From Granulicella sp. (GTDB lineage: Bacteria > Acidobacteriota > Terriglobia > Terriglobales > Acidobacteriaceae): a stretch of DNA of 64,000 nucleotides. This document shows positions 1 through 64,000 of this stretch, in pieces. The stretch's first letter is position 1, and each line of letters starts with the position of its first letter. Both the position numbers and the translations under genes were made by a program. The notes under the pieces were generated by a model, which saw only the letters and a program-made list of their open reading frames with translations, searched no databases and had not been told where the DNA came from. The stretch lies in the NCBI GenBank assembly GCA_003138795.1, contig PLHC01000062.1, forward strand, positions 31,410 through 95,409, given 5' to 3'.

Positions 1-228
1 GATGAGTATCCCGCCCGCCTTCTCGAGGTCCTTCTTGAGCTTCGTAGCATTCCCCTGGACCGCGAAATCGAGATCGCGGATGGGCGCTCCGCTGGTCAGG
101 TCGCGCACCGCTCCGCCGACCAGAAAGACGGTCATGGCGCGCGCGCGAGCGGCTTCGCGCACATGTTCGAGGGCGGATTGTTGCGCCGGGGTGAGGCGCG
201 TCTGCAACAGATAGATATAGTCAGCCAT
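1..228 (-). CDS. poly(A) polymerase / CCA-adding tRNA nucleotidyltransferase family protein, N-terminal 76 codons (gene continues past left edge)
   Basis: Own minus-strand translation from ATG at 228: MADYIYLLQTRLTPAQQSALEHVREAARARAMTVFLVGGAVRDLTSGAPIRDLDFAVQGNATKLKKDLEKAGGILI. GGxVRD...DLDF is the nucleotidyltransferase head motif of this family. There is no stop in the window, so it is absent from the ORF track. Confidence 0.6.
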   Translation of the reverse strand, partial: MADYIYLLQTRLTPAQQSALEHVREAARARAMTVFLVGGAVRDLTSGAPIRDLDFAVQGNATKLKKDLEKAGGILI

Positions 229-411
229 GAGGTTGCTTCTTACTCCGAGCGGCCGCGAAGATTTCGAGCGGCCGTCCTAACTTGCTGTATATCAAGCGCT
301 TACGGAGAAACTACGAGTCGACACAACTTTCGATTCTACACGCTTTGCGGTGGATTTGCTACTGTTTTGCACTATGATTGTGGCTATTGGCGGTATGGGT
401 GCATCCACACG

Positions 412-930
412 ATGGCTTCGGCACAGAAGAAAGTCGTTGTACGAACATTCGCGGGTGTTTTGGCGTGGGGCTACCTTCCGCAAGGCGGCTTCTTGCGCGA
501 AAACAGTATCCACCTCATGGGCATTGACGGACGCGTAACCAGTCGCAATATCACAGAGATCAAGACAATAGCTTATGTGCGGGATTTCAACCTTGATGAC
601 CCTCTTGATCCTGAGCGAATCGGGCGCAAGTCGTTCCCCTCGAGGCCCAGGGCGGACGGTCTTTGGCTGAAACTGACCTTCCGCAACGACGACGTACTCG
701 AGGGCCTTGCCAACTTCGATATTGGCTTCACGGATTCACTGCTCGAGGATCGTGGCCTCTTCCTGACGCCCCCGGACCTGAGGGCGAACACGCAGAGACT
801 CTTCGTGCCACGGGCAGCGCTGCGGTCGCTGGAGGTCCTCGGCTTTGTGACAGCGCCTTCGAAGCGTCTCACGGCGAAGCCGGCGGCGCGGGTGACGGCT
901 GACACCCAAACCAAGCTCTTCGGCGAGTAA
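412..930 (+). CDS. hypothetical protein (172 aa)
   Basis: ORF 163..930 trimmed to ATG 412 (MASAQKKVVV...), the first start downstream of the divergent gene that begins at 228. No family recognised by eye. Confidence 0.5.
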   Translation: MASAQKKVVVRTFAGVLAWGYLPQGGFLRENSIHLMGIDGRVTSRNITEIKTIAYVRDFNLDDPLDPERIGRKSFPSRPRADGLWLKLTFRNDDVLEGLANFDIGFTDSLLEDRGLFLTPPDLRANTQRLFVPRAALRSLEVLGFVTAPSKRLTAKPAARVTADTQTKLFGE

Positions 931-940
931 ACTCTGCAAT

Positions 941-1981
941 ATGAATCTGGGCGAGTTAGCACACCGGCTGGGAGTCGAATTGGTTGCAGGCGAGGGCGAA
1001 AGCCTCCAGAGGGCTGCCGAGCGCACCATCGACGGCGTCGCCGGCATCGAGACAGCCGGCCCAACCAGCGTGACCTTCGTTGCGAACCCAAAGTACGCAG
1101 CGCTGGCACGAACCACGCACGCTGCCGCGCTGATCGTGGAGCCCAGCTTCCCCGCCCTCAAGACGGCCACGCTGCGAACACCCAATCCGTACCTCGCGTG
1201 GTCGAAGGCAATCGCGGTCTTTCACCCTGCGCCGCGGTATGAGCCTGGCGTGCATCCGACGGCCGTGGTGGCCGAGAGTTCGCGCGTCGGGGCACGGGCG
1301 CACATCGGCGCGTACGTAGTCGTGGGCGAGCGCTGCAAGCTCGGCGACGACGCCGTTCTGCTGCCGCATGTCGTTCTCTACGATGGAGTTACCGTGGGAG
1401 ACCGGTTTCTCGCGCACGCCCATTCAGTGGTCCGCGAGAACTGCCGACTGGGCGACGACGTCGTCCTCCAGAACGGCGCGGTGATCGGTGCCGACGGCTT
1501 TGGCTTTGCCAGGAATGCGGATGGCCGCTGGGTAAAGATCGTGCAATCCGGTCTGGCCGTGCTGGAGAACGCCGTCGAGGTCCAGGCCAACGCCTGCGTC
1601 GACCGCGCAACGATCGGCGAGACGCGCATTGCGGTGGGCGTAAAGATCGACAACCTGGTGCAGGTCGGGCATGGTTGCAGCGTCGGCGAGAATACGCTGC
1701 TCTGTTCGCAAACCGGACTGGGCGGGTCGACGACGGTAGGAAAGAATGTCATCCTCGCCGGCCAGGTCGGCTCGGCAGGACATCTGACCATCGGCGATGG
1801 CGCAATTGCAACCGCCCAGACGGGCATTCCGTCGGATGTGGCGCCGGGCGCGGTCGTGAGCGGCTATCCAGCGATGGACAACCGTGCGTGGTTGCGGACC
1901 GTCGCCGCGGTAAATCGTCTGCCGGAGCTGTTGCGCAGATTTAATGCGCTTGAAAAGCAAATGGATACCGCGAAAAAGTAG
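941..1981 (+). CDS. lpxD: UDP-3-O-acylglucosamine N-acyltransferase
   Basis: 346 aa. An LpxD-type N-terminal domain is followed by a long run of hexapeptide (left-handed beta-helix) repeats, e.g. GARAHIGAYVVVGERCKLGDDAVL, GDDVVLQNGAVIGADGFGF and GENTLLCSQTGLGGSTTVGKNVILAGQVG. Confidence 0.9.
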   Translation: MNLGELAHRLGVELVAGEGESLQRAAERTIDGVAGIETAGPTSVTFVANPKYAALARTTHAAALIVEPSFPALKTATLRTPNPYLAWSKAIAVFHPAPRYEPGVHPTAVVAESSRVGARAHIGAYVVVGERCKLGDDAVLLPHVVLYDGVTVGDRFLAHAHSVVRENCRLGDDVVLQNGAVIGADGFGFARNADGRWVKIVQSGLAVLENAVEVQANACVDRATIGETRIAVGVKIDNLVQVGHGCSVGENTLLCSQTGLGGSTTVGKNVILAGQVGSAGHLTIGDGAIATAQTGIPSDVAPGAVVSGYPAMDNRAWLRTVAAVNRLPELLRRFNALEKQMDTAKK

Positions 1982-2004
1982 CCCTAGGGCAGACTGCCAG
2001 GCCA

Positions 2005-2394
2005 ATGAATCTCCGCACAAATCTCCGCACAAAGAAGATCGCGCGGCAGGCCACAACCTGCCTCAGCCTCGCCGCGCTTGCATTTGGCGGACTCGCAGGT
2101 TGCCGCTCACACTACGTCGCGGCGGATGTTAAGAACAGCTCTGGTGCAACGGTCTCACTGGTCGAGGTCGATTACCCCAGCGCCAGCTTTGGCCAGCAGT
2201 CCCTCGCCGCCGGGGCCTCCTATCACTACCGCTTCAAGATCCTCGGCGACGGCCCCACCAAAATCCTCTGGACCGATGCCGAGCACAACGATCACACTGT
2301 TTCCGGGCCGTCCTTGCAGGAGGGCCAGGAGGGTACGTTGACGGTCACCATCACTGGCGACACCGCCCTCTGGAGCACGCACCTGCGGCCGTAA
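2005..2394 (+). CDS. putative lipoprotein (129 aa)
   Basis: N-terminal signal peptide ending in lipobox LAGC (LAALAFGGLAGC/RSH). No further family recognised. Confidence 0.6.
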   Translation: MNLRTNLRTKKIARQATTCLSLAALAFGGLAGCRSHYVAADVKNSSGATVSLVEVDYPSASFGQQSLAAGASYHYRFKILGDGPTKILWTDAEHNDHTVSGPSLQEGQEGTLTVTITGDTALWSTHLRP

Positions 2395-2442
2395 TCCTCA
2401 TCCACATAACCCAGTGCAATCCCAGTGCAGTAGACTCGGGTC

Positions 2443-3168
2443 GTGAGCCGCGGATTGTTCATCACGTTTGAAGGTCTGGATGGGTCGGGCAAGACGACCC
2501 AGCTACGGCATCTTGCCGCTTCGCTCGAGGCGGAGGGGCATCGCGTCGTCACGTTGCGGCAACCCGGCGGAACGCCACTGGGCGACCGGATTCGGGCCAT
2601 TCTGCTGGACTCGCGCAGCGAGTCCGAGGTGGGCGCCATCGCACCCGAGGCCGAGATGGCCCTGATGTTCGCCGATCGCGCACAGTCCCTCCAGCAGGTG
2701 ATCCTCCCGGCCTTAGCGCAAGGCGCTGTCGTTCTTTGCGATCGCTACACGGACTCCTCTGAGGCGTATCAGGGGGCTGGCCGCGGCCTCGGCAGCGAGC
2801 GCATTCTCGCCATGCACCGCACGGTCTGCAACGACATCCAGCCCGACCTCACCATTCTTCTCCTGCCACCGCTGCAGAGCTCGCTGCATCGAGCGCGGCG
2901 TCGCAATGAACGGCATGTGCAGCAACTTGGCACGGACGAAAACCGTTTCGAGCGCGAGGGCGACGTCTTCTACGCCCGGGTCTATGAACAATATCGCGAG
3001 ATTGCCCTGCGCGACGAAAAGCGCGTCATAGTATTCGCGGATGAGGCCCCCATTGGGGTCATCGCACAGCGCATTCTGGAAGCCGTGAGCGCCCGGTTGG
3101 CCCAGACTGCCGCGGATGCCACGCCTCTGGCATCCAGAGTTCCACGGTCCAGCAATGAGAGATTTTGA
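2443..3168 (+). CDS. tmk: thymidylate (dTMP) kinase
   Basis: GTG start. P-loop FITFEGLDGSGKTTQ, DRY-type motif (CDRYTDSSEAYQG) and LID-region arginines match the typical Tmk layout. Confidence 0.9.
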   Translation: MSRGLFITFEGLDGSGKTTQLRHLAASLEAEGHRVVTLRQPGGTPLGDRIRAILLDSRSESEVGAIAPEAEMALMFADRAQSLQQVILPALAQGAVVLCDRYTDSSEAYQGAGRGLGSERILAMHRTVCNDIQPDLTILLLPPLQSSLHRARRRNERHVQQLGTDENRFEREGDVFYARVYEQYREIALRDEKRVIVFADEAPIGVIAQRILEAVSARLAQTAADATPLASRVPRSSNERF

Positions 3169-4615
3169 GCGAGAGTACGACTACATTCCTGCCCGAACGC
3201 GCGGCGAGTGGCGCCTGCCCCCAGGCCTGAAGCGCGCGCTTCCCTACTATGCGCGGCGCAAGTGGGTGAGTTTTGGCGAGCCGATTCCGCTCTTCGAGCA
3301 CCTGCACAAGGTGTTCGGCAAGATTGCGCACTACCGGTTCTTCAACACAACGATCGTCTTCGTCAACTCTCCGGAGTGGATCAACGAGATCCTGGTCACT
3401 CAGGGTGGCAGCTTCGTCCGCGAGCGCACGCTGAAGCGCATGAAGATCCTGCTTGGCGAAGGTCTTATCACCTCCGACGACCCCATCCACATGCAGCAGC
3501 GGCGGATCGTAGCTCCGGCATTTCATCGCGAGCGCATCGCTGGGTATGCCGGGCAGATCATAGCCAAAGCAGCGGCGGCCGCCGATCGCTGGAGCGAAGG
3601 GCAGGAGATCGACATCGCCGACGAGATGATGCAGCTCAGCATGCATATCGTTGCGAAGACGCTATTCGACTCCGAGGTCACGGCCGATGTGCTCTCGGTG
3701 CGCGACGAGGTGAACGCGATCATGGGACTGTACAACTTCCTGATCGCATTCCCGAAGCTGGAGAGCGTGCTGCACTGGCCGATTCCCGGCGTAATGAAGT
3801 TCCGCAGGTCGCGTGCACGGCTGGATGCGCTGGTAGCAACGATGATCGCGAGCCGCAGGACGCTCACCCGAGAGCAACTGCTGCAACGCGGCGATCTATT
3901 GTCGATGCTGGTCGCCGCTCGCGATGAAGGAGACGGCACGCAGGAGCCTCCAGCAACTGCAACGCCCGCGGCGAATGAAATGCCCGCGGCAGGGGGAATG
4001 ACCGACACGCAGGTGCGCGACGAAGTGCTCACCATCTTTCTCGCCGGCTACGAGACCGTCGCGAATGCGCTGACCTGGACTTGGTATCTACTCAGCCAGA
4101 ACCCCGAAGCCGCCGCAAAGATGTACGCCGAGGTCGAGCAGGTACTCGGCGGTGCAACCGCAACCGCGGAGAGCTTTGCGCGGCTGAAGTACACCGAGAT
4201 GGTCTTCGCCGAGTCGATGCGACTGTACCCACCCGCCTGGGCCATGGGACGGCAATCGACCCAGCCTGTGGAACTTGGTCCCTACAGGTTCCCACCCGGA
4301 ACACACTTCTTCTTCAGCCAGTACATCATGCACCGCTCGCCGGAGTTCTGGCCCGACCCGCTCGCCTTCCGTCCCGAGCGCCACACCGCCGAAGCCCGCG
4401 CCGAGCGCCCGCGCTTCGTCTACTTCCCCTTCGGCGGCGGCCGGCGTCAGTGCATCGGCGAGGGCTTCGCGTGGATGGAAGGCGTTCTCTCGCTTGCGAC
4501 GATCGCGCAGCGCTGGCGACTGCACTTCGTACCGAAGTACCCGGTCATTCCTCAGGCCCGGATCACCCTCCGCCCGAAGTTCCCCATGATCATGCGCATC
4601 GAACCTGCCCAATGA
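3155..4615 (+). CDS. cytochrome P450
   Basis: Cys-ligand heme loop FPFGGGRRQCIGEGFA, ExxR (ESMRLYPP) and I-helix LAGYETVANAL. The ORF opens at 3116, but that start overlaps tmk by 53 nt, so ATG 3155 (MRDFEREY) is preferred. The start remains uncertain. Confidence 0.88.
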   Translation: MRDFEREYDYIPARTRGEWRLPPGLKRALPYYARRKWVSFGEPIPLFEHLHKVFGKIAHYRFFNTTIVFVNSPEWINEILVTQGGSFVRERTLKRMKILLGEGLITSDDPIHMQQRRIVAPAFHRERIAGYAGQIIAKAAAAADRWSEGQEIDIADEMMQLSMHIVAKTLFDSEVTADVLSVRDEVNAIMGLYNFLIAFPKLESVLHWPIPGVMKFRRSRARLDALVATMIASRRTLTREQLLQRGDLLSMLVAARDEGDGTQEPPATATPAANEMPAAGGMTDTQVRDEVLTIFLAGYETVANALTWTWYLLSQNPEAAAKMYAEVEQVLGGATATAESFARLKYTEMVFAESMRLYPPAWAMGRQSTQPVELGPYRFPPGTHFFFSQYIMHRSPEFWPDPLAFRPERHTAEARAERPRFVYFPFGGGRRQCIGEGFAWMEGVLSLATIAQRWRLHFVPKYPVIPQARITLRPKFPMIMRIEPAQ

Positions 4616-4655
4616 CTCGCTCCCGCGCGAAGCGTCCTTCGCCGTCCGCGCAGGA

Positions 4656-4952
4656 CCTGTCAAGCCCCCACACCCACCCGGAATCACCAAAACCCCTATG
4701 AACACCGGCGATTTATTTCTCCGGAAGTTGGCATAGTTACCCTGTCCAACTCGCTACAATTGAACTAGAGAGAATTCCTGTCGGCGGGGATGGCAATGCG
4801 ATTTCCCCCAAAACCGCACCTAACCCTCATTGATCCAATACTTTGCCCGTAAAGTATCTGAATGGAATACTTTACAGACACCCATTTTGCTAACTATTGC
4901 AACCAGAGACTTTACGAAATCAGGGGGGGAGGGGGGGTGCCCCCTCTCCCCC
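4656..4952 (-). repeat. dispersed structured repeat, copy A (about 297 bp, inverted relative to copies B and C)
   Basis: The reverse complement aligns along its whole length with 24882..25161 and 18319..18610. One end is CCTGTCAAGCCCCC. The other end is a G-run/C-run palindrome (GGGGGGGAGGGGGGGTGCCCCCTCTCCCCC). Confidence 0.85.
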
Positions 4953-4989
4953 GCTCGGTCTACTGCGACGGAAGAGGTAAGCTGAAGTC

Positions 4990-6141
4990 GTGGCGCTCCC
5001 TCAAACATTCAACGAATTCGTCGGCAACCAAACCGTCGTCGAGAGCCTTCGCGCAGCGATCGCTGCAGGCCGTCTGCCGCACTCGCTGATCCTGCTCGGA
5101 CCGCGAGGCGCGGGCAAGTTCACCCTCTCGCTGCTGCTCACGATGGCTCTGGAGTGCGAACAGCAGCCGCGCGAGACCGCAGCCGATGGCCTCAACGCTG
5201 GCCGCGAGTTGGCCAGCTTCTGCGGCGTCTGCCGCAACTGCACCCGCATCGCCGAGAGCTCTGATCTCGAGGCGAAGATCGACGAGGCCGTCGCAGCGCG
5301 CGATGAGCTGCGCGAGACCGACAAGAAGGACACGCGCGTCCTTATCCAGACGCACCCCGACGTGCTGATTATTCCACCCGATCCGCCGCAGTTGCTCATC
5401 AAGCTCGGGCAGATTCGCACCCTGATCGGTCGCGCGCACTATCTCCCCACCGAAGCGCGCGCGAAGGTCTTCCTGCTGACCTCGACAGCCTTCATGAAGG
5501 AGGCGGCGAACTCGCTCCTGAAGGTGCTCGAAGAGCCGCCAGCGTATGTGCACATCCTCCTGATGGCCGAGAACCTCGGAGATCTGCTCCCGACGATTCG
5601 CTCGCGCTGTGCGGTAGCGCATCTCGGTGCGCTGCCAGTAGAGGAGATCGCCGCGCTCCTCGCCGCGCGCCGGCCGGAGCTCAACCAGGTCGAGCGTGAG
5701 CTGACCGCGCGGTTGAGCGAGGGAGCAGCCGGACGCGCCCTCGGCTTCAACCTCGCCGAGTACGCTGCAGGACGCTCCGACGCACTGACCATGCTGCACA
5801 ACGCCGAGCAGAGCGGCGGCCTACAAGACCACTCGACGCTCTTCCGGATGACCGAGACCTATCGCGCAGGGGCCGAGGGCCAGACCAGGACCACGGCGCT
5901 GCTGCGCGCTCTATCGAGTCTGCTGGAGGACATCCTGTTGCTGCAGTCGGGTGCCGCCGATCGGGTGCGCAACATCGACAAGCGGTCTGAACTGCAGCGC
6001 CTTGCCGACACGTTCAGCTTCGAGTGGATCGAGTCGGCGGTGCGTGGGCTGGACGCGGTGCAGAGCGGAATGCGCCGTAACCTGTTGCGCTCGTTAAGCC
6101 TGGACGCGCTGGCCGTGGAACTCGAGGGCGGACGATATTAA
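4990..6141 (+). CDS. holB: DNA polymerase III subunit delta-prime
   Basis: GTG start. Clamp-loader AAA+ features are present: GRLPHSLILLGPRGAGKFTL (Walker A), zinc module CGVCRNCTRI and SRC motif (TIRSRC). Confidence 0.85.
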   Translation: MALPQTFNEFVGNQTVVESLRAAIAAGRLPHSLILLGPRGAGKFTLSLLLTMALECEQQPRETAADGLNAGRELASFCGVCRNCTRIAESSDLEAKIDEAVAARDELRETDKKDTRVLIQTHPDVLIIPPDPPQLLIKLGQIRTLIGRAHYLPTEARAKVFLLTSTAFMKEAANSLLKVLEEPPAYVHILLMAENLGDLLPTIRSRCAVAHLGALPVEEIAALLAARRPELNQVERELTARLSEGAAGRALGFNLAEYAAGRSDALTMLHNAEQSGGLQDHSTLFRMTETYRAGAEGQTRTTALLRALSSLLEDILLLQSGAADRVRNIDKRSELQRLADTFSFEWIESAVRGLDAVQSGMRRNLLRSLSLDALAVELEGGRY

Positions 6142-6300
6142 CCGTTGAAACAAACAACCCCTTGTCAGCGTCTTTACATCGAATGTTAGATATCTCATTT
6201 TGAACAGTACCAAGCACGATTTTGGTCGTACCGGATTCGGCCCCCCGCATCGATTCATGTTTCCGGCTGCGTTTGTGCAGCCCTCAATGGAGAAGCCGCA

Positions 6301-6708
6301 ATGCCGGTGAAGAGAGCCTTGATGGAGAGCAAGAACACCGCTCGCAAAGACGACAACACGTTCAACGGAACGCGCAAACTCGTACGTCCGCATCTGCCGC
6401 CGGCTGAGCGCAGACGCGATCCTTTGCATGCTGAAGATCCTCTGACGCATGCGATGATTGTCGATGCTCATGGCACGCCAGAAAGCTCCCACGCTGAGGC
6501 GTTCTACTTCCAGAAGCAGATGCAGCAGCAGACCGAGATGACGGTCGTGCTCGAAGACGGTGAGCAGTTGCGCGGCATTATCCAGTGGTACGACAAGTGC
6601 GCGCTGAAGCTGACGGTGGGACGCAACCGTGTCTTAGTCTACAAGGCCGGCATCAAGTATCTGCATAAGGCGAGCGAGGGTTACGCGACCGTCAGCGTGA
6701 TGAAGTAG
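6301..6708 (+). CDS. Hfq-like Sm-fold RNA-binding protein with N-terminal extension
   Basis: The C-terminal 60 aa (AEAFYFQKQMQQQTEMTVVLEDGEQLRGIIQWYDKCALKLTVGRNRVLVYKAGIKYLHK) follows the Hfq Sm1/Sm2 pattern (V.L.nG..l.G.I..fD.......lvYKhaI). The start codon is uncertain; alternatives are 6322 and 6454. Confidence 0.55.
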   Translation: MPVKRALMESKNTARKDDNTFNGTRKLVRPHLPPAERRRDPLHAEDPLTHAMIVDAHGTPESSHAEAFYFQKQMQQQTEMTVVLEDGEQLRGIIQWYDKCALKLTVGRNRVLVYKAGIKYLHKASEGYATVSVMK

Positions 6709-6716
6709 CTGGCGAA

Positions 6717-7769
6717 TTACGTAGAGCGTGCTGCCTTTTGCAGACGGTCTCGGATCGCGTCGGCAATACCGCCAGGTTCCGGCAATGGACACAGGATAAG
6801 CGAGACTCCACGGTCGTCGAGTGCGCGGAGGCCGGCGAAGAGCGTTGCGGCGAGGCCTTTGGGGTCGTCCCACCGACCCCATGGCTGAAGGATCGCGTCT
6901 CCTGGCAGCGCCCAACCAACGGGCAGCAACACACCTACGGATGCGCTGGGAGCATTGGATCCAGCCTGCTGCAACGCCGCTTGTAACGCGTCGTTGAGTG
7001 CTGCGGCAGAGCCCGCGACAAGCGCCATGCGGGCCCGAGGCGCGTAGTGGCGGATACCCACTCCGGGCGATGGCATGGATGCGGGATGATCACTCTGTGC
7101 AGCGGCGGGATTGGGGAGGAACACTTCCACAGCGACGCCCGTTACCGCGGTGAGTTGCTCGGCCGTCACAGCACCCGGACGGTAGAGCACCATCGGCGTT
7201 TGGGTTGGATCGACCACGCTTGACTCGAGGCCGATGTAGGTTGGGCCAGCATCGAGGACAGCATCGATGCGGCCTTCGAGGTCAGCGAGGACGTGCGCTG
7301 CGGTTGTGGGGCTGGTGTGTCCGAAGAGGTTGGCACTAGGGGCGGCGATGGGTAGCCCCACAGCGGCAAGCAAGGCGTGCGCCGCGGGGTGGGCGGGCAC
7401 ACGGACACCGACGAGTTTCCTGCCGGCTGTTACGGCGTCTGGAACGGCCGCGCTACGAGGAAGCAGCAGCGTGAGCGGTCCTGGCCAGAAGGCTTTGGCT
7501 AGCGCGGCAATGCGCTGGGCGAGCTCTGCAGGCACCTGCGCTACGCTGCTAAGTTGCTCTGCTGAAGCAAGATGCACGATGAGCGGATCCCATGATGGAC
7601 GTTGTTTGGCGGCGAATATACCGGCGACGGCCTCCGGAGAAAGAGCATTGGCGCCGAGGCCGTAGACTGTCTCCGTAGCGAAGGCGACGAGACGGCCTGC
7701 ACGGAGCATATTCACTGCACGGCTAAGGTCGGCCGGGTTCGAAGCATCGAGATGGAGTGCATGAGACAT
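6717..7769 (-). CDS. tsaC: L-threonylcarbamoyladenylate synthase (Sua5/YrdC type, two-domain)
   Basis: YrdC-domain motifs FATETVYGLGANA and KQRPSWDPLIVHL, plus a C-terminal Sua5-type domain; 350 aa. Confidence 0.9.
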   Translation of the reverse strand: MSHALHLDASNPADLSRAVNMLRAGRLVAFATETVYGLGANALSPEAVAGIFAAKQRPSWDPLIVHLASAEQLSSVAQVPAELAQRIAALAKAFWPGPLTLLLPRSAAVPDAVTAGRKLVGVRVPAHPAAHALLAAVGLPIAAPSANLFGHTSPTTAAHVLADLEGRIDAVLDAGPTYIGLESSVVDPTQTPMVLYRPGAVTAEQLTAVTGVAVEVFLPNPAAAQSDHPASMPSPGVGIRHYAPRARMALVAGSAAALNDALQAALQQAGSNAPSASVGVLLPVGWALPGDAILQPWGRWDDPKGLAATLFAGLRALDDRGVSLILCPLPEPGGIADAIRDRLQKAARST

Positions 7770-7848
7770 GGGCGAGCTTCCCTATCGTAGCGAATCGGAC
7801 AGAGTTACAGGGCTTCCAGCGGGCTGAAAGAGATTCCCGAGGCTAACA

Positions 7849-8463
7849 ATGCGGACGTATACTGACGCCATGCAGGCTGCGGAGATCGAGCTGAAGTTTT
7901 CTGTGACGGATGTTCGGGCGCTTCGCTCGGCCGCCGATAGGCTTGGATTCAGACTGGTGACCGAGCGCACCTTCGAGAGCAACACGCTCTACGATACCGC
8001 CGATCGGCAACTGCGCGGACGCACGCAGATCCTGCGACTGCGGCAGTATGGCGCACGCTGCACCGTGACGCATAAGCGGCTGGCCGATGGCGGAGATGGC
8101 GACCTGCGGTACAAGACGCGTATCGAGACCGAGTGCCAGGTCGAGGACTGTAAGGCGCTGGCCGAGATCTTCACGCAGCTTGGCTATGGCCCTGTTTTTC
8201 GCTATGAGAAGTTCCGTACCGAGTACGAGTTGGATGAGGGCCACCTGGTTCTGGACGAGACGCCGATTGGCATTTGGGCAGAGCTGGAAGGTCCGCCGGT
8301 GTGGATCGACGCGATGTTGGAACGACTTGGCATCGCACCGGAACTGCGGTCCACGGAAAGTTACGGCACACTCTTCCTGCGGTGGAAGGAAGCGACGGGA
8401 AGTCCCGCACAGAATCTGACATTTCAGGAAGTTACGGCCTGCGCGGAAGCCGCGGCGCGGTAA
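7849..8463 (+). CDS. CYTH-domain protein (triphosphate tunnel metalloenzyme / class IV adenylate cyclase-like)
   Basis: N-terminal ExExK signature (AEIELKFSV). Size (204 aa) and alternating beta-strand pattern are typical of CYTH. Confidence 0.75.
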   Translation: MRTYTDAMQAAEIELKFSVTDVRALRSAADRLGFRLVTERTFESNTLYDTADRQLRGRTQILRLRQYGARCTVTHKRLADGGDGDLRYKTRIETECQVEDCKALAEIFTQLGYGPVFRYEKFRTEYELDEGHLVLDETPIGIWAELEGPPVWIDAMLERLGIAPELRSTESYGTLFLRWKEATGSPAQNLTFQEVTACAEAAAR

Positions 8464-9453
8464 CTAGAAGATCTGGAAGTTGACGTCGATGTAGAGGTCG
8501 ACCTTGACCGGCTTGCCGTCCTTCATGGCGGGCTTGAACTTGTATTGGCGAACGGCCTCGACGGCCTTATCATCGAGCCCCATACCAACACCGCGAACGA
8601 CGCGGATGTGGGAAGGCTTTCCGTCTTCATCTACCCAAAGATAGACTTCGACATTTCCGGAGAACTTGGCCTTGCGCGCCTCTTCGGAGAATTCGGGCTC
8701 CACGCTGTAAAGGACGACCGGTTTGCTGACACCGCCGCCGATGTGCATTGGGCCTCCACCGGTGTTTCCGCCAGAGCCAGGGCCAATGCCGGAACCATTG
8801 CCCGAACCGATCCCGGTTCCGGTGCCGTTACCCAACGAGACTCCTTTGAGGCCGGAGTTGGGCAAGCCGAGGTTCGGCATAACGTTATTGGCCATCTTGA
8901 GATCCTTCTGAACGACGACAGTTGGGTCAATGGCGAGCTTTGGCGCAATCGTCGGCGGAGCCTTGGGAGGAACGATCTGCTGCTCTGCGAACTTAGGCAG
9001 CCGCCCCTGGGTAACGGGTGCCAGATCATGATGACCGCCGCCGCCGCCGATCTGTTCGGCCTTGGGAGCGATGGGAGGTGGAGGTGGCGGCACGATGACG
9101 GTCGCGATGGTCGTCTTGGCAGGCGTGCTGATCTGAACTTGCCTGGCAATGAAGAGCGCGATCAGGAGAATAACCAGGACGTGTGCGCCAATGGCCATAG
9201 CCGTCGAGGTGGGGCTCCGCTTGGTAGCCATGCGGTCGGGGACGGCGATGGGCTTGGATTCGAGGACCAACGGGGGAAGCTTAGGCGGGAAGAATACATC
9301 GCGAAAGCTGGAGATCAGTGAAGCAAAGACACCCTCTTCCTTGATCTCACCACTGAGATGCACAACTTCATCTGCCGGGCTTAGCACCGGTGCAGCGCGA
9401 TCGGGATCGATCTGGTTCGAGGGTGGCGGCGGAAGCGTTTCAGTATGAGCCAT
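8464..9453 (-). CDS. energy transducer TonB family protein
   Basis: Single TM (AIGAHVLVILLIALFIA), a Pro-rich spacer (VIVPPPPPPIAPK) and a C-terminal TonB_C fold (GNVEVYLWVDEDGKPSHIRVVRGVGMGLDDKAVEAVRQYKFKPAMKDGKPV). ORF trimmed to ATG 9453 (MAHTETL). Confidence 0.8.
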   Translation of the reverse strand: MAHTETLPPPPSNQIDPDRAAPVLSPADEVVHLSGEIKEEGVFASLISSFRDVFFPPKLPPLVLESKPIAVPDRMATKRSPTSTAMAIGAHVLVILLIALFIARQVQISTPAKTTIATVIVPPPPPPIAPKAEQIGGGGGHHDLAPVTQGRLPKFAEQQIVPPKAPPTIAPKLAIDPTVVVQKDLKMANNVMPNLGLPNSGLKGVSLGNGTGTGIGSGNGSGIGPGSGGNTGGGPMHIGGGVSKPVVLYSVEPEFSEEARKAKFSGNVEVYLWVDEDGKPSHIRVVRGVGMGLDDKAVEAVRQYKFKPAMKDGKPVKVDLYIDVNFQIF

Positions 9454-9727
9454 AAGGGAGGATCGGGTCTCGGCGCAGCCTTCTCTAATCGAGTGGTGCG
9501 GTGAATGCTGCCTTCGCCTTTTCGGAAGATGCGTCGCCAGGCCTGTGATCATTCTACAAACTCTTGCCCAGGCTTGCTCTCTACTTTAGACGCACGAGTC
9601 TAGAAAGTAGTTCACTAGCGGTTCAACGGGGCCCCACCGAGTTGCAATCGGCGGACAGGCTCCGCTGACCTTTACAATAGAAGTTTGGCCGCTCATACCG
9701 GAGTGTTTTCTTTGGCCGCACGGAACA

Positions 9728-12625
9728 ATGGAGATGTCGATGTCGGACGATGACAAGAAGAAGAGCCTCAAGGGAACGTTGAACCTCCCGAAGACTGAGT
9801 TCGCGATGAAGGCGAACTTGCCGCAAAACGAACCCGCCAGATTGGCGAGATGGGACGAGGCTGGCTTGTATGAGCAGATTCGCAAGGCGCGCGCAGGTGC
9901 ACCAAAGTACATCCTGCATGACGGGCCGCCGTATGCCAACGGCGCGATTCACTTGGGCCATGCGCTGAACAAGTGCATCAAGGATTTTGTCGTCAAGACC
10001 AAGACGATGGCCGGCTTCGATGCGCCGTATGTGCCTGGCTGGGATTGCCATGGGCTGCCGATCGAGATCAAGGTGGATGAGAAGCTCGGCGGTAAGAAAC
10101 TGGAGATGGACCCGGTCGCAGTACGGAAGGCGTGCCGTGAGTACGCAGCGAAGTTTGTCGATCTACAGCGTTCACAGTTCAAGCGGTTGGGGGTGTTTGG
10201 CCGCTGGGAAAAGCCATACGCGACGATGGACTTTCCGTATGAGGCACGGATTCTTGAGACATTTTATGGATTTTATGAAAAGGGTTTCGTCTACAAGGGA
10301 CTGAAGCCGGTGTATTGGTGCTCGCATGACCACACGGCGTTGGCCGAGGCTGAGGTGGAGTATGAGATGCACACATCTCCGAGCGTTTACGTGCGGTACA
10401 AGCTGACGAGCGCGCCGGAGAAGATCAATCCGCGGTTGCAGGGCAAGGACGTTTGGACGATTATCTGGACAACGACGCCCTGGACCCTGCCGGCGTCGCT
10501 GGCGGTGGCGTTCAATCCGGAGATTGACTACGTCGCGCTGGAGGACGGCCGCGACGTATACGTTGTCGCTGAGGCGCTGGTGCCGGAGGTGCGTGATGCC
10601 TGCGATCTGATCGGCAATTTGAAAGACGCAAAGCAGATTGCGAGTTTCCCCGGATCCAAGCTGGACCGAGTGACGTTTGCTCATCCGTTTCTTGAGCGCG
10701 AGGTTCTCGGCGTCACAGCCGACTATGTGACGACCGAGCAAGGCACAGGCGCGGTGCACACTGCTCCGGCGCATGGACCGGACGATTTTGAGACTGGACA
10801 GAGGTATGAACTGCCTCTGACCTGCGATGTGGATGCGCAGGGCAAGTTGCGCAATGGACTGCCTGATTACGACGGGCTGTTCGTACTTAAGGCGAATGGG
10901 CCGATCGAAGCGTTGCTCGTGGCGAAGGGCGCCCTGATGGGGCGGTACAACCTGGAGCACAAGTATCCGCATTGCTGGCGCTGCCATAAGCCGCTGATCT
11001 TCCGTGCGACGGAGCAGTGGTTCATCTCGATGGAAACGCCGGTGCTTTCGCCCAAGGCCGATGAGCGTAATGCGACATTCCGCGAACGTGCGCTGGAAGA
11101 AATCTCACGCGTGACATGGGATCCGGCATGGGGTGAGGAACGCATCTCAAACATGATCGCGACAAGGCCGGACTGGTGCATCTCTCGGCAGCGCATCTGG
11201 GGTGTGCCGATTGCGGTATTCCTCTGCGAGAAGTGCCACGAGCCGCTCAATGATGAGGAAATCAACAAGAGCGTGGTTGAGTTGTTCACCAAAGAGGGTG
11301 CGGATGCCTGGTACAAGTATGGCGCTGACGTCCTGTTGCCTGTTGGAACTGCGTGTAAGGCGTGCGGGGCAGTAATGCAGTTTCGCAAGGAGATGGACAT
11401 CCTCGATGTGTGGTTTGAAAGCGGAGCGAGTTGGCATGCCGTACTCGACGTGGAGCCCGAACTGCACTGGCCGGCTGATCTGTATACCGAAGGCGGCGAC
11501 CAGCATCGCGGATGGTTTCACTCTTCCCTGCTGAGCTCTGTTGGGATTCGCGACGCTGCCCCGTACAGGATGGTGGCGACGAGCGGATGGACGCTTGACG
11601 AGCAGGGCCGCGCATTCTCAAAGTCGCTGGGCAACGGCGTCGATCCGGTGGACGTGGCTAACCGGTTGGGCGGCGAGATCATTCGGCTGTGGGTTGCGAG
11701 CGTGGACTTCCGTGAGGATGTGGTCGCGAGCGAAAACCTGATGCAGCGCGTGAGTGACAACTATCGCAAGCTGCGCAATACGCTGCGCTTCCTGCTAAGC
11801 AATCTGTCGGACTTCGATCCGGCGAGGGATGCAGCCGCCTGGACCGAGATGCAGCCGCTCGATCAGTACATCCTGGCGCGGACTGCGGAACTCGATGCCG
11901 CAATTCGCAAAGCCTATGACGAGTTCGAGTTCCACCGCGCTTACCAGGCGTTGAACGAGTTTACAAATTCAGATCTGAGCGCGCTGTATCTCGACGTCGT
12001 GAAGGACAGGCTGTATACGTTCGCACCGAAGAGTCCGGAGCGACGCAGCGCGCAAACAGCAATATGGCGGATTGCAGAGGCGATGACGCGATTGGTCGCG
12101 CCCATCCTGTCATTTACGGCAGATGAGGTGTGGCAGTATCTGCCAAAGGTTGAGGGGCGTTTGTCGAGCGTGCACCTGGCGCTGTTTCCGGATGTTGCGG
12201 AGGTTGTGCCAGGCAGCATCTCAGGACTTGAGGCAGATTGGCAGCAACTGACCGACATTCGCCAACTCGTGATGGTGGAACTTGAGGCACTGCGATTGGC
12301 AAAGTCGATCGGCAAATCGCTCGATGCGGGTGTGCGTGTGATTGCGACGGAGGGCTCTCCGGAGGCGCGGGTGTTGAAGCAGTACGAGAGTGCCTTGGCG
12401 GAGTTCTTTAACGTCTCGCAAGCGACGGTGCAGGTCATCGGTGCTACACAACAGGAGTCGGCCGTATTGATCGAGGCCCAAGTAGCGGATGGCTCGAAGT
12501 GCGAACGATGCTGGCGCGTTGTTCCCGATGTGGGGGCGGACGATCGCTGGCCGGTAGTATGCATGCGCTGCGCCGAAGCACTTGATGCAATAGGCTTCCC
12601 GCCGATGGTTGGGGAGGCTGAGTAA
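9728..12625 (+). CDS. ileS: isoleucine--tRNA ligase
   Basis: HIGH (PPYANGAIHLGHAL), KMSKS-type (AFSKSLGNG) and C-terminal Zn cysteines (CERCWRV...CMRC); 965 aa; followed by lspA as in many bacteria. Confidence 0.97.
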   Translation: MEMSMSDDDKKKSLKGTLNLPKTEFAMKANLPQNEPARLARWDEAGLYEQIRKARAGAPKYILHDGPPYANGAIHLGHALNKCIKDFVVKTKTMAGFDAPYVPGWDCHGLPIEIKVDEKLGGKKLEMDPVAVRKACREYAAKFVDLQRSQFKRLGVFGRWEKPYATMDFPYEARILETFYGFYEKGFVYKGLKPVYWCSHDHTALAEAEVEYEMHTSPSVYVRYKLTSAPEKINPRLQGKDVWTIIWTTTPWTLPASLAVAFNPEIDYVALEDGRDVYVVAEALVPEVRDACDLIGNLKDAKQIASFPGSKLDRVTFAHPFLEREVLGVTADYVTTEQGTGAVHTAPAHGPDDFETGQRYELPLTCDVDAQGKLRNGLPDYDGLFVLKANGPIEALLVAKGALMGRYNLEHKYPHCWRCHKPLIFRATEQWFISMETPVLSPKADERNATFRERALEEISRVTWDPAWGEERISNMIATRPDWCISRQRIWGVPIAVFLCEKCHEPLNDEEINKSVVELFTKEGADAWYKYGADVLLPVGTACKACGAVMQFRKEMDILDVWFESGASWHAVLDVEPELHWPADLYTEGGDQHRGWFHSSLLSSVGIRDAAPYRMVATSGWTLDEQGRAFSKSLGNGVDPVDVANRLGGEIIRLWVASVDFREDVVASENLMQRVSDNYRKLRNTLRFLLSNLSDFDPARDAAAWTEMQPLDQYILARTAELDAAIRKAYDEFEFHRAYQALNEFTNSDLSALYLDVVKDRLYTFAPKSPERRSAQTAIWRIAEAMTRLVAPILSFTADEVWQYLPKVEGRLSSVHLALFPDVAEVVPGSISGLEADWQQLTDIRQLVMVELEALRLAKSIGKSLDAGVRVIATEGSPEARVLKQYESALAEFFNVSQATVQVIGATQQESAVLIEAQVADGSKCERCWRVVPDVGADDRWPVVCMRCAEALDAIGFPPMVGEAE

Positions 12626-13128
12626 TGCCGATTCGATCTCATGGGCGCGACATGCGCTGGTTGATGGTTGTGATCGCTGCGTTGATTGTCGTAATCGATC
12701 GAGTGACAAAGCTCTGGATTGTGGCTCACATCAGGCCGGGGTACGCAATCGTTGTCATCCCTAGGGTTTTTAGGCTGACCCATGTGCTCAACACTGGTGC
12801 AGCGTTCAGTATGTTTGAGAGCAGCGCTTCGCCAAGCCTGGTGCGCAATCTGCTGATCGCTTTTTCGATCGCCGCGGTGGTGGTGGTGGTGGCGCTGCTC
12901 TGGAAGATGGGGCGCAGCGTGACGCTGACCTCAGTGGCGCTAGCACTGATCCTTGGTGGGGCAATCGGGAATCTGTATGACCGCATTCGCTTCGCCCACG
13001 TGGTCGACTTCCTCGAGGTGCATATCATTCACTATCACTGGCCGGACTTCAATGTGGCGGATTCGTCAATCGTGGTGGGTGCTTGCCTGCTGCTGCTGGA
13101 GATGTTGCGACCGCAAAGGAGCGCTTGA
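12625..13128 (+). CDS. lspA: lipoprotein signal peptidase (signal peptidase II)
   Basis: TAATG overlap with the ileS stop; four TM segments; conserved N.GAAFS and VVDF...FNVAD aspartate regions. Confidence 0.9.
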
Positions 13129-13133
13129 GCAAC

Positions 13134-16100
13134 ATGAGTATGGGGGGCGCGAACGACAAGATTACGATTCGCGGTGCGCGAACGCACAATCTGAAGGGTA
13201 TCGACGTCGATATTCCGCATAACGCGCTAACGGTTGTGAGCGGTGTGTCGGGCTCGGGAAAGTCGTCGCTGGCGTTCGATACGGTGTATGCCGAGGGGCA
13301 ACGACGCTATGTCGAGAGCTTGTCGGCGTATGCGAGACAGTTTTTGGAGCGCATTGAGAAGCCCGATGTGGACTTTATGGATGGGCTCGCTCCGGCGATT
13401 GCAATCAAGCAGAAGAATCAGACGCGCAATCCGCGTTCGACGGTAGCCACGGCGACGGAGATCTTCGATTATCTGCGGCTGCTTTATGCACGCTGCGGTA
13501 CGGTGACTTGCCTGCATTGTGGCGGCGTTGTGCGCCATGACACGGTGGATGAGATAGTTACCCGAGTATTGACGATGCCCGAAGGGACGCGGGTCTATGC
13601 GCTGTTCCCTATTGTGCGGCGAGAGATCAAGCTGGAGGCGATGCAGGGGCCAACGACTGAGACGAGCGCCGAAGTAATCGTATCGGCGAAGATACCAGCG
13701 AAGAAGGCTACGAAGATTGGCAAAAAGGACACAGTAGTCACTGTGGTGAATTTGACCGAGTCCCTGAAGGAGCGGCTGGGAGAGCTGCGCAGGCGCGGCT
13801 ACAACCGGCTTTGGCAGGTGGACGAGGCTGGCGGCGTGGGAAAGATCGTCGAGTTTTCGACACCGGAATCGCTGCTCGAGCTGGACTTTGGAGCGGTCGA
13901 GGCACGTCCGATTTACGTGCTTATAGACAGACTTGCTCTTTCGGCAGAGATACGCACGCGGCTGGTCGATGCGATCGAGACTGGATATCGCGAGGCAGGA
14001 GAGATTGTGCTGCGCACCGTTCCGCGTGAAGAGACGGAAGCTGCGGAGTCATTGCGGTATTCGTCGGCTTTCGAGTGCTCCGACTGCCATCGAGCGTATC
14101 GCGAGCCAGAGCCTCGGCTGTTCAGCTTCAATAATCCCTTTGGTGCGTGCCCCCGCTGCCAGGGATTCGGCAACACCATCGACTTCGATCCGAACCTCAT
14201 CATCCCCAACCGGTCGAAGACACTGGATGAGGGCGCGATCGATCCGTGGACGAAGCCGAAGTATCGCGCATGGCACGGCGAGATGAAGCGGGCTGCGAAG
14301 GCTGAAGGCATTTCTGTCGATGTGCCGTGGTTCGATCTCACGGATACGCAGCAACACTTCATTGAAGAAGGCAGCGGGAGCTGGCCGGGGATTCGCGGCT
14401 TCTTTGCGGAGCTGGAACGCAAGAAGTACAAGCTGCACGTGCGCGTATTTCTTTCGAAGTATCGAGGGTACGCAACGTGTCCGGATTGCCGTGGACAGCG
14501 ACTGCGCGCAGAGGCGCGCGCGGTTCTGCTCGCGGGCAAGAACATCTGCGAGGTCTGTGCGCTCACAATCACCGAGACGCAGGAGTTTCTTGACTCGCTG
14601 ACTCTGAGCCCGTCGCAGCAGGAGATTGCGGGCAAAGTATTGGAAGAAGTGCGGCAGCGGGTTAACTTCCTGCAGCAGGTGGGCCTGGAGTATCTGACGC
14701 TGGACCGGCTGAGTTCAACGCTGAGTGGAGGCGAGTCGCAGCGAATCCAACTTGCGACGAGCCTGGGTTCACGGCTGGTGGGCGCTCTGTATGTGCTCGA
14801 TGAGCCTTCCATCGGACTGCATTCGCGTGATACGGCGAAGCTGATCACGATCATGGAGGAGTTGCGCGATCTCGGCAATACGATCCTGGTGGTCGAGCAT
14901 GATCCGGATGTGATTCGCGCGGCAGATCACCTGCTCGATCTTGGACCCGGCGCGGGTGAGCTGGGTGGTCACCTGCTGGCAGCGGGAACGGTCGATGAGG
15001 TTCGCGACAATCCCGCGTCGCTGACAGGGCGATATCTGAGTGGGCGAGCGAGCATTGCGGTGCCAAAGCATCGTCGAGAACCAGGACGCGAGAAGCTTGT
15101 GTTGCGCGGTGCGCGGATTCACAATCTGCGCGGCATCGATGTGGAGATTCCGTTGGGGCTGCTGTGCTGTGTAACGGGCGTGTCGGGATCAGGTAAGTCG
15201 ACGATGGTCCACCAGGTGTTGTATCGAGCCCTGATGCAGGCGCTCGGGCAGTCTGAAGGTGGTGAGCGAGAGACGGTGAATCTGTACCGGGAGCTCTCTG
15301 GATCACAATATCTGAATGATGTGGTGCTGGTGGACCAGTCCCCCATCGGCCGCACGCCGCGATCTAACCCTGTCACATATATCAAGGCCTTCGATGCAAT
15401 TCGGGAGCTCTTTGCAGCGCAGCCCGATGCTCGACGGAAGAACCTCACTGCAGGATCATTCTCGTTCAATGTGCCGGGTGGACGATGCGATGTGTGCGAG
15501 GGCGATGGCACGGTGACGGTCGAGATGCAGTTTCTCGCAGACGTGGAGCTGCCGTGCGAGGAGTGCAACGGAACCCGTTTCAAAGCGTCCATACTTGAGG
15601 TGAAGTACAAGGGCAAGAATATCCACGAAGTTCTCGGAATGACAGTACGTGAGGCGTTGGTTTACTTCGCTGGACATCCGAAGATCGTCGATAAGCTGGC
15701 AGTGCTCGATGAGGTTGGGTTGGGATATTTGCGGCTAGGGCAAAGCGCGACGACTTTGAGCGGCGGCGAGGCCCAACGCGTGAAATTGGCGCAACATCTT
15801 GCTTCGGCACGCGGCGGATCGTCGGGTGGAGCGGCGGGTATTCGCGGCGAGGCGAAGCGGGCTGCAAGCAGAATTCTTTACATTCTGGATGAGCCGACGA
15901 CAGGATTGCACTTCGAAGATGTGGCAAAGTTGCTGGCGGCGCTCCATAAGCTGATCGATGGCGGTGGGTCTCTGCTGGTAATCGAGCACAACCTGGATGT
16001 GATCAAGTGCGCGGATTGGGTGATCGATATGGGACCAGAAGGCGGATCTGGCGGAGGCCAGATCGTGGCAACAGGCACGCCGGAGGAGATCGCCGGGGTG

Positions 16101-16175
16101 AAGGCATCCCATACGGGCTATTGGCTTGGACCAGTGCTTGACGGCGGGTTGCAACGCAAGCGTGAGGTGGCGTGA
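13134..16175 (+). CDS. uvrA: excinuclease ABC subunit A family protein
   Basis: [16 protein letters not shown], two Walker A motifs ([14 protein letters not shown] and GVSGSGKST), two LSGGE signatures and zinc modules ([16 protein letters not shown]...CEECNG). Trimmed to ATG 13134, just after the lspA stop and preceded by AAAGGAG. Contains two segments absent from E. coli UvrA as remembered (see findings). Confidence 0.88.
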
Positions 16176-17503
16176 TGAAGCAGAAACTGGTCTGCTCTGG
16201 CCTATTTGCATTATTCATAGGCTCGGCCGTCGCACAGATTCCAGCTGGGACGCGGAGTGTCGATGACCACTCGCGTGAAGATGCTGTCAATCAACAGATC
16301 CGCGAGGCCGAAAGCGCGCTGGAGAAACAGGACTACAAAGGCGCCGAGTCGAAGTTGCGGACGCTGGCGGCTACGAACCCAAAGGATGGCCGCATTCTTT
16401 ACGACCTTGGATTTGCCCAGGAACGCAATGGCGAAGAAGCAGACGCCGCCAAGGCCTACACAGCTTCTATCGCTGCGATCCCAGATTTTGCAGATCCGAA
16501 GATTGCGCTCGGACTGCTGGATGCTCGATCTGGACGGACAGAGGCGGCGCATCGCGAACTGGTGGATGCGGCGAATCTTCCCAACGCTGCGCCGGAGCTG
16601 CGTGCGCGTGCACTTAGGGCGCTCGCGCATCTGGACGAGAGCAGCCAACCGGAGGCGGCGAGCGAGGAATTGCTCGCAGCGTTGAAGCTGACCGCAGAGA
16701 CGCCTGACGACGTGCTTATGGGAGCTGAGCTGGCCGAGCGTGCAGGCGATGCTGCGGATGCGGAAGTTGCGTACCGGCGGGCGCTCAAACTGCTGCCTGA
16801 TGATGTGGATGCAACGGCTGGACTGGCGCATGTTCTAAAGCAGCAGGGCAAGCTAGCGGAGGCAGACGCAGTGCTCTCTGGGGTACTGAAGGAGCATCCA
16901 GATGATGTACGGCTGATCGCTCAGGCCGCCACGTTATACGCGGCCGAGGGCAAGGAGGCACAAGCAATCCCCCTGCTGGAGCAACTTCGCGCCGTTGACC
17001 CGAAGATCGCTGCCGATCCAGATACGACACGGTTACTGGCGCGGCTTTATTACTTCAATGGGAACAACGCTGCCGCAGAAAAGCTCTATACGGCGCTTCT
17101 GACAACAACGCCCAAAGATCCAGTGCTGCTGGACGCGCTGGGCAGCGCCCAGGTGAAGCAGGGACATGATGCTGAGGCCGAAGCGACGCTTGCAAAGGCG
17201 GTAGCTTTGCGTGAAGAGTTTCACGACGATCAGGCCTGGGGTGAAGCAGCAGGACACCTGGCTTTTGCGGCCTCAAAGAACAATGATCCAAAGACGTGTC
17301 TGCAGGCGCTCGCGGCGCGTGCTACAGTTCTACCCAACTCACCGACATTATTATTTCTGGAGGCAAAGGCCCATGACCAGCTGCGCCAGATCAAAGAAGC
17401 TATAGCAGCATATAAAGCGTTTCTTGTATTGGCAAATGGCAAGTTTCCCGATCAAGAGTTCGAGGCTCGTCACCGCCTGATAGCCCTGGAGCATACGAGA
17501 TAG
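16172..17503 (+). CDS. TPR-repeat protein, secreted
   Basis: GTGATGA overlap with the uvrA stop; N-terminal signal peptide (LFALFIGSAVAQ); repeated 34-aa Ala/Leu-rich TPR-like helices throughout. Confidence 0.7.
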   Translation: MMKQKLVCSGLFALFIGSAVAQIPAGTRSVDDHSREDAVNQQIREAESALEKQDYKGAESKLRTLAATNPKDGRILYDLGFAQERNGEEADAAKAYTASIAAIPDFADPKIALGLLDARSGRTEAAHRELVDAANLPNAAPELRARALRALAHLDESSQPEAASEELLAALKLTAETPDDVLMGAELAERAGDAADAEVAYRRALKLLPDDVDATAGLAHVLKQQGKLAEADAVLSGVLKEHPDDVRLIAQAATLYAAEGKEAQAIPLLEQLRAVDPKIAADPDTTRLLARLYYFNGNNAAAEKLYTALLTTTPKDPVLLDALGSAQVKQGHDAEAEATLAKAVALREEFHDDQAWGEAAGHLAFAASKNNDPKTCLQALAARATVLPNSPTLLFLEAKAHDQLRQIKEAIAAYKAFLVLANGKFPDQEFEARHRLIALEHTR

Positions 17504-17587
17504 GCGTGGCTGTACTCCGAGTGACCGCGCAAGGGGCATATTTGGCTGATGAAATCCTCGGCGCGGACCATGGTAGGCTGACGTAGC

Positions 17588-18298
17588 GTGTCGCGTTCTA
17601 CTCTCCCACCTGTTTCGTCTTTAGTTCTCTCGATCTTCGAGCAGGAGTACCTCGCCCTGCGACCGCGAGCACCGATGCCGGCGCTGGATGTCAAGTTGCG
17701 GCGATTTACCAGCCTGAACACGACAATCCGCCTGCGCGATGGCAAGCTCATCGTGCGACTCTCCGATCTGCTGGAGCATGCGCCCGAGGCGATTCATCAG
17801 GCGATCGCGCACATCCTCCTGGCTAAGCTCTATCGCAAGCCAGTTGCGCCAGTATTCGCGGATCGCTACCGCCGCTACACACAATCGGAGACGGTTTCAA
17901 AGCAGGCCGAACGTATACGGCAGATACGTGGGCGGAAGGTGATCAGCTCGGCGCAAGGTCACCTCTATGATCTCGATGAGGTCTTCGAGGCGGTGAATCG
18001 GCGTTTTTTTTATGGACTGCTGGGGCGACCGACGCTGACGTGGAGTATGCATGTGGCAAAGCGCATGCTCGGACACTATGACGCGGCACACAACACGATT
18101 GTGGTGAGTCGTGTCTTCGACCGGCCGGAAACGCCGCGGTATGCGATCGAGTATCTGCTGTACCACGAGATGCTGCACTTGAAGCATCCAGTCCGCGTGC
18201 GGGCGGGACGGCGTTGCGTACACTCGCGCGACTTTCAGGCCGAGGAGCGGCTTTTCCCGGAGCTTGAGCTGGCAAAGGCATTCCTGAAGCGGCTCTAG
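17588..18298 (+). CDS. HExxH zinc metalloprotease-like protein (SprT / DUF45-like)
   Basis: GTG start. C-terminal YLLYHEMLHLKH (HExxH) within a domain of about 100 aa resembles the SprT-like/YgjP-type fold. The family assignment is by eye only. Confidence 0.55.
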   Translation: MSRSTLPPVSSLVLSIFEQEYLALRPRAPMPALDVKLRRFTSLNTTIRLRDGKLIVRLSDLLEHAPEAIHQAIAHILLAKLYRKPVAPVFADRYRRYTQSETVSKQAERIRQIRGRKVISSAQGHLYDLDEVFEAVNRRFFYGLLGRPTLTWSMHVAKRMLGHYDAAHNTIVVSRVFDRPETPRYAIEYLLYHEMLHLKHPVRVRAGRRCVHSRDFQAEERLFPELELAKAFLKRL

Positions 18299-18318
18299 GT
18301 CGGGACTCAGGATAGCAT

Positions 18319-18610
18319 GGGGGGTACCCCCCCTCCCCCCCTCATTTTGTAAGGTCTCTGGAATCAAGAGTTACGGAAATGACTGTCTGCAAAGTATTCC
18401 ATCCAGATACTTTACGGGCAATGTATTCAAACTATTGAAGTTAGCGATGCTTTTGCCAGCTCTGAGCTTTAGGTGGAGGACAGTTGTGGATTTAGTCTCA
18501 ATTTCAATTATAGAGAGTGGGGACTGGAACTATGCCAGGTTTCTATGATATTTATCTGCATTGTTTTCATAGGGTTGAACCATATTGGAGGCGACAGGGG
18601 GCTTGACAGG
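18319..18610 (+). repeat. dispersed structured repeat, copy B (about 292 bp)
   Basis: Starts with the palindrome GGGGGGTACCCCCC and ends with GGGGGCTTGACAGG. Colinear with copy C and with the reverse complement of copy A. Confidence 0.85.
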
Positions 18611-18625
18611 ATTCTGGGCGGCCGC

Positions 18626-18690
18626 AGAAGCAGATTCCCTACGGGAATGACAGAAAGAAAGGCAAAAGCAAAAGAAGGCAGTAGCAAAGG
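18626..18690 (+). repeat. hairpin plus purine-rich module (short version)
   Basis: AGAAGCAGATTCCCTACGGGAATGACAGAAAGAAAGGCAAAAGCAAAAGAAGGCAG. Perfect stem ATTCCC/GGGAAT at 18634..18648. The same 40-nt core occurs at 25287..25330. Abuts the lgt stop codon. Confidence 0.8.
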
Positions 18691-19563
18691 CTACGCTGCG
18701 GCGATCACGCCCTTCGATGGCTTTGGCAGAGGCGTCACAGGGATTGCCTCGTTGTTCCGCGTGATGAACATCATCGCTGCACCGAAGAGGATGCTGCCAA
18801 GCGCTGCCACCTGAGCGTTCGACATGCCCCAGTAGATACGGGGGTTGAGGCGGACGAACTCGACGAGAAAACGGCCGATGCCGCTGAGGACGAGGTACTC
18901 TCCGGTGAGGAAGCCGAGTGGACGCGGCTTGGAACCGCGCTTCCAGAGCCACCAGGCAAGTGCGAGCGCGAAGAGGAACTCATAGATCGGAGTTGGCTGA
19001 ACCAGTGCGGTTGGAGGGTTGGGTGGAACGAGAGCATTCTTCGCCATGTGCACGCCCCAGGGAAGGGTCGTATTGATGCCGTAATCGCCGTCACCGGATG
19101 TGAGGCAGCCGATACGACCGACTCCATAGCCGATCGCCGCAGCAGGGGCAGCGAGGTCCAGCATCCGCAGCGCTGCACGGTGTCCACGCAGAGCGTTTGG
19201 CTTAGCCGCATATCCCTGAAACATCAGCATTGCAACGCCTGCGAGCAGACCGCCGAACCAGGCGAATCCGGCCTGAAACCAGTGCAGAAAGCCGAGCAGG
19301 ACGTCGGTCGGATGGTGCCAGCCGGGAAGGAGAATCTGCCGCCATGCAGCCTCCAACTCGTTCACATTCTCGAGTTCGTGCCAGAGCTTGGCGCCGATGA
19401 TTCCCGCAAGGACAACCATTGTGACAACGTTGAGCGCGTCGGCGTCGACACCGTTGCGAACGAAGTTCCTGTGCAGCGCAATTGTGCCGCAGACGGCGGC
19501 GAGCCAGAGCAGCAGCCCAAAGGTTCCAATGTGAGCAAAACCGAGATTCAAATAGGGATACAT
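18691..19563 (-). CDS. lgt: prolipoprotein diacylglyceryl transferase
   Basis: Polytopic membrane protein. AAPAAAIGYGVGRIGCLTSGDGDYG corresponds to the Lgt APLIPFGLGxGRxGNFxNGE region. Trimmed to ATG 19563 (MYPYLNLGF). Confidence 0.8.
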   Translation of the reverse strand: MYPYLNLGFAHIGTFGLLLWLAAVCGTIALHRNFVRNGVDADALNVVTMVVLAGIIGAKLWHELENVNELEAAWRQILLPGWHHPTDVLLGFLHWFQAGFAWFGGLLAGVAMLMFQGYAAKPNALRGHRAALRMLDLAAPAAAIGYGVGRIGCLTSGDGDYGINTTLPWGVHMAKNALVPPNPPTALVQPTPIYEFLFALALAWWLWKRGSKPRPLGFLTGEYLVLSGIGRFLVEFVRLNPRIYWGMSNAQVAALGSILFGAAMMFITRNNEAIPVTPLPKPSKGVIAAA

Positions 19564-19726
19564 GCAGGCTTCAGTATAGCGATGAGGAGACGCGGCGAGC
19601 ACCAGTGATCATTATGCCGGGGTTTTCCTCAACCCATAGAGTGGGTAAGACTTTTTTGCAGCCGTCCATTTCGCGTACTCTAAGCGCATGGCTTGTACTA
19701 TTCCCGCGTTTGTCCCTCCCGAAGCT

Positions 19727-20251
19727 ATGGATGTTCTCCTAACTCAAGAACAGATTGCCGAACGCGTCAAAGTGATCGGCGCACAGATCACCGAGGACTA
19801 CAAAGATCAATCGATTGTGTTGATCGGCGTGCTGAAGGGTGCAGCGATCTTCCTGTCGGATCTTGCACGGTCTATCAAGGTGGACAACACCTTCGATTTC
19901 GTCGCGGTCTCCAGCTATGGCCGCGCACGCGTTTCCTCGGGCGCGGTGAAGCTGATCAAGGACATCGATAATCCCATTGAGGGCAAGCACGTCATCCTGG
20001 TCGAGGACATCCTCGATACGGGATTGACGCTGAGCTACCTTCGCGGGTTGATGCTGCAGCACAAACCTGCGTCACTGAAGATTGCAACGTGTCTGGATAA
20101 ACCGGACCGGCGCTTGGTGCCGATCGAAGCGGACTATGCATGCTTCAAGATTCCGAACCGATTCGTTATCGGCTACGGCATGGACTACGCGGAGCGTTAT
20201 CGCGGCGTCCCAGACATACGAATCTTTCCGGATAATCCTCAGGGGCACTGA
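19727..20251 (+). CDS. hpt: hypoxanthine phosphoribosyltransferase
   Basis: PRPP-binding loop HVILVEDILDTGLTLSYL and the typical Hpt N-terminus (LLTQEQIAERVKVIGAQITEDY). Trimmed to ATG 19727. Confidence 0.92.
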   Translation: MDVLLTQEQIAERVKVIGAQITEDYKDQSIVLIGVLKGAAIFLSDLARSIKVDNTFDFVAVSSYGRARVSSGAVKLIKDIDNPIEGKHVILVEDILDTGLTLSYLRGLMLQHKPASLKIATCLDKPDRRLVPIEADYACFKIPNRFVIGYGMDYAERYRGVPDIRIFPDNPQGH

Positions 20252-20296
20252 GCCGGGAGACGGGTTTCGACGGAGCGTCGCGACTAGAATATAAAG

Positions 20297-21616
20297 ATGG
20301 CTTCTGTCACTCATGGCGCTTCTTCGACAACTCTGACAACACAGATCGTCCAGCCTGCGCGCAGCTTTCGCGGCTCGCTGATGCTCCCGGGCGATAAATC
20401 GATCTCACATCGCTATGCCATGCTGGCCGGGTTTGCCGAGGGAACATCGCGGCTGATGAACTTCTCGACCGGGGAAGACCCGCACAGTTCGCTGGGCTGC
20501 ATGCAGGCGATGGGCGCAAAGGTCGAGACGGTCGGTCGCACGATTGAGGTTACTGGCACAGCGGGCGTGCTGGCACAGCCGGTGGGTAACCTGGATTGCG
20601 GCAACTCAGGCTCGACGATGCGCATGCTGGCAGGTTTGGTGGCAGCGCAAGCCGGCCTGTATCGCTTCGTTGGAGACGAGTCGCTGACGGTGCGGCCGAT
20701 GGAGCGGATTCGGAAGCCCTTAGAGCAGATGGGTGCACGCATTGAGCTCACGGAGGGCCATGCGCCGATGACCGTGAGGGGAACACCGCTGACTGCAATC
20801 GACTTCGAGACTCCGATTGCGAGCGCGCAGGTGAAGACAGCGGTGCTGTTTGCCGGGTTGCAGGCTAAGGGAACTACATCGATTGCGGAGCAGGTGCGGA
20901 CGCGCGACCACTCCGAACATGCACTGCGAGCGTTTGGCGCGAGACTTGAGCGCAAGGGCGACCGGCTCTCGATCGTGGGTGGACAGAAGCTGAGGGCCAT
21001 CGACGCGACAGTTCCCGGCGATATGTCTTCGGCAGCTTTCTTCCTGTGCGCTTCCCTGCTGTTTGAGGACTCGAACCTGGTGCTGGATGCGCTGGGGATG
21101 AATCCGACGCGTGCGGCGCTGCTGGACGTGATCAGCGCAATGGGCGGGGTGATCAAGGTTCTCGATGTGCAAGAGACGTATGGCGAGATGGTTGGGACAA
21201 TCCAGGTAAACCGTGGCAAGACTCTGCGCGGGATCGAGATCGCCGGTACGCTTGCGGCTCAGCTAATCGACGAGCTTCCGGTGATTGCAGCGATTGCGCC
21301 TTACACTGACGGTGGCGTGCGGATTCGCGATGCAAAGGAACTCCGGGTGAAGGAATCCGACCGCATTGCGCTGGTGGTGAAGAACCTGCGCACAATGGGC
21401 GCGGAAGTGACTGAGCACGAGGACGGAATGGACATTCCGGGCGGACAGAAGCTGCGTGGCGGCGTGATCGATTCGGGGCTGGACCACCGGATTGCGATGG
21501 CCTTCTCGATCGCAGCGCTGCGTGCAGAGGGTGAGACCGAGATCCGCGGCGCGGAGGCGGCGAGTGTCTCATTCCCTGAGTTCTATACGTGGCTTGACGA
21601 ACTGGCAATTCGCTAG
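20297..21616 (+). CDS. aroA: 3-phosphoshikimate 1-carboxyvinyltransferase (EPSP synthase)
   Basis: LPGDKSISHR, NSGSTMRMLAG and the DHRIAMAF C-terminal motif; 439 aa. Confidence 0.95.
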   Translation: MASVTHGASSTTLTTQIVQPARSFRGSLMLPGDKSISHRYAMLAGFAEGTSRLMNFSTGEDPHSSLGCMQAMGAKVETVGRTIEVTGTAGVLAQPVGNLDCGNSGSTMRMLAGLVAAQAGLYRFVGDESLTVRPMERIRKPLEQMGARIELTEGHAPMTVRGTPLTAIDFETPIASAQVKTAVLFAGLQAKGTTSIAEQVRTRDHSEHALRAFGARLERKGDRLSIVGGQKLRAIDATVPGDMSSAAFFLCASLLFEDSNLVLDALGMNPTRAALLDVISAMGGVIKVLDVQETYGEMVGTIQVNRGKTLRGIEIAGTLAAQLIDELPVIAAIAPYTDGGVRIRDAKELRVKESDRIALVVKNLRTMGAEVTEHEDGMDIPGGQKLRGGVIDSGLDHRIAMAFSIAALRAEGETEIRGAEAASVSFPEFYTWLDELAIR

Positions 21617-21622
21617 GCGGCT

Positions 21623-22738
21623 TCAGGCGCGCCAGCGAAATGTACGCGGTGGATAGAGCTCCAGCAGTTCGTGCAGGTTCTGCTCCACCTCAGGGACTGA
21701 TACCTCGTCGATGATGTAGTTGGCTGGAGCCTCGGTCATGTCAGCATTCTTGAGGATGCGGGCGCGTGGATTGCCGAGTGGAAGCCACTCGACCGGCGGG
21801 GACCATGCGGGCGCGATGATGACCATGGGGAGCCGCATGGCGCGGGCCATGTGCATTGGACCAGTGTCGAGCGTGAGAGCGATGTCCGCGAGGCCCAACA
21901 GCGCGGAGAGCTCGAGCAGGCTGGTGAGGCCCGCGACGCTTGCCGTCGGGAAGGAAAGTCCGGCGCGGAGGGCTTCGATTCCAGGCGACTCTGCAGAGGT
22001 TCCGGCAAAGACGATCTGCATGTCGTCGTTACGGTGCAGTGTTTCGGCAACCGCGCGGAAGCGGTCTTCGCGCCAGGACTTGCGCTGGGTTGGACTGGTC
22101 TGGGTGATGAAGACTGCAATCGGTTTGCTCTCGTCAATTCCCTGCTCTTTCAGGAGCAGGTGCGCAGCTGCGACATCTTCTGACGAAGGAAACACCTGCG
22201 GTTCGATGAGAGCGGGATTGGCTTGCAGCTGTTCGAGGAGGGCTGGGCCATGGCCGAGCAACTCGATGATGCGGAGGTTGTTGGCAATCTGGCTGATCCG
22301 CGGATCGAAGTGCATATACTCACGCGCAAGCTCTGGGACGAGGGTGAAGCCGACCCGGGTTGGGCTGCCACTGAGCATCGCTGCGAGGATCACGCGAGAG
22401 CGCTCATTGCCTGTCGTCAGGAGAACCGCGTAGCGCTCGCGACCAAAGACCTTTGCCTTGCGGATGGCGTTCGCGGCGGGAAGGAGTTCGCGTAGGGGGC
22501 TCGGTGTCGGAACGAGTCGCTCAAGCCCTGGATTGCCGCGCAGTATCTCAAGCGCGAAGCCGCTGGCTGCGGCCGATACGCGAGCTCCTGGGATTGCGGC
22601 GTGCAGAGCGGCTATCAGCGGGGTCGCGTGGATTGCAGTTCCAAGTGCGAGCGGATATTGCAGCAGGAGGAAGTTGCGAACCTCGGACAGCTCAGGCTGC
22701 GAGGGATGAGCCATGCGCTCCAACTCCGACAAGGTCAA
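21623..22738 (-). CDS. glycosyltransferase family 9 (heptosyltransferase-like)
   Basis: 371 aa. N-terminal LLLQYPLALGTAIHATPLI and C-terminal LDTGPMHMARAM match the ADP-heptose:LPS heptosyltransferase family pattern. Confidence 0.75.
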   Translation of the reverse strand: MTLSELERMAHPSQPELSEVRNFLLLQYPLALGTAIHATPLIAALHAAIPGARVSAAASGFALEILRGNPGLERLVPTPSPLRELLPAANAIRKAKVFGRERYAVLLTTGNERSRVILAAMLSGSPTRVGFTLVPELAREYMHFDPRISQIANNLRIIELLGHGPALLEQLQANPALIEPQVFPSSEDVAAAHLLLKEQGIDESKPIAVFITQTSPTQRKSWREDRFRAVAETLHRNDDMQIVFAGTSAESPGIEALRAGLSFPTASVAGLTSLLELSALLGLADIALTLDTGPMHMARAMRLPMVIIAPAWSPPVEWLPLGNPRARILKNADMTEAPANYIIDEVSVPEVEQNLHELLELYPPRTFRWRA

Positions 22739-22863
22739 GAAGGCAGCGGATTTGATGGCGGAGGCGATGATCAGGTCCTGCGCGGACGGCGACGGTTTTG
22801 ATGCGGCGAGTGGATAGAGGGTGACTGAGTGAAGCCATTACATCTTGTAGAGGCGCGTGGTCA

Positions 22864-23400
22864 TTACATCTTGTAGCGGCCCATTTCGTCATCATTGAGG
22901 TTTTCGAGCCAGCGACGAAGGTCTTCGGGGCTGAGGGTGGTGGACCCGTTGGAGGCGCGGCGGGCGTGCTCGTAGACCTGGTGGGAGACAAAGATCGGGC
23001 AGTCGGAGCGCAGAGCCAGGGCGATGGCGTCCGAGGGGCGGGCGTCGAGGGCGACGACTTCGCCGGCGTGGTCCATCCAGATGGTGGCGTGGAAGGTGTC
23101 CTCGCGGAGAGCTCCGACGACGACGCGGGTGACGCGGGCATTGAGGCCGTCGATGGCGTTGCGGAGAAGATCGTGGGTCATCGGGCGAGGCGTTGTGGCC
23201 TTCTCGATCTCGAGGGCGATCGCGTTGGCCTCGAAGAGGCCGACCCAAATCGGCAGGACGACTTCGCCGGCGAGGTCGTTGAGTACGACGATGGGCATCT
23301 TCGTGGATGGGTCCATCATCAGGCCGCGGATGCGCACCTCGACTTCAGGCTCTGGGGCTGGTTGTGCTTCGGGCTCGGGTTTGAAGCCGGGAAGATGCAT
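22864..23400 (-). CDS. bifunctional nuclease family protein (BFN/DUF151)
   Basis: MPIVVLNDLAGEVVLPIWVGLFEANAIALEIEKATTPRPMTHDLL is the characteristic DUF151 core. Confidence 0.85.
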   Translation of the reverse strand: MHLPGFKPEPEAQPAPEPEVEVRIRGLMMDPSTKMPIVVLNDLAGEVVLPIWVGLFEANAIALEIEKATTPRPMTHDLLRNAIDGLNARVTRVVVGALREDTFHATIWMDHAGEVVALDARPSDAIALALRSDCPIFVSHQVYEHARRASNGSTTLSPEDLRRWLENLNDDEMGRYKM

Positions 23401-23419
23401 GGCGCTAGTGTAACGCCGT

Positions 23420-24826
23420 CTAGCTAAGGACGCTTACGCGAGCGTTCAGGGCCTGTTGCGCGAGCAACGCCGCGGACGGAGCAAATGGGGTCGAGACGGC
23501 TTCGCCGACGAGCGAGCTAGGGAAGATCTGCGTGATGCGAACGTCGATGTAGCTGCCGATTGAAGGGGCGTCTATTTCCGAGCCTTCGCTCATTTTTTGA
23601 TACGTGAAGTTGACCGTCTTGTTCTGGGTCGAGCGGCCAGTGATCTGGCCGCGTGCGTTTGCGCCGTGCTCGACCATGATGGGCATCGTTTGGCCGAGGT
23701 GGCGAGCATAGTTCGTGCGCTGGATCTCGCGCTGGCGGGCGTTGAGGATTGCGAGACGCTCGATTTTCACTTCCTCGGGGATCGAGTCGTGCATGTGGAT
23801 CGCGGGGGTGTTGGGGCGGGGGGAGTACTTGAACCCGTAGATGGTGTCGTAGCCGACGGTGTCAAGCAGGGTGAGGGTGTCCTCGAAGTCGCGGACGGTC
23901 TCGCCGGGAAAGCCGACGATGATGTCCGAGGTGAGCGAGATGTCACGTTTGGCGGCCTTGGTCCAGGCGATGCGCTCGAGGTACCAATCGCGGGTGTACT
24001 CGCGCTGCATGGCGTGGAGGATGTCGGTCGAGCCGGATTGCACCGGCAGATGGACGTGGTCGCAGAGGGTTGGGACGGCGTCGATGGCGTCGACGATGTC
24101 GCGGGTGAAGTCGCGCGGATGCGAGGTGGTGAAGCGGACGCGCTGGATTCCGGCGACCTCGCCGACGGCGGCGAGGAGTTCGGCGAAGGTGCGCTTGCCG
24201 CTGGGATCGAGGTAGCTGTTGACGTTCTGGCCGAGGAGCAGGATCTCGGTGAAGCCGGACTGGGCGATGCGCTGGGCTTCGGCGAGGACCGAGGCTGAGG
24301 TGCGGGAGCGCTCTTTACCACGGGTATAAGGCACTACGCAGTACGCGCAGAACTTGTCGCAGCCTTCGATGATGGTGATGTAGCCGCGATGCGGGTTGGT
24401 GCGGGCGGTGAACTCGGTGTCGAAGGTCTCGTCGGTCTGGCGGTCGTCGAGGCCGGTGATGCGGGTTTCTCCGGCTTCGAGGCGCTGCAACATCCCGGGT
24501 AGATGGCGGTAGCTGGCCGAGCCAGCGACCATGGAGACGTAAGGCGCGCGCGCGAAGATCTTGTCGCCTTCCTGCTGGGCGACGCAGCCGAGGACGGCGA
24601 ACCGCTTTCCTTCACCGTGGAGCTTCTTGTATTCATTCAGCCGGTGGAAGACCTTCTGCTCGGCTTTGTCGCGGATGGAGCAGGTGTTGTAGAGGATCAG
24701 GCCCGCGTCGGCTTCGTCGACGACCTGCATGTAGCCTTCGCGCAGGAGGGTTCCGACGACCTTCTCGGAGTCGTGCGCGTTCATCTGGCAGCCAAAGGTT
24801 TCGATGTAAAAGGTCTTCATACGCAA
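23420..24826 (-). CDS. miaB: tRNA-2-methylthio-N6-dimethylallyladenosine synthase
   Basis: UPF0004 N-domain (ETFGCQMNAHDSE), radical-SAM CxxxCxxC (CDKFCAYC) and a C-terminal TRAM domain. Alternative start at 24820. Confidence 0.93.
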   Translation of the reverse strand: MRMKTFYIETFGCQMNAHDSEKVVGTLLREGYMQVVDEADAGLILYNTCSIRDKAEQKVFHRLNEYKKLHGEGKRFAVLGCVAQQEGDKIFARAPYVSMVAGSASYRHLPGMLQRLEAGETRITGLDDRQTDETFDTEFTARTNPHRGYITIIEGCDKFCAYCVVPYTRGKERSRTSASVLAEAQRIAQSGFTEILLLGQNVNSYLDPSGKRTFAELLAAVGEVAGIQRVRFTTSHPRDFTRDIVDAIDAVPTLCDHVHLPVQSGSTDILHAMQREYTRDWYLERIAWTKAAKRDISLTSDIIVGFPGETVRDFEDTLTLLDTVGYDTIYGFKYSPRPNTPAIHMHDSIPEEVKIERLAILNARQREIQRTNYARHLGQTMPIMVEHGANARGQITGRSTQNKTVNFTYQKMSEGSEIDAPSIGSYIDVRITQIFPSSLVGEAVSTPFAPSAALLAQQALNARVSVLS

Positions 24827-24881
24827 GGATCAGTATAGGTCCTGCGCGGACGGCGGGAGTGTCCTGCGCGGGTGGCGGACC

Positions 24882-25161
24882 GGGGGGTACCCCCCCCTCC
24901 CCCCTGATTCTGTAAAGTCTCTGGTTGCAATACTCGGCAAAATGACTGCCTGCAAAGTATTCCATTCAGGGACTTTACTGGCAAAGTATTCAATCGGTGG
25001 GAGTTAGGTGCGGTTTGGCGACACGCTCCCAGTCGACTTGGAATTCCCTCTAGTTCAATTGTAGCGAGTTGGAGGGGGTAAGTATGCCACGTTCTGGAGA
25101 AATAAATCGCAAGTGTTTATAGGGGGTTTGGGGATTTTTGGTGGGGTGGGGGCTTGACAGG
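24882..25161 (+). repeat. dispersed structured repeat, copy C (about 280 bp)
   Basis: GGGGGGTACCCCCCCCTCCCCCC ... GGGGGCTTGACAGG. Best match is the reverse complement of copy A, with near-identity over blocks such as CAACTCGCTACAATTGAACTAGAG and GCAACCAGAGACTTTAC. Confidence 0.85.
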
Positions 25162-25286
25162 TTTTGCGCGGTCTCGGTTTGTGGTGAGCCAAGGAGATTG
25201 GCAGGAGCGGTTCGCGCGAATACACACCCATGTCGCAGGAAGCCGCGCCATGAATGGGGCACCCGGATTGTTGCCATCTTCGGGCG

Positions 25287-25400
25287 AGAAGCAGATTCCC
25301 TACGGGAATGACAGAAAGAAAAGCAAAGGCAAAGAAAAGCAAAGGCAAAAGAGAGGCAAAGGCAGAAGAGAGGCAAAGGCAGAAGAGGGCAAGGCAGATC
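25287..25400 (+). repeat. hairpin plus purine-rich module (long version, with 17-bp tandem repeats)
   Basis: Same hairpin ATTCCCTACGGGAAT (25295..25309) followed by a GACAGAAAGAAAAGCAAAGGCAAAG... tract. Tandem units GAGAGGCAAAGGCAGAA at 25351..25367 and 25368..25384, plus a partial third at 25385..25398. Confidence 0.8.
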
Positions 25401-25452
25401 AGTGCGTTGGGGATCGCAACATGCTATTCTCGGCGAGATTTAAGGCGGTGAA

Positions 25453-27183
25453 ATGGTAGATGAGTTGAAGTTTGATAGTCGATTGGGCTCGAAGGTGGAT
25501 GTGCAGTCTCCGCGGATGAAGAAAAACCGGGAGGCCCTGACGGTGTTGATGGCTGCGCTGCGGGCTGAGGAAGATTCGATTCGGATGGGGGGCGGCGCAA
25601 AGGCCGCGGAGGCGCAGCGGGCCAAGGGGCGGCTGACGGTGAGGGAGCGGTTGGGGTTGCTGCTCGATGAAGGAACGGAGCTGCTGGAGTTGGGGCTGTG
25701 GGCGGCGTATGGGATGTATGCGGAGTATGGGGGTGCGCCGGGTGCGGGGGTGGTGACCGGGCTGGGACGGGTGAGTGGACGGCTTTGCATGATCATCGCG
25801 AATGATGCGACGGTGAAGGCTGGGGCGTTCTTCCCGATGACTGCGAAGAAGGTGCTGCGGGCGCAGATGATCGCGCTGGAGAATCGGATTCCGACGCTGT
25901 ACCTGGTGGATTCTTCCGGTGTCTTCCTCCCTTTGCAGGAGGACGTGTTTCCGGATACGGATGATTTTGGGAGGATCTTCCGGAATAACGCGGTGATGAG
26001 CTCGCTGGGGATTCCGCAGATTACGGCGATTATGGGGATGTGCGTTGCGGGCGGCGCGTATCTGCCGGTGATGACGGATACGGTGCTGATGACCGAGGGG
26101 TCGGGGCTGTTTCTGGCGGGACCGTCGCTGGTGCAGGCCGCGATTGGGCAGAAGACCGGGGCCGAGGAGCTGGGCGGCGCGACGATGCATGCGGAGATCT
26201 CGGGAACGGTGGACTTCAAGGAGCCGAACGATCATCTTTGCCTGGCAAGGCTGCGGTCGTTGGTGGGTAAGCTCGGCGAGCGGCAGGCGGCGAGTGGGCA
26301 GCCGGTGTTCAGTGCTGTGGCGTTCGATGCGGTGCGGGATGCGCCGAGGTTTGCGGCGGAGGATTTGTATGGGTTGTTGAATTGCGCTCCGGGGGCAAGC
26401 AATGTGTACGACATGCGCGAGGTGATTGCGCGGATTGTCGACCGCAGCGAGTTCGATGAGTACAAGGCGGACTTTGGGCGGACGGTGCTGTGCGGGTATG
26501 CGCGGATTGGCGGACGAGCCGTGGGGATCGTTGCCAATCAGAAGACGAATCAGACCCAGACGGTGGCGATGGGGCCATCGGCGGGAACCAAGCGGATTGA
26601 GGTGGGCGGCGTGATCTATACGGAGAGCGCGCAGAAGGCGGCGCGGTTCATTATGGATTGCAATCAGAGCCTGGTGCCGCTGCTGTTTCTGCATGATGTG
26701 AATGGGTTCATGGTGGGTAAGGATGCGGAGTGGTCGGGGATCATTCGCGCTGGGGCGAAGATGGTGTCGGCCGTGAGTACGAGTGTTGTTCCGAAGATCA
26801 CGGTGATCGTTGGCGGGAGCTTTGGCGCGGGCCACTATGCGATGTGCGGCAAGGCTTATGATCCGCGCTTTCTGTTTGCGTGGCCGACGGCGAGGTATGC
26901 GGTGATGAGTGGAGCTTCGGCGGCGAATACGCTGGCTGAGGTGCGGGCGAAGCAGATGGAGCGCGGCGGAAAGACGTTGACCGAGGCGGAGAAGAAAGCT
27001 CTGTATGACGAGATCAAGGATGCGTACGATGCACAGGCCGATCCGCGATACGGCGCGGCGCGGCTTTGGATCGATTCAATTATCGATCCGGTAAAGACGC
27101 GGGACGTGTTAATCACGGCGCTGGATGCGTGCGCTTTGAATTTTGACGTCCCCAAGTTCAATCCAGGCGTGTTGCAGACATAA
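25453..27183 (+). CDS. acyl-CoA carboxylase carboxyltransferase (beta) subunit, methylcrotonyl-CoA carboxylase-like
   Basis: 576 aa two-lobed carboxyltransferase (GGGAKAAEAQRAKGRLTVRERL..., ANDATVKAGAFFP, GVIYTESAQKAARFI). The liu-type neighbourhood suggests MCC beta. Confidence 0.85.
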   Translation: MVDELKFDSRLGSKVDVQSPRMKKNREALTVLMAALRAEEDSIRMGGGAKAAEAQRAKGRLTVRERLGLLLDEGTELLELGLWAAYGMYAEYGGAPGAGVVTGLGRVSGRLCMIIANDATVKAGAFFPMTAKKVLRAQMIALENRIPTLYLVDSSGVFLPLQEDVFPDTDDFGRIFRNNAVMSSLGIPQITAIMGMCVAGGAYLPVMTDTVLMTEGSGLFLAGPSLVQAAIGQKTGAEELGGATMHAEISGTVDFKEPNDHLCLARLRSLVGKLGERQAASGQPVFSAVAFDAVRDAPRFAAEDLYGLLNCAPGASNVYDMREVIARIVDRSEFDEYKADFGRTVLCGYARIGGRAVGIVANQKTNQTQTVAMGPSAGTKRIEVGGVIYTESAQKAARFIMDCNQSLVPLLFLHDVNGFMVGKDAEWSGIIRAGAKMVSAVSTSVVPKITVIVGGSFGAGHYAMCGKAYDPRFLFAWPTARYAVMSGASAANTLAEVRAKQMERGGKTLTEAEKKALYDEIKDAYDAQADPRYGAARLWIDSIIDPVKTRDVLITALDACALNFDVPKFNPGVLQT

Positions 27184-27220
27184 CGGTGGTGCGTCGGCGA
27201 ACGACAAGGACCCGCACTCG

Positions 27221-27269
27221 AATGTATGATTCATCATCTTGCGGAAATGTATGATTCGCTATCTTGCGC
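27221..27269. repeat. 24/25-bp tandem direct repeat between carboxylase and dehydrogenase genes
   Basis: AATGTATGATTCATCATCTTGCGG followed by AAATGTATGATTCGCTATCTTGCGC. Located 78 nt upstream of the ATG at 27347. Confidence 0.8.
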
Positions 27270-27346
27270 CACTGCTAGCAATGTGTCGGCGGCGAGATCG
27301 TACGAAGTAGCGGAATGAGTGAAGCGTGTGCGCGAAGGAGTAATTC

Positions 27347-28537
27347 ATGGGCGTTGCGGCTGGATCGGTGGATAGTCTGTATCCGTTTGTGTTGACGGAG
27401 GATCAGAAGCATTTGAGGCGCGAGATTCGCCAGTTTGCGGCGCGGGAGATTACGCCGAACGTCATGGCCTGGGATGAGGCGAGCGAGTTCCCCATGGGGG
27501 TGGTGAAGAAGCTGGGCGAGATGGGGCTGCTGGGCGTGATCTTTCCGCCAGAGTATGGCGGCGCCGGGCTGGGCTATGTGGACTATGTGCTGGCGATCGA
27601 GGAACTGTCGGCTGTGGATGGGTCGATTGGGATTATCGTGGCCGCGCATAATTCGCTGGGGACGAATCATATTTTTCTTGCGGGAAACGAGGAGCAGAAA
27701 AAGAAATATGTTCCTCGGCTGGCCACCGGTGAGTGGCTGGCGGCGTGGGGTCTGACGGAGCCGGGTTCGGGATCGGATGCGGGCGGGGCGCGCACGACCG
27801 CGGTGAGAAAAGGCAACGTCTATGTCCTGAATGGGACCAAGACGTTCATCACCACGGGGCGCTACGCCGATGTTGTCGTGGTGATTGCCGTGACCAACAA
27901 GAGCAAGGGCACGCACGGGCTGTCGGCGTTTGTGGTGGAGAAGGGGACGAAGGGTTTCCGTCCGGGGAAGAAAGAAAACAAGCTGGGGCTGCGAGCGAGC
28001 GATACGAGCGAGCTGATCTTTGAGGACTGCGAGATTCCGGCGGAGAACCTGCTGGGTGTCGAGGGCGAGGGCTTCGTCGATGCGATGCGGGTGCTGGATG
28101 GTGGAAGGATCTCGATTGCAGCGCTGTCGCTGGGAATTGCGCGCGGTGCGCTGGATGCGGCGCTGAAGTATGTGAAAGAGCGGCGGCAGTTCGGGAAGGC
28201 CATTGCCGAGTTCCAGGGGATTCAGTGGAAGCTGGCGGACATGGCGACGGAGTTGGATGCGGCTCGGTTGCTGACGCAGCGTGCTGCGGTGCTGAAGGAC
28301 GCAGGGCGAACGGTGACGCGGGAGTCGGCCATGGCGAAGCTGTTTGCGAGCGAGGTCGCGGTGCGGATTTGCAATGAGGCGGTGCAGTTGTTCGGCGGCT
28401 ATGGCTTCATCAAGGACTATCCTGCCGAGAAGTACTATCGCGATGTGAAGCTGTGCACCATTGGTGAGGGTACAAGCGAGATTCAACGGATGGTCATCGC
28501 AAGAGAGATCCTGAAGGTCCAGCCTTCCCGCGGTTGA
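27347..28537 (+). CDS. acyl-CoA dehydrogenase (isovaleryl-CoA dehydrogenase-like)
   Basis: ACAD three-domain pattern ([32 protein letters not shown]). The substrate call comes from the leucine-catabolism context. Confidence 0.88.
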
Positions 28538-28558
28538 TGCGCGTGTTGATGGAGTGAA

Positions 28559-29434
28559 GTGATGGGAGACGTGGTCAAAATCGTCGAGTGCCCTCGGGAT
28601 GCCTGGCAGGGGCTGCCGGGAAAGATTCCGGCAGAGGTGAAGGCGGGTTATCTGCGGAAGTTGGTGGCTGCGGGGTTCAAGCATATCGATGCGGTGAGCT
28701 TCGTATCTCCTGCCGCAGTGCCGCAGATGGCGGATTCAGAGCAGGTGCTGGAGTCTCTGGGGCCTGTGGATGGGGTCGAGATCCTCGGGATCGTGGTGAA
28801 TGAGATGGGAGCAGAGCGAGCGATCAAGACGGGTGCGGTGCAGACGCTGGGGTTTCCGTATTCGATCTCGCCGCAGTTTCTGGAGAGGAATCAGCACCAG
28901 ACGCAGAAGCAGTCGCTGCAGGCGTTGGAGGCGATCCGAAGGCTCGCAACGGATGCGGGGCTGGATGTTGTGGCCTATGTCTCAATGGCGTTCGGGAACC
29001 CCTATGGGGATGCGTGGAGCATCGCCGAGGTGGCGCGGGCGTGCGGGGTGCTGAAGGAGTCGGGCATACGTCAGATTTCGCTGGCGGATACGGTGGGCGT
29101 GGCGACGTCGTCGCAGATTGCGGAGACGGTGGGTGAAGTGATCGCAGCCCATGAGGACGTGGAGCTTGGGGTGCATCTGCATGCGCGGCGGGATGAGGCT
29201 GAGGCAGGGATTCGAGCTGCGTATGCGGCGGGATGCCGACGCTTCGATGCGGCGATTGGGGGGCTGGGAGGATGTCCTTTTGCACAGGATGCGCTGGTCG
29301 GTAATATTCCTACGGAGACGTTGATAGCGGTCTTGAAGGAGCTGAAGGCGCTGTTGCCAGAACTTCAACCGCTGAATGAACTTATTAATGCAAACGCTGA
29401 TATTGCGAGAGATTTTGGGAATCATCCGCGGTGA
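28559..29434 (+). CDS. hydroxymethylglutaryl-CoA lyase
   Basis: N-terminal VKIVECPRDAWQG (PRDG/A-xQ motif), a TIM-barrel HMGL-like pattern and GGLGGCPFA near the C-terminus. Confidence 0.85.
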   Translation: MMGDVVKIVECPRDAWQGLPGKIPAEVKAGYLRKLVAAGFKHIDAVSFVSPAAVPQMADSEQVLESLGPVDGVEILGIVVNEMGAERAIKTGAVQTLGFPYSISPQFLERNQHQTQKQSLQALEAIRRLATDAGLDVVAYVSMAFGNPYGDAWSIAEVARACGVLKESGIRQISLADTVGVATSSQIAETVGEVIAAHEDVELGVHLHARRDEAEAGIRAAYAAGCRRFDAAIGGLGGCPFAQDALVGNIPTETLIAVLKELKALLPELQPLNELINANADIARDFGNHPR

Positions 29435-30249
29435 GTAACTGGGGTTTTGGAACAGACGGGAGGACCGATTTGAGATATGTGACGATCTTGGTTGCGGATG
29501 AGGGTTGGGTTCGGACGATTCGGTTGAATCGCCCAGAGCGGCGCAATGCGATGACTCCGGAGATGCAGGTGGAGCTGATCGCTGCGCTGGAGGAGGCTGG
29601 CGCAAGCGATTGCCGGGTGGTCGTGTTGGAAGGAGCGGGTGAGGCGTTTTGTTCCGGGTTGGATTTGACGGTGCTGCAGGCGACGACCGACAAGACCGCG
29701 TCCGAGCACCGGGAGGATGCAACGCGAATCGCCAGGCTGTTCCGGACGTTGTATGAGTTGCCGAAGGCTACGATCGCAGCCGTGCACGGGGCGGCAATAG
29801 CCGGAGGAACCGGTCTGGCGACGATCTGCGACTTTACCCTGGCGGTTCCAGCGGCCAAGTTTGGGTATACCGAGGTGCGCATCGGGTTTGTGCCGGCACT
29901 TGTTTCGGCATATTTGACGTTGCAGATTGGGGAGAAACCGGCTCGCGACTTGCTGCTGACGGGCCGGCTGTTCGATGCGGCGGAGGCGTATCGGCTGGGC
30001 CTGGTGAACGAGGTGGTGGCGCCGGAGGGGCTGGCAAAGCGCGTGAGTGCGCTGGCACAGACGTTGGCCGCAAATAGTCCAGAGTCTCTGCGGGCGACCA
30101 AGCAACTGTTGGCCGGGCAGAGTAAGTCGTGGCTGGATGCGGCGATTGAGCTGGGGATGGATGCGAACGCGCAGGCTCGGGAGACCACAGATTTTTACGA
30201 GGGCGTTACGGCCTTCCTGGAGAAGCGGACGGCCGTTTGGGCGAAGTAA
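29431..30249 (+). CDS. enoyl-CoA hydratase/isomerase family (methylglutaconyl-CoA hydratase-like)
   Basis: Crotonase-fold motifs ([37 protein letters not shown]). 4-nt overlap with the preceding gene. Confidence 0.85.
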
Positions 30250-30910
30250 GGGTGGTTGGCTGCTCGCTTACAGCCTGATGACTGTAGCGCACAGAAGCAC
30301 CTGTGCGTTGCTCGACTTGCTGTGGCGTGACGCCCTCCGCGAGTTCGATCGCCACGAAGCCCGACGGCGTGACATCGAAGACGCCAAGATCGGTGATGAT
30401 CCGGTTGACGACGCCGGCGCCGGTGAGTGGAAGGGTGCAACTTTCAAGAAGCTTGGGGCTGCCGTCCTGAGCTGCGTGCTCCATTATGACGAGAACGCGC
30501 CGGACGCCCGAGACGAGATCCATCGCACCGCCCATGCCTTTGACTCGCTTGCCGGGAATCATCCAGTTGGCGAGGTCTCCTTTCTCAGAGACCTGCATTG
30601 CACCGAGGATGGCAAGATCTATATGGCCACCGCGAATCATGGCGAAGGAGTCTGCGCTGGAGAAAGTGGACGCGCCGGGGATGAAGGTGACGGTCTCCTT
30701 CCCGGCATTGATGAGGTCGGCGTCCACTTCATCCTCGAGCGGGAACGGCCCCATGCCGAGCAGGCCGTTTTCCGACTGCAGGATGACGGTGATTCCATCG
30801 GGAATATAGCTGGCAACGAGGGTGGGAATCCCGATTCCGAGGTTGACGTAAAAGCCATCCTGCAGTTCAAGGGCGGCGCGAGCGGCCATCTGTTGACGAG
30901 TCCATGCCAC
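30206..30910 (-). CDS. 3-oxoacid CoA-transferase subunit B
   Basis: GTG start at 30910, 4 nt after the subunit A stop and preceded by GAGAGG. (M)[30 protein letters not shown] and QSENG are typical. The low-complexity C-terminal tail runs 44 nt into the convergent hydratase gene. Confidence 0.85.
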
Positions 30911-30914
30911 AGGT

Positions 30915-31637
30915 TTACACCTCTCGAGTGGTTTTCTTTTCGATCCGCTTCTCAGGATTGGGGTTATGTACGAGGCGATGAACGAAGATTCCGGGGGTGT
31001 GGATCTCGTCGGGATCAAGCTCGCCGGGCTCGACGATGATCTCCGCTTCGGCCACGGTGATCTTGCCGCAGGTGGCGGCGATAGGGTTGAAGTTGCGCGC
31101 GGTTCTGCGATAGATGAGGTTTCCGTGGAGGTCGGCCTTCCAGGCCTTGACCAACGCAAGATCCGACTGAATGCCGCGTTCGAGGATGTAGGTCACTCCA
31201 TCGAACTCCTTGTGTTCTTTGCCTTCGGCGACCAATGTGCCGACGCCGGCTCGCGTGTAGAAGCCAGGAATGCCTGCGCCGCCGGCTCGCATGCGTTCGG
31301 CGAGCGTGCCTTGTGGGGAGAATTCAACCTCCAGTTCCCCTGCGAGATACTGGCGTTCGAACTCGGCGTTCTCGCCGACATAGCTGGAGATCATCTTTTT
31401 GACCTGGTGCGTCTGAAGCAGCAGACCAATCCCCCACTGATCGACGCCGGCGTTGTTACTGGCGATGGTGAGGTTGCGCACGGCGGTCTCGCGCAGTGCA
31501 AGAATCAGGGCTTCGGGAATTCCGCACAGGCCGAAGCCGCCGATGGCCAGGAGCATGCCGTCGTGCACGATGTCGGCGAGGGCGGTGCGTGCGTCGGGCC
31601 AGAGCTTGGTCAATCCCGATCCGCGATGTGCGGGCAT
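30915..31637 (-). CDS. 3-oxoacid CoA-transferase subunit A
   Basis: [13 protein letters not shown] and the SENG-less A-subunit pattern. The ORF opens at 31694; ATG 31637 ([13 protein letters not shown]) was chosen as giving a more typical length. The start remains uncertain. Confidence 0.85.
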
Positions 31638-31743
31638 GTTCACTGATTGGACTCCCGCAACATTGTTACAGATTTCCACGCGCGTCCTGCTCACGTTCTA
31701 TCGCCTCGAAGCAAAGAATCCCTCTTCGATGAGAGGGCTGTCA

Positions 31744-32150
31744 ACTGAGGGTGACGGCGGGCAGGATCGTTCCGCGGCACTCGCCGAGACGGATGATGCG
31801 GGGAGAGCCTTCTCTTGCGCAGAATCCGCGGAGAATTACCTCGTCGCCGTCTACGAGAAAATCGCGCATTTCTCCGCTGGGGAGACGAAGAGGCGATTTT
31901 ACCTCGCTGAGTCAGTCGATACCGGATGACTGCGAGGAATTCGCTGAGAAAGGGGCCTGGCGACTGATTCCCCCAGGCATGGATGTCGCGCGCCGACCAG
32001 TCGTTGAGCAGCGAAAGACTAAAGAGGCGTTGTTCCGCCGCAGCGATTGGAATACGCGTACCCGCCCGGCCAACTGTTCTTTGGCACCCAGATCAAGGTG
32101 CGGTTACGCCTACTGGCCACCAAATATTGCCAGCAGGCCACGATCAGGGT
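31744..32150 (-). pseudogene. decayed fumarylacetoacetase (FAH) gene remnant
   Basis: Own translation. Frame 1 (31911..31744): LSEVKSPLRLPSGEMRDFLVDGDEVILRGFCAREGSPRIIRLGECRGTILPAVTLS*, matching the FAH C-terminus. A different frame (32092..31930) gives GTRIPIAAAEQRLFSLSLLNDWSARDIHAW....PGPFLSEF, the FAH NDWSARDIQxWE...GPFLxKxF core. That frame is preceded by an in-frame TGA. About 120 codons between the two pieces are missing. Confidence 0.6.
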
Positions 32151-32176
32151 TAGCGTAGCATCTTTCTTTATCGACG

Positions 32177-33007
32177 ATGTTTGCGAAGTCGAAGCGCATG
32201 GCCAACTTAACCTCCACTTTCGAGCACCTGCACACAGACCTCGCCGAAACCCTGGTTGCTTGTCGAGCCCATCCGGATAGCAACGCAGTTCATCGCCTGC
32301 GCACGAGTACGCGCCGCATCGAAGCACTGTTGCGAAAGGTACTGGACGATCATCCGCGGGCTACACGTCTGCGCGGCAAGATCAAAAGAGCCTTGCAACA
32401 ATTGAGAAAAGTTCGGAGGGCGGCTGGTCCGGTTCGCGACCTGGATGTTCAGCGCAAGCTGGTGGCGGAGATCACCGAGAAGTCTCGCATCGTTGAATCC
32501 ATTGAACATCGGAAGGAACTGAGCGGTGAATGCAAGGTACTCGATGACTGCCTGCATCGGCGGCGGAAACAATCGACCGCCAAACTCATCAAGATACTAA
32601 AGGTTGCCGAACCCACGTTAGAACGCGCCCTCGAAGACGTCCCTGATGCAATGGCAAACATGCACGAGACATCTCCATTCAAGACAGCCAGACGACTGGT
32701 GCTAGACAATTCGTTAGATCTGAACGATGTCAGTGGTGAGAGATTGCACCGCTATCGGAAGAGGACGAAGGCGGCGCGATACCTGGCGGAGATGCAGAAA
32801 AAATCACCGCTGGCACAGCGCCTGGCGAAGAGACTGAAACGGGTACTCGATGATATCGGACGATGGCATGATCTGATGCTGCTAGCTCAGGAAGCGAAGG
32901 TTATTCTTAGAAAGCGTTCGATCCTCACACAAGCTATCAAGGCAGAGCGGAACCATGCTTTGAGTGTCGCAATCCATTCGGCAGGAACGATGCACCAATC
33001 TCGATGA
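32177..33007 (+). CDS. CHAD domain-containing protein
   Basis: HRLRTSTRRIEALL and LRKVRRAAGPVRDLDV are typical conserved-histidine alpha-helical (CHAD) repeats; 276 aa. Alternative start at 32198. Confidence 0.8.
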   Translation: MFAKSKRMANLTSTFEHLHTDLAETLVACRAHPDSNAVHRLRTSTRRIEALLRKVLDDHPRATRLRGKIKRALQQLRKVRRAAGPVRDLDVQRKLVAEITEKSRIVESIEHRKELSGECKVLDDCLHRRRKQSTAKLIKILKVAEPTLERALEDVPDAMANMHETSPFKTARRLVLDNSLDLNDVSGERLHRYRKRTKAARYLAEMQKKSPLAQRLAKRLKRVLDDIGRWHDLMLLAQEAKVILRKRSILTQAIKAERNHALSVAIHSAGTMHQSR

Positions 33008-33053
33008 AATCTGAGCGATGGAGTGATTGACCGGGTGACCTGCCCCCTATATC

Positions 33054-33917
33054 TCAACCATTTATAACTGGAGTCTCTGTTGGGTAGATGGTTGTGGTTG
33101 GCGAAGGGAGCCGGGCCATGGCCCGGCTCCCTTCGAGGGCAAGTTTGAACTCCTGAGGCGTGCGGTAGTCCAGCGAGCTATGGGGACGCTCGCAGTTGTA
33201 CTCCTCACGCCAGGCTGCCAGAGTACACCGGACGTCGTTCAGCGTGCGGAACCAGCTCGCGTTGAGGCACTCGTCGCGCAGCCTGCCGTGGAAGCTCTCG
33301 ACATGGCCGTTCTGCATCGGCCGGCCCGGCTGGATATGCACCAAACCGATCTTCCAGTCCTCCGACCATGCCAGCATACGTCGCGAGGTGAACTCCGGCC
33401 CGTTGTCCGAGCGCACATTCTCCGGCGGGCCACGCTCTCCGATCAGCCGCTCCAGCACTCGCGTTACACGACCACTGCCGATGCTGGTGTCGGCTTCCAG
33501 CGCCAGGCACTCGCGCGTATACGCATCGACCACGCTGAGGATGCGCACTATCCGTCCCGTCGCCAAGCCATCGACGATGAAGTCCATCGCCCACTCCTGA
33601 TTAGCTCGCGTCAGACGTTGCTCGATCGCACGATCCCGCACTAAGCGCTTGCGCCTCTTGCGTCGCACCATCAGGCCCTCCTCCACATACAGCCGGTAGA
33701 CACGCTTCACGTTCACCTCATGGCCACGACGGCTCAACAGCGCGTGCAGCCGACGATAGCCGTAGCGAGGCTTCTGTCGCGCCAGCTTCACCAACTCGTC
33801 TCGTAACTCCGCGTTGTGGTCCGGCCTCGGCTCATACCGGTAGCTCGACCGCTCCACGCCCAGCAGCTTGCAGGCCGTGCGTTCGCTCAGCCGGAACTCG
33901 CCGGACACGAACGCCAC
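33054..33917 (-). CDS. IS3-family transposase OrfB (DDE integrase core)
   Basis: rve-type core (WAMDFIVD..., DNGPEFTS..., HIQPGRPMQNGHVESFHGRLRDECL). Probably made as an OrfAB fusion by a -1 frameshift. Confidence 0.9.
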   Translation of the reverse strand: MAFVSGEFRLSERTACKLLGVERSSYRYEPRPDHNAELRDELVKLARQKPRYGYRRLHALLSRRGHEVNVKRVYRLYVEEGLMVRRKRRKRLVRDRAIEQRLTRANQEWAMDFIVDGLATGRIVRILSVVDAYTRECLALEADTSIGSGRVTRVLERLIGERGPPENVRSDNGPEFTSRRMLAWSEDWKIGLVHIQPGRPMQNGHVESFHGRLRDECLNASWFRTLNDVRCTLAAWREEYNCERPHSSLDYRTPQEFKLALEGSRAMARLPSPTTTIYPTETPVING

Positions 33918-33925
33918 ATCGCCTC

Positions 33926-34207
33926 TTAGACCGGCAAGCTCCAGCCGTTTTTTCGGATCACGGCCTTCAGTGCTTCGCCGTGCAGGATCAGCTCCGCCAC
34001 CAGCAGCTTCAGACGCCGGTTCTCATCCTCCATCGCCTTCAGCCGCTGCGCATCGCTCACGTCCATCCCGCCGAACTTCTGCTTCCAGCCATAGAACGTC
34101 GCCGCACTGATCCCATGCTCACGGCACAGGTCCGCCGTCTTTATTCCAGCCTCATGCTGCTTCAAAAGCCCGATGATCTGCTCTTCCGTATACCGGCTCT
34201 TCTTCAT
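33926..34207 (-). CDS. IS3-family transposase OrfA (HTH)
   Basis: MKKSRYTEEQIIGLLKQHEAGIKTADLCREHGISAATFYGWKQKFGGMDVSDAQRLKAMEDENRRLK is the typical IS3/IS407-group OrfA with a leucine zipper. Confidence 0.9.
   Translation of the reverse strand: MKKSRYTEEQIIGLLKQHEAGIKTADLCREHGISAATFYGWKQKFGGMDVSDAQRLKAMEDENRRLKLLVAELILHGEALKAVIRKNGWSLPV
33947..33953 (-). other. putative -1 programmed ribosomal frameshift heptamer A AAA AAC
   Basis: On the minus strand, ...GTG ATC CGA AAA AAC GGC... A -1 slip reads KKRLELAGLRGDVAFVSGEFRLSERTACKLLGVER, which joins OrfA to OrfB in frame. Confidence 0.7.
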
Positions 34208-34424
34208 CCTTAGCTCCCTCGTTCAATTTACGAGAGAACTCCAGTAAAGATTGGTAGAGATTTCCGGGGGCAGGTCACGGGCTACACGATCCATTTATTG
34301 AAGGAAATGGATCGCACGCCACGAATATTCGCTGCTGCTTGTGCAGAGGGTGTCTGGAGGCCGGATATCGGCCTCGACGGGCACGCAATCGAGCCAAGAA
34401 AGTGCTATTCATTCCAAATATTTT

Positions 34425-34454
34425 TTGTCAGAAAACGCCGCACCAGCGCGGTGC
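34425..34454 (-). terminator. possible intrinsic terminator after flp-1
   Basis: On the minus strand: GCACCGCGCTGGTGC (5-bp GC stem) followed by GGCGTTTTCTGACAAAAAAT, about 45 nt after the flp-1 stop. The stem is short, so support is weak to moderate. Confidence 0.35.
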
Positions 34455-34498
34455 CTCTGACCCCACCCGCAAGATCAAGCCCCCCGTGCAGGGGTTTC

Positions 34499-34690
34499 CT
34501 AGTAGGCGGTCAGGGAAGCAGTGATGGCGGTGAAGATCGCGCTGATCTCGGTTCTCAGATTCTTCAGGGCGACGGTTGCCCCCAAGGCAATTAGAGCAAC
34601 AACCAGAGTGTACTCGACCAGATCCTGGCCTTCTTCCCGCAACAATAGGCTCTGCATTCCTCTATAAAGAGTCCATATATTCAAGCCCAT
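34499..34690 (-). CDS. flp: Flp/Fap family type IVb pilin (copy 1, 63 aa)
   Basis: MGLNIWTLYRGMQSLLLREEG/QDLVEYTLVVALIALGATVALKNL... has the G/XXXXEY prepilin processing motif and a hydrophobic core. The leader aligns residue-for-residue with copy 2. Confidence 0.85.
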   Translation of the reverse strand: MGLNIWTLYRGMQSLLLREEGQDLVEYTLVVALIALGATVALKNLRTEISAIFTAITASLTAY

Positions 34691-34831
34691 GTTGTAATCT
34701 CTTTGTGAAATATCGGTTTTCTAATTGCTTGTTGGGGAGAGCACACACTGGCAAAACATTCCGCCGCGCGTATCTCTCCCCGAAAGGGTTGCCGAATCGA
34801 TTTACTCTGACCCGGCCTTGCTTGGCGAGAA

Positions 34832-35023
34832 CTAGTAGGCGGTCAGGGAAGCAGTGATGGCGGTGAAGATCGCGCTGATCTCGGTGCCCAGACTCTTCAT
34901 GGCGACGGTCGCCCCCAATGCAATCAGAGCAACAACCAGAGCGTACTCGACCAGATCCTGGCCTTCTTCCTGCGACAATAGGCTCTGAAACTTGGTATAC
35001 AGTCCCTGCAAAGTGTTTTTCAT
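34832..35023 (-). CDS. flp: Flp/Fap family type IVb pilin (copy 2, 63 aa)
   Basis: MKNTLQGLYTKFQSLLSQEEG/QDLVEYALVVALIALGATVAMKSL...; GGGAGA lies 6 nt upstream of ATG 35023. The last 54 nt are identical to copy 1. Confidence 0.88.
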   Translation of the reverse strand: MKNTLQGLYTKFQSLLSQEEGQDLVEYALVVALIALGATVAMKSLGTEISAIFTAITASLTAY

Positions 35024-35078
35024 GTGTTTCTCCCGCGTAAGTTGAAATTCCCCGAAACTCACTGGGGTGCCCTATATC

Positions 35079-35095
35079 AAGCACGTTACGAACCA
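35079..35095 (-). promoter_or_regulatory. sigma-54-type -24/-12 promoter candidate upstream of flp-2
   Basis: Minus strand TGGTTCGTAACGTGCTT has GG-N10-GC spacing exactly as in consensus TGGCAC-N5-TTGCW. The -12 GC lies 58 nt upstream of ATG 35023. This is the weaker match of the three. Confidence 0.45.
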
Positions 35096-35677
35096 TTTCC
35101 AGATCACTTGATCTCGTTATAAATCAGCAGCTTAGGAATAGCGCGGCGCATGACGTGTGAACGACCGTATACAGGACGAGCGAAAGAGGTCTACCTCTCG
35201 TATACATGTTTAGCGAAAGAGCAACAGGCTCGTATCGGGTCAAGAACAGGCCCTGGAGGCAATACTGAGGATGAGGGGTTGCGCGATACAAATCGCATCA
35301 TGCAGAGCAAGACGAGCTTAGCAATGGATTCGCTACTTTATGCGAACAAGGCATGCATGTCGTCGACAGATAGACTCCATGGCCTTGCTACAGAGAAGCA
35401 TGGTCCGAATAATAATTGCGGAAAATGGACTCACTGGCAAAGAAGGCCTCGTAGCCCGATCCACATCCGGCGCGGCTAAATCGGTACAGTCGAATGTAGC
35501 TCCCACCTGGGCCATCAAGTATTTTTCTTAGAGTTCGCTTTTTGTTTATCGATCATCAAGCAATACACCGCGCAACGCGACTGCGACAAATGGCATTAGC
35601 GCTACGCCCTGGCTCCATCGATCTTTGGGCATAGATCGCACTGCTCTTCTACATACGTGTTTGACCCACTCTCGCGG

Positions 35678-36103
35678 TTATATGAAGAACTCAAGATTCA
35701 GACTGTCTCCGGGCCTTGTCTGCGTGTCGCGTATCGTGCCCGAGGCAAGCTCGATCACAGAATGCGCGGAGAGACATACCGACAGCCTCCGTGGAAGCAC
35801 ATCGCTGCGGACTTTTATTATTCGGTGACTGCGGTCCAGATAGACGAGGTCGATTGGGAATTGCATGCCGAAGGTGTGCACGGCTTCACAGGGGAGTATC
35901 CACAGACCTTCGCCAGGAGAAAGCCGCTCGCGCCCCAGCAGACCCTTTCTACGCTTTGCGCCTTTGTCGGCGACTTCCACGTTGCTGGCGAGCAGCGTCT
36001 GGCGAGTGAGGTTCGAGACCCGCAGGCGAGGGTCGGGTCTTGCCCCGCGGTGTTGAGTGAGGCGGTCCAGTAGGTCTAACAATGTCCGGCGCAGCAGATT
36101 CAT
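35678..36103 (-). CDS. DUF192 domain protein (141 aa)
   Basis: VADKGAKRRKGLLGRERLSPGEGLWILPCEAVHTFGMQFPIDLVYLDRSHRIIKV follows the DUF192/COG1430 pattern (A.T...R..GLM.R..L....G..F.....H.FWM..PLD..FLD). ORF trimmed to ATG 36103, downstream of the cpaC stop. Confidence 0.7.
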   Translation of the reverse strand: MNLLRRTLLDLLDRLTQHRGARPDPRLRVSNLTRQTLLASNVEVADKGAKRRKGLLGRERLSPGEGLWILPCEAVHTFGMQFPIDLVYLDRSHRIIKVRSDVLPRRLSVCLSAHSVIELASGTIRDTQTRPGDSLNLEFFI

Positions 36104-36242
36104 CGGGTTAGTCTCAGTCCTTTCAATAGCCCGTTCGTTCAACTGCCCGGTGTCGCAATTTACGCGAACGGCAACTGCGTCTTCACGCTCAGAATGCTTG
36201 CGATCTTCGTTTACCGCATGCTTAAGACACCTGACTAGATAT

Positions 36243-37805
36243 CTACTGGGGCGCGGCTGGAGCGGGGCTGGCAGCCGCCCCTCCCCCGTTGGCACCAAAA
36301 GAGCCTGAAGACGAGCTATCGATCAACAGCGGCTTCTCCGGTTGCATAGCCTTAATTAATTGCTCCACGGGCATCGTTGCCGGTACGGGGGCTGGAAGCG
36401 CGCCAGCCGGTTTCATGTCCGGAGTATTCATGGGTATACCGGAGTTGGGCGGCAGGAACTTTGCCGGATATTTCAAATGAGGCAGGGGTGCGCCTACCGG
36501 TATTGGTTTTACGATTTCCGGTGTCACAATCACTATGAGTTCAGTATTTGTCTTATTTTTCGAGATTGACTGGAAAAACTTGCCAAGAATCGGGATGTCC
36601 CCTAGAAAAGGTATCTTCTGGAAGGTCTCGGTATCCCGATTGTCAAGCAGACCACCGATGGCAAAACTTTGGCCATCAGCCAGTTCGACCTCAGTGTTCA
36701 CTTTCCGGACATCAATGGCGGGGACATCAAATCCTGAGATCTCCACGGCATTAGTGAAGTCCAGCGAACTTACTTCGGGGGCAACCTGGAGGCGGATCGT
36801 TCCGCGGGGAGTAATGGTGGGAATGAAATTCAGGCGAATTCCATACTCTTTAAATTCAATCGTAACTGACGTACCTGTGCCCGAGGATCCCTGAACAACT
36901 GGATACGGATATTCTCCTCCAGCGAGGAAGCTGCCTTCTTTGCCGTTTTGCGCGAGGATGTTGGGCTCAGCAAGAACCTGCACCAGGCCCTTAACCTGTA
37001 ATGCTTGAATAGTTGCGCCCAGATTCAGGCCCGGAAAGAACGCAAGAAGGTTCAGGTCATTCGACAAAGTCGCCACTGCCGTCCCCGAACTGGGAAGGCT
37101 AAGCGTTGGCGGAGAAAACTGTCCCGTTGAAACCCCAGCCACAGTATTTCCCAGACCGGTACTGAAGAGGTTTATGCCGAGCTGATTGCTCAGGCTACGG
37201 TCGACGCTGGCAAAGATGACCTTGAGGAGAATCTGTGGTTCGGCGGGAGGAACTTGGACATCAAGTAGATTGACAACCTTACCCGCCGCTACGGCAGAGA
37301 CAATCTGCACGGCCCGACTCGAGCTGTTGATATCCTTGACTGTGCCGCGGAGGAAGATAGCGCCGCCCTCGGAGCTAACGGTAAGGGTTTGGCCTGGAAG
37401 ATCCTGTCTGAGCTCGCGACGTATCGCCTCCAGGTGGTCATTGTCCGTATAGATGCTAGAGTGAACCGTGACCGCAACAAACTCTCGGACGCCGCCATGT
37501 TCCCAAATGATCAGACTGGTTTCCCCAGGCGCTTTTCCGCTCACCAGAATCTCGGAGGGGCTAATCGCGGTGGCTACGGCGATATCGCCGATGCCGACGG
37601 CGACCCGCTGCACGGGTAAGGCACAGTCGAGCACCACGGATTCGCCCACGACAACCGAGAGTGCCTTCACCGTATCCAGCCTGCGGGAGGGGGCAGATTG
37701 GGAGACAGGCCTTGAAGTCTGAGCAAGCAAAGACGAATCAGCGTAGACACAAAATAATAATGCGCCGTAAAAGGCCCTGACCATAGAAGCTTTGGTTCTT
37801 ATCAT
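36243..37805 (-). CDS. cpaC: Flp pilus secretin CpaC/RcpA
   Basis: 520 aa with a signal peptide, an N-terminal pilus-formation/BON-like region and a C-terminal secretin domain (LAEPNILAQNGKEGSFLAGGEYPYPV..., IPFLGDIPILGKFF). Confidence 0.9.
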   Translation of the reverse strand: MIRTKASMVRAFYGALLFCVYADSSLLAQTSRPVSQSAPSRRLDTVKALSVVVGESVVLDCALPVQRVAVGIGDIAVATAISPSEILVSGKAPGETSLIIWEHGGVREFVAVTVHSSIYTDNDHLEAIRRELRQDLPGQTLTVSSEGGAIFLRGTVKDINSSSRAVQIVSAVAAGKVVNLLDVQVPPAEPQILLKVIFASVDRSLSNQLGINLFSTGLGNTVAGVSTGQFSPPTLSLPSSGTAVATLSNDLNLLAFFPGLNLGATIQALQVKGLVQVLAEPNILAQNGKEGSFLAGGEYPYPVVQGSSGTGTSVTIEFKEYGIRLNFIPTITPRGTIRLQVAPEVSSLDFTNAVEISGFDVPAIDVRKVNTEVELADGQSFAIGGLLDNRDTETFQKIPFLGDIPILGKFFQSISKNKTNTELIVIVTPEIVKPIPVGAPLPHLKYPAKFLPPNSGIPMNTPDMKPAGALPAPVPATMPVEQLIKAMQPEKPLLIDSSSSGSFGANGGGAAASPAPAAPQ

Positions 37806-38653
37806 TCTCCCCCGGGAGCAGTAAATTTTTGTTCGCTTCGCTGTAGTCCGTTGAACACTTCAACCGAATAGAACCGCGGTTCTGTTTTAGTCGCGATTTT
37901 GGAGCCGCCGACAGTAATCAATTTTGGCGCGACTGGTTTGTTATTTGCAAAGAGAGTAGACATGGCGGTTCCCGGAATCTGAACAATCTTTGTATCCAGC
38001 GGGTTGCGCAGCACGAGCTGGAGATGCACCTGATTGCTGGCCAGGCTCAGAACCTCTGCCTGCTCCGGCGATACAAGCAGGTTAACTACCTGAACCTGCT
38101 GCGGCTTGCCTTCCGCGTCCTTTTGAATATCCGTGCCTGCTGAGAGCACCTCTATATTCTGAAGGAGTGTCTTCACTTGAGGCCCGTCACTCGAATTCGG
38201 TTGGCCGGGAGGGTTGCCCGACATCAGCACATCCACACGCATTCCGGGAGTGACGAATCCAGCCACGCCTACGACCTCATCGACCTTGACTGCACAGGCT
38301 CTCATCCCCTGACGAATGGTGGCTGCCAATCCGCCACCGGAGCCGACAGCCGCCAGACGACTATCCACAATGGGTTCGCCTTGATAGAGGTCGGAAATCA
38401 CTCCACGGCCTATCGCGTTCTCAGACTTCAGAATGGCCCCCTTGGGAAGGGGTCCTGCAATCTCGATGGTTGTCAGATTACCAGCATTGAGAATGGTCCC
38501 GAGCTTGATATCCCCAGCAGCCGCAACCACGCGAGTGGTGGCTGCCTGGTGTGTCACCCCCAGGCGGTTGCCAACTACCCGAAAGACGAGATAGGCGCAT
38601 CCGGCGGCAACGACGAAAGCAGAGAGAAGGATGGTCAATACTCTTTGGTTCAT
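37802..38653 (-). CDS. cpaB: Flp pilus assembly protein CpaB/RcpC
   Basis: N-terminal TM, SAF-like domain (VVAAAGDIKLGTILNAGNLT) and RcpC C-terminal region. ATGA overlap with cpaC. Confidence 0.85.
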   Translation of the reverse strand: MNQRVLTILLSAFVVAAGCAYLVFRVVGNRLGVTHQAATTRVVAAAGDIKLGTILNAGNLTTIEIAGPLPKGAILKSENAIGRGVISDLYQGEPIVDSRLAAVGSGGGLAATIRQGMRACAVKVDEVVGVAGFVTPGMRVDVLMSGNPPGQPNSSDGPQVKTLLQNIEVLSAGTDIQKDAEGKPQQVQVVNLLVSPEQAEVLSLASNQVHLQLVLRNPLDTKIVQIPGTAMSTLFANNKPVAPKLITVGGSKIATKTEPRFYSVEVFNGLQRSEQKFTAPGGE

Positions 38654-38705
38654 TCAGAATCCTGTGTGAATGGCTATGGAGACAGTTGAGCTTCTACTCT
38701 GTTGA

Positions 38706-38721
38706 GGCAATTACTCTGCCA
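38706..38721 (-). promoter_or_regulatory. sigma-54-type -24/-12 promoter candidate upstream of cpaB-cpaC
   Basis: Minus strand TGGCAGAGTAATTGCC compared with consensus TGGCAC-N5-TTGCW (GG-N10-GC exact, TTGC present). The -12 GC lies 54 nt upstream of ATG 38653. Confidence 0.6.
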
Positions 38722-38938
38722 AAGGGTTGAGGATCATGGTCACTCTGAATCATAGGTATAGATGGGAACATGCCAAGCAGGTGTAAACAAGTGTATACGA
38801 ACCGTAGGTCCAGTGTAACGGCGAGACACGTTCGGACTCGTGCCACTCCACTGCCGCGGAAACTTTATGGCGAAATCACATCTCACGCAGGCGCACCTGG
38901 TAGGGAAAAAATGCTCACCCGCCGCCTCCTTAAGGTAT

Positions 38939-39151
38939 CTACGTCGTGCCGTCGGGGATCAACCGTGCGACGGTAAAATCCATCGCAATCTCCGTGAAGA
39001 TCTGATTCAGGTTCGTGGTGGGTTGAGAGGCTGATACGCAGGTACTGCTGGACCCGCTTTGGGTGTAATCGGAGAAAAAATACTGCGTAGCGGAGGCGAT
39101 GCCCTCCATCGTCGCGCATGGCGTGAGAGCTGGATTCGTCGCTGCATTACG
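38939..39151 (-). pseudogene. possible C-terminal remnant of a vWA/TadG-type pilus-associated protein
   Basis: Own translation of a stop-to-stop frame: RNAATNPALTPCATMEGIASATQYFFSDYTQSGSSSTCVSASQPTTNLNQIFTEIAMDFTVARLIPDGTT*. The pattern ..CA(T/S)....YF.......L...F..I......RL resembles the tails of vWA-domain Tad proteins. No intact upstream ORF exists. The family call is tentative. Confidence 0.3.
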
Positions 39152-39310
39152 TCAGCCCGATGCAGTTCGAACAAGACTGGACAGAAGCGACGATGAAGAT
39201 CGCCGCCTGAGAGTCCGGGGGGACCGAGGCAGGCGACGAGGATAAATATCTCCTCAAACCGACTGGTTATGGGATACGCATTCTGAGGGCAAGGTCACTC
39301 AAGTTGCCCG

Positions 39311-39781
39311 CTAGTCTTGAATTGTCTCTATCGAGGTGCTGGAGAGAGGAATGGAGGTGGAGAAGAATGGAATATTCAGTTTGAATGAATAACTTACATT
39401 CACCTCAACCTGGCATCCCTGACTGTATTGCGCGCATGTGCTGCCGGCCGCCGTTGTAGTCAGCCAGGTAACCGTAATGTTGCTTGCCGTCAAGTTGAGG
39501 CCGGGGTGCGCCAGGCCCAATTCGTAGTTTTGCACGTCGACCGCCGTAGCCTTGCAGCCATAGCTGCTCACCGACGCGCAGGGACTTGTCCAATTCGAAC
39601 CGCGCACCATGGCATATCGCGTCCCTTGCTGAGCGGCGATCGCGACAAAATTGCCTGCATATATTACCAGACAGAACTCAATGATACCGAAGATCAACGT
39701 GAAGAAGATCGTGGCAGCAAGGGCGAATTCAACTGATTCGGCGCCGTCTTCGTCACAAACGAGGCTCTTCACTCTTCGCAT
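39311..39781 (-). CDS. TadE/TadF-like pseudopilin
   Basis: N-terminal DEDGAESVEFALAATIFFTLIFGIIEF is the TadE-like motif (G-x-x-x-x-E-F followed by a hydrophobic helix). Confidence 0.8.
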   Translation of the reverse strand: MRRVKSLVCDEDGAESVEFALAATIFFTLIFGIIEFCLVIYAGNFVAIAAQQGTRYAMVRGSNWTSPCASVSSYGCKATAVDVQNYELGLAHPGLNLTASNITVTWLTTTAAGSTCAQYSQGCQVEVNVSYSFKLNIPFFSTSIPLSSTSIETIQD

Positions 39782-39940
39782 CTTGATCCTTCAACAAACT
39801 TTCAACAGCGTATATCTATCCCAAAGTGCGTGCAACTAGTACTGTGACCGTGTAATTCTGTACCTTCCCATGTCCCAAAATCGGGACCTGGGGCACTCAA
39901 TTCATGCTTGTCAACATGTCCTAATCACGCGGTTACGGCA

Positions 39941-40414
39941 CTAGTTGCCGCGTACGGTGGCCGTGGCAGACAAAGTTATGGAGCTTGGGATACCCGGCCA
40001 ATGCACCATCGTCGTATAGACTGACGAGGTTGTGACTTGGACCCTATGTACAACATTGCCGCCCCGAGTAGCGTTTACCACGCAGACCGGAGTAGTCGAG
40101 CAGTTTCCATAGTACGAAGTGCCATCGCTGCATTCACAGCCCCATGTTGGCGCCGTCACAGTCAGGTTAGACAAATTCGGAGCGCTTTGCCGGGCCGCCG
40201 CGGTGATGCCAGCCGTAAGGGTGGGGTTTATCGATCCGTATTCCGCTCCAGCATGTGCGGCGTTCTCCACCTCGAGGTCCACATAATACGCGCGGCCAAG
40301 GTCGACGGCCCCAATTACGAGCAGCAATAAAATCGGAGTCACAAGGGCCAACTCGACGAGGGCTGCGCCATGATTGGCTTTGCAGAGGACGCAGAGACGC
40401 GCTAGAAATTTCAT
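39941..40414 (-). CDS. TadE/TadF-like pseudopilin
   Basis: N-terminal NHGAALVELALVTPILLLLVIGAVDLGRAYY matches the TadE-like motif. Confidence 0.8.
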   Translation of the reverse strand: MKFLARLCVLCKANHGAALVELALVTPILLLLVIGAVDLGRAYYVDLEVENAAHAGAEYGSINPTLTAGITAAARQSAPNLSNLTVTAPTWGCECSDGTSYYGNCSTTPVCVVNATRGGNVVHRVQVTTSSVYTTMVHWPGIPSSITLSATATVRGN

Positions 40415-40417
40415 CGA

Positions 40418-41734
40418 CTACTCCGCCAGTGCTATGGTTGCTGAACCGTTGGCCGCACCGCTGCCGCCAGGGCAAACTCCACCCGGCATTGAGGAGCAAC
40501 TAAGGGATATGGCTGAGTTCAGCATAAGTGATTGCGACTCAACCATACCGTAGGCGACTGCAGTGCTGCCGCCATTCAGCGTAAGCTGCGCGTCGGGAAG
40601 GTAGATTGCCCCCTTCCAACTCGAACTGGAGGACGAATCCAGGATCATCGAACTGGAATCGGTTGTAGCCTGCCAGATCAACATCCCAGCGGTAGTACCT
40701 GTCGCAGGTGCGGACAGAGTCATAGTTGAGGCGCTATTCATAGTTAGCGACCCATTCGCAAAATAGATGGTCACGTTAGATCCAGTGAGGTTCACGCCAC
40801 CAACGACCATGCTGCCGCCAAAGTAGTACAAGCCAGAGGCAAGGGTTACGGTGTAGCCGCTCGAGTTGAAATTGAGGCCGCTCGAATAGTAACCAGGCTG
40901 CAACGTTGTGGCGCCCCCGACTGGATTACAGCAGGTGGATGAAGTGGCCGGTTGGGTGGGCTTAGTAATGGTGCCGGCTGTAATTTCGGCGGCGATGGGG
41001 TCAGGTACCACCGCAGCGCCTGTTGTGGGCGTGGGAGTATAAGATCCACCGTTATCCGTGACGGTTCCGTGAACAGTATAGGAGCCGACGTTCACTGTGG
41101 CGCCGCTGTCCTCCATCACTGCGGGTGTCCCATTCGAGTCGACGTTGACGCCGCAAGTGGAACCCGAGGCATCCGTTATGCTGGCACCCGAGTTAAGCGT
41201 CAAGGTTTGGCCGGAAGTCCCCGTGACATTCAAGCAGGGGCTGGCCGCGCTTGATTTACCGGCTTCCGCCCGGGCAGAGATTTGGACTGTGCTTACGCCG
41301 AAGATTTTCGCAAAGAAAGTTGGTTTCTGCTCAGTAACCAAAGCTTCCACGTAATTTTTATTCAGGTTATTCGGATCGCTGGCGCCCAGCGCGCAGGGGC
41401 CGTTGTTGATCGTCAGGAGCAGGCCCGTCCCGGACGCCGCCGCGCATTGCAGGAATAGGGTAGGCGCTGGGCTCCCGCCCTCCGTCAACGCCGTAGTCGC
41501 GGCGGTTTGTATCACGGCGCAGTTGGGCGTCCCGCATGCGCTGGCCTCCAGCGCTCCCGCCATTGCTGCGGCATCGGCAAACGTCTGCAACTGGCGCTGT
41601 GTGCAGAAGAGATTGCCTATATCGATAACAATTGCCAAAAATGAAAGCAGCATTGTCACACTCAGCGCTGCCAGTACGAGTATATTCCCGCGCTCGTCTC
41701 TCAGCAATCCTCTCAGCATTCTCATCGTTTCCAT
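40418..41734 (-). CDS. TadG-like pilus assembly protein (Thr/Ser/Gly-rich beta-rich C-terminal region)
   Basis: N-terminal LRDERGNILVLAALSVTMLLSFLAIVIDIGNLFCTQRQLQTFADAAAMAGA is the TadG-type (putative Flp pilus-assembly TadE/G-like) motif. The start is uncertain (41734, 41725, 41719 or 41815). Confidence 0.75.
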   Translation of the reverse strand: METMRMLRGLLRDERGNILVLAALSVTMLLSFLAIVIDIGNLFCTQRQLQTFADAAAMAGALEASACGTPNCAVIQTAATTALTEGGSPAPTLFLQCAAASGTGLLLTINNGPCALGASDPNNLNKNYVEALVTEQKPTFFAKIFGVSTVQISARAEAGKSSAASPCLNVTGTSGQTLTLNSGASITDASGSTCGVNVDSNGTPAVMEDSGATVNVGSYTVHGTVTDNGGSYTPTPTTGAAVVPDPIAAEITAGTITKPTQPATSSTCCNPVGGATTLQPGYYSSGLNFNSSGYTVTLASGLYYFGGSMVVGGVNLTGSNVTIYFANGSLTMNSASTMTLSAPATGTTAGMLIWQATTDSSSMILDSSSSSSWKGAIYLPDAQLTLNGGSTAVAYGMVESQSLMLNSAISLSCSSMPGGVCPGGSGAANGSATIALAE

Positions 41735-42222
41735 CCTCACCCGATTGACCGTGTCCTCACAGCTCAGCACTCCAGGCCTTGCCCGGAGATCCAATAGGCT
41801 ATCCGCAGCACCCATCCGGCATGAGTCTTACCACCTGAGCTTACACAAGGCCATTTAGAAACCGCTGAGAATTTCGCGAACCGATTCTCAGGAGTCACCC
41901 AAATGGTGAGTATTGGCAATCTCACCATCGGCCATTTGCAAAACATTTTCAATTTGCATCCGGGTGGGAGGGAGTGGCCTATCCAGTCGGTGAGCCAGCT
42001 TCAGATCGCTGCCTTTAAAGCCCAAGAAATGAGATTGTCGGAGAGTTTGGTGTCTGAACGCCTCCAGAGACACCTGTTTGGCCTCCGAGTGCTGCTTTGC
42101 TTAACCCGGTTTTCCGTACCACTGCGCCTCAAACCCCGGAATCGCCCCAGGTGGCTCGCATACAGACCGCCACTCAGCAGCTTCTACAGAACTTTACGGA
42201 CTCAATCTAGATTATCCTCGCC

Positions 42223-43065
42223 CTATTCGCCGCTGTAAGAGTCTATCCAGAGCTCCGTATCTACCTTGTCATCCCCAAGGATTGCCATCAACGTGGATTG
42301 CTGCTGTGCCTCTGGCTGGACAAACACCAGGCCGATTCCATCCGTCTCCCAGCGGGTCACTCTCAACTGCACTGTGATCGAGTGTTTAGAGTTTTCATCC
42401 ACCTCGTCCGTCCTTTGCAGTGTCAACATGACCATCGTTCCTAAGGGCCAATATTTCTCAGTGAGCAGGTACAATCCGGTCGAACTGATATCCCTGATGC
42501 CGTTCACCACCAGAGTGGCCCCGCTCCAGTCATAGGCAACCAGCCGGGGCCACCGCTGCCGTCTGGCCCTCCGGTGATCCACGGTCAACCGTTTGGGAGA
42601 CCAGTGTTTTAGTGAATGCGTGCTCTCCATCTCTGGCACAAAGCCACTCATTTCACCCGGCGGCTCAAGGTTTGAGGTACTCCTCAGCCGGAACTCCATC
42701 TCCTCGGCCACACAGATCAACAGTTGATTGCCGGGCTTCGTCTGTGACGAATAAATTGTGTGGGCCGGCAGTGATAGCACACTTGCTGCATCAGTTCTCA
42801 ATCGGACAATACGCAATGTTGGAAAAGACTCGACGACGTGAATAACTCGATGATCATTGTCCAGATAAACCAGATCACGAGAAGAGAACACTCCAAATAC
42901 ATGATTGCTTTTACGACAAAACGCCCAGTAGTCCCCGTCGAACCGGAGTGTGCGCTTTCCAATTATTCCCTTGATGCGCGTCAGTGGGCTATCGGCAATA
43001 GTAACTCCTAAACTGAGAAAGCATTCGCATGTCTGGTTATACACACAGTATTTTTGTTTTTCCAT
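42223..43065 (-). CDS. DUF192-PilZ fusion protein (280 aa)
   Basis: The N-terminal half is paralogous to the DUF192 protein at 35678..36103 (V.N.T...AD...R.KG..G...H.FG...DLVYLD..HR.I.V...QT.PG). The C-terminal half carries PilZ motifs RRARR (RxxxR) and DISSTG (DxSxxG), which follows RRARR after a 22-residue gap. Confidence 0.75.
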   Translation of the reverse strand: MEKQKYCVYNQTCECFLSLGVTIADSPLTRIKGIIGKRTLRFDGDYWAFCRKSNHVFGVFSSRDLVYLDNDHRVIHVVESFPTLRIVRLRTDAASVLSLPAHTIYSSQTKPGNQLLICVAEEMEFRLRSTSNLEPPGEMSGFVPEMESTHSLKHWSPKRLTVDHRRARRQRWPRLVAYDWSGATLVVNGIRDISSTGLYLLTEKYWPLGTMVMLTLQRTDEVDENSKHSITVQLRVTRWETDGIGLVFVQPEAQQQSTLMAILGDDKVDTELWIDSYSGE

Positions 43066-43393
43066 TCGTCTTCTCCCCTAGGCAAGAACCCGACAACCGC
43101 GTGTTATCGTAAAGTTCTACTCTCCGATCAAATTTTCAAGTCTGTTCGCTTCATGTATTTTCTATCTCTGAGGCCAGCCGACTACGAATAAACTCCGCTT
43201 CGTCTGGAGTAAAGGAAGCAACTGTACCAACCAGTGAGCTAGGCCAGACCACACTTCATCTGCGCCTGCCCGCCTGACGATATCTGGGAGACACACGCCG
43301 TAAAAACGGCGGGTGTCTCGGCCAGCAGAACCAAGGTTGGCAAGCGAGCTCGGTAGTTTCCTGGCCTCACCAATCCTTGGCATTGCACGCATG

Positions 43394-43489
43394 CTATTTC
43401 ACGCGTGTGCGACGACGCTGAATCATAATGCCTAGTACGACAACGAACAGTACGCCGGCGATAATGCGGACAATCAAGTCATTTGCCAT
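43394..43489 (-). CDS. possible 31-aa small membrane protein
   Basis: Own translation: MANDLIVRIIAGVLFVVVLGIMIQRRRTRVK*. GGAGA lies 6 nt upstream of the ATG, 17 nt downstream of the tadC stop. It has one TM helix and a basic tail. It is below the ORF-track size cutoff. Confidence 0.35.
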   Translation of the reverse strand: MANDLIVRIIAGVLFVVVLGIMIQRRRTRVK

Positions 43490-43506
43490 ATGAAATCTCC
43501 TTTCTT

Positions 43507-44418
43507 TCAATGTGTGGTGAAATTTTTGAACGACTCAGACATGAGTATGAACGCAGGACCCAGTGTTACAAGAAAAAGGCAGGGGAAGATAAACAATACA
43601 AGTGGGAAGATCAATTTTATGGTGGTCTTCGCCGCCTGTTCCTCCACTGCCTGAACGCGCTGGGTTCTGAGTGTCTCGGAATGAGTGCGTAAAATCTTGG
43701 CGACGCTCGTTCCAAACTTTTCCGATTGCACCACCATGGAAACGAGGGTGCGCACAGTATCCACGTCGGTGCGTTCCGCCAGGTGTCTCCAGGCATCGGA
43801 ACGAGGGCGCCCGGCGCGTTGCTCCAGCACGACGACACCGAATTCATCGCTGATAGCTGGCTGGGCGCTGCTTAATTCCTGGGCCGCGCGCGCCATTGCT
43901 TGGTCTAGGCCCAGTCCCGCCTCGATGCAGATAATTAGCAGATCGAGCATGTCTGGCAAACCGAGCCGAATACGTGTTTGCCGGGCAGCAATCTTCCTCC
44001 CCATCCAGAAATCCGGCGCCAGATATCCGACGCCCAGAGCTGCGGCATAGACAATGAAAGGACTTTCGCTCGCGAGACCGCTGCACAGAACCGCGATACA
44101 GAGCGCAACCGGAACTAATACCTTCATGCCGTAGAAGACTTTGACGGCGGAGTCCGTGCGATAGCCAGCACGGATAAGACGCTGTTGCGCAACGGAGACT
44201 TCCGCCTGTGTCTTCGGCACGACGCGCTCGAATTGCTCCACCATGACGCCCAGCGAAGAACCAGTCTTTTGCAGGGTATCGGACAGGCTTCCCCGTTTCG
44301 TGCGCTGCGTGATCGCACGGGAGATCTGCTTGAGCATAGCTTCGCGATAGAACAGGAGTAGTCCGCCGCTCGCGATCAACAGAAATATGACACCAAATGC
44401 AAAGATCGCAAATCCCAT
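43507..44418 (-). CDS. tadC: Flp pilus assembly inner-membrane protein TadC (T2SS F family)
   Basis: 303 aa with an N-terminal TM, a cytoplasmic T2SSF domain (GLPDMLDLLIICIEAGLGLDQAM) and C-terminal TMs. Confidence 0.85.
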   Translation of the reverse strand: MGFAIFAFGVIFLLIASGGLLLFYREAMLKQISRAITQRTKRGSLSDTLQKTGSSLGVMVEQFERVVPKTQAEVSVAQQRLIRAGYRTDSAVKVFYGMKVLVPVALCIAVLCSGLASESPFIVYAAALGVGYLAPDFWMGRKIAARQTRIRLGLPDMLDLLIICIEAGLGLDQAMARAAQELSSAQPAISDEFGVVVLEQRAGRPRSDAWRHLAERTDVDTVRTLVSMVVQSEKFGTSVAKILRTHSETLRTQRVQAVEEQAAKTTIKLIFPLVLFIFPCLFLVTLGPAFILMSESFKNFTTH

Positions 44419-44427
44419 AGGTCTCCT

Positions 44428-45399
44428 TCAAACTTCCAGGTGAACGATCTTTTGAATGACTAAAGTACCAACTACCAGCATGCACCCAGCTCCACACAGT
44501 AGCTTGATGCCAATCGCGGTCTTCCACAAAAGGCTCATTGTATCGGGGTTGACGATATATAGGCCGATTCCGAGCGCCACGGGAAGAATCGTGAGTATCC
44601 ACCCTGTGAGGCGTCCTTGAGCGGTGTGGACCATGACCTGCCGCTTCAGGCGGAATCGTTGTCGGGTCACATAAGCAGTCTTTTCGAGGACCTCCGCAAG
44701 GTTTCCTCCGCTCTCCCTTTGAATCAGAATCGCCGTCACGGCGATTCTCAGATCCTGTAGTGGAACCCTGGTGATCATGTTTTCCAGGGCTGTGCGCAGT
44801 TCAAGGCCGAAGTTCTGCTCGTCGGAGCAAATGCGGAATTCGCAACCGATGGGGTCGGCGCACTCGCGAGTCACCAACCCTAATGCGGCGCTGAAACTGT
44901 GTCCGACTCGGAGGGCGCTTACCATCAGATCAAGAGCATCCGGCAACCCCTCTTCAAACTTACCGAAGCGTCGACTGCGCTGGAAGCGCACATATCCATA
45001 GGGCAACAATCCCAGGATTAACCCGCCCAGCAAACCACAGAGGAAGGACCCGGTTTGCAGGTCGATCAGATATGCCGGGAGCGCGAAGCAGGCGGCGCAC
45101 ATGAGAAGCAGCGCACCCACGGTCCATTTGAGATTGGCCTGATTCAGCAAGCTCTGCAGCTTCGGCACCAGATCGATCTTCAAAAGTCTGTGATTGATCC
45201 AGGGTATGGCGCTGAGCAGTTCACTCTTGCGGAAATCGACAATCGGAGCGCGCGGTTTCGGGCTGTCGGAAGCCAGAGCCGAATCGAACGTGGCGAGCAC
45301 TTGCTTGTTGTGCCCAGCGGCCGCGGACCCGCTCGCGACAAGCAGCAAAGCTACAACGGTGAAGACTCCGACGAACACCAGGACTATGAGCAATACCAT
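44428..45399 (-). CDS. tadB: Flp pilus assembly inner-membrane protein TadB (T2SS F family)
   Basis: 323 aa with a T2SSF domain (GLPDALDLMVSALRVGHSFSAAL). Paired with tadC, as in tad loci. Confidence 0.85.
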   Translation of the reverse strand: MVLLIVLVFVGVFTVVALLLVASGSAAAGHNKQVLATFDSALASDSPKPRAPIVDFRKSELLSAIPWINHRLLKIDLVPKLQSLLNQANLKWTVGALLLMCAACFALPAYLIDLQTGSFLCGLLGGLILGLLPYGYVRFQRSRRFGKFEEGLPDALDLMVSALRVGHSFSAALGLVTRECADPIGCEFRICSDEQNFGLELRTALENMITRVPLQDLRIAVTAILIQRESGGNLAEVLEKTAYVTRQRFRLKRQVMVHTAQGRLTGWILTILPVALGIGLYIVNPDTMSLLWKTAIGIKLLCGAGCMLVVGTLVIQKIVHLEV

Positions 45400-45420
45400 T
45401 TCTTCTAGCCCTCTACCTGC

Positions 45421-46701
45421 TCAATTAACTTCCAACGAGGTTTCGAACACGTTCTGCGGGAGGAAGATACCCGCGAGTTGGAGGCGTTCGAGGAACCTGG
45501 GACGGATGTGGCTCGGCGCGAATACGCCAACTACCTTGCCGTCGGGTCCGATCCCCTTCTTATTAAATGTGAAGATCTCCTGCATGCTGATGATGCTTTC
45601 TTCCATGCCGGTGATCTCGGTGATGCTCACGACCTTGCGGCTGCCGTCGCTCATACGAGAGATTTGGACGACCAAGCTGAGAGCTGAGGCGATCTGCTGA
45701 CGAACTGCCTTTTCTGTCAGATTCAAACTGCTCATCGCGACCATCGATTCGAGTCTCGCGAGGGCATCGCGCGGTGTGTTTGCATGAATCGTAGCCATCG
45801 AACCTTCGTGACCGGTATTCATGGCCTGAAGCATGTCGAACGCTTCTTCTCCACGTACTTCACCTAAAATAATGCGATCTGGGCGCATTCGGAGGCAGTT
45901 GATAAGCAGTTGACGCTGGCGGATCGCCCCTTGCCCTTCGATGTTGGGCGGGCGGGTTTCGAGGCGCACGATATTTTCCTGCGCGAGCTGCAGTTCGGCC
46001 GCGTCTTCAATGGTGATGACACGTTCATTTTGCGGAATATTCCGTGACAGGATGTTCAGTAACGTAGTTTTGCCGGCGCCGGTGCCACCGGAAATCAAAA
46101 TGCTGAGCCGCGCGCGCGCTGCGGCTGATAGCACTTCCATCATTTCCACCGAAAGACTCTTCAGCTCTACCAGTTGGTTAGCAGCTATAGGGCCTGTACC
46201 AAAGCGACGGATAGACAAGGAAGGACCATCAAGCGCCAGCGGTGGAATGATGGCATTGACACGTGAACCATCGGGCAGGCGAGCATCGACCATCGGCGAG
46301 GCCTCATCGACTCTGCGGCCGACGCGCGACACAATGCGGTCGATGATCTGCAACAGGTGACGATCATCGCGAAATACTGTATCGACCCTCTGCAGCCTTC
46401 CGGCACGCTCAACAAACACTTTATCTTTGCCATTTACTAGAATGTCTGAAATTGTAGGGTCCTTCAGCAATGGCTCCAGCGGACCAAGGCCAAAGACTTC
46501 GTCGAGCAAGTCGGCCTGAATCTGTTCCTGCTCGTCAAAACTCAGCGGTACTCCCTGGTTGTTGATAATCTCGCTAACGATGCCAGCCACCACTTGGCGT
46601 GCGTCGCTGGAGTTGACACGCGACAACTTCTCCAAATCCAGCTTCGAGATCAGGGTCCGATGTACTTCGGATTTGTACTTCTCCAGATTCAGCACTTCCA
46701 C
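45421..46701 (-). CDS. cpaF: Flp pilus assembly ATPase CpaF/TadA
   Basis: T2SS E-type ATPase with Walker [15 protein letters not shown], Asp box, Walker B ([12 protein letters not shown]) and His box ([11 protein letters not shown]). Confidence 0.93.
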
Positions 46702-46733
46702 TGCTACACCATCCGTAAAAACTGAACTCTCAA

Positions 46734-47951
46734 CTAAAATAATCCAAACCGCTTCTTTTTTTCAGGATGTGCCGATAGGCCACATGCCGTTCTAGCCATC
46801 TGTAAGATCACCCGTGAGATGGCCGAGTCATTCAGCGCAAGCGGGGTGGCTGTGCTCTGCGTCCCCCGGGCAGTGGCGGAATCGTTGGGAATTCTCCACT
46901 GCGCCGGCCTGGTGAGCGCCTTCGTAATCTGTCCTTCATCAACGCCCAGCGAGGAAGGTATATATCGGTTGACAACGATCTCGAGTTTGGTAGGATCTGC
47001 CGTAAAGAATTCTGAAATTAGGCGATTTGAGTTACGCAGTTCGGGAATACCCACCTGGGTGACCAGGTAGAACATGGCATCTTCTTTGAAGAGAGACGTA
47101 CCGGCTATATCGAGTCTTGATCCCGAATCGACCACCACAAAGTCGAAGTCCTGCCGCGCGACGGCCAGCAGTTTATCAATGGCGTCCTTAGAAGCCTGGA
47201 CGTTAGTGAATTTCCCTGGAGCTGTGAGCACAGATAACCCTGAGCTATATTTGACGACCAACATGGAGAGAAAAGTCGAATCCAGTCGGTTGAAATTCTG
47301 AAGAGCATCGACTGTCGAGTATTGAGCGCTGATCCCAAGACTAAGCGCAATGTCACCGAGTGGCAGATCGAGATCGATCAACAGCGTTTTCTTACCGGAT
47401 TCCCGGGCAAGCAATATCGCAAAGTTGCAGGCGAGAGTCGTGACCCCGGAGCCGCCCTTAGCGCCAAAAAATACAAACAGCCTGCCACCCGTATTTTTAG
47501 TGGCTAGAACTGCTGGACGGCGGGCCGAGGCCCGAACCAGAGCCTCGTCTATGGCTCCAGAGGAGAAGGGTTGCAGAAATTCCCGAGCGCCCGCCCGCAT
47601 GCAACGGATCATTAATTCAGGATCGCCCTGCGCCGAATAGACCATCACCGTTGCAGAGCTTTTGCCGCATATGCTCTCCACCAGATCGAGAGCGTATTCC
47701 GGATTAGTGTCCAGGTCGATGATGACGACGTCGTAATTCTGCTCAATCAACCTTGGCACATCGTCGAGTTCGGGATAGGAAGAAAACTCCCGGGTGAGGC
47801 CAGACAGCGGTCCGGCAAGGGCAGCGGCTACCGCCTTGCGCCGCTGCGTATCCGGACCAATCAGCGCAATGGATAAGGCATTCGAGCCCATCGCATCGAG
47901 ATTCTGAATACTTGATATCACGGAATCGATACTCCCTGCTGCTTGCAACAT
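46734..47951 (-). CDS. cpaE: CpaE/TadZ pilus-localisation ATPase (receiver-like N-domain plus MinD/ParA-type ATPase)
   Basis: Atypical receiver-like N-terminus ([13 protein letters not shown]..., [25 protein letters not shown]) and deviant Walker [15 protein letters not shown]. Confidence 0.85.
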
Positions 47952-48015
47952 TCCTTCGGATTAACCTCAAATAAATAGATCGCGTTTGGACCAGGCATAG
48001 TGTGTATTCTTGTCG

Positions 48016-48537
48016 TCAACGAGAAAAGAAGGAAAGCAGTGTTCCAATCGCGATGGCCGGAGCGTATGGCATTTTGCGCGTGAGTGGATTGGCTAGAACC
48101 AACTCCGGATGAGGACGCATTCCCCGCTGCTTCAAACCGAAGAGGAGTTCGCCCGACCCCTTAAACAAGTCTCCAAGAAATCCACCGCACAGACCCCAGC
48201 ACAGAGCCATAACACCCCCGGCAAGACCGGTGATAACCAGTGCAAGTAGCAATTGAGCCGGGCCGATCCAAGCACCTATAGCCGCGCACAACTTCACGTC
48301 ACCCATGCCCATGCCGCCCATCCAGAAGAGAATTCCAAAAAACAGGGTGCCAAGTCCCAGACCGCCAAGACTTTGGCCGATCCCATGCCAGCCATGAAGC
48401 CAGCCGGAGACTGCAACCCCCGCGAGCATAAATGGGAGCACTAGCCAATTCGGGATACGGCGGCTGCGCAGATCCGTGAAGATCGCCACAGCGAGAACAA
48501 TGAGAGTTGGCCACCAGGCGATCGAATGCATACCCAT
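48016..48537 (-). CDS. cpaA: prepilin peptidase CpaA/TadV (A24 family, no methyltransferase domain)
   Basis: 173 aa, polytopic. FTDLRSRRIPNWLV and GMGMGDVKL carry the two catalytic Asp regions of A24 peptidases. Confidence 0.85.
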   Translation of the reverse strand: MGMHSIAWWPTLIVLAVAIFTDLRSRRIPNWLVLPFMLAGVAVSGWLHGWHGIGQSLGGLGLGTLFFGILFWMGGMGMGDVKLCAAIGAWIGPAQLLLALVITGLAGGVMALCWGLCGGFLGDLFKGSGELLFGLKQRGMRPHPELVLANPLTRKMPYAPAIAIGTLLSFFSR

Positions 48538-48555
48538 GCTCCTTCCTCCAGCGAT

Positions 48556-48723
48556 TCAGAAAATATTTATATGAAAGCAAGAACGAGCTACGCCCCTCGC
48601 GAGTAGAAATGGGGGCACCAGCCAGTTCGGAATGAAGTGGTCGCGAGTATCCGCTAAGATTGGCGCAGAGATAGCCGTCGCAGCAGCGCCCCTGAGGACT
48701 TGCCGCCAGATGATCGACTGCAT
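48556..48723 (-). pseudogene. truncated cpaA-like N-terminal fragment (55 codons)
   Basis: Own translation: MQSIIWRQVLRGAAATAISAPILADTRDHFIPNWLVPPFLLARGVARSCFHINIF*. It aligns with the CpaA N-terminus (MHSIAWWPTLIVLAVAIFTDLRSRRIPNWLVLPFMLAGVAVSG). AAGGAG lies upstream of the ATG. Confidence 0.5.
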
Positions 48724-48767
48724 GCTGAGACTCCTTTCCCTCCCAATTCGGTTAATAATTAGGTAAA

Positions 48768-48783
48768 AGCAATCCTGGGGCCA
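48768..48783 (-). promoter_or_regulatory. sigma-54-type -24/-12 promoter candidate at the head of the cpaA-cpaE-cpaF-tadBC unit
   Basis: Minus strand TGGCCCCAGGATTGCT compared with consensus TGGCAC-N5-TTGCW (GG-N10-GC exact, TTGCT). The -12 GC lies 47 nt upstream of ATG 48723. Confidence 0.6.
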
Positions 48784-48943
48784 ACTCGCCGAAGGCTAGG
48801 AATGCCTGAATTCAGCGATTTAGGGGTCTGCCGTCGAGGCCGGTGTGCACGGATGTTTACTATCATAATCACCCAGTGATGCTGCGTATACACCCTGATA
48901 GGATAATCACGGAGCGCGAGGGAGCAGAAGCACTGACAGAATT

Positions 48944-49177
48944 TCAAATGGACGAGTGACAAACTGGTGGCCTGCCATATAGATGCAGCGATGAAGGACT
49001 GTCCCGAGACAGCATGTTTTCCAGTAGCCAAAGGAAGAGCAAGCCCCGGCGGCGTGAATGACCGCGATTGAAGCGGAAGGCAAATTCATCGAGATATGCG
49101 TCCCGATGCTCCGCAGTAATCGGCCCCTGATAGGCACCGAAGAACCAGCGCTTGAGGAGTGAAGCAACGCTATGCGC
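48944..49177 (-). pseudogene. IS1595-family transposase, C-terminal fragment
   Basis: Own translation: AHSVASLLKRWFFGAYQGPITAEHRDAYLDEFAFRFNRGHSRRRGLLFLWLLENMLS... matches the IS1595/ISXO2-like tail pattern (LKRW..G..HG.....HL..YLDEF.FRFNRR....RG.LF). Confidence 0.6.
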
Positions 49178-49259
49178 CTAGGCATGGAGACGCGTGATGG
49201 GTCTTCTGTACGAGGCCGTGACCGCATCCTCCGGCTTCAGATCAGAAGTCGAGCTCTCC

Positions 49260-49297
49260 GTGATGGGAAAGCTGCTTGGTGATGGGAAAGCTGCTTG
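49260..49297. repeat. exact 19-bp tandem duplication
   Basis: GTGATGGGAAAGCTGCTTG occurs twice in tandem inside the IS remnant patch. Confidence 0.9.
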
Positions 49298-49299
49298 GC

Positions 49300-49420
49300 C
49301 ATCACAGCAATTTAGTCGGGTGCGTTCGGAATCACCAAGGAACCGCACAGGGCCATTCCTGCCCTCCTCCGCGATGCTGATGGAAATGGTCTCCTTGTGA
49401 ACGTTCATGCCGATGAACGA
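49300..49420 (-). pseudogene. IS110-family transposase, N-terminal fragment
   Basis: ORF 49178..49732(-) contains SFIGMNVHKETISISIAEEGRNGPVRFLG, the characteristic IS110 (DEDD) N-terminus (.IG.DVHK.T.......). There is no continuation of the domain. Confidence 0.5.
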
Positions 49421-49484
49421 TCTGGTCTGTATACGTCTTCTCCACCTCCGAACAGGAACGCTGAAAGCGGAGTTCTCGGCTCTA

Positions 49485-49870
49485 GAAAAGCCATACATGC
49501 TTTGGCGACAATACTGCGATGGCGATCGCAACGATGAACTTGCTGCTCGCGCCATGCCCGCGAACGCCCTGCTCGATGCCGCCCACATACGTCTCGTCGA
49601 CTTCGACCGAACCGTGGAGACGATTCCGCCCTGGCCGCACCATGGCCGCGCGCAACTTCCGCAACATGGGCCAGGCAGTTTGATAACTTCCCAGTCCCAA
49701 CAACCGCTGCAGCCCGAGCGCGCGTACCCCATGCTTTTGGTCAGCTATGTACCAGCCCGCGGCAAACCATTCCTGGAGGAGGATACGGCTGTGATCGCCA
49801 CCTTCCAGCGTACGGAGGAAAACGGTCCCCGAAAATAGCGAATCAGTTAATGATTGCTGTATTGAGGCAA
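49485..49870 (-). pseudogene. IS1595-family transposase, N-terminal/middle fragment
   Basis: ORF 49482..49922(-): SGTVFLRTLEGGDHSRILLQEWFAAGWYIADQKHGVRALGLQRLLGLGSYQTAWPMLRKLRAAMVRPGRNRLHGSVEVDETYVGG is the typical IS1595 segment. The zinc-ribbon N-terminus and the DDE core are missing. Confidence 0.6.
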
Positions 49871-49982
49871 CCAATGCATAAGCACAATAGGTATTAGTAC
49901 TTAAGTGTATACAGATGATCACCGACGATTGTACGAATGTATGCTACCTTTGCTTTGCAAATCAAAGAAAGCAGGTTCCTAG

Positions 49983-51404
49983 ATGATCCGCGTCGGTCTC
50001 TATTCGCAGGATTGCACGTTGCAGCCGCTTCTTGCTTCTGCATTGGGTAAGGAATTCCAGTTTTTCTTCGTCTCAGATGAGACCGGAATCAATCGCCTGC
50101 TCTCTACCGGAAATTGCAATGTCATGATTTTCGATCTGAACTCAAATCATGCTTCATTGCAGGAGGGTATTGAATGCGCCCGGCGCATGACCACATCACA
50201 GGTTTCCAGCGTGATCATGGCTGATGATCGCCTTCGGTCGACCGCTGCCGAACTTGTTCGGCAAGGCGCCTACGGCTACTGCCATAGACCACCCTCCATT
50301 CGCGATCTAAGGATTATGCTGCGCCGGGCGAACGAGAACTCTTCGCTCAAGCAGCCACTCGACGCCACACCGCAACTGCCGGAGAGCACAAGCGATTGCG
50401 ACCGGATGGTCGGGGCCAGCCCCCAGATGCAGCACGTTTATTATCTGGTACGTTCTGTAGCGAATATTAATGCACCCGTGCTTGTGACCGGAGAAAGTGG
50501 CACGGGTAAAGAACTAGTCGCCCGCGCCATCCACAGCCTAGGTGCGCGCTCCAATTTTCCCTTTGTCGCTATTGCCTGTGGAGCAATCCCTGAAACTCTG
50601 ATTGAGGCCGAGTTGTTCGGGCATGAAAAGGGCGCGTTCACAGGCACAGTTGGGTCACGCGAAGGTTACTTCGAGCAGGCAGGTGATGGCTCGCTTTTCC
50701 TCGATGAGATCGGAGATCTAAGCCTATATACGCAGGTCAAACTTCTGCGCGTTCTGCAGCAGCGCGAATTCAGCCGACTGGGCAGTAACAGGCTTATCCC
50801 ATTGCGGGCGCGCGTGATTTTCGCCACGCATAAGAACCTAGCTGAAATGGTGGCCCAGGGGACATTCCGTCAGGATCTTTATTACCGCATCAACGTCATG
50901 GGGGTTGAAGTACCGCCCCTCCAAGAGCATTCCGAAGATATTCCTCAGATTGCCACGCATTTCCTGCGGCACTATTCGCAGATGTATCAAAAGCCGATGC
51001 AGGATATTGAGCCAGATGCTCTGGCCATGCTCCAAAGATATCCCTGGCCCGGAAATGTACGCGAACTGGAAAATGTGATTCAGAGGGCGATCATCCTCGC
51101 CCAGGGAGACATACTTCAGGTGGAAGATTTGCCCCTGAATATACAGGACGAACTTATAGCCAGCATCGACGACGGCCTGCCTATAGGTTCTTTCGAACGA
51201 CAACTTCGCGACTATAAGATCAGACTGGCCGCAACAGCCATTCGGGAGAACAATGGGAACAAGACGCTGGCCGCCCGCAGTTTGTGCATTTCGCGGGCTT
51301 ATTTGCATCGGTTGATCCGACCTGAGGTAGACCCAACATTGACACTGGTGGCGAATTCAGAATTTGAGGAATCAGCCTTGGGCTGCGGGACATTCTCGGG
51401 GTGA
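49983..51404 (+). CDS. sigma-54-dependent transcriptional activator (receiver-like N-domain, AAA+ sigma-54 interaction domain, Fis-type HTH)
   Basis: Walker A VTGESGTGKELVARAIH, GAFTGT loop (EKGAFTGT), Walker B SLFLDEIGDL, ESELFGHE-type ELFGHE, and C-terminal HTH NKTLAARSLCISRAYLHRLI. Confidence 0.9.
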   Translation: MIRVGLYSQDCTLQPLLASALGKEFQFFFVSDETGINRLLSTGNCNVMIFDLNSNHASLQEGIECARRMTTSQVSSVIMADDRLRSTAAELVRQGAYGYCHRPPSIRDLRIMLRRANENSSLKQPLDATPQLPESTSDCDRMVGASPQMQHVYYLVRSVANINAPVLVTGESGTGKELVARAIHSLGARSNFPFVAIACGAIPETLIEAELFGHEKGAFTGTVGSREGYFEQAGDGSLFLDEIGDLSLYTQVKLLRVLQQREFSRLGSNRLIPLRARVIFATHKNLAEMVAQGTFRQDLYYRINVMGVEVPPLQEHSEDIPQIATHFLRHYSQMYQKPMQDIEPDALAMLQRYPWPGNVRELENVIQRAIILAQGDILQVEDLPLNIQDELIASIDDGLPIGSFERQLRDYKIRLAATAIRENNGNKTLAARSLCISRAYLHRLIRPEVDPTLTLVANSEFEESALGCGTFSG

Positions 51405-51467
51405 AATCATCGGCGGAAGTGTTGAAGATTAAGCCATTCCGGGTTCTGGCAAAAAGGTAGGCTGAGC

Positions 51468-52892
51468 ATGACAAGGACGCGTCGGATTGGCCTGTTTTGG
51501 CTGTTGCTGTGCAGCGGGATATTCGTTGTATGGGGTTCTGTTGTAGAAAGCACCTCGCCTGCCGGGATGATCGACTTTAGGGCGGTTTACTACGGCACGC
51601 AATGCCTAATTCAACATAGAGATCCTTACAAAGAGGGCGAGTTTCTGCGTGTGTACCAGGCAGATGGAGGGCAATTCCCATCGGACCCCACGCTATCTCG
51701 TACGTTTCGCCGGGCTGTACCCGTGTGCATCAATCTACCGACCTCACTGTTTCTCATCGCTCCTTTTGCAATTTTGGCCTGGGGGCCGGCACACGTGCTG
51801 TGGATAATCCTGCTAGCCGGATGCCTCATCTTTGCCGCTTTCCTTATGTGGGACCTCGCGGAGAACTATGCGCCGGGAATTTCGCTCTTTTTGATTTGCA
51901 TCTTGCTTGCCAACAGCGAAGTCCTATTTTTAAGTGGCAATTTAGCTGGGATCGCCATAAGTCTCTGTGTGGTGGCCGTCTGGTGTTTCATTAAGGGACG
52001 GTTTGTACCGGCCGGCGTCCTATGCCTTGCTGTCAGCTTCGCATTGAAGCCCCACGACGCGGGCCTCGTCTGGCTCTATTTCCTGCTGGCGGGCGCGCCC
52101 CATCGGAAACGCGCACTGCAAACCCTCGTTGTGACTCTTGTCCTGTGTCTGCCGGCCATCCTGTGGGTCTCGCACGTCGCGCCGCATTGGACTCAGGAGT
52201 TGCACTCCAATCTTCTGTCGACCTCGGCGCATGGCGATATCAACGACCCTGGTCCCACTTCCATCTCTGGCCATACCGCCGACCTGGTAATAGACTTGCA
52301 AACTGTCATAAGCGTCTTCCGTGATGATCCGCGCATCTACAATCCGGTCAGCTATCTTGTATGCGGAGCACTCCTGCTCGTATGGTCGCTCAAAACTCTG
52401 AAGTCACGCATCTCGACGACGAGCGCCTGGCTGGCGCTCGCGGCAATCGTACCTCTTACCATGCTCGTGACCTATCATCGGCCGCATGATGCGAAACTCC
52501 TGCTGCTCACTGTTCCAGCCTGCGCAATGTTGTGGGCCGAGGGCGGCCTGATTGGGTGGACTGCACTCCTGGTGAATACAGCGGGGATTGTGTTTACTGG
52601 AGATATTCCGTTGGCAATTCTCTTCATTTACACGAAAAATCTGCACGCGGGCACAGCGGGGTTGCCGGGAAAGATGCTGACCGTTATGTTGACCCGTCCA
52701 TCCCCGCTCATCTTGCTGGCGATGGGAATTTTCTATCTCTGGGTATATGTGCGGCGGGCTCCCGCCCGAGCCACAACGACGGAGCATGAATGGCCGGAGG
52801 AGACGCCGATTGCATCCATGACCGCTTACGGAACCTCCTGCATAAGTCCGCACTCGGCGCCCTGTTTGGATGAAGTGGTCGGTGGAGGATAG
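51468..52892 (+). CDS. polytopic membrane protein, GT-C-type glycosyltransferase-like (GT87/DUF2029-like)
   Basis: 474 aa with about 11-12 predicted TM helices by eye and a short acidic first loop (DPYKEGEF). The family assignment is tentative. Confidence 0.45.
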   Translation: MTRTRRIGLFWLLLCSGIFVVWGSVVESTSPAGMIDFRAVYYGTQCLIQHRDPYKEGEFLRVYQADGGQFPSDPTLSRTFRRAVPVCINLPTSLFLIAPFAILAWGPAHVLWIILLAGCLIFAAFLMWDLAENYAPGISLFLICILLANSEVLFLSGNLAGIAISLCVVAVWCFIKGRFVPAGVLCLAVSFALKPHDAGLVWLYFLLAGAPHRKRALQTLVVTLVLCLPAILWVSHVAPHWTQELHSNLLSTSAHGDINDPGPTSISGHTADLVIDLQTVISVFRDDPRIYNPVSYLVCGALLLVWSLKTLKSRISTTSAWLALAAIVPLTMLVTYHRPHDAKLLLLTVPACAMLWAEGGLIGWTALLVNTAGIVFTGDIPLAILFIYTKNLHAGTAGLPGKMLTVMLTRPSPLILLAMGIFYLWVYVRRAPARATTTEHEWPEETPIASMTAYGTSCISPHSAPCLDEVVGGG

Positions 52893-52933
52893 CGGCGGCC
52901 TAACAGCAGTAAAGGCGACGGTGGTTCGTATGG

Positions 52934-53426
52934 TCAATTCCCTGCCCGGTTGTCGCCTTGTTCGTCCAGATACAAGATCCTGCAAAGGGTCTGCAAGAGC
53001 GGTTGCTGGCGCTTCAGAATGTATTCTTTCGCTTCAGGGATCGAAAACCAGCGGCCTCGATCAACCTCGGGGATTTGAAGAGTGCGCCCTGAGCGGAGAG
53101 GCCATTCGATTTGGCATAGATTGCTGGTCAGATGGCGAGGATCACAATTCGCCCTCGAAGGCCCATACAGCGACGATCTTCCCTCCCTGCTGCTTGATTG
53201 AACCCAGTTCGAAGAAGAGACCGTGCGCGGTGAATCCCGTTTCCTCGTGAAACTCACGCTTGGCAACTTCGAGTGGCTGTTCGCCTGCCACATACTCGCC
53301 TTTAGGAATTGACCATGCACCCTTATCTTTATTAGCCCAGAATGGACCGCCTGGGTGGACCAGAAATACTTCCAGATGGTTCACTCGGTTCCGGTACATG
53401 ATTAGACCTGCGCTTCGTTTTGGCAT
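52934..53426 (-). pseudogene. NUDIX hydrolase (COG4112-like) interrupted by a frameshift
   Basis: Frame A (53426..53142) has the Nudix box GEYVAGEQPLEVAKREFHEETGF and stops after AFEGEL*. Frame B (ORF 52934..53320) continues with CDPRHLTSNLCQIEWPLRSGRTLQIPEVDRGRWFSIPEAKEYILKRQQPLL, the expected downstream part. The junction lies at about 53142..53155. Confidence 0.6.
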
Positions 53427-53631
53427 CGTGGCTCACCGTCTGTCGGACTGTCGCACTTGCTGGAATGAGTAGACTTGGCCCCCATATGCGCTTTCCCTTC
53501 ATACGCTCGCTCATCCTCAAGACCTACGCCGACGCCCTGCCCCACACCCGGCTCATCACCCCCCTCGCGAAACTCAACACCTAGCATTCGCTCGACCGTT
53601 TACTCCCTACGCTCTACTCGCTGCCTCGGCC

Positions 53632-54621
53632 TCACTCAAACTTCGGCAGATGCTCCATGTCGTCTGGCGGCACGCGTTCCAGCGGGCCACCGGCCTTCAC
53701 CCACGCCTTCAACCCGCCCCGGATCACCTTCGTCGAGCAGTTATCCTTCTTCAGCATCCGCGCCACGCGCATGCTGGTTGCCTCGTGCGCGCACGTGCAG
53801 TAGAGGTAGATCTCGGACTCCGGCTCCGGCAGCATAAACTCGCGCAGCACCTCCAGATCTTCCTTCAGCCGGCCGGGGTCCACGCGGATCGAGTTCTTGA
53901 TGCGCTGCATGCCCGGATCATGGTAGCCGTGCGAGCGCACGTCGGCGATGATCAGCAGGCTGTCGGGCGTGGGCGTGCGCAGGCGCTCCAAGAGATCCTT
54001 GGCCGCGATCTTCTCCACTGCCGAGAGGCGCACATCGCGCAGCGCGCTCAGCACCAGCCACAGCACATAGAGCACAGCGATCGCGGCGAACGTGACAGCG
54101 GTGATATGGCCCAGGCGCTCGACCCAGTGGATGACCACGAGCAGGAACGGCGCGAAGAGAAAGCCAGTGAGACTCCACGCCGCGATATAAATCAGAGCGC
54201 CGCAGCCTTCGAGCGCGAGAAATCGCCGCAGCCGCATGTTGAGGCTGCCAGCCAGTACAGTGGTGACCGTCGACAGGCCAGGCACAAACTTCGCAACCAG
54301 CAGCACCCGCGGCCCGCGCTTGTGAAACGATCGAGCCGATCCGAAGATGCACGCCTCCGGATTCATGCTGAGCCGGCAGATTTCGGTCAGTAGCCACCAT
54401 CCCGTATAGCGCCCGCCCAAATACATCAGCGTGTCGCCGAACAGCGCCGAACCGAACGCAAACAGAATCACCAGGCCGATGTTCAGCGACCCGCCATGCG
54501 CCGCAGCGCCAGCCGTCAGCAGCACCGCCGCGAGGGGCAGCGGCAGGCCACAACACGAGAGAAACAGCGCGATCGATGTCACCGCATAGCCATGATGAGC
54601 AATCACGTCCAGCAGGTTCAT
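53632..54621 (-). CDS. DedA-family membrane protein fused to a C-terminal rhodanese domain
   Basis: N-terminal DedA/VTT-type TMs (GYAVTSIALFLSCCGLPLP..., LVAKFVPGLSTV) and a C-terminal rhodanese with active-site loop YLYCTCAHEATS. Confidence 0.8.
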   Translation of the reverse strand: MNLLDVIAHHGYAVTSIALFLSCCGLPLPLAAVLLTAGAAAHGGSLNIGLVILFAFGSALFGDTLMYLGGRYTGWWLLTEICRLSMNPEACIFGSARSFHKRGPRVLLVAKFVPGLSTVTTVLAGSLNMRLRRFLALEGCGALIYIAAWSLTGFLFAPFLLVVIHWVERLGHITAVTFAAIAVLYVLWLVLSALRDVRLSAVEKIAAKDLLERLRTPTPDSLLIIADVRSHGYHDPGMQRIKNSIRVDPGRLKEDLEVLREFMLPEPESEIYLYCTCAHEATSMRVARMLKKDNCSTKVIRGGLKAWVKAGGPLERVPPDDMEHLPKFE

Positions 54622-54639
54622 TGTTCTGCATCTCCCGGG

Positions 54640-54920
54640 GTTCGACTTGTATACGTTGATGCTGCGTCATTGGATGCTGCCTGCGCTCACCGCGTCGTGC
54701 CGGCGGTGAGCATTGTCGCCGAGGAGCGCACGATCAAGGGCTCTTACATGGGCTTGGCGATGCCTTCCCGGGACCTGCCGCGCTTCATCGCGATGTACCG
54801 TGCGTGCCTGCTCCGGTCGACCAGCTTCTCACGCATCGCCTGAAGCTAGAAGAGATCAACAGCGGTTTCAACCGGTTTACTTGCGGCGATGGAGTTCGCC
54901 AAGTGGTCACCTTCGAGTGA
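54640..54920 (+). pseudogene. C-terminal fragment of a zinc-type alcohol dehydrogenase, frameshifted
   Basis: Frame A: ...VPAVSIVAEERTIKGSYMGLAMPSRDLPRFIAMYRA. After a shift, frame B (own translation): PVDQLLTHRLKLEEINSGFNRFTCGDGVRQVVTFE*. Together they match the last 80 aa or so of MDR-family ADHs (GS..G....RD.P.....Y..G.L.LD.LI.....L..IN..F). Confidence 0.55.
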
Positions 54921-54993
54921 CACCCCGGCATCCATCGGCGCAGCCTGAAGAGAGAATAGGCGACCCTGAGCGCATCCTTGTAAAATCTGACCA

Positions 54994-55488
54994 ATGACCG
55001 AAACCCATGTTCCTGCAAACTCTTTAGACGCCGTGGCAGTAGCGATCCAACAGTCGTCCAATCAATGCTTTGGGTGCAGTGCCTCCAATCCGCAGGGACT
55101 TCATCTCACCTTCTCGCTCGATTCTGCCGATCCGAACCGCATCACGTCCACCTCAATCGTGAACCTCACCCGCTTGCACGAGGGGCCACCCGGCCATATC
55201 CATGGTGGCATTATCGCTACGCTTCTGGATGAGGCGATGGGCAAACTCAACCTTCCTCTCGGGGTGATTGCCATGACGCGCAACATGGAAGTCGACTATC
55301 TGCGGCCCTCGCCGCTCCATACCTCGCTCACTCTTGTGGGCACCCACGTCCGCCGCGACGGCCGCAAACTCTATCACAGGGCCGAGCTCATGCACCCTGA
55401 CGGAACGGTTCTGGCCAGGGCCAAAGGCCTCTTTCTTGTCATCGATCCGCCCTTGTTCAGGACTGCAATGGCAAAGATGAATCAGTAG
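54994..55488 (+). CDS. PaaI-family (hotdog-fold) thioesterase
   Basis: HEGPPGHIHGGIIATLLDEAMG is the typical PaaI/4HBT motif; 164 aa. Confidence 0.8.
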   Translation: MTETHVPANSLDAVAVAIQQSSNQCFGCSASNPQGLHLTFSLDSADPNRITSTSIVNLTRLHEGPPGHIHGGIIATLLDEAMGKLNLPLGVIAMTRNMEVDYLRPSPLHTSLTLVGTHVRRDGRKLYHRAELMHPDGTVLARAKGLFLVIDPPLFRTAMAKMNQ

Positions 55489-55550
55489 GGGACACAGCAA
55501 GATCGGGTTCTCCTCCGGAGCTGGTGGTGGCCTGGCCCGTCGATTGGATC

Positions 55551-55591
55551 TTGTCTATTTGTCTGGCTGATGTTGTCTATTTGTCTGGCTG
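55551..55591. repeat. tandem 19-mer (period 22) built from TTGTCT units
   Basis: TTGTCTATTTGTCTGGCTG at 55551..55569 and 55573..55591, with ATGTTGTCTA again at about 55614..55623. Lies in the convergent intergenic region between the thioesterase and the MFS gene. Confidence 0.85.
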
Positions 55592-55639
55592 TCGCCTGGG
55601 CGGGTTGTGCCATGATGAACATGTTGTCTAACGGATCTC

Positions 55640-56839
55640 CTACGCTCGGGATGGCAAGATTGCCAGCCAGCGGGTCAGCCCCAGGCCGACGGCAAGCATC
55701 AGCCCAATCATCGCAACCACGCCGCCCCAGCCGGCAACACTCCAGGCAAATCCGCCAACCGACCCTGCCACGCTTGATCCTAGATAGTAAAGAAATAAGT
55801 ACAACGCCGCCGACTGTGCCCGCGCGCCGCGCGCCTGCGCACCGACCCAGGAACTGGCGACTGAGTGGCTGGCAAAGAAACCGAAGGTGACCAGCGCGAT
55901 CCCGAACACGATGACCGGCACCGAATCCGATAAGGTGGTCACCGCGCCGAGTAGTTCGATTGCAATGCCCAACGGCAGCATGCGGGCGCGACCCAGCCTG
56001 CCAGCCAAATGACCTACCCACGCCGAGCTTATGATCCCGACCAGATAGACCGCGAAAATCATCCCCACCTTGGTCTGCGACAAATCGAACGGCGGGGCCA
56101 GCAGCCGGAAGGTGATGTAGTTGTATACCGTAACGAACGCGCCCATGATCAGAAACGCCTCGGCAAACAACAACCGTAGCGCGGGATCGGCCAGATGCGC
56201 CCGGTAGCTACGGGCCAGGGCACCGATGGCCAGGGTGCGGCGGGCGAAGTGCCGCGAGGGCGGCAGGCGGACCGCGAAGATCAGCCCCGAGACCAGCCCC
56301 ATCGCGCCCACCGCCACGACCGCCCAGCGCCAGCCGAACGCATCGGCCAAAACGCCAGTGAGCAGCCGCCCGACCATGCCACCGAATGCGGTCCCGCCGA
56401 CATACAGCCCCATGGCGAGCCCGATCGATTTGGGGTGCATTTCCTCGGACAAATACCCCATCGCGACCGCAGGCAGACCGGACAACACCAGCCCGATCGC
56501 CGCCCGCACCACCAGAAACCAGCCCCAGCGCGGGATCGTCGCGGACAGCATGGTCAGCAGCGCCGCCCCGATGATCGACCCCGCCATGATCGCCTTGCGG
56601 CCCCAGGCTTCCGAGAGCGCACTGGCGATCAACAGCGCCCCGGCGAGAGTGAAGGTAGTGACCGACAACGCAAGGCTCGCCACCATGGGCGTCACTTGAA
56701 ACTCCGCCGCGAACACCGGCAATAGCGGCTGCACGCAATACATCAACGCGAAGGTAGCGAACCCGGCGGCGAACATCGCCAGATTGGTACGCCGGAATGC
56801 CACGCTGCCGCGCTGGATGAACTCGACGGTATCGCTCAT
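55640..56839 (-). CDS. MFS transporter
   Basis: 399 aa with 12 TM by eye. MFS loop 2-3 motif (SEAWGRKAIM) and a repeated 6+6 organisation. Confidence 0.85.
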   Translation of the reverse strand: MSDTVEFIQRGSVAFRRTNLAMFAAGFATFALMYCVQPLLPVFAAEFQVTPMVASLALSVTTFTLAGALLIASALSEAWGRKAIMAGSIIGAALLTMLSATIPRWGWFLVVRAAIGLVLSGLPAVAMGYLSEEMHPKSIGLAMGLYVGGTAFGGMVGRLLTGVLADAFGWRWAVVAVGAMGLVSGLIFAVRLPPSRHFARRTLAIGALARSYRAHLADPALRLLFAEAFLIMGAFVTVYNYITFRLLAPPFDLSQTKVGMIFAVYLVGIISSAWVGHLAGRLGRARMLPLGIAIELLGAVTTLSDSVPVIVFGIALVTFGFFASHSVASSWVGAQARGARAQSAALYLFLYYLGSSVAGSVGGFAWSVAGWGGVVAMIGLMLAVGLGLTRWLAILPSRA

Positions 56840-57135
56840 CCGCGATCAATGGCGGGTTCTGTGCCGAAAGGTATACACACCTGAAAAATTAACTCCACCC
56901 ATATATTTTGAGGCTGATTGCGCAACACAACAACATCTTCAGCCGATTTCAGCTCTACGGTCAGATCGTTGTCAATATTAATGCTTGACCTTTCCGCCTC
57001 CCCTGGGTCCGTTTCCATTGTTCCGCAAACTGATTTCCGAGCTTGCGGGAGATAGAGTAGTCACCGCGCGGACTGACATCGATCTTCAGGAGCGTTGGCT
57101 TAGAAGATCCCTTCGTGTTGGTTTCGATTGTGATT

Positions 57136-57171
57136 GCGGCCGGAGCAGGTTGCGCAACCCGCTCCGGCCGC
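57136..57171 (-). terminator. strong GC hairpin downstream of yceI-like gene
   Basis: GCGGCCGGAGC paired with GCTCCGGCCGC (11-bp perfect stem) and a self-complementary 14-nt loop, 28 nt after the stop at 57199. No clear U-tract. Confidence 0.45.
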
Positions 57172-57198
57172 AGAGTCAATCCAGGAAAGTCATCATGC

Positions 57199-57780
57199 CT
57201 ACTTCTGATCCAACTCAATGTCGATGGTGATCTTCACGTCTTCGCCCACCACCGCATCCGGATACTTACTGCCGAAGTTGAAGTCCGTCCGCTTGATCGT
57301 CGTCGTGGCCTCAAGACCGCTGACCAGACCTTCCTGCATTCCCTTATGCGGTGTCGCAGGTCCGTCCACATCCAGCACGACGGGCCTGGTAACTCCGGCC
57401 AGCGTCAACTCCCCGGCGACCTTCAGACCCTTCCCATCCCGCTTCACGGAGGTTGAATGGAACGTGAGGGTCGGGAACTTCTCGGTGTTGAAGAAGGCAT
57501 CGCTCTTTATGTCCTTGTCCCGGTAAGCGCTGCCCGAATTGATCGTGGTCGCGTCCAGTACAGCATTCACACTGTCTTTCGAGGGATCCCTGGGATCCCA
57601 CACCACGGTCCCCGTAATGTTGGTGATGGAGCCGCGAGCATTACTCACGGAGAGATGCCGGACTTCAAAGTTAGATTGCGAGTGGACTGGGTCGATGATC
57701 CAGGTACTGGTCTGGGCAACCGCCGACAGCGCCGGCAAGGCAGTGAGGGCGAACAGCGCGATAATGAGCTTTGTCTTCAT
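57199..57780 (-). CDS. YceI-family periplasmic polyisoprenoid-binding protein
   Basis: Signal peptide, then DPVHSQSNFEVRHLSVSNARGSI and LTLAGVTRPVVLD, the typical YceI lipocalin-like pattern. Confidence 0.85.
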   Translation of the reverse strand: MKTKLIIALFALTALPALSAVAQTSTWIIDPVHSQSNFEVRHLSVSNARGSITNITGTVVWDPRDPSKDSVNAVLDATTINSGSAYRDKDIKSDAFFNTEKFPTLTFHSTSVKRDGKGLKVAGELTLAGVTRPVVLDVDGPATPHKGMQEGLVSGLEATTTIKRTDFNFGSKYPDAVVGEDVKITIDIELDQK

Positions 57781-58132
57781 GAAATTCCTCTGTCATAGAG
57801 CCACAATGAAATGTTGAAATTGAGCTTCGAGCGAATGAAGCGGAGGCGCTAACCACTTTAACGACAACCGCTGCATAGGCAACGGATGGCTAGTTATAAC
57901 ACGACGTCTGTTCCCTATGCAACATGTGTTGTTTTAGCCTGCAATGACCGCTATGACCGAATCTGGTCCCAAGAGCCTCGGTCCACGCACCCGGCACACC
58001 CGCGAGTCGCCGGTCGATTGCTCAGACGGCACTCCGGCCAAGCCTTATTCGATACGTAACTCGACATTTAGACAAAGCAGTCAAGCGACCGCTGAACAGT
58101 ATCGTATAAGTTGTTTATTTAGAAGGAATTTT

Positions 58133-58209
58133 TGGTAGCGTTACCGGGGCTCGAACCCGGACTCTTCGCCTTGAGAGGGCGACGTGTTAACCAGTTACAC
58201 CATAACGCC
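58133..58209 (-). tRNA. tRNA-Glu (anticodon CUC), CCA encoded
   Basis: Hand-folded cloverleaf. Acceptor GGCGTTA/TAACGCT (G1-U72 wobble), D-arm GTGT-AACTGGTTA-ACAC, anticodon arm TCGCC-CTCTCAA-GGCGA (anticodon CTC), variable AGAGT, T-arm CCGGG-TTCGAGC-CCCGG, discriminator A plus CCA; 77 nt. Confidence 0.85.
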
Positions 58210-58358
58210 ACAGAACGGTTTGGAATCCGTTGCGACTTGCTGAGTATAGCAAAGATGGGCCAGTAGAGAGAAGCGCATTGCAGTGGCCGAACATCCGATC
58301 CACTAATGGGAATGCCCCAAACGAAAGGCATCCATCCAATGGATGACGATGGCAAGGA

Positions 58359-58670
58359 CTAGATGCCTAGCTTCTTGACTTCGTCGTTGTAGTACTTGCG
58401 GTAGAGGATGTCCCACTCCTGGGAGCCCTCGGGGATGATGCGACGCTGGGAGGCGATCTTCTGGCGAGCGGCCGCGTCGATTCTGACTTCCTCCAGAAGG
58501 AGCTTCGTGAGCGCCTTGCGGGCCTCCTGGCGGATGGTGTTGCGGTCCTCCAGAAAGTCGACTTCGTCGATCTCGGCGAGGGTGTCGGCGATGGTGTGGG
58601 CGAGTTTGTTCAGCTTGTCGTCGGAGATGCGGGTGGTATTGGACGACTTGATGTCGGGAGCGCCTCTCAT
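58359..58670 (-). CDS. DUF507 family protein
   Basis: ISDDKLNKLAHTIADTL...EGSQEWDILYRKYYNDEVKKLG follows the DUF507 pattern. 4-nt overlap with the upstream paralogue. Confidence 0.7.
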   Translation of the reverse strand: MRGAPDIKSSNTTRISDDKLNKLAHTIADTLAEIDEVDFLEDRNTIRQEARKALTKLLLEEVRIDAAARQKIASQRRIIPEGSQEWDILYRKYYNDEVKKLGI

Positions 58671-58945
58671 AACACCGCCTTGTACTTGCGAGCGAGTTCC
58701 TGCTTCACCTTCTTGAACATCTCGGGGTAGCTGGCGCCGGTCTTTAGCATGTCGTCCTGGAAGGCTTCGAGGATGACGCGAACTTCGTCATTGATGCGAT
58801 CTTCAAGGGCGAGTTCTTCGATCATGGCGGCGGCGAGACGTTGATCGACCAAGGCCGGCTTATCGGTCTTGATCATCTTCGCGGCAACCAGGTGTTTGCT
58901 GGTCTGGCGCGCAAGGTAGCTGACGTAATCCTTCGAAAAAATCAT
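58667..58945 (-). CDS. DUF507 family protein (paralogue)
   Basis: ORF trimmed to ATG 58945: MIFSKDYVSYLARQTSKHLVAAKMI...EDRINDEVRVILEAFQDDMLKTGASYPEMFKKVKQELARKY. Paired DUF507 genes are a common arrangement. Confidence 0.65.
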   Translation of the reverse strand: MIFSKDYVSYLARQTSKHLVAAKMIKTDKPALVDQRLAAAMIEELALEDRINDEVRVILEAFQDDMLKTGASYPEMFKKVKQELARKYKAVL

Positions 58946-59015
58946 GGGCAAAGATAGGGTAGCACGCAGAGATTGGCGCGTCAGGCAGGGGTAACTTCTG
59001 CGAGAATAAGTATCT

Positions 59016-59477
59016 ATGGCATTTGATGATTTAACTGCAGTGAAGGACGATATGGTGGCGTTCATCGCCGGACACGGAATGCGGCGCATGAACAGCTTTG
59101 TGCCCGAAGACGTGCCAACCGTCCTGTTTGAAGAGGAAGATGTGGATGGATGGAAGGACTTCGTGGAGCATGCGAAGGCGGCCAACGCCCCATTTATCAC
59201 CATGAGCGATGTGATCCTGGAGCCAGAGGACGTGGCGACACTGATCAGCCAGGTGCGCGACCAGAACTATCCGGATGGCGACTCGGGCGAGTTGGAGGAA
59301 GCTCAGGGACTGCTGCAGCATGTCGGGAAAACGGGCTACCTGCAGCTGGGCTTTGCGCACGGCGGCGTGATCTTTCTGTATGAGACAGCGACGGAGTGGT
59401 ACGACCTGTTCCAGGAGTTGATGGAGTCGGTATCCGAGCTGGGACACATTATCGTGGATGACCGCGACGACGAGTAG
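59016..59477 (+). CDS. hypothetical acidic protein (153 aa)
   Basis: Clean ORF with GC3-rich codon usage, directly upstream of recJ. No family recognised. Confidence 0.6.
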   Translation: MAFDDLTAVKDDMVAFIAGHGMRRMNSFVPEDVPTVLFEEEDVDGWKDFVEHAKAANAPFITMSDVILEPEDVATLISQVRDQNYPDGDSGELEEAQGLLQHVGKTGYLQLGFAHGGVIFLYETATEWYDLFQELMESVSELGHIIVDDRDDE

Positions 59478-59485
59478 GTGGCGGC

Positions 59486-61327
59486 GTGGACGAGTCGGCG
59501 GATCCGCAGAAAAACAAGCGACCAAAGTGGGTAGTTGCATCGCAGGAGAGCGAGGCTGCGGCCAGGCTGGCGCGGGAGCTCAGGCTTCCTGAGGCGATTG
59601 CGCGGCTGCTGGTGTGCCGTGGTTTTGAGACGGTGGAGGCAGCTCGGGAATTTCTGCGACCGACTCCAGATCAGCTACATGATCCCTACAAGATGCTGGG
59701 GATGCGGCCGGCTGTCGCGCGGCTGCGGGAGGCGCTGGCGAAGCAGGAACCAGTGCTGATCTATGGAGATTATGACGCAGATGGCACCGTTGCAACGGTA
59801 CTGCTGAAGACGGCTCTGGAGCGAGCAGCAGTGGCAATGGGCGTCGTAGCCGATGTCCGGTATCACATTCCACATCGCATTCGCGAGGGGTATGGGATGC
59901 AGGATGCGCGGATTGAGGCTGCTGCGCTCGAAGGCGTGCGGCTGGTGGTGAGCGTCGATACAGGGATCCGTGCCTTCGCCGCGGCCGAAGAGGCGAAGCG
60001 CGTTGGCCTGGATTTGATTGTGACGGACCATCACCTGCCGGATGGAGCGGAAGGTGTGCCAGAGGCGCTGGCGGTGCTGAATCCGAACCAGCCGGGGTGC
60101 GGGTATCCGTATAAGGAACTGTGCGGTGCTGGCGTGGCGTTCAAGCTGGCGCAGGCGCTGCTGGAGAGTACGACGAAAGACGATGGGGAACAGGCGCGGT
60201 TGCGGGAGAAGACGCTTCCTTCTTTTCTGAAGCTCCTGGCAATTGCGACGATCGCCGATGCGGTTCCACTGACAGGCGAGAATCGGACGATTGCGTCGAT
60301 TGGTCTGGTGGAGTTGCGGAAGCCGTCGCAGGCAGGGCTGCGGACGTTAATGGAACTGGCGCAGATCGATACGACGCGGCCGATCTCTGCGACCGACGTG
60401 GGGTTTCGCTTGGCGCCGCGCATCAATGCAGCCGGGCGGATGGATATTGCATCGGATGTCGTCGAGCTCTTCTTGTCGAAGGATGCGGCAGCAGCCAGGG
60501 TGCTGGCAGAGAAGCTGCATCGACTCAATGACGAGCGGAGGGCGACCGAAGCCGAGGCTCTACGGGCAATCGAAGCACAGATCGACGCGATGGCGGAAGA
60601 CGCACCGGCCTGCTTCGTGCTGGATGATGCTGAGGGTGGGTCCTCGTGGCATCGGGGCGTGATTGGAATCCTCGCTTCACGGGTGGTGGACCGGACCGGA
60701 AGGCCGACACTGGTGCTGACGCACGAGGATGGTCAGGCGTACGGGTCGGGGCGTTCGGTAAGTGGGTTTCATCTGCTGGATGCCCTGACGACGGTTCATG
60801 CGCAGGGTGCGGAGCCGCTGTTTTCACGCTTTGGTGGACACGCGCATGCAGTGGGGTTCTCGCTGCCTTCAGAGCGGGTGGGTGAACTGCGCGAGCGGCT
60901 GGTGCGGTTGGCTGCTAGCGATCAGGACGCAACGCACGTCGCCGAGGAACTGGAATGCGATGCGGAAGTGCGCCTGAGCGAGCTCACTGCGGAGTTTCTG
61001 GCGGCGCTGGAACAGCTCGGACCGTTCGGAAATGGGAATGCAGAGCCAGTCTTTGTGAGCAAAGGGGTAAGGTTGACGTCAGCGCTGAAGGTGATCAAGG
61101 AGCGCCACCTGCGGCTAGCGGTCGAGGACGTCGCAGATGGCGTGCGCTTTGGTGGCATGGTGTGGAGCCGCAGGACAGATTGGGCTGCGATGGCACGGAG
61201 CGAGGGGTGGGCACAGGGAGATCGGATGGACCTCGCCTACAGGCTGCGGCGGAACTGGCATCCGGATTTCGGTGGGTGGGAGCTGGATGTCGTTGCGATC
61301 CGGGCGGCTATACCTCAAGAGGAATGA
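59486..61327 (+). CDS. recJ: single-stranded-DNA-specific exonuclease RecJ
   Basis: DHH motifs IYGDYDADGT, VSVDTG and IVTDHH, plus DHHA1 motif FGGHAHAVGF; 613 aa. Confidence 0.92.
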   Translation: MDESADPQKNKRPKWVVASQESEAAARLARELRLPEAIARLLVCRGFETVEAAREFLRPTPDQLHDPYKMLGMRPAVARLREALAKQEPVLIYGDYDADGTVATVLLKTALERAAVAMGVVADVRYHIPHRIREGYGMQDARIEAAALEGVRLVVSVDTGIRAFAAAEEAKRVGLDLIVTDHHLPDGAEGVPEALAVLNPNQPGCGYPYKELCGAGVAFKLAQALLESTTKDDGEQARLREKTLPSFLKLLAIATIADAVPLTGENRTIASIGLVELRKPSQAGLRTLMELAQIDTTRPISATDVGFRLAPRINAAGRMDIASDVVELFLSKDAAAARVLAEKLHRLNDERRATEAEALRAIEAQIDAMAEDAPACFVLDDAEGGSSWHRGVIGILASRVVDRTGRPTLVLTHEDGQAYGSGRSVSGFHLLDALTTVHAQGAEPLFSRFGGHAHAVGFSLPSERVGELRERLVRLAASDQDATHVAEELECDAEVRLSELTAEFLAALEQLGPFGNGNAEPVFVSKGVRLTSALKVIKERHLRLAVEDVADGVRFGGMVWSRRTDWAAMARSEGWAQGDRMDLAYRLRRNWHPDFGGWELDVVAIRAAIPQEE

Positions 61328-61402
61328 CTCTTGGGTCATCAAAAACGCGAGCAAAAGTTTTGACTCGCAAGTGGTTCATGCTGCGTCCTATATACTGACT
61401 CT

Positions 61403-62650
61403 TTGCTTATGGCTCAACAAGTTTCAGATCGATCACGAGTGTGGGTGTGGGTGCTTGTCGCGGTAGCGGCATGTTTTGCCCTGTTTCTTTATCTTCGCAA
61501 CCAACACGGCGTGGTAGCTGTAGTGGCTGCGAAGGTCGAACGCCAGAACCTCACGAGTACAAAATCCACTAACGGCAGAGTTGCGCCGCTGGCGGATTTC
61601 CAGGCGCATGCGCCATTGGCGGGAATCGTCAACAAGATTTTTGTGCAACTCGGCCAAACGGTGCAGACCGGCCAGGAACTGGTGAAGATGGACGACAGCG
61701 AGGCTCGCAAGGACCTTGCTACCGCTGAGGCCAATCTCGCTTCGAGCTTAGCCTCGCTGAAAGCTATGGAGCAGGGCGGGACACAGGATGAGCGCCTAAC
61801 GGAGAGTGCAGATCTAAGCTCGGCGAAGACGCAGGTGCAGCAGGATATAGCCTCGCTGACATCGCTACAGAAGCTGCAGGCGGAAGGTGCAGCCTCGGCT
61901 AACGAGGTCGCCCTCGCGCAGCAACGCTTGAGCGCTGCACAGGCGCGGGTGTTGCAGATACAGACACGCCGGAGCGGACGGTATTCCAGCAATGATCTGA
62001 GCGCACAGAAGGCCCAGGTTGCCGAAGCTCAAGCATCAGTCGACGCGGCTCGGGCGAGCTATGCAGGAGTCGACATTCGCACGCCCTTTACGGGAACCGT
62101 GTATGCCATTCCCGTCACGCAATATGAGTTTGTGCCCACGGGAGAGACTCTCGTACAGGTTGCGGACCTGACGAAGCTGCAGATAAAAGCCTACTTCGAT
62201 GAGCCCGAGATCGGGCTGCTCAAGGCCGGGCAACAAGTCACAATTGTGTGGCCCGCGAAACCGGGACAGGTGTGGCACGGGCATATCGTGCAGGCACCGA
62301 CGACGATCATCTCCTATGGTGGAACTCGCAATGTGGGAGAGTGTCTGATCAGCGTAGACGACGCTAAGGGCGATCTTCTGCCGAATACGAATGTCACGGT
62401 GCAGGTGACGGAACTGAGCCGCAATGATGTGCTCAGTCTGCCGCGCGAGGCGCTTCACACAGAAGGTATGAGCGACTTCGTGTACAAGGTTGTCGATAAC
62501 CGCCTGATCCGGACCCCGGTGCGCGTGGGCGTGACCAACCTTACCCGCTTTGAAATTCTTGGCGGGTTGAATGATGGGGATGTCGTAGCCCTTGGGGCAA
62601 CGACCGAAGCTGACCTGAGCGATGGTCTTCGGGTGAAGGTGCAACCCTAG
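61403..62650 (+). CDS. efflux RND/ABC-type periplasmic adaptor (HlyD/MacA family)
   Basis: N-terminal TM, a long coiled-coil hairpin (EARKDLATAEANLASSLASLKA...QQRLSAAQARVLQ), lipoyl-like halves (APLAGIVNKIFV / TPFTGTVYAIPV) and a beta-barrel C-terminus. Confidence 0.8.
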   Translation: MLMAQQVSDRSRVWVWVLVAVAACFALFLYLRNQHGVVAVVAAKVERQNLTSTKSTNGRVAPLADFQAHAPLAGIVNKIFVQLGQTVQTGQELVKMDDSEARKDLATAEANLASSLASLKAMEQGGTQDERLTESADLSSAKTQVQQDIASLTSLQKLQAEGAASANEVALAQQRLSAAQARVLQIQTRRSGRYSSNDLSAQKAQVAEAQASVDAARASYAGVDIRTPFTGTVYAIPVTQYEFVPTGETLVQVADLTKLQIKAYFDEPEIGLLKAGQQVTIVWPAKPGQVWHGHIVQAPTTIISYGGTRNVGECLISVDDAKGDLLPNTNVTVQVTELSRNDVLSLPREALHTEGMSDFVYKVVDNRLIRTPVRVGVTNLTRFEILGGLNDGDVVALGATTEADLSDGLRVKVQP

Positions 62651-62664
62651 GTGAGGCGTTACTG

Positions 62665-63702
62665 ATGAGATCGACAAGCGCCCGCCAAACAAGCGAGAAG
62701 AACCGCACGATCCAGTTTTTGCGACTCTTCCTGATGGCGCTGCTTCTCGGTTCTGGCGCGCGGAATTTGCACGCAGCGGATGGTGCAGCAGGAGATCACG
62801 CGACACCAGAGCGTCAGGCGGCAGAACAATTGTTAATGCAGGGTCGGATTGATCAAGCCGTTGCCTCATTCCAGCGCATCCTATCGGCAAATCCGAAGGA
62901 CGGGCAGGCCTATCTGCTGCTCTGCCGAAGCTTTTATGCGGAGGAGCGACAGGATGAGGCGATCGCTGCCTGCGAGAACGCAGTGCAGACGCTCCCACGC
63001 AGCAGCGAGGCGCAGGACTGGATGGGGAGAGCATACGGGATGAAGGCGAACCACGCAGGTCCGATCGCTGGCTTCAACCTGGCGCGCAAGGTGAAAGCGG
63101 CGTTTGAGACAGCAGTGGAACTGGATCCAAGGAACGGGGCGGCGATTAATGACCTCAGTGAGTTTTATATCGAAGCTCCAGTAGTTCTTGGCGGTGGCCA
63201 GGATAAGGCTGCCTCACTAGCGGGTCGCGTCGCTGCTCAACTGCCACAGCAGGCACATCGGATTCTCGCGCTGGCTGCGGAAAGGCGTAAGGATTACGGC
63301 ACCGCAGAGCGCGAGTTCAAGGCGGCTGTCGAGGTTGCCAATCATCCCGATGCCTGGGCCGATCTGGGTGCGTTCTATATACGGCGCGCGCAAGCCGATA
63401 GGGCTGTGGACGCGCTCAAACAATGCCTCGCGATCGACAGGGCTAAGGATGCAGCCATCGTCGATGCAGCCAGCCTTTTGGACAGTATCCATCGTGAGCC
63501 GCGGCTGGCAGAGCAAGCGTTGCGACAATATCTAGAGAGCAATGCGAAGAGTGACGCAGCACCCGTAATCAAGGTGCATGTAATGCTGGGTAAGCTGCTG
63601 GCCGACGCGGGAGACAAAGCGGGAGCTAAGATCGAATTTGACAAGGCGCTGGCGATGGCGTCGAGTTATGCTCCGGCTAAGCAGGCCCTGCAGGAGTTGT
63701 AA
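62665..63702 (+). CDS. TPR-repeat protein, secreted
   Basis: Signal peptide (LLGSGARNLHA) and several TPR-like helix pairs. Sits between the adaptor and the outer-membrane factor gene. Confidence 0.65.
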   Translation: MRSTSARQTSEKNRTIQFLRLFLMALLLGSGARNLHAADGAAGDHATPERQAAEQLLMQGRIDQAVASFQRILSANPKDGQAYLLLCRSFYAEERQDEAIAACENAVQTLPRSSEAQDWMGRAYGMKANHAGPIAGFNLARKVKAAFETAVELDPRNGAAINDLSEFYIEAPVVLGGGQDKAASLAGRVAAQLPQQAHRILALAAERRKDYGTAEREFKAAVEVANHPDAWADLGAFYIRRAQADRAVDALKQCLAIDRAKDAAIVDAASLLDSIHREPRLAEQALRQYLESNAKSDAAPVIKVHVMLGKLLADAGDKAGAKIEFDKALAMASSYAPAKQALQEL

Positions 63703-63750
63703 TGCCGTTTAGGTGCCGTTGAGACGTACGCTAAAGAACCGAGGGACAGG

Positions 63751-64000
63751 ATGCGCGTGAGGACGAGATTGGCGACGTGGTTCACGATGCTGACGGCGTT
63801 TGCCGCCGGCGCCTCTGCGCAGATATCGCTTGGTTCTGCAGTCGATCTGGCGCTGCGCAGCGACCCCAGGGTGAAGATGTCTGAGGCCACGGTAAAGAAG
63901 GCGCAGGCGGCGCTGAACGAGACCTACGATGTCTATATCCCCACCGTCAACGCAAACGCAGGCTATGGGCAGGGTTTCGGTGTCCCAACGGGTTTGCCCA
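63751..64000 (+). CDS. TolC-family outer membrane efflux protein (N-terminal part, runs off right edge)
   Basis: Own translation: MRVRTRLATWFTMLTAFAAGASAQISLGSAVDLALRSDPRVKMSEATVKKAQAALNETYDVYIPTVNANAGYG. The signal peptide plus L..A..LAL..(N/D)P......A is the typical OMF start. Confidence 0.65.
   Translation, partial: MRVRTRLATWFTMLTAFAAGASAQISLGSAVDLALRSDPRVKMSEATVKKAQAALNETYDVYIPTVNANAGYGQGFGVPTGLP

Follow-up and report, generated by a model that had tools for sequence, protein, structure and literature searches.

The window analysed here, a 64-kb stretch of DNA, contains a Tad/Flp pilus locus and, next to it, a gene encoding a sigma-54 enhancer-binding protein (EBP), which raises the question of whether the pilus genes form a regulon controlled by sigma-54 and this activator. 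The original prediction had proposed such a regulon, and the proposal was supported by orthologous promoters, synteny of the EBP gene, an enhancer at a fixed distance, the ranks obtained with position weight matrices (PWMs) built from relatives only, and a tad-specific composite pattern. In this member of the Acidobacteriaceae from peat or permafrost soil, three Tad units are very probably driven by sigma-54 promoters under the adjacent EBP. The product of the locus would be the adhesive Tad/Flp pilus of a peat-soil acidobacterium, and the layout of the locus is kept in more than 20 related species.

Gene content of the Tad locus

Pfam searches agreed with the predicted gene calls (two Flp pilins, DUF192, CpaC, CpaB/RcpC, two TadE, TadG, DUF192-PilZ, TadC, TadB, CpaF, CpaE, and CpaA), and the component set of a Tad/Flp (type IVc) pilus locus was present, namely pilin, peptidase, secretin, ATPase, platform, pseudopilins, and TadG. 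The genes and associated elements were as follows.

43507..48537, minus strand: cpaA unit, with cpaA (CpaA/TadV peptidase) at 48016-48537, cpaE/tadZ at 46734-47951, cpaF/tadA at 45421-46701, and, at the 3' end, tadB at 44428-45399 and tadC at 43507-44418 (Pfam)
48556..48723, minus strand: mini-CpaA ORF of 55 aa, homologous to the first two CpaA helices
43394..43489, minus strand: conserved 31-aa single-helix ORF, MANDLIVRIIAGVLFVVVLGIMIQRRRTRVK, last gene of the cpaA unit
43288..43319, minus strand: stem-loop closing the cpaA unit, conserved in position and different in sequence in relatives
35678..38653, minus strand: cpaB unit, with cpaB/rcpC at 37802-38653, cpaC/rcpA (secretin) at 36243-37805, and a DUF192 gene at 35678-~36103
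34480..35023, minus strand: flp unit, with flp2 at 34832-35023, flp1 at 34499-34690, and a terminator-like hairpin at 34480-34494
39311..43065, minus strand: Tad genes without a sigma-54 module, with DUF192-PilZ at 42223-43065, tadG at 40418-41815, and tadE genes at 39941-40414 and 39311-39781

The two Flp_Fap matches scored 25.8 and 23.4 bits, under the gathering score of 32.2, and the pilins contained the G/xxxxEY-type motif EEGQDLVEY. The DUF192 ORF of the cpaB unit is open to 36298, and its tblastn matches start near residue 60.

The locus was compared with those of 23 Acidobacteriaceae species having TadB identities of 55–90%, in all of which the synteny of the cpaA unit was kept. This unit had been described as cpaA'/cpaA-cpaE-cpaF-tadB-tadC. 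The first ORF (cpaA', here mini-CpaA) lacked the catalytic TDLRSRRIPNW motif, but it is not simply a fragment, as the small ORF is conserved in related lineages: 10 of 11 subclade genomes had an ORF of 54–55 aa at this position, with one of 47 aa in L003, and dN/dS between close pairs was 0.06–0.1, with fast divergence in the window's own subclade. The other genes of the unit were as described, except that the 31-aa ORF had been omitted; this ORF and its Shine-Dalgarno sequence were kept in all 11 aligned relatives, and it is an annotated gene in L001.

Predicted promoter and enhancer elements upstream of three units

Three minus-strand GG-N10-GC motifs had been reported, and all were found where the original prediction placed them (48783..48768, 38721..38706, and 35095..35079, the last with a T beyond its 16-mer).

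48768..48783, minus strand: predicted sigma-54 promoter of the (mini-cpaA)-cpaA-cpaE-cpaF-tadB-tadC unit, TGGCCCCAGGATTGCT; predicted start ~48757
38706..38721, minus strand: predicted sigma-54 promoter of cpaB-cpaC-DUF192, TGGCAGAGTAATTGCC; predicted start ~38695
35080..35095, minus strand: predicted sigma-54 promoter of flp2-flp1, TGGTTCGTAACGTGCT; predicted start ~35069

The distances of 47, 54, and 58 nt given earlier from the GC to the start codons agree with the 44, 52, and 56 nt obtained here from the end of the 16-mer to the ATG at 48723, 38653, and 35023, respectively. The cpaA, cpaB, and flp sites matched 10, 9, and 8 of the 11 positions of the consensus TGGCAC-N5-TTGCW, respectively. 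With the relatives-only PWM, the cpaA promoter scored 17.1 bits (rank 2 in 128 kb) and the cpaB promoter 20.0 bits (rank 1 in the window), versus 6.9 bits for the weak flp site, whose -12 element reads GTGC, not TTGC.

When the motif was counted across the window as a background check, only the cpaA site lay within one mismatch of the consensus, and the bare motif was not above chance. TGG-N9-TGC occurred 61 times versus 46.7 ± 6.4 expected, and the consensus with up to two mismatches 35 times versus 34.9 expected. The flp site was one of 88 GG-N10-GC sites in the window with 8 or more of the 11 consensus positions matched, and the probability of such a site within any one 40-nt interval was 0.03. 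The significance of the three sites lies in their position and conservation, not in motif counts. Orthologous -24/-12 elements were found before cpaA at 21 of 21 loci, 55–68 nt before flp at 9 of 9, and 41–54 nt before cpaB at about 10 of 15, these counts not being independent trials because the loci share ancestry. TGG and TTGC at the exact spacing were invariant across 40 promoters. At flp, where the window site is weak, L006, L007, and L011 have the perfect (11/11) TGGCACGGnAGTTGCA, and the weak variant also occurs in L003 and L009, the closest relatives, and in L008.

Each of the three promoters was preceded by further elements.

48843..48861, minus strand: proximal enhancer (UAS) of cpaA, AGTAAACATCCGTGCACAC; 78 nt upstream of TGG; 26.9 bits, top of the window
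48874..48892, minus strand: distal degenerate enhancer copy of cpaA, TGTATACGCAGCATCACTG; 31 bp upstream of the proximal one
48810..48822, minus strand: IHF-like site of cpaA, TAAATCGCTGAAT; YAA-N4-TTGATW with 2 mismatches
38781..38799, minus strand: proximal enhancer of cpaB, CGTATACACTTGTTTACAC; 78 nt upstream of TGG; 21.0 bits, window rank 3
38810..38828, minus strand: distal enhancer-like copy of cpaB, TGTCTCGCCGTTACACTGG; relatives have TGTCAAC-N5-CTACACA here
38748..38760, minus strand: IHF-like site of cpaB, TATACCTATGATT; overlaps the -10 of a sigma-70-like match at 38776-38749
35155..35173, minus strand: proximal enhancer of flp, TGTATACGGTCGTTCACAC; 78 nt upstream of TGG; 25.9 bits, window rank 2
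35188..35206, minus strand: distal enhancer-like copy of flp, TGTATACGAGAGGTAGACC
35122..35134, minus strand: IHF-like site of flp, TAAGCTGCTGATT; 1 mismatch

The 19-bp enhancer, for which scores and window ranks were also obtained with a relatives-only PWM, has the dyad-like consensus tGTAAAC-N4-GTKCACAC and is centred ~95 nt before the predicted start. It started 76–82 nt upstream of TGG in 36 of 40 promoters and 69–93 nt upstream in 38, and its non-selected positions were likewise conserved. The weaker second copy lies ~31 bp, or about three helical turns, further upstream; most promoters have a TGTNNAC half-site 30–34 bp upstream of the proximal enhancer, and homology of the window with L009 and L003 starts at the distal cpaA copy. 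In 420 kb of sequence from relatives, enhancer matches scoring 15 bits or more were almost confined to tad promoters, and four matches outside the training set (two in L019, one each in L022 and L025) all had GG-N10-GC 78–91 nt downstream.

The IHF-like consensus WATCAANNNNTTR was sought between enhancer and promoter and was found as its reverse complement. Among the 29 promoters whose best match had up to two mismatches, the site lay at -39 to -41 in 26. Matches with at most one mismatch occurred in 15 of 40 promoters versus 2% in shuffles, and the best ones belonged to the flp promoters, five of nine being perfect. These matches suggest that IHF may bind here; no ihf genes were found in the 64-kb window.

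When non-circular composite PWMs, built from relatives only, were scanned over 128 kb, the three window sites took ranks 1–3 with 44.0, 41.0, and 32.8 bits, followed by the next independent site at 16.2 bits. In a metagenome scan with the composite pattern, 117 loci could be evaluated, and 107 of them had a tad gene downstream: cpaA or mini-cpaA at 66, cpaB at 28, flp at 11, and tadG at 2. The predicted lack of the motif ahead of tadG-tadE-tadE and DUF192-PilZ holds in the window, where neither had a promoter or enhancer match; unlike in the window, the module lies 163 nt ahead of tadG in the two metagenome loci.

Transcripts of the three units

Metatranscriptomic contigs were compared with the predicted starts. 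RNA of flp covered 34499-35058 in eight metatranscriptomes, ending short of the predicted start at 35069, and flp2 and flp1 were present on one RNA contig (34603-35022). The interval 35059-35159 had no flp RNA coverage, and no signal was seen further upstream in seven of the eight runs. The flp genes are thus expressed in situ, and their RNA is abundant. The cpaA contig X4 (48375-48740) shows that mini-cpaA is co-transcribed with cpaA and stops 17 nt short of the predicted start at 48757; at the other end of this unit, contig X3 (43281-43660) ends just beyond the hairpin. The cpaB leader was mixed: for a predicted start at 38695, the X4 contig ends at 38679, and those of X3 and X5 end at 38772 and 38769, reaching ~75 nt upstream of the start and across the promoter. 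The RNA contigs are unstranded and may include DNA, and their ends, which are not mapped 5' ends, are consistent with the starts predicted at flp and cpaA and give a mixed picture for cpaB.

These data bear on the status of the flp promoter. If only the cpaA and cpaB units were sigma-54-dependent, the flp site would be a decayed relic and flp would be transcribed from another promoter, which would account for the low score of the site relative to the other two and for the GTGC at -12. However, the weak variant is kept in L003, L009, and L008, the second-best enhancer and the IHF-like site with one mismatch stand at exact offsets from it, and the contigs of the abundant flp RNA end no more than 11 nt short of the predicted start, so that decay of this site is unlikely.

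The adjacent activator and known systems

The original prediction had described the neighbouring gene as a complete sigma-54 activator, separated from the locus by insertion sequence debris.

49983..51404, plus strand: NtrC-family sigma-54 EBP with an atypical receiver (Pfam, conservation, and synteny)
48907..49732, no strand assigned: putative decayed mobile-element insertion between the EBP gene and the cpaA enhancer, absent in L009 and L003

The AAA+ domain stood as described (Sigma54_activat, PF00158, E = 5e-68), with Walker A GESGTGKE and Walker B LFLDEIG. The loop read GAFTGT in the window and in most of 21 orthologues, and GAYTGT or GAFTGS in the few others; a table in PMC4641369 includes last-residue variants of the GAFTGA loop in working EBPs. 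The Fis-type helix-turn-helix (HTH) matched its Pfam model weakly (HTH_8, E = 0.008, 16.3 bits, under the 22-bit cut-off) but was conserved: the segment NGNKTLAARSLxISRAYLHRLIR, with ISRAYLHRLIR as the recognition helix region, was nearly invariant among orthologues, and full-length AtoC/NtrC4 models aligned across it. The nearest solved structures were ZraR and Aquifex NtrC1/NtrC4 (E = 1e-86 for ZraR and NtrC1, PDB). The receiver was atypical: it matched Response_reg weakly (E = 0.047) and kept Asp51, with Ala at the Thr position and Arg at the Lys position in all orthologues. Because the receiver is atypical, the EBP could be constitutive or otherwise controlled; no kinase gene was found beside it in the window or in relatives. 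No rpoN was found within the 64-kb window. The intact EBP implies rpoN in the genome, where sigma-54 is thus presumably present; for Acidobacterium capsulatum, the supplement of PMC3162934 gives rpoN and six EBPs.

As for the debris, an insertion of ~900 bp relative to L009 and L003 was evident, and its link to insertion sequences was limited to a weak likeness to IS110 transposases (E = 3e-5 to 5e-4) in a 184-aa ORF at 49178-49732 that had no Pfam match. The insertion has shifted the EBP gene ~0.9 kb from the enhancer and may have replaced the EBP's own promoter.

In each of the 20 relatives whose sequence covers that side of cpaA, the EBP gene and cpaA lay next to each other in divergent orientation, and the enhancer sits within the intergenic region that the two genes share. 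The pairing of this EBP with this enhancer is deduced here from sequence and synteny, and the sigma-54 promoters might be real while the 19-bp element is bound by another EBP or factor, the adjacent EBP regulating, for example, the GT87 glycosyltransferase gene. Acidobacteria have several to many EBPs, the insertion parts the EBP gene from the enhancer in the window, and a GT87 gene comes after that of the EBP in the window as well as in L003 and L009. Against this, GT87 was detected directly downstream only in these two among the relatives, whereas the adjacency to cpaA and the location of the enhancer are as described above; moreover, the enhancer core is nearly invariant like ISRAYLHRLIR, and the composite is found almost only at tad genes. 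Binding by another factor is accordingly quite unlikely, and the adjacent activator gene most likely serves the three sigma-54 promoter modules.

In the mechanism that we propose, three units (mini-cpaA-cpaA-cpaE-cpaF-tadB-tadC-31-aa ORF, cpaB-cpaC-DUF192, and flp2-flp1) would each be preceded by a module of enhancer, weaker upstream copy, IHF-type bend site centred ~58 nt before the start, and GG-N10-GC. The EBP would bind the enhancers through its nearly invariant Fis-type HTH and assemble into an ATPase ring, which the IHF bend would carry to the closed sigma-54 holoenzyme complex. The EBP would open all three promoters together, and pilin, secretin, and assembly platform would therefore be switched on as a unit.

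It is very unlikely that the GG-N10-GC motifs are chance matches, the tad units using sigma-70-type promoters and the upstream blocks being operators of another regulator: motif counts at chance level in the window, TTGGCA-16-TATGAT at 38776-38749 ahead of cpaB, and the X3 and X5 contigs spanning the cpaB -24/-12 would fit, but sigma-70-like matches in the locus numbered 9 versus 9.2 expected, the one ahead of cpaB is not conserved in relatives, TGG and TTGC are invariant and the enhancer distance is fixed as given above, and the sole DNA-binding regulator in the locus is a sigma-54 activator in every species. The X3 and X5 contigs give the sigma-70-like promoter no support, because they begin upstream of its -10.

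Sigma-54 control of pili is already known (PilR; DVU2114 on Flp-type pilins), and the regulon described here is well supported and conceptually ordinary. Its promoters resemble the classical enhancer-IHF-sigma-54 promoters nifH/NifA (TGT-N10-ACA), glnHp2/NtrC, and Pu/XylR in having tandem dyad enhancers ~100–130 nt upstream, an IHF bend between, and GG-N10-GC at -24/-12, and the TGT-N12-ACA of the present enhancer is similar to the NifA type; regulon, enhancer sequence, and spacing differ, and IHF is assigned here by consensus match. PilS-PilR/RpoN control of pilA in Pseudomonas aeruginosa, Myxococcus xanthus, and Geobacter sulfurreducens likewise involves a -24/-12 pilin promoter and an NtrC-family EBP on upstream repeats. 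That system serves a type IVa pilus, the PilS kinase gene adjoins PilR, and the pilin gene is usually the only direct target, whereas the targets here are Tad genes, assembly genes included. Assignment to a PilS-PilR type IVa regulon was therefore rejected: neither the window nor the relatives have a kinase gene beside that of the EBP, and the targets are Tad genes.

PprA-PprB controls flp-tad-rcp of P. aeruginosa, and CtrA controls Caulobacter pilA/cpa. Similar to the present case, pilin and machinery are co-ordinated by a dedicated regulator that is encoded close to several tad units or acts on them; both are sigma-70-type activators that are not known to have an AAA+ domain or to use -24/-12 promoters. 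PprB is cited in the study of DVU2114, a sigma-54 response regulator of Desulfovibrio that targets Flp-type pilin genes beside cpa/tad genes (PMC3333781). Both DVU2114 and the present EBP are NtrC-family activators associated with sigma-54 promoters and Flp-type pilin genes adjoining cpaA-F/tad, and the motif bound by DVU2114 is kept among a small number of related species, resembling the enhancer conservation found here. DVU2114 comes from another phylum and is a canonical two-component regulator; the present EBP differs in its atypical receiver and in having no kinase gene beside it. The reported Desulfovibrio targets are pilin genes and one assembly operon, whereas here three units are involved, with secretin and ATPase platform among their products, and each of them has an enhancer, an IHF-like site, and a promoter.

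Sigma-54-type promoters of the tad locus

The window very probably carries a Tad pilus regulon, composed of three complete modules and a dedicated neighboring activator and conserved across Acidobacteriaceae. Each module combines a 19-bp enhancer, an IHF-like site, and a −24/−12 sigma-54 promoter, and the activator is an NtrC-family enhancer-binding protein (EBP). By Pfam, the minus strand contained a complete Tad/Flp locus, in agreement with the gene calls of the original prediction, and all three minus-strand motifs reported there were located with GG-N10-GC spacing.

Tad genes and sigma-54 motifs in the window
34499–34690, minus strand: flp1 (Pfam)
34832–35023, minus strand: flp2 (Pfam)
Minus strand: DUF192, cpaC secretin, cpaB, two tadE genes, and tadG (Pfam)
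Minus strand: DUF192-PilZ fusion, tadC, tadB, cpaF, cpaE, and cpaA (Pfam)
48783–48768, minus strand: sigma-54 motif of the cpaA unit, TGGCCCCAGGATTGCT, GG-N10-GC spacing
38721–38706, minus strand: sigma-54 motif of the cpaB unit, TGGCAGAGTAATTGCC, GG-N10-GC spacing
35095–35080, minus strand: sigma-54 motif of the flp unit, TGGTTCGTAACGTGCT, GG-N10-GC spacing

A check of motif density against background was run on the window, and the bare motif was no commoner than expected by chance. TGG-N9-TGC occurred 61 times (46.7 expected) and the consensus with up to two mismatches 35 times (34.9 expected), with no enrichment of the bare motif over the whole window. GG-N10-GC sites with at least 8 of 11 consensus matches numbered 88, and their background of 0.74 per kb per strand corresponds to a 3% chance in any given 40-nt window. 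The cpaA site (10/11) was the only single-mismatch site in the window, the cpaB site had two mismatches, and the flp site was one among the 88. Because the bare motif occurs at chance frequency, the case must rest on position and conservation.

For the phylogenetic footprint, a TadB scan with one genome per species yielded 23 Acidobacteriaceae loci with 55–90% identity, from Terracidiphilus, Granulicella, and MAGs, in which the gene order was kept, and GG-N10-GC elements with 8–11 of 11 consensus matches were counted. A −24/−12 element was present upstream of cpaA in 21/21 loci, at a distance of approximately 40 nt from cpaA itself or, in the subclade of the window, from a small ORF preceding it. 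The first flp gene was preceded by an element at 55–68 nt in all nine loci, and cpaB by one at 41–54 nt in about 10 of 15; in the loci without the cpaB element, the tadG/tadE region ahead of cpaB was much larger. In three related loci (L006, L007, and L011), the orthologue of the window's weak flp site is a perfect TGGCACGGnAGTTGCA. No conserved element was found before tadG or DUF192-PilZ, as originally stated; in the window, DUF192-PilZ, tadG, and the EBP gene had neither a sigma-54 site nor an enhancer module ahead of them. Sigma-70 promoters were considered for the tad locus, and a locus scan for sigma-70 sites and terminators gave results at chance level; the sole good sigma-70-like match, before cpaB, was not kept in relatives.

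Enhancer, IHF-like site, and specificity of the module

Alignment of the upstream regions revealed a conserved block, tGTAAAC-N4-GTKCACAC, which forms an imperfect dyad (TGT-N12-ACA). Counted from the T of TGG, its first base lay 76–82 nt upstream in 36 of 40 promoters, covering all three classes, and 69–93 nt upstream in 38 of 40. Enhancer positions that had not been used in its discovery were conserved as well. In most promoters, a second, looser copy (TGTNNAC-N6-7-CAC) was located 30–34 bp further upstream. Scoring of this distal copy with the proximal matrix failed; it is described by the TGTNNAC half-site alone because the half-site spacing differs by 1–2 nt. TGTATAC occurred 13 times in the window (1.3 expected), an excess largely due to enhancer sites.

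The segment separating enhancer and promoter contained matches to the IHF consensus in reverse complement (YAA-N4-TTGATW). The best match had at most two mismatches in 29 promoters, and in 26 of these it lay at −39 to −41. Matches with at most one mismatch were present in 15/40 promoters, compared to 2% in shuffled controls. If transcription starts 12 nt past the GC, as predicted, the distal copy, the enhancer, and the putative bend are centered at approximately −127, −95, and −58, respectively, which matches the textbook arrangement of enhancer-dependent promoters.

Both strands of the window were scored with matrices built from the relatives alone.

Matrix scores in the window (bits)
Promoter: cpaA 17.1, cpaB 20.0, flp 6.9, next best 10.6
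Enhancer: cpaA 26.9, cpaB 21.0, flp 25.9, next best 14.2
Composite: cpaA 44.0, cpaB 41.0, flp 32.8, next independent site 16.2

In 420 kb of relatives, enhancer matches of at least 15 bits were almost confined to these promoters, and each of four such matches outside the training set (two in L019 and one each in L022 and L025, all related loci) had a GG-N10-GC element 78–91 nt downstream. The exact pattern GTAAAC-N4-GTKCACAC, a gap of 57–65 nt, and TGG-N8-TTGC was found at no fewer than 119 metagenome loci. Among the matches listed, the first downstream gene was cpaA or the small ORF at 66 loci, cpaB at 28, flp at 11, and tadG at 2; at 10 loci something else followed, and at 2 the contig was too short to identify what lies downstream. 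The module is thus close to a private signature of Tad loci in Acidobacteriaceae.

Activator, RNA evidence, and related systems

The EBP (49983–51404, plus strand) matched Pfam Sigma54_activat with E=5e-68 and, as originally described, contains Walker A (GESGTGKE), Walker B (LFLDEIG), a GAFTGT loop, and a putative Fis-like HTH; its NCBIfam matches were all under the respective family cut-offs. Its gene was the divergent neighbor of cpaA in 20/20 loci reaching that side, and the protein was found unchanged in many peat and wood metagenomes. Twenty-one orthologues aligned end to end with a highly conserved AAA+ core, and their sigma-54 contact loop was mostly GAFTGT, a few having GAYTGT or GAFTGS. 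Near-invariance of the HTH segment NGNKTLAARSLxISRAYLHRLIR paralleled the invariant enhancer core. The first 120 residues aligned with the receiver domains of AtoC, NtrC, and NtrC1, and the Pfam receiver model matched weakly (E=0.047). The phospho-acceptor Asp51 is retained, and all orthologues have Ala and Arg in place of the conserved Thr and Lys, respectively; the EBP gene has no kinase gene beside it. We infer that sigma-54 and IHF are present in the source genome, that the EBP binds the enhancer, and that transcription starts at about the predicted positions. Both flanks of the window carry chromosomal housekeeping genes, e.g., lpxD, ileS, aroA, lgt, and recJ, and no rpoN was found within the 64 kb on either flank.

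In relatives, the cpaA enhancer lies 150–500 nt from the EBP start, so that autoregulation of the EBP is possible; in the window, an insertion has parted the two. The palindrome TGTATACA lies inside a weak enhancer-like match (11.7 bits; 49906–49924, plus strand), 60–77 nt before the EBP start codon.

RNA data were unstranded assembled metatranscriptome contigs from peat and permafrost, whose ends are not 5′-end maps. Of the words that make up the flp kilobase, about one third were present in them. The flp contigs of eight runs covered 34499–35058 alone, corresponding to flp1, flp2, and the leader, with zero coverage of 35059–35159 (predicted start, about 35069); one contig spanned both genes, and one run contained a low-depth piece further upstream. 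At cpaA, a contig at 48375–48740 joined the small ORF to cpaA and ended 17 nt inside the predicted start at about 48757. One cpaB contig ended at 38679, close to the predicted start at about 38695, and two others, from different runs, ended at 38769 and 38772, running through the promoter to the enhancer edge. The RNA is consistent with the model at flp and cpaA and ambiguous at cpaB. The visible expression of flp in peat and permafrost suggests that the switch is in use in nature.

Within the region 38482–38772, the contigs of the two independent runs had nearly identical ends (38498–38772 and 38496–38769), covering the cpaB −24/−12 and IHF-like sites and nothing beyond on either side; they could represent a separate RNA species, an additional start, or an effect of assembly. 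Another contig joined 34831 back to 34499, most likely an assembly loop through the flp repeat, as the C-terminal halves of flp1 and flp2 differ very little (34499–34831).

Type IVa pilin genes are a classical case of sigma-54 control, exerted by PilR. DVU2114, a sigma-54 response regulator of Desulfovibrio vulgaris, binds upstream of Flp-type pilin genes that sit ahead of cpaA-F/tad genes (PMC3333781; PMC4641369). Entries in the supplement of Francke et al. (PMC3162934) list rpoN and six EBPs for Acidobacterium capsulatum and place a prepilin peptidase gene near an EBP gene in Solibacter. We found no literature on sigma-54 control of Tad in Acidobacteria or on this regulon, enhancer, or EBP subfamily, and papers on Burkholderia, Ralstonia, and Vibrio that name both sigma-54 and Tad draw no link between them. 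The sigma-54/EBP-controlled Tad regulon originally proposed is supported and extended by conserved promoters, an enhancer, an IHF-like site, and EBP synteny. The mechanism is not new; that pili and the cell exterior come under sigma-54 control is a known theme, which would be extended to the whole Tad machinery in a new phylum. Acidobacteriaceae are among the most abundant bacteria of acidic soils and peat; to our knowledge, how they regulate their genes has hardly been studied, and genetically tractable strains are few. Such a regulon, in which the activator, the enhancer, the bending site, and three promoters are all defined, offers testable targets for the timing of surface attachment, and the module is a sequence signature by which hundreds of metagenome contigs with this switch are found.

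Small ORFs, possible further members, and surroundings

The ORF that separates the sigma-54 promoter from cpaA (48556–48723, minus strand), originally named cpaA′, encodes a two-helix peptide of 54–55 aa that resembles the CpaA N-terminus and lacks the catalytic Asp motif. Its position is shared by 11 genomes (with a length of 47 aa in the related locus L003), and dN/dS was 0.06–0.1 between close pairs. In the window, L009, and L003, it diverged much faster than the neighboring genes and may be decaying. Alignment of the spacer between tadC and DUF192-PilZ yielded no deep promoter motif and exposed a 31-aa single-helix ORF, MANDLIVRIIAGVLFVVVLGIMIQRRRTRVK (43394–43489, minus strand), directly after tadC, with its own Shine-Dalgarno sequence. 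This ORF was kept in 11/11 aligned relatives, was duplicated in L007 and L011, and is followed by a stem-loop of conserved position (43288–43319), just beyond which, at 43281, the metatranscriptome contigs over the tadC end stop.

At six metagenome loci (L056, L074, L082, L087, L115, and L132), a full module precedes a conserved non-coding stretch of ~95 nt, located ~100 nt downstream of the pattern match and containing two hairpins, the second followed by a T run. The stretch is a candidate sigma-54/EBP-dependent small RNA; it had no Rfam match, five sequences showed no compensatory covariation, and its short contigs contained no tad gene or EBP. At three others (L109, L111, and L118), a module with flp-type promoter sequence lies 170–200 nt before an 80-aa acyl-carrier-protein-like ORF that could additionally belong to the regulon in some lineages; in L111, only a fragment of this ORF is present, and the module follows two tadE genes. 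We tentatively suggest, at somewhat below an even chance, that the enhancer, IHF-like, and −24/−12 code defines a dedicated regulon across uncultured Acidobacteriaceae, with a degenerate-receiver EBP that is perhaps phosphorylation-independent, and including the undescribed ~95-nt RNA, the 54-aa CpaA-derived membrane peptide, and the 31-aa peptide.

The DUF192-PilZ gene (42223–43065, minus strand) fuses a DUF192 domain to a PilZ (c-di-GMP receptor) domain and forms its own transcription unit between tadC and tadG, kept in all relatives, without a sigma-54 module; a second, stand-alone DUF192 gene closes the cpaB unit. Approximately 900 bp of foreign, decayed sequence, missing from the closest relatives, separates the EBP gene from the cpaA control region. 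Originally regarded as IS debris, it is indeed inserted and includes an IS110-like remnant (48907–49732) with weak similarity by tblastn alone, but its ORFs gave no Pfam match. An intact IS3-type pair (HTH_Tnp_1 and rve; 33054–34207, minus strand) lies directly after flp1. A piece of ~37 nt (39142–39178, plus strand) between tadE and the cpaB enhancer draws chimeric metatranscriptome contigs and reads, in our interpretation, as the C terminus of a transposase of the IS3 type. The sole Rfam match in the window was a tRNA gene (58136–58209, minus strand). The G+C content of the tad locus (34000–52000) was 52–57%, compared to 58–63% in both flanks; despite this lower value, the locus keeps its place across relatives of the family.

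What the first reader, a model, noticed from the sequence alone, without database searches (positions are those of the whole stretch)
42223..43065. DUF192-PilZ fusion (plus a second stand-alone DUF192 paralogue) embedded in the Tad pilus locus: candidate c-di-GMP input module
The 280-aa ORF between tadC and tadG has two halves. Residues 1 to about 125 are clearly paralogous to the 141-aa DUF192 protein at 35678..36103, just downstream of cpaC. Shared columns are V.N.T...(V).AD...R.KG..G...L....H.FG.....DLVYLD..HR.I.V......SV..L...TI...QT.PG. The C-terminal ~110 aa carries both diagnostic PilZ motifs with canonical spacing: DHRRARRQR (RxxxR), then DISSTG (DxSxxG) after a 22-residue gap. DUF192 has no established function. 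I am not aware of a described role for it, or for a DUF192-PilZ fusion, in Tad/Flp pilus biogenesis. Two DUF192 copies inside one tad locus, one wired to a c-di-GMP receptor domain, suggests a dedicated accessory or regulatory component of this pilus machine.
Basis: partly seen in the sequence, partly recalled or inferred. Interest (0 to 1): 0.75.

Follow-up and report, generated by a model that had tools for sequence, protein, structure and literature searches.

The report
DUF192-PilZ c-di-GMP sensor in Tad locus
A soil acidobacterium's Tad pilus gene cluster always carries a two-part gene, an uncharacterised DUF192 domain joined to a cyclic-di-GMP-binding PilZ domain, plus a second DUF192 gene, which makes it a strong but untested candidate for how this signalling molecule reaches a Tad pilus machine.

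Summary
ORF 42223..43065 (minus strand, 280 aa) is a DUF192 - 30-aa linker - PilZ protein, and 35678..36103 (minus strand, 141 aa) is a stand-alone DUF192 paralogue. Both lie inside a complete Tad/Flp locus.

**c-di-GMP motifs.** RxxxR, a 22-residue gap and DxSxxG are present. They are kept in 115/120 close relatives and 119/120 members of a second subfamily.

**Synteny.** In 80 Acidobacteriaceae species the gene follows tadC in 75/77 loci. The stand-alone DUF192 follows the secretin gene in 58/62.

**Fold.** The AlphaFold model matches the two solved DUF192 structures and c-di-GMP-bound PilZ structures.

**New findings**
- Leaderless DUF192 proteins of the same clade sit in Tad or prepilin-peptidase loci on Moraxella, Streptomyces and Alkaliphilus plasmids. 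Canonical signal-peptide DUF192 does not.
- The same Acidobacteriaceae also encode long-linker DUF192-PilZ paralogues outside tad loci, so the family is not exclusively Tad-linked.
- A conserved 31-aa membrane micro-protein gene lies between tadC and the fusion gene.

**Best reading.** It is a cytoplasmic c-di-GMP receptor that couples the messenger to the Tad machine through its DUF192 domain. Ligand binding and the target are inferred, not shown. I found no paper describing this. I rate it a new variant of a known kind, of moderately high interest.

The parts
42223..43065 (-). DUF192-linker-PilZ fusion gene (280 aa)
   Evidence: ORF. Pfam PilZ 30.3 bits and DUF192 25.7 bits. 560 homologues. 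AF2 model with pLDDT 73 and pTM 0.69.
42676..43065 (-). DUF192 domain of the fusion (residues 1-130), with no signal peptide
   Evidence: BLASTP to the paralogue, E 5e-16. hhalign 99.4%. Foldseek to 3PJY and 3M7A, probability 1.0. pLDDT mostly 73-94.
42586..42675 (-). Disordered linker (residues about 131-160)
   Evidence: pLDDT below 50 over residues 134-154. The region is variable and gapped in alignment A1. The same position holds P/S/A/E-rich stretches of up to 640 aa in paralogues.
42280..42585 (-). PilZ domain (residues about 161-262)
   Evidence: Pfam PF07238 above its gathering score. Foldseek to PA0012 with c-di-GMP (8u0i) and to the BcsA PilZ domain, probability 1.0. hmmsearch to 8u0i.
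42559..42573 (-). RxxxR motif (R165-R169)
   Evidence: Read directly from the translation. At least 90% conserved. The motif pair is present in 115/120 and 119/120 relatives.
42475..42492 (-). DxSxxG motif (D192-G197), 22 residues after R169
   Evidence: Invariant D192, S194 and G197. Aligned to the DLSDTG of PA0012.
35678..36103 (-). Stand-alone leaderless DUF192 paralogue (141 aa), downstream of cpaC
   Evidence: Pfam DUF192 69.8 bits. 2413 homologues. Follows cpaC in 58/62 loci.
43394..43489 (-). 31-aa single-pass membrane micro-protein gene between tadC and the fusion gene
   Evidence: Sequence with an aggaga ribosome-binding site. Conserved in 82/87 related loci, often as 2-3 tandem copies. 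No family match.
43507..44418 (-). tadC (T2SSF platform protein)
   Evidence: Pfam T2SSF 65.4 bits.
44428..45399 (-). tadB (T2SSF platform protein)
   Evidence: Pfam T2SSF 58.3 bits.
45421..46701 (-). cpaF/tadA secretion ATPase
   Evidence: Pfam T2SSE 206.7 bits.
46734..47951 (-). tadZ/cpaE (ParA/MinD-like ATPase with a receiver-like N-terminus)
   Evidence: Pfam AAA_31, CbiA and a weak Response_reg match.
48016..48537 (-). Prepilin peptidase (tadV/cpaA)
   Evidence: Pfam Peptidase_A24 71.3 bits.
40418..41815 (-). tadG-like gene
   Evidence: Pfam Tad, Tad_C and DUF7305.
39941..40414 (-). tadE-like pseudopilin
   Evidence: Pfam TadE 52.4 bits.
39311..39781 (-). tadE/F-like pseudopilin
   Evidence: Pfam TadE 43.5 bits.
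37802..38653 (-). cpaB/rcpC
   Evidence: Pfam RcpC 97.5 bits and SAF.
36243..37805 (-). cpaC/rcpA secretin
   Evidence: Pfam Secretin 168.3 bits, T2SS-T3SS_pil_N and BON.
34832..35023 (-). flp pilin gene 1 (63 aa; the longest ORF extends to 35062)
   Evidence: ORF carrying the G/QDLVEY Flp processing motif. Flp_Fap Pfam hit on the identical locus.
34499..34690 (-). flp pilin gene 2 (63 aa)
   Evidence: ORF carrying the G/QDLVEY motif. Called as a gene in L002.

Best explanation
The 280-aa protein is a cytoplasmic c-di-GMP receptor belonging to the Tad (type IVc) pilus system of Acidobacteriaceae.

Its C-terminal PilZ domain binds c-di-GMP through R165xxxR169 and D192xSxxG197. The RxxxR segment sits at the end of a flexible linker. 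As in other PilZ receptors, it would wrap around the ligand and change how the PilZ barrel sits relative to the N-terminal domain.

The N-terminal domain is a leaderless DUF192 module. It is a paralogue of the stand-alone DUF192 encoded after the secretin gene. It belongs to a DUF192 clade that recurs in Tad loci of several phyla.

I infer that this DUF192 module is the part that docks on a cytoplasmic face of the Tad machine. Candidate sites are the CpaF motor, the TadB/TadC platform, TadZ or the stand-alone DUF192. The messenger level would then tune pilus assembly or retraction.

**Shown:** domain identity, motif conservation, cytoplasmic character (no signal peptide or transmembrane segment), strict synteny, and clade-level association with Tad loci.

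**Inferred:** ligand binding, the docking target, and the direction of the effect.
For: **Domains and fold**
- Pfam PilZ is above its gathering score.
- The AF2 model (pLDDT 73, pTM 0.69) hits the DUF192 structures 3PJY and 3M7A. It also hits PilZ structures, including c-di-GMP-bound PA0012 and BcsA.
- hhalign to the stand-alone DUF192 family gives 99.4%.

**Motifs under selection**
- D192, S194 and G197 are invariant, and the arginines are at least 90% conserved.
- RxxxR plus a 22-aa gap plus DxSxxG is kept in 115/120, 119/120 and 109 of the 128 two-domain representatives among the 149 cluster representatives scanned.

**Synteny over 80 species, down to 37% identity**
- tadC is immediately upstream in 75/77 loci.
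- cpaF and tadB are upstream in 69/71.
- The stand-alone DUF192 follows cpaC in 58/62.
- A second subfamily with a longer linker shows the same order.

**Leaderless DUF192 of the same clade in other pilus loci**
- Moraxella bovis: the gene sits between tadC and tadE.
- Streptomyces linear plasmids: it is the last gene of a cpaF-tadB-tadC-flp-tadE-tadG operon.
- Alkaliphilus: it lies 4 nt after a prepilin peptidase gene.
- Canonical signal-peptide DUF192 genes lie by repA or korB on conjugative plasmids.
- The two clades separate cleanly in a bit-score matrix.

**Biological precedent**
- c-di-GMP controls Tad pilus numbers and retraction in Caulobacter, and the receptor is stated to be unknown (PMC6581867).
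- The cytoplasmic outer ring of the Tad machine is unassigned (PMC12637624).
Against: - There is no experimental binding or phenotype data.
- Long-linker DUF192-PilZ paralogues from the same family of bacteria lie next to housekeeping genes and not tad genes. One search named two of them, from Telmatobacter and Terracidiphilus. The DUF192 domain therefore need not be Tad-specific.
- The fusion gene is flanked by gaps of about 330 and 400 nt, so it may be transcribed on its own. No promoter or terminator was identified.
- The docking target is entirely inferred. I could not run co-folding, and the model output gives no inter-domain error map.
- The window protein's DUF192 score is 1.3 bits under Pfam's cut-off.
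- Only 26/41 family members reach E<=1e-3 for PilZ, and only 18/41 for DUF192.
Confidence: 0.5

Rival explanations
1. It is a general c-di-GMP effector family of Acidobacteriaceae whose DUF192 output acts on something other than the pilus machine. The copy in the tad locus is there only for co-expression with a surface-attachment programme.
For: - Long-linker paralogues lie beside aminotransferase, 2-oxoacid:ferredoxin oxidoreductase, acetyl-CoA hydrolase, BON and M50 genes. No Tad gene lies within 10 kb of them.
- Some paralogues carry a C-terminal Abi_alpha or receiver domain.
- One genome probably holds both types.
Against: - The position between tadC and tadE/tadG is kept in 75/77 species, together with a second DUF192 after cpaC.
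- Stand-alone DUF192 of the same clade is embedded in Tad loci of three other phyla that have no PilZ. That ties the DUF192 module itself to pili.
Confidence: 0.2
2. The DUF192 module acts on pilin maturation or delivery, for example with the prepilin peptidase or prepilin leader peptides, and not on the motor. The PilZ domain gates that step.
For: - In Alkaliphilus the DUF192 gene starts 4 nt after a prepilin peptidase gene.
- In Streptomyces it follows the pilin/pseudopilin block.
- In the window the stand-alone copy lies between the secretin gene and the flp genes.
Against: - In Moraxella and in the Acidobacteriaceae fusion the gene follows tadC.
- DUF192 has no known catalytic or chaperone motif.
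- No data separate this target from the motor.
Confidence: 0.15
3. The PilZ domain does not bind c-di-GMP. It serves only as a protein-protein adaptor, like the type IVa PilZ protein PA2960/XAC1133 that bridges FimX and PilB.
For: - PilZ adaptors without ligand binding exist in type IV pilus systems (reviewed in PMC11656802; Guzzo et al. 2009, cited).
- Sequence-only matches to solved PilZ structures are weak, at E 0.03 to 0.9.
Against: To my knowledge, non-binding PilZ proteins lack the RxxxR and DxSxxG motifs. Here both are present with canonical 22-residue spacing and are conserved across hundreds of sequences.
Confidence: 0.1
4. The ORF is not a real gene, or the domain resemblance arises by chance.
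For: The DUF192 Pfam score is just below its cut-off.
Against: - Full-length homologues occur in more than 100 species with 37-82% identity.
- hhalign gives 99.4%.
- The fold matches.
Confidence: 0.01

Closest known systems
YcgR / FlgZ / MotI-type two-domain PilZ receptors that act on the flagellar motor
   Same: Both are small cytoplasmic proteins with an N-terminal target-binding domain and a C-terminal PilZ domain. In both, RxxxR lies at the domain junction, and c-di-GMP is thought to reorient the two domains so the protein can engage a motor.
   Different: The N-terminal domain here is DUF192, not PilZN/YcgR_N, and Pfam gave no PilZN hit. The genomic partner is a Tad pilus locus, not flagellar genes. 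No target is known.
PilZ (PA2960/XAC1133)-FimX-PilB control of type IVa pilus assembly
   Same: Both involve a PilZ-domain protein tied to a type IV filament motor and to c-di-GMP signalling (PMC11656802; discussion in PMC6581867).
   Different: To my knowledge that PilZ lacks the binding motifs, and FimX senses the ligand. Here the motifs are intact. The system is type IVc (Tad) with a single bifunctional ATPase, and the protein carries a DUF192 domain.
MshE / PilB-type ATPases that bind c-di-GMP directly
   Same: Both would give direct second-messenger input to a type IV pilus machine (cited in PMC6581867).
   Different: In those systems the ligand site is in the ATPase N-terminal domain. 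Here the candidate receptor is a separate protein, and I did not look for a c-di-GMP site in CpaF.
PilZ-domain genes near dispersed tad genes of Bdellovibrio bacteriovorus
   Same: A PilZ protein is encoded next to Tad genes, as noted in a 2026 preprint (10.64898/2026.07.08.737194).
   Different: That preprint only mentions PilZ domains among nearby regulatory genes. It reports no DUF192 fusion, no conserved position and no functional data.
Canonical DUF192 / UPF0127 / COG1430 proteins (structures 3PJY and 3M7A)
   Same: Same fold and family.
   Different: - The canonical members I examined carry signal-peptide-like N-termini; 3PJY is named 'hypothetical signal peptide protein'.
- On plasmids they sit by repA or korB, not in pilus loci.
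- The window proteins belong to a separate leaderless clade.
- Neither clade has a known function.

Membership tests
PilZ domain (PF07238), c-di-GMP-binding type | Profile HMM match above the curated cut-off | tested here: met
   30.3 bits against a gathering score of 22.5. 26/41 family members match at E<=1e-3.
PilZ domain (PF07238), c-di-GMP-binding type | RxxxR motif N-terminal to the barrel | tested here: met
   R165-R-A-R-R169. The arginine columns are at least 90% conserved. In relatives the Pfam match starts at model position 1-2.
PilZ domain (PF07238), c-di-GMP-binding type | D/NxSxxG motif about 20-30 residues after RxxxR | tested here: met
   D192-I-S-S-T-G197, after a 22-residue gap. 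D, S and G are invariant. The motif pair is present in 115/120 and 119/120 relatives. It aligns to the DLSDTG of PA0012.
PilZ domain (PF07238), c-di-GMP-binding type | Six-stranded beta-barrel fold | tested here: met
   The AF2 model has strands at 174-248 with pLDDT 79-92. Foldseek hits 8u0i, the BcsA PilZ domain and 4i86 at probability 0.97-1.0, although E is only 0.02-0.07.
PilZ domain (PF07238), c-di-GMP-binding type | Measured binding of c-di-GMP | not testable with these tools
   This needs DRaCALA, ITC or MST on purified protein.
DUF192 (PF02643 / COG1430 / UPF0127) | Profile HMM match above the curated cut-off | tested here: not met
   - Fusion: 25.7 bits against 27, which is 1.3 bits short.
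- Relatives do pass: P0254 scores 37.6 bits, and the best E among the A1 members is 1e-10.
- The stand-alone copy passes easily at 69.8 bits.
DUF192 (PF02643 / COG1430 / UPF0127) | Homology to bona fide members by profile-profile comparison | tested here: met
   hhalign 99.4%, E 1.5e-21, over 116 columns against the stand-alone family. BLASTP E 5e-16.
DUF192 (PF02643 / COG1430 / UPF0127) | DUF192 fold as in 3PJY and 3M7A | tested here: met
   Foldseek E 4e-5 to 1e-4, probability 1.0, target-normalised TM-score 0.54-0.61.
Tad/Flp (type IVc) pilus locus | CpaF/TadA ATPase, two T2SSF platform proteins, TadZ, A24 peptidase, CpaB, secretin, TadE/G pseudopilins and Flp pilins in one cluster | tested here: met
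   All were found on the minus strand between 34499 and 48537.
YcgR-like PilZ receptors | N-terminal PilZN/YcgR domain | tested here: not met
   Pfam found no PilZN hit at E<=1. The N-terminal half is DUF192.

The most novel reading that the evidence does not exclude
Leaderless DUF192 is an unrecognised cytoplasmic component of Tad/type IVc pilus machines. It is present in Acidobacteriota, Pseudomonadota and Actinomycetota, with a pilus-linked copy in Bacillota. In Acidobacteriaceae a duplicated copy captured a PilZ domain. That would create the first machine-encoded c-di-GMP receptor of a Tad pilus, one that directly switches the bifunctional CpaF motor between assembly and retraction.
Probability: 0.3. 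Interest if true: 0.8.

Novelty: new variant of a known kind. Interest (0 to 1): 0.62.

Why it matters
c-di-GMP is known to raise and then lower Tad pilus numbers in Caulobacter, but how it acts was stated to be unknown (PMC6581867). Part of the cytoplasmic side of the Tad machine is also still unassigned (PMC12637624).

A PilZ protein fixed inside the tad operon of a whole bacterial family gives a concrete, testable candidate for that missing link. It also gives the first functional context for one clade of DUF192, a widespread domain with two crystal structures and no known role.

Cultured carriers exist, namely Occallatibacter savannae AB23 and strain AB60. Simpler stand-alone DUF192-Tad loci sit on Moraxella and Streptomyces plasmids. 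Experiments are therefore feasible.

Tried and rejected
- **Sigma-54 promoter upstream of the fusion gene.** This was prompted by the divergent sigma-54 activator. GG-N10-GC scans of 87 upstream regions scored no better than their reverse complements. The window-wide pattern count equals the chance expectation.
- **RNA element or c-di-GMP riboswitch in the long intergenic gaps.** Rfam found only a tRNA at 58136..58209.
- **Sigma-70 promoter and terminator scan of 41700..43600.** The result was at chance level.
- **NCBIfam.** It has no model for the fusion or for the 31-aa micro-protein.
- **Sequence-only PDB searches of the PilZ half.** They were weak, at E 0.03 to 0.9. The fold search was needed.
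- **Metagenome scan with the 27-sequence alignment A2.** It failed because no stretch was conserved enough. I redid it with A3.
- **The idea that canonical DUF192 on conjugative plasmids sits in T4SS loci, which would link it to VirB11-type ATPases.** Three contexts showed repA, korB or parB neighbours instead.
- **Co-folding with Tad partners.** I did not attempt it.
Full report
**1. Observation**

The ORF at 42223..43065 is real. It lies on the minus strand, has an ATG start and encodes 280 aa.

- Pfam finds PilZ at 30.3 bits (cut-off 22.5, residues 179-262).
- Pfam finds DUF192 at 25.7 bits (cut-off 27, residues 21-115).
- The 141-aa ORF at 35678..36103 (minus strand) is a clear DUF192 protein at 69.8 bits.
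- The N-terminal half of the fusion is 36% identical to it over 109 residues, E 5e-16.
- hhalign of the two family alignments gives 99.4% probability, E 1.5e-21 over 116 columns.

Read directly from the translation, the motifs are H164-R165-R166-A167-R168-R169, then 22 residues, then D192-I-S194-S-T-G197.

The surrounding genes, all on the minus strand, form a complete Tad/Flp locus:

| Gene | Coordinates |
|---|---|
| A24 prepilin peptidase | 48016..48537 |
| tadZ | 46734..47951 |
| cpaF | 45421..46701 |
| tadB | 44428..45399 |
| tadC | 43507..44418 |
| DUF192-PilZ fusion | 42223..43065 |
| tadG | 40418..41815 |
| tadE-like (1) | 39941..40414 |
| tadE-like (2) | 39311..39781 |
| cpaB | 37802..38653 |
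| secretin cpaC | 36243..37805 |
| stand-alone DUF192 | 35678..36103 |
| flp gene 1 | 34832..35023 |
| flp gene 2 | 34499..34690 |

Both flp genes carry the G/QDLVEY processing motif. The window matches contig PLOW01000107.1 of assembly GCA_003159275.1.

**2. A conserved gene family under selection**

A search of the 5.8-billion-protein collection gave 560 hits at E<=1e-3. The best 120 are all full length at 51-100% identity. The few that carry names are from Terracidiphilus or 'Acidobacteria bacterium AB60'.

- In a 41-sequence alignment D192, S194 and G197 are invariant, and the arginines of the RxxxR segment are at least 90% conserved.
- Counted over everything fetched, RxxxR plus a gap of about 22 residues plus D/NxSxxG is present in three sets. 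These are 115/120 close relatives, 119/120 members of a second subfamily with a longer linker, and 109 of the 128 two-domain representatives among 149 cluster representatives scanned. It is present in 0/120 stand-alone DUF192 proteins.
- Neither the fusion nor the stand-alone copy has a signal peptide or transmembrane segment. This fits a receptor for a cytoplasmic nucleotide.

**3. Structure**

The AlphaFold2 model built on the 41-sequence alignment has mean pLDDT 73 and pTM 0.69.

- Both domains are confident: blocks at 84-94 for DUF192 and 79-92 for PilZ.
- The linker (residues 134-154) and the C-terminal tail are disordered.
- The RxxxR segment has low confidence (block values 47 and 51 for residues 151-170). 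From general knowledge of PilZ domains, that is expected for the ligand-free state.

Foldseek against the PDB returns the two DUF192 crystal structures first: 3PJY and 3M7A, E 4e-5 to 1e-4, probability 1.0. PilZ structures follow, including c-di-GMP-bound PA0012 (8u0i), the BcsA PilZ domain and the CeSA PilZ domain, at probability 0.97-1.0. A profile search of PDB sequences aligns 'rDiSatGlY' with the 'RDLSDTGVY' of PA0012.

**4. Gene neighbourhood**

A scan of one genome per species (GTDB) found 107 species with the gene. The 80 loci kept all belong to Acidobacteriaceae-type genomes: Terracidiphilus, Granulicella, Occallatibacter savannae AB23, Alloacidobacterium and AB60. One bin is labelled Alphaproteobacteria, but its locus has the same gene order and near-identical coordinates as an Acidobacteriaceae bin.

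tblastn with the window's Tad proteins shows:

- tadC immediately upstream in 75/77 loci with enough flank;
- cpaF and tadB upstream in 69/71;
- the stand-alone DUF192 directly after cpaC in 58/62.

This holds down to 37% identity of the fusion. A second subfamily (about 320-355 aa, longer linker) sits in the same position in other Terracidiphilus lineages. Two loci (L017 and L034) keep only tadZ, the micro-ORF and the fusion together.

**5. DUF192 and Tad pili beyond this family**

tblastn of the stand-alone DUF192 against 72,556 plasmids hit seven records. With the Moraxella DUF192 as a second query, twelve different plasmids were hit in all. I opened five of them, and each showed a pilus context:

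- Moraxella bovis: cpaB, secretin, ATPase, tadB, tadC, DUF192, tadE.
- Streptomyces linear plasmids: SAF, an unnamed gene, cpaF, tadB, tadC, a small ORF (probably flp), tadE, tadE, tadG, a 1,100-aa LysM protein, DUF192.
- Alkaliphilus: a prepilin peptidase gene followed 4 nt later by DUF192.

These proteins are 107-140 aa and leaderless.

As a control, a canonical DUF192 query hit 262 plasmids, mostly conjugative ones. The query was the 3PJY fragment; its depositors named the protein 'hypothetical signal peptide protein'. Three sampled contexts were repA, korB/parB or toxin-antitoxin backbone regions, not pilus loci.

An all-against-all bit-score matrix separates two clades:

- A leaderless clade found in pilus loci: both window domains, Moraxella, Streptomyces and Alkaliphilus. 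Mutual scores are 30-64 bits, apart from the two closely related Streptomyces proteins (140).
- A canonical clade: 3PJY, 3M7A, and the IncN, pCT14 and PromA plasmid proteins. Mutual scores are 44-105 bits.
- Cross-clade scores are 0-37 bits.

The sample is small, but it argues that the DUF192 module itself, and not just the fusion, is tied to Tad-type machines.

**6. A complication**

The exhaustive representative search found 3,544 clusters at E<=1e-3 and 317 at E<=1e-30.

- 128 of the top 149 representatives have both domains. Their linkers run from 30 to about 640 residues of P/S/A/E-rich, apparently disordered sequence.
- Some add a C-terminal Abi_alpha or receiver domain.
- A metagenome scan seeded with the long-linker forms returned loci with no Tad gene within 10 kb. 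Conserved neighbours are a class IV aminotransferase, 2-oxoacid:ferredoxin oxidoreductase subunits, an acetyl-CoA hydrolase, a BON protein and an M50 peptidase. A PilZ-only ORF or a second fusion gene often follows.
- The two long forms that carry a taxon name are also from Acidobacteriaceae: Telmatobacter sp. DSM 110680 and Terracidiphilus. One is recorded on a contig of exactly the same length (398,227 bp) as a contig that carries a tad-type copy. The same genome probably has both.

The architecture is therefore a lineage-specific effector family with several paralogues. Only one paralogue is fixed in the tad locus.

**7. Mechanism**

I commit to this reading: a cytoplasmic PilZ receptor whose DUF192 domain docks on the Tad machine, so that c-di-GMP tunes pilus assembly or retraction.

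- **Shown:** domains, motifs, conservation, cytoplasmic character, synteny and clade-level association.
- **Inferred:** ligand binding (about 0.75), a role in pilus biogenesis or regulation (about 0.65), both together (about 0.5), and a specific target such as CpaF or TadB/TadC (about 0.25).

The co-conserved stand-alone paralogue suggests either a DUF192-DUF192 heterodimer or competition for one site. I could not test this.

Rivals are a Tad-independent effector (0.2), action on pilin maturation (0.15) and a ligand-blind adaptor like PA2960 PilZ (0.1).

**8. Comparison with what is known**

The logic resembles YcgR/FlgZ-type two-domain PilZ receptors acting on a motor, and PilZ-FimX-PilB or MshE control of type IVa pili. 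It is not a YcgR family member, because there is no PilZN domain.

For Tad pili, c-di-GMP control is documented in Caulobacter, but how it acts is stated to be unknown. A 2026 Bdellovibrio preprint only notes PilZ-domain genes near tad genes.

Full-text searches gave nothing on pili. Terms were DUF192 (22 papers), COG1430/UPF0127/PF02643 (2 papers), and Acidobacteria with PilZ and pilus (7 papers). The library lacks most subscription journals, so a prior description cannot be excluded.

**9. Verdict**

I class it as a new variant of a known kind: a PilZ receptor for a type IV filament, with a new output domain and a new host machine. Interest is 0.62. It gives a testable candidate for an open question and the first functional context for a DUF192 clade. 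It remains purely computational, and the fusion is confined to one bacterial family.

Noticed in passing
window 43394..43489 (-): A 31-aa ORF (MANDLIVRIIAGVLFVVVLGIMIQRRRTRVK) with a good ribosome-binding site lies directly after tadC. It encodes one transmembrane helix plus a basic tail, which the positive-inside rule would place in the cytoplasm. It is conserved in 82/87 related loci, often as 2-3 tandem copies, and matches no known family. It may be an unrecognised Tad-locus micro-protein.
   Followed up: partly
L086 8911..9234; L085 8863..9222; L091 9869..10291; L092 9869..10225; L084 8902..9228: Leaderless DUF192 genes of 107-140 aa are embedded in Tad loci on Moraxella bovis and Streptomyces plasmids, and one sits next to a prepilin peptidase gene on an Alkaliphilus plasmid. 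They form a clade with the window's DUF192 domains that is distinct from canonical DUF192.
   Followed up: partly
L173 6905..7258; L174 5614..6045; L175 6848..7324: Canonical DUF192 genes are common on conjugative plasmids: 262 records, 187 of them conjugative. The pCT14 and PromA proteins have hydrophobic, signal-peptide-like N-termini; the IncN protein does not clearly. In the three cases sampled they sit in the replication/partition backbone (repA, korB/parB, toxin-antitoxin genes). No function is known.
   Followed up: partly
L093, L109, L117, L171 around 10001..13800: Long-linker DUF192-PilZ paralogues (550-890 aa, with a disordered P/S/A/E-rich spacer) lie outside tad loci. A PilZ-only ORF or a second fusion gene often follows. 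Some family members end in an Abi_alpha or receiver domain.
   Followed up: partly
window 49983..51404 (+) and 48768..48783 (-): A sigma-54 activator is transcribed divergently from the tad operon, and this arrangement recurs in at least 19 of the 80 related species loci. A one-mismatch -24/-12-like site (TGGCCCCAGGATTGCT) lies about 230 nt upstream of the prepilin peptidase gene. Window-wide, such matches are no more frequent than chance.
   Followed up: partly
L017 and L034, about 8100..10800: Two genomes have a variant arrangement: tadZ, the micro-ORF and the fusion gene together, with no cpaF, tadB or tadC upstream and no cpaB or cpaC downstream.
   Followed up: partly
window about 33054..34200 (-): An IS3-type insertion sequence (HTH_Tnp_1 plus rve transposase ORFs) lies immediately after the flp genes, followed by a CHAD-domain gene. 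This comes from the gene calls on the identical contig.
   Followed up: no
window 51468..52892 (+): A GT87 glycosyltransferase gene flanks the sigma-54 activator. GT87 genes also flank the tad locus in other Terracidiphilus contigs.
   Followed up: no
window 58136..58209 (-): A tRNA gene is the only Rfam match in the window.
   Followed up: no
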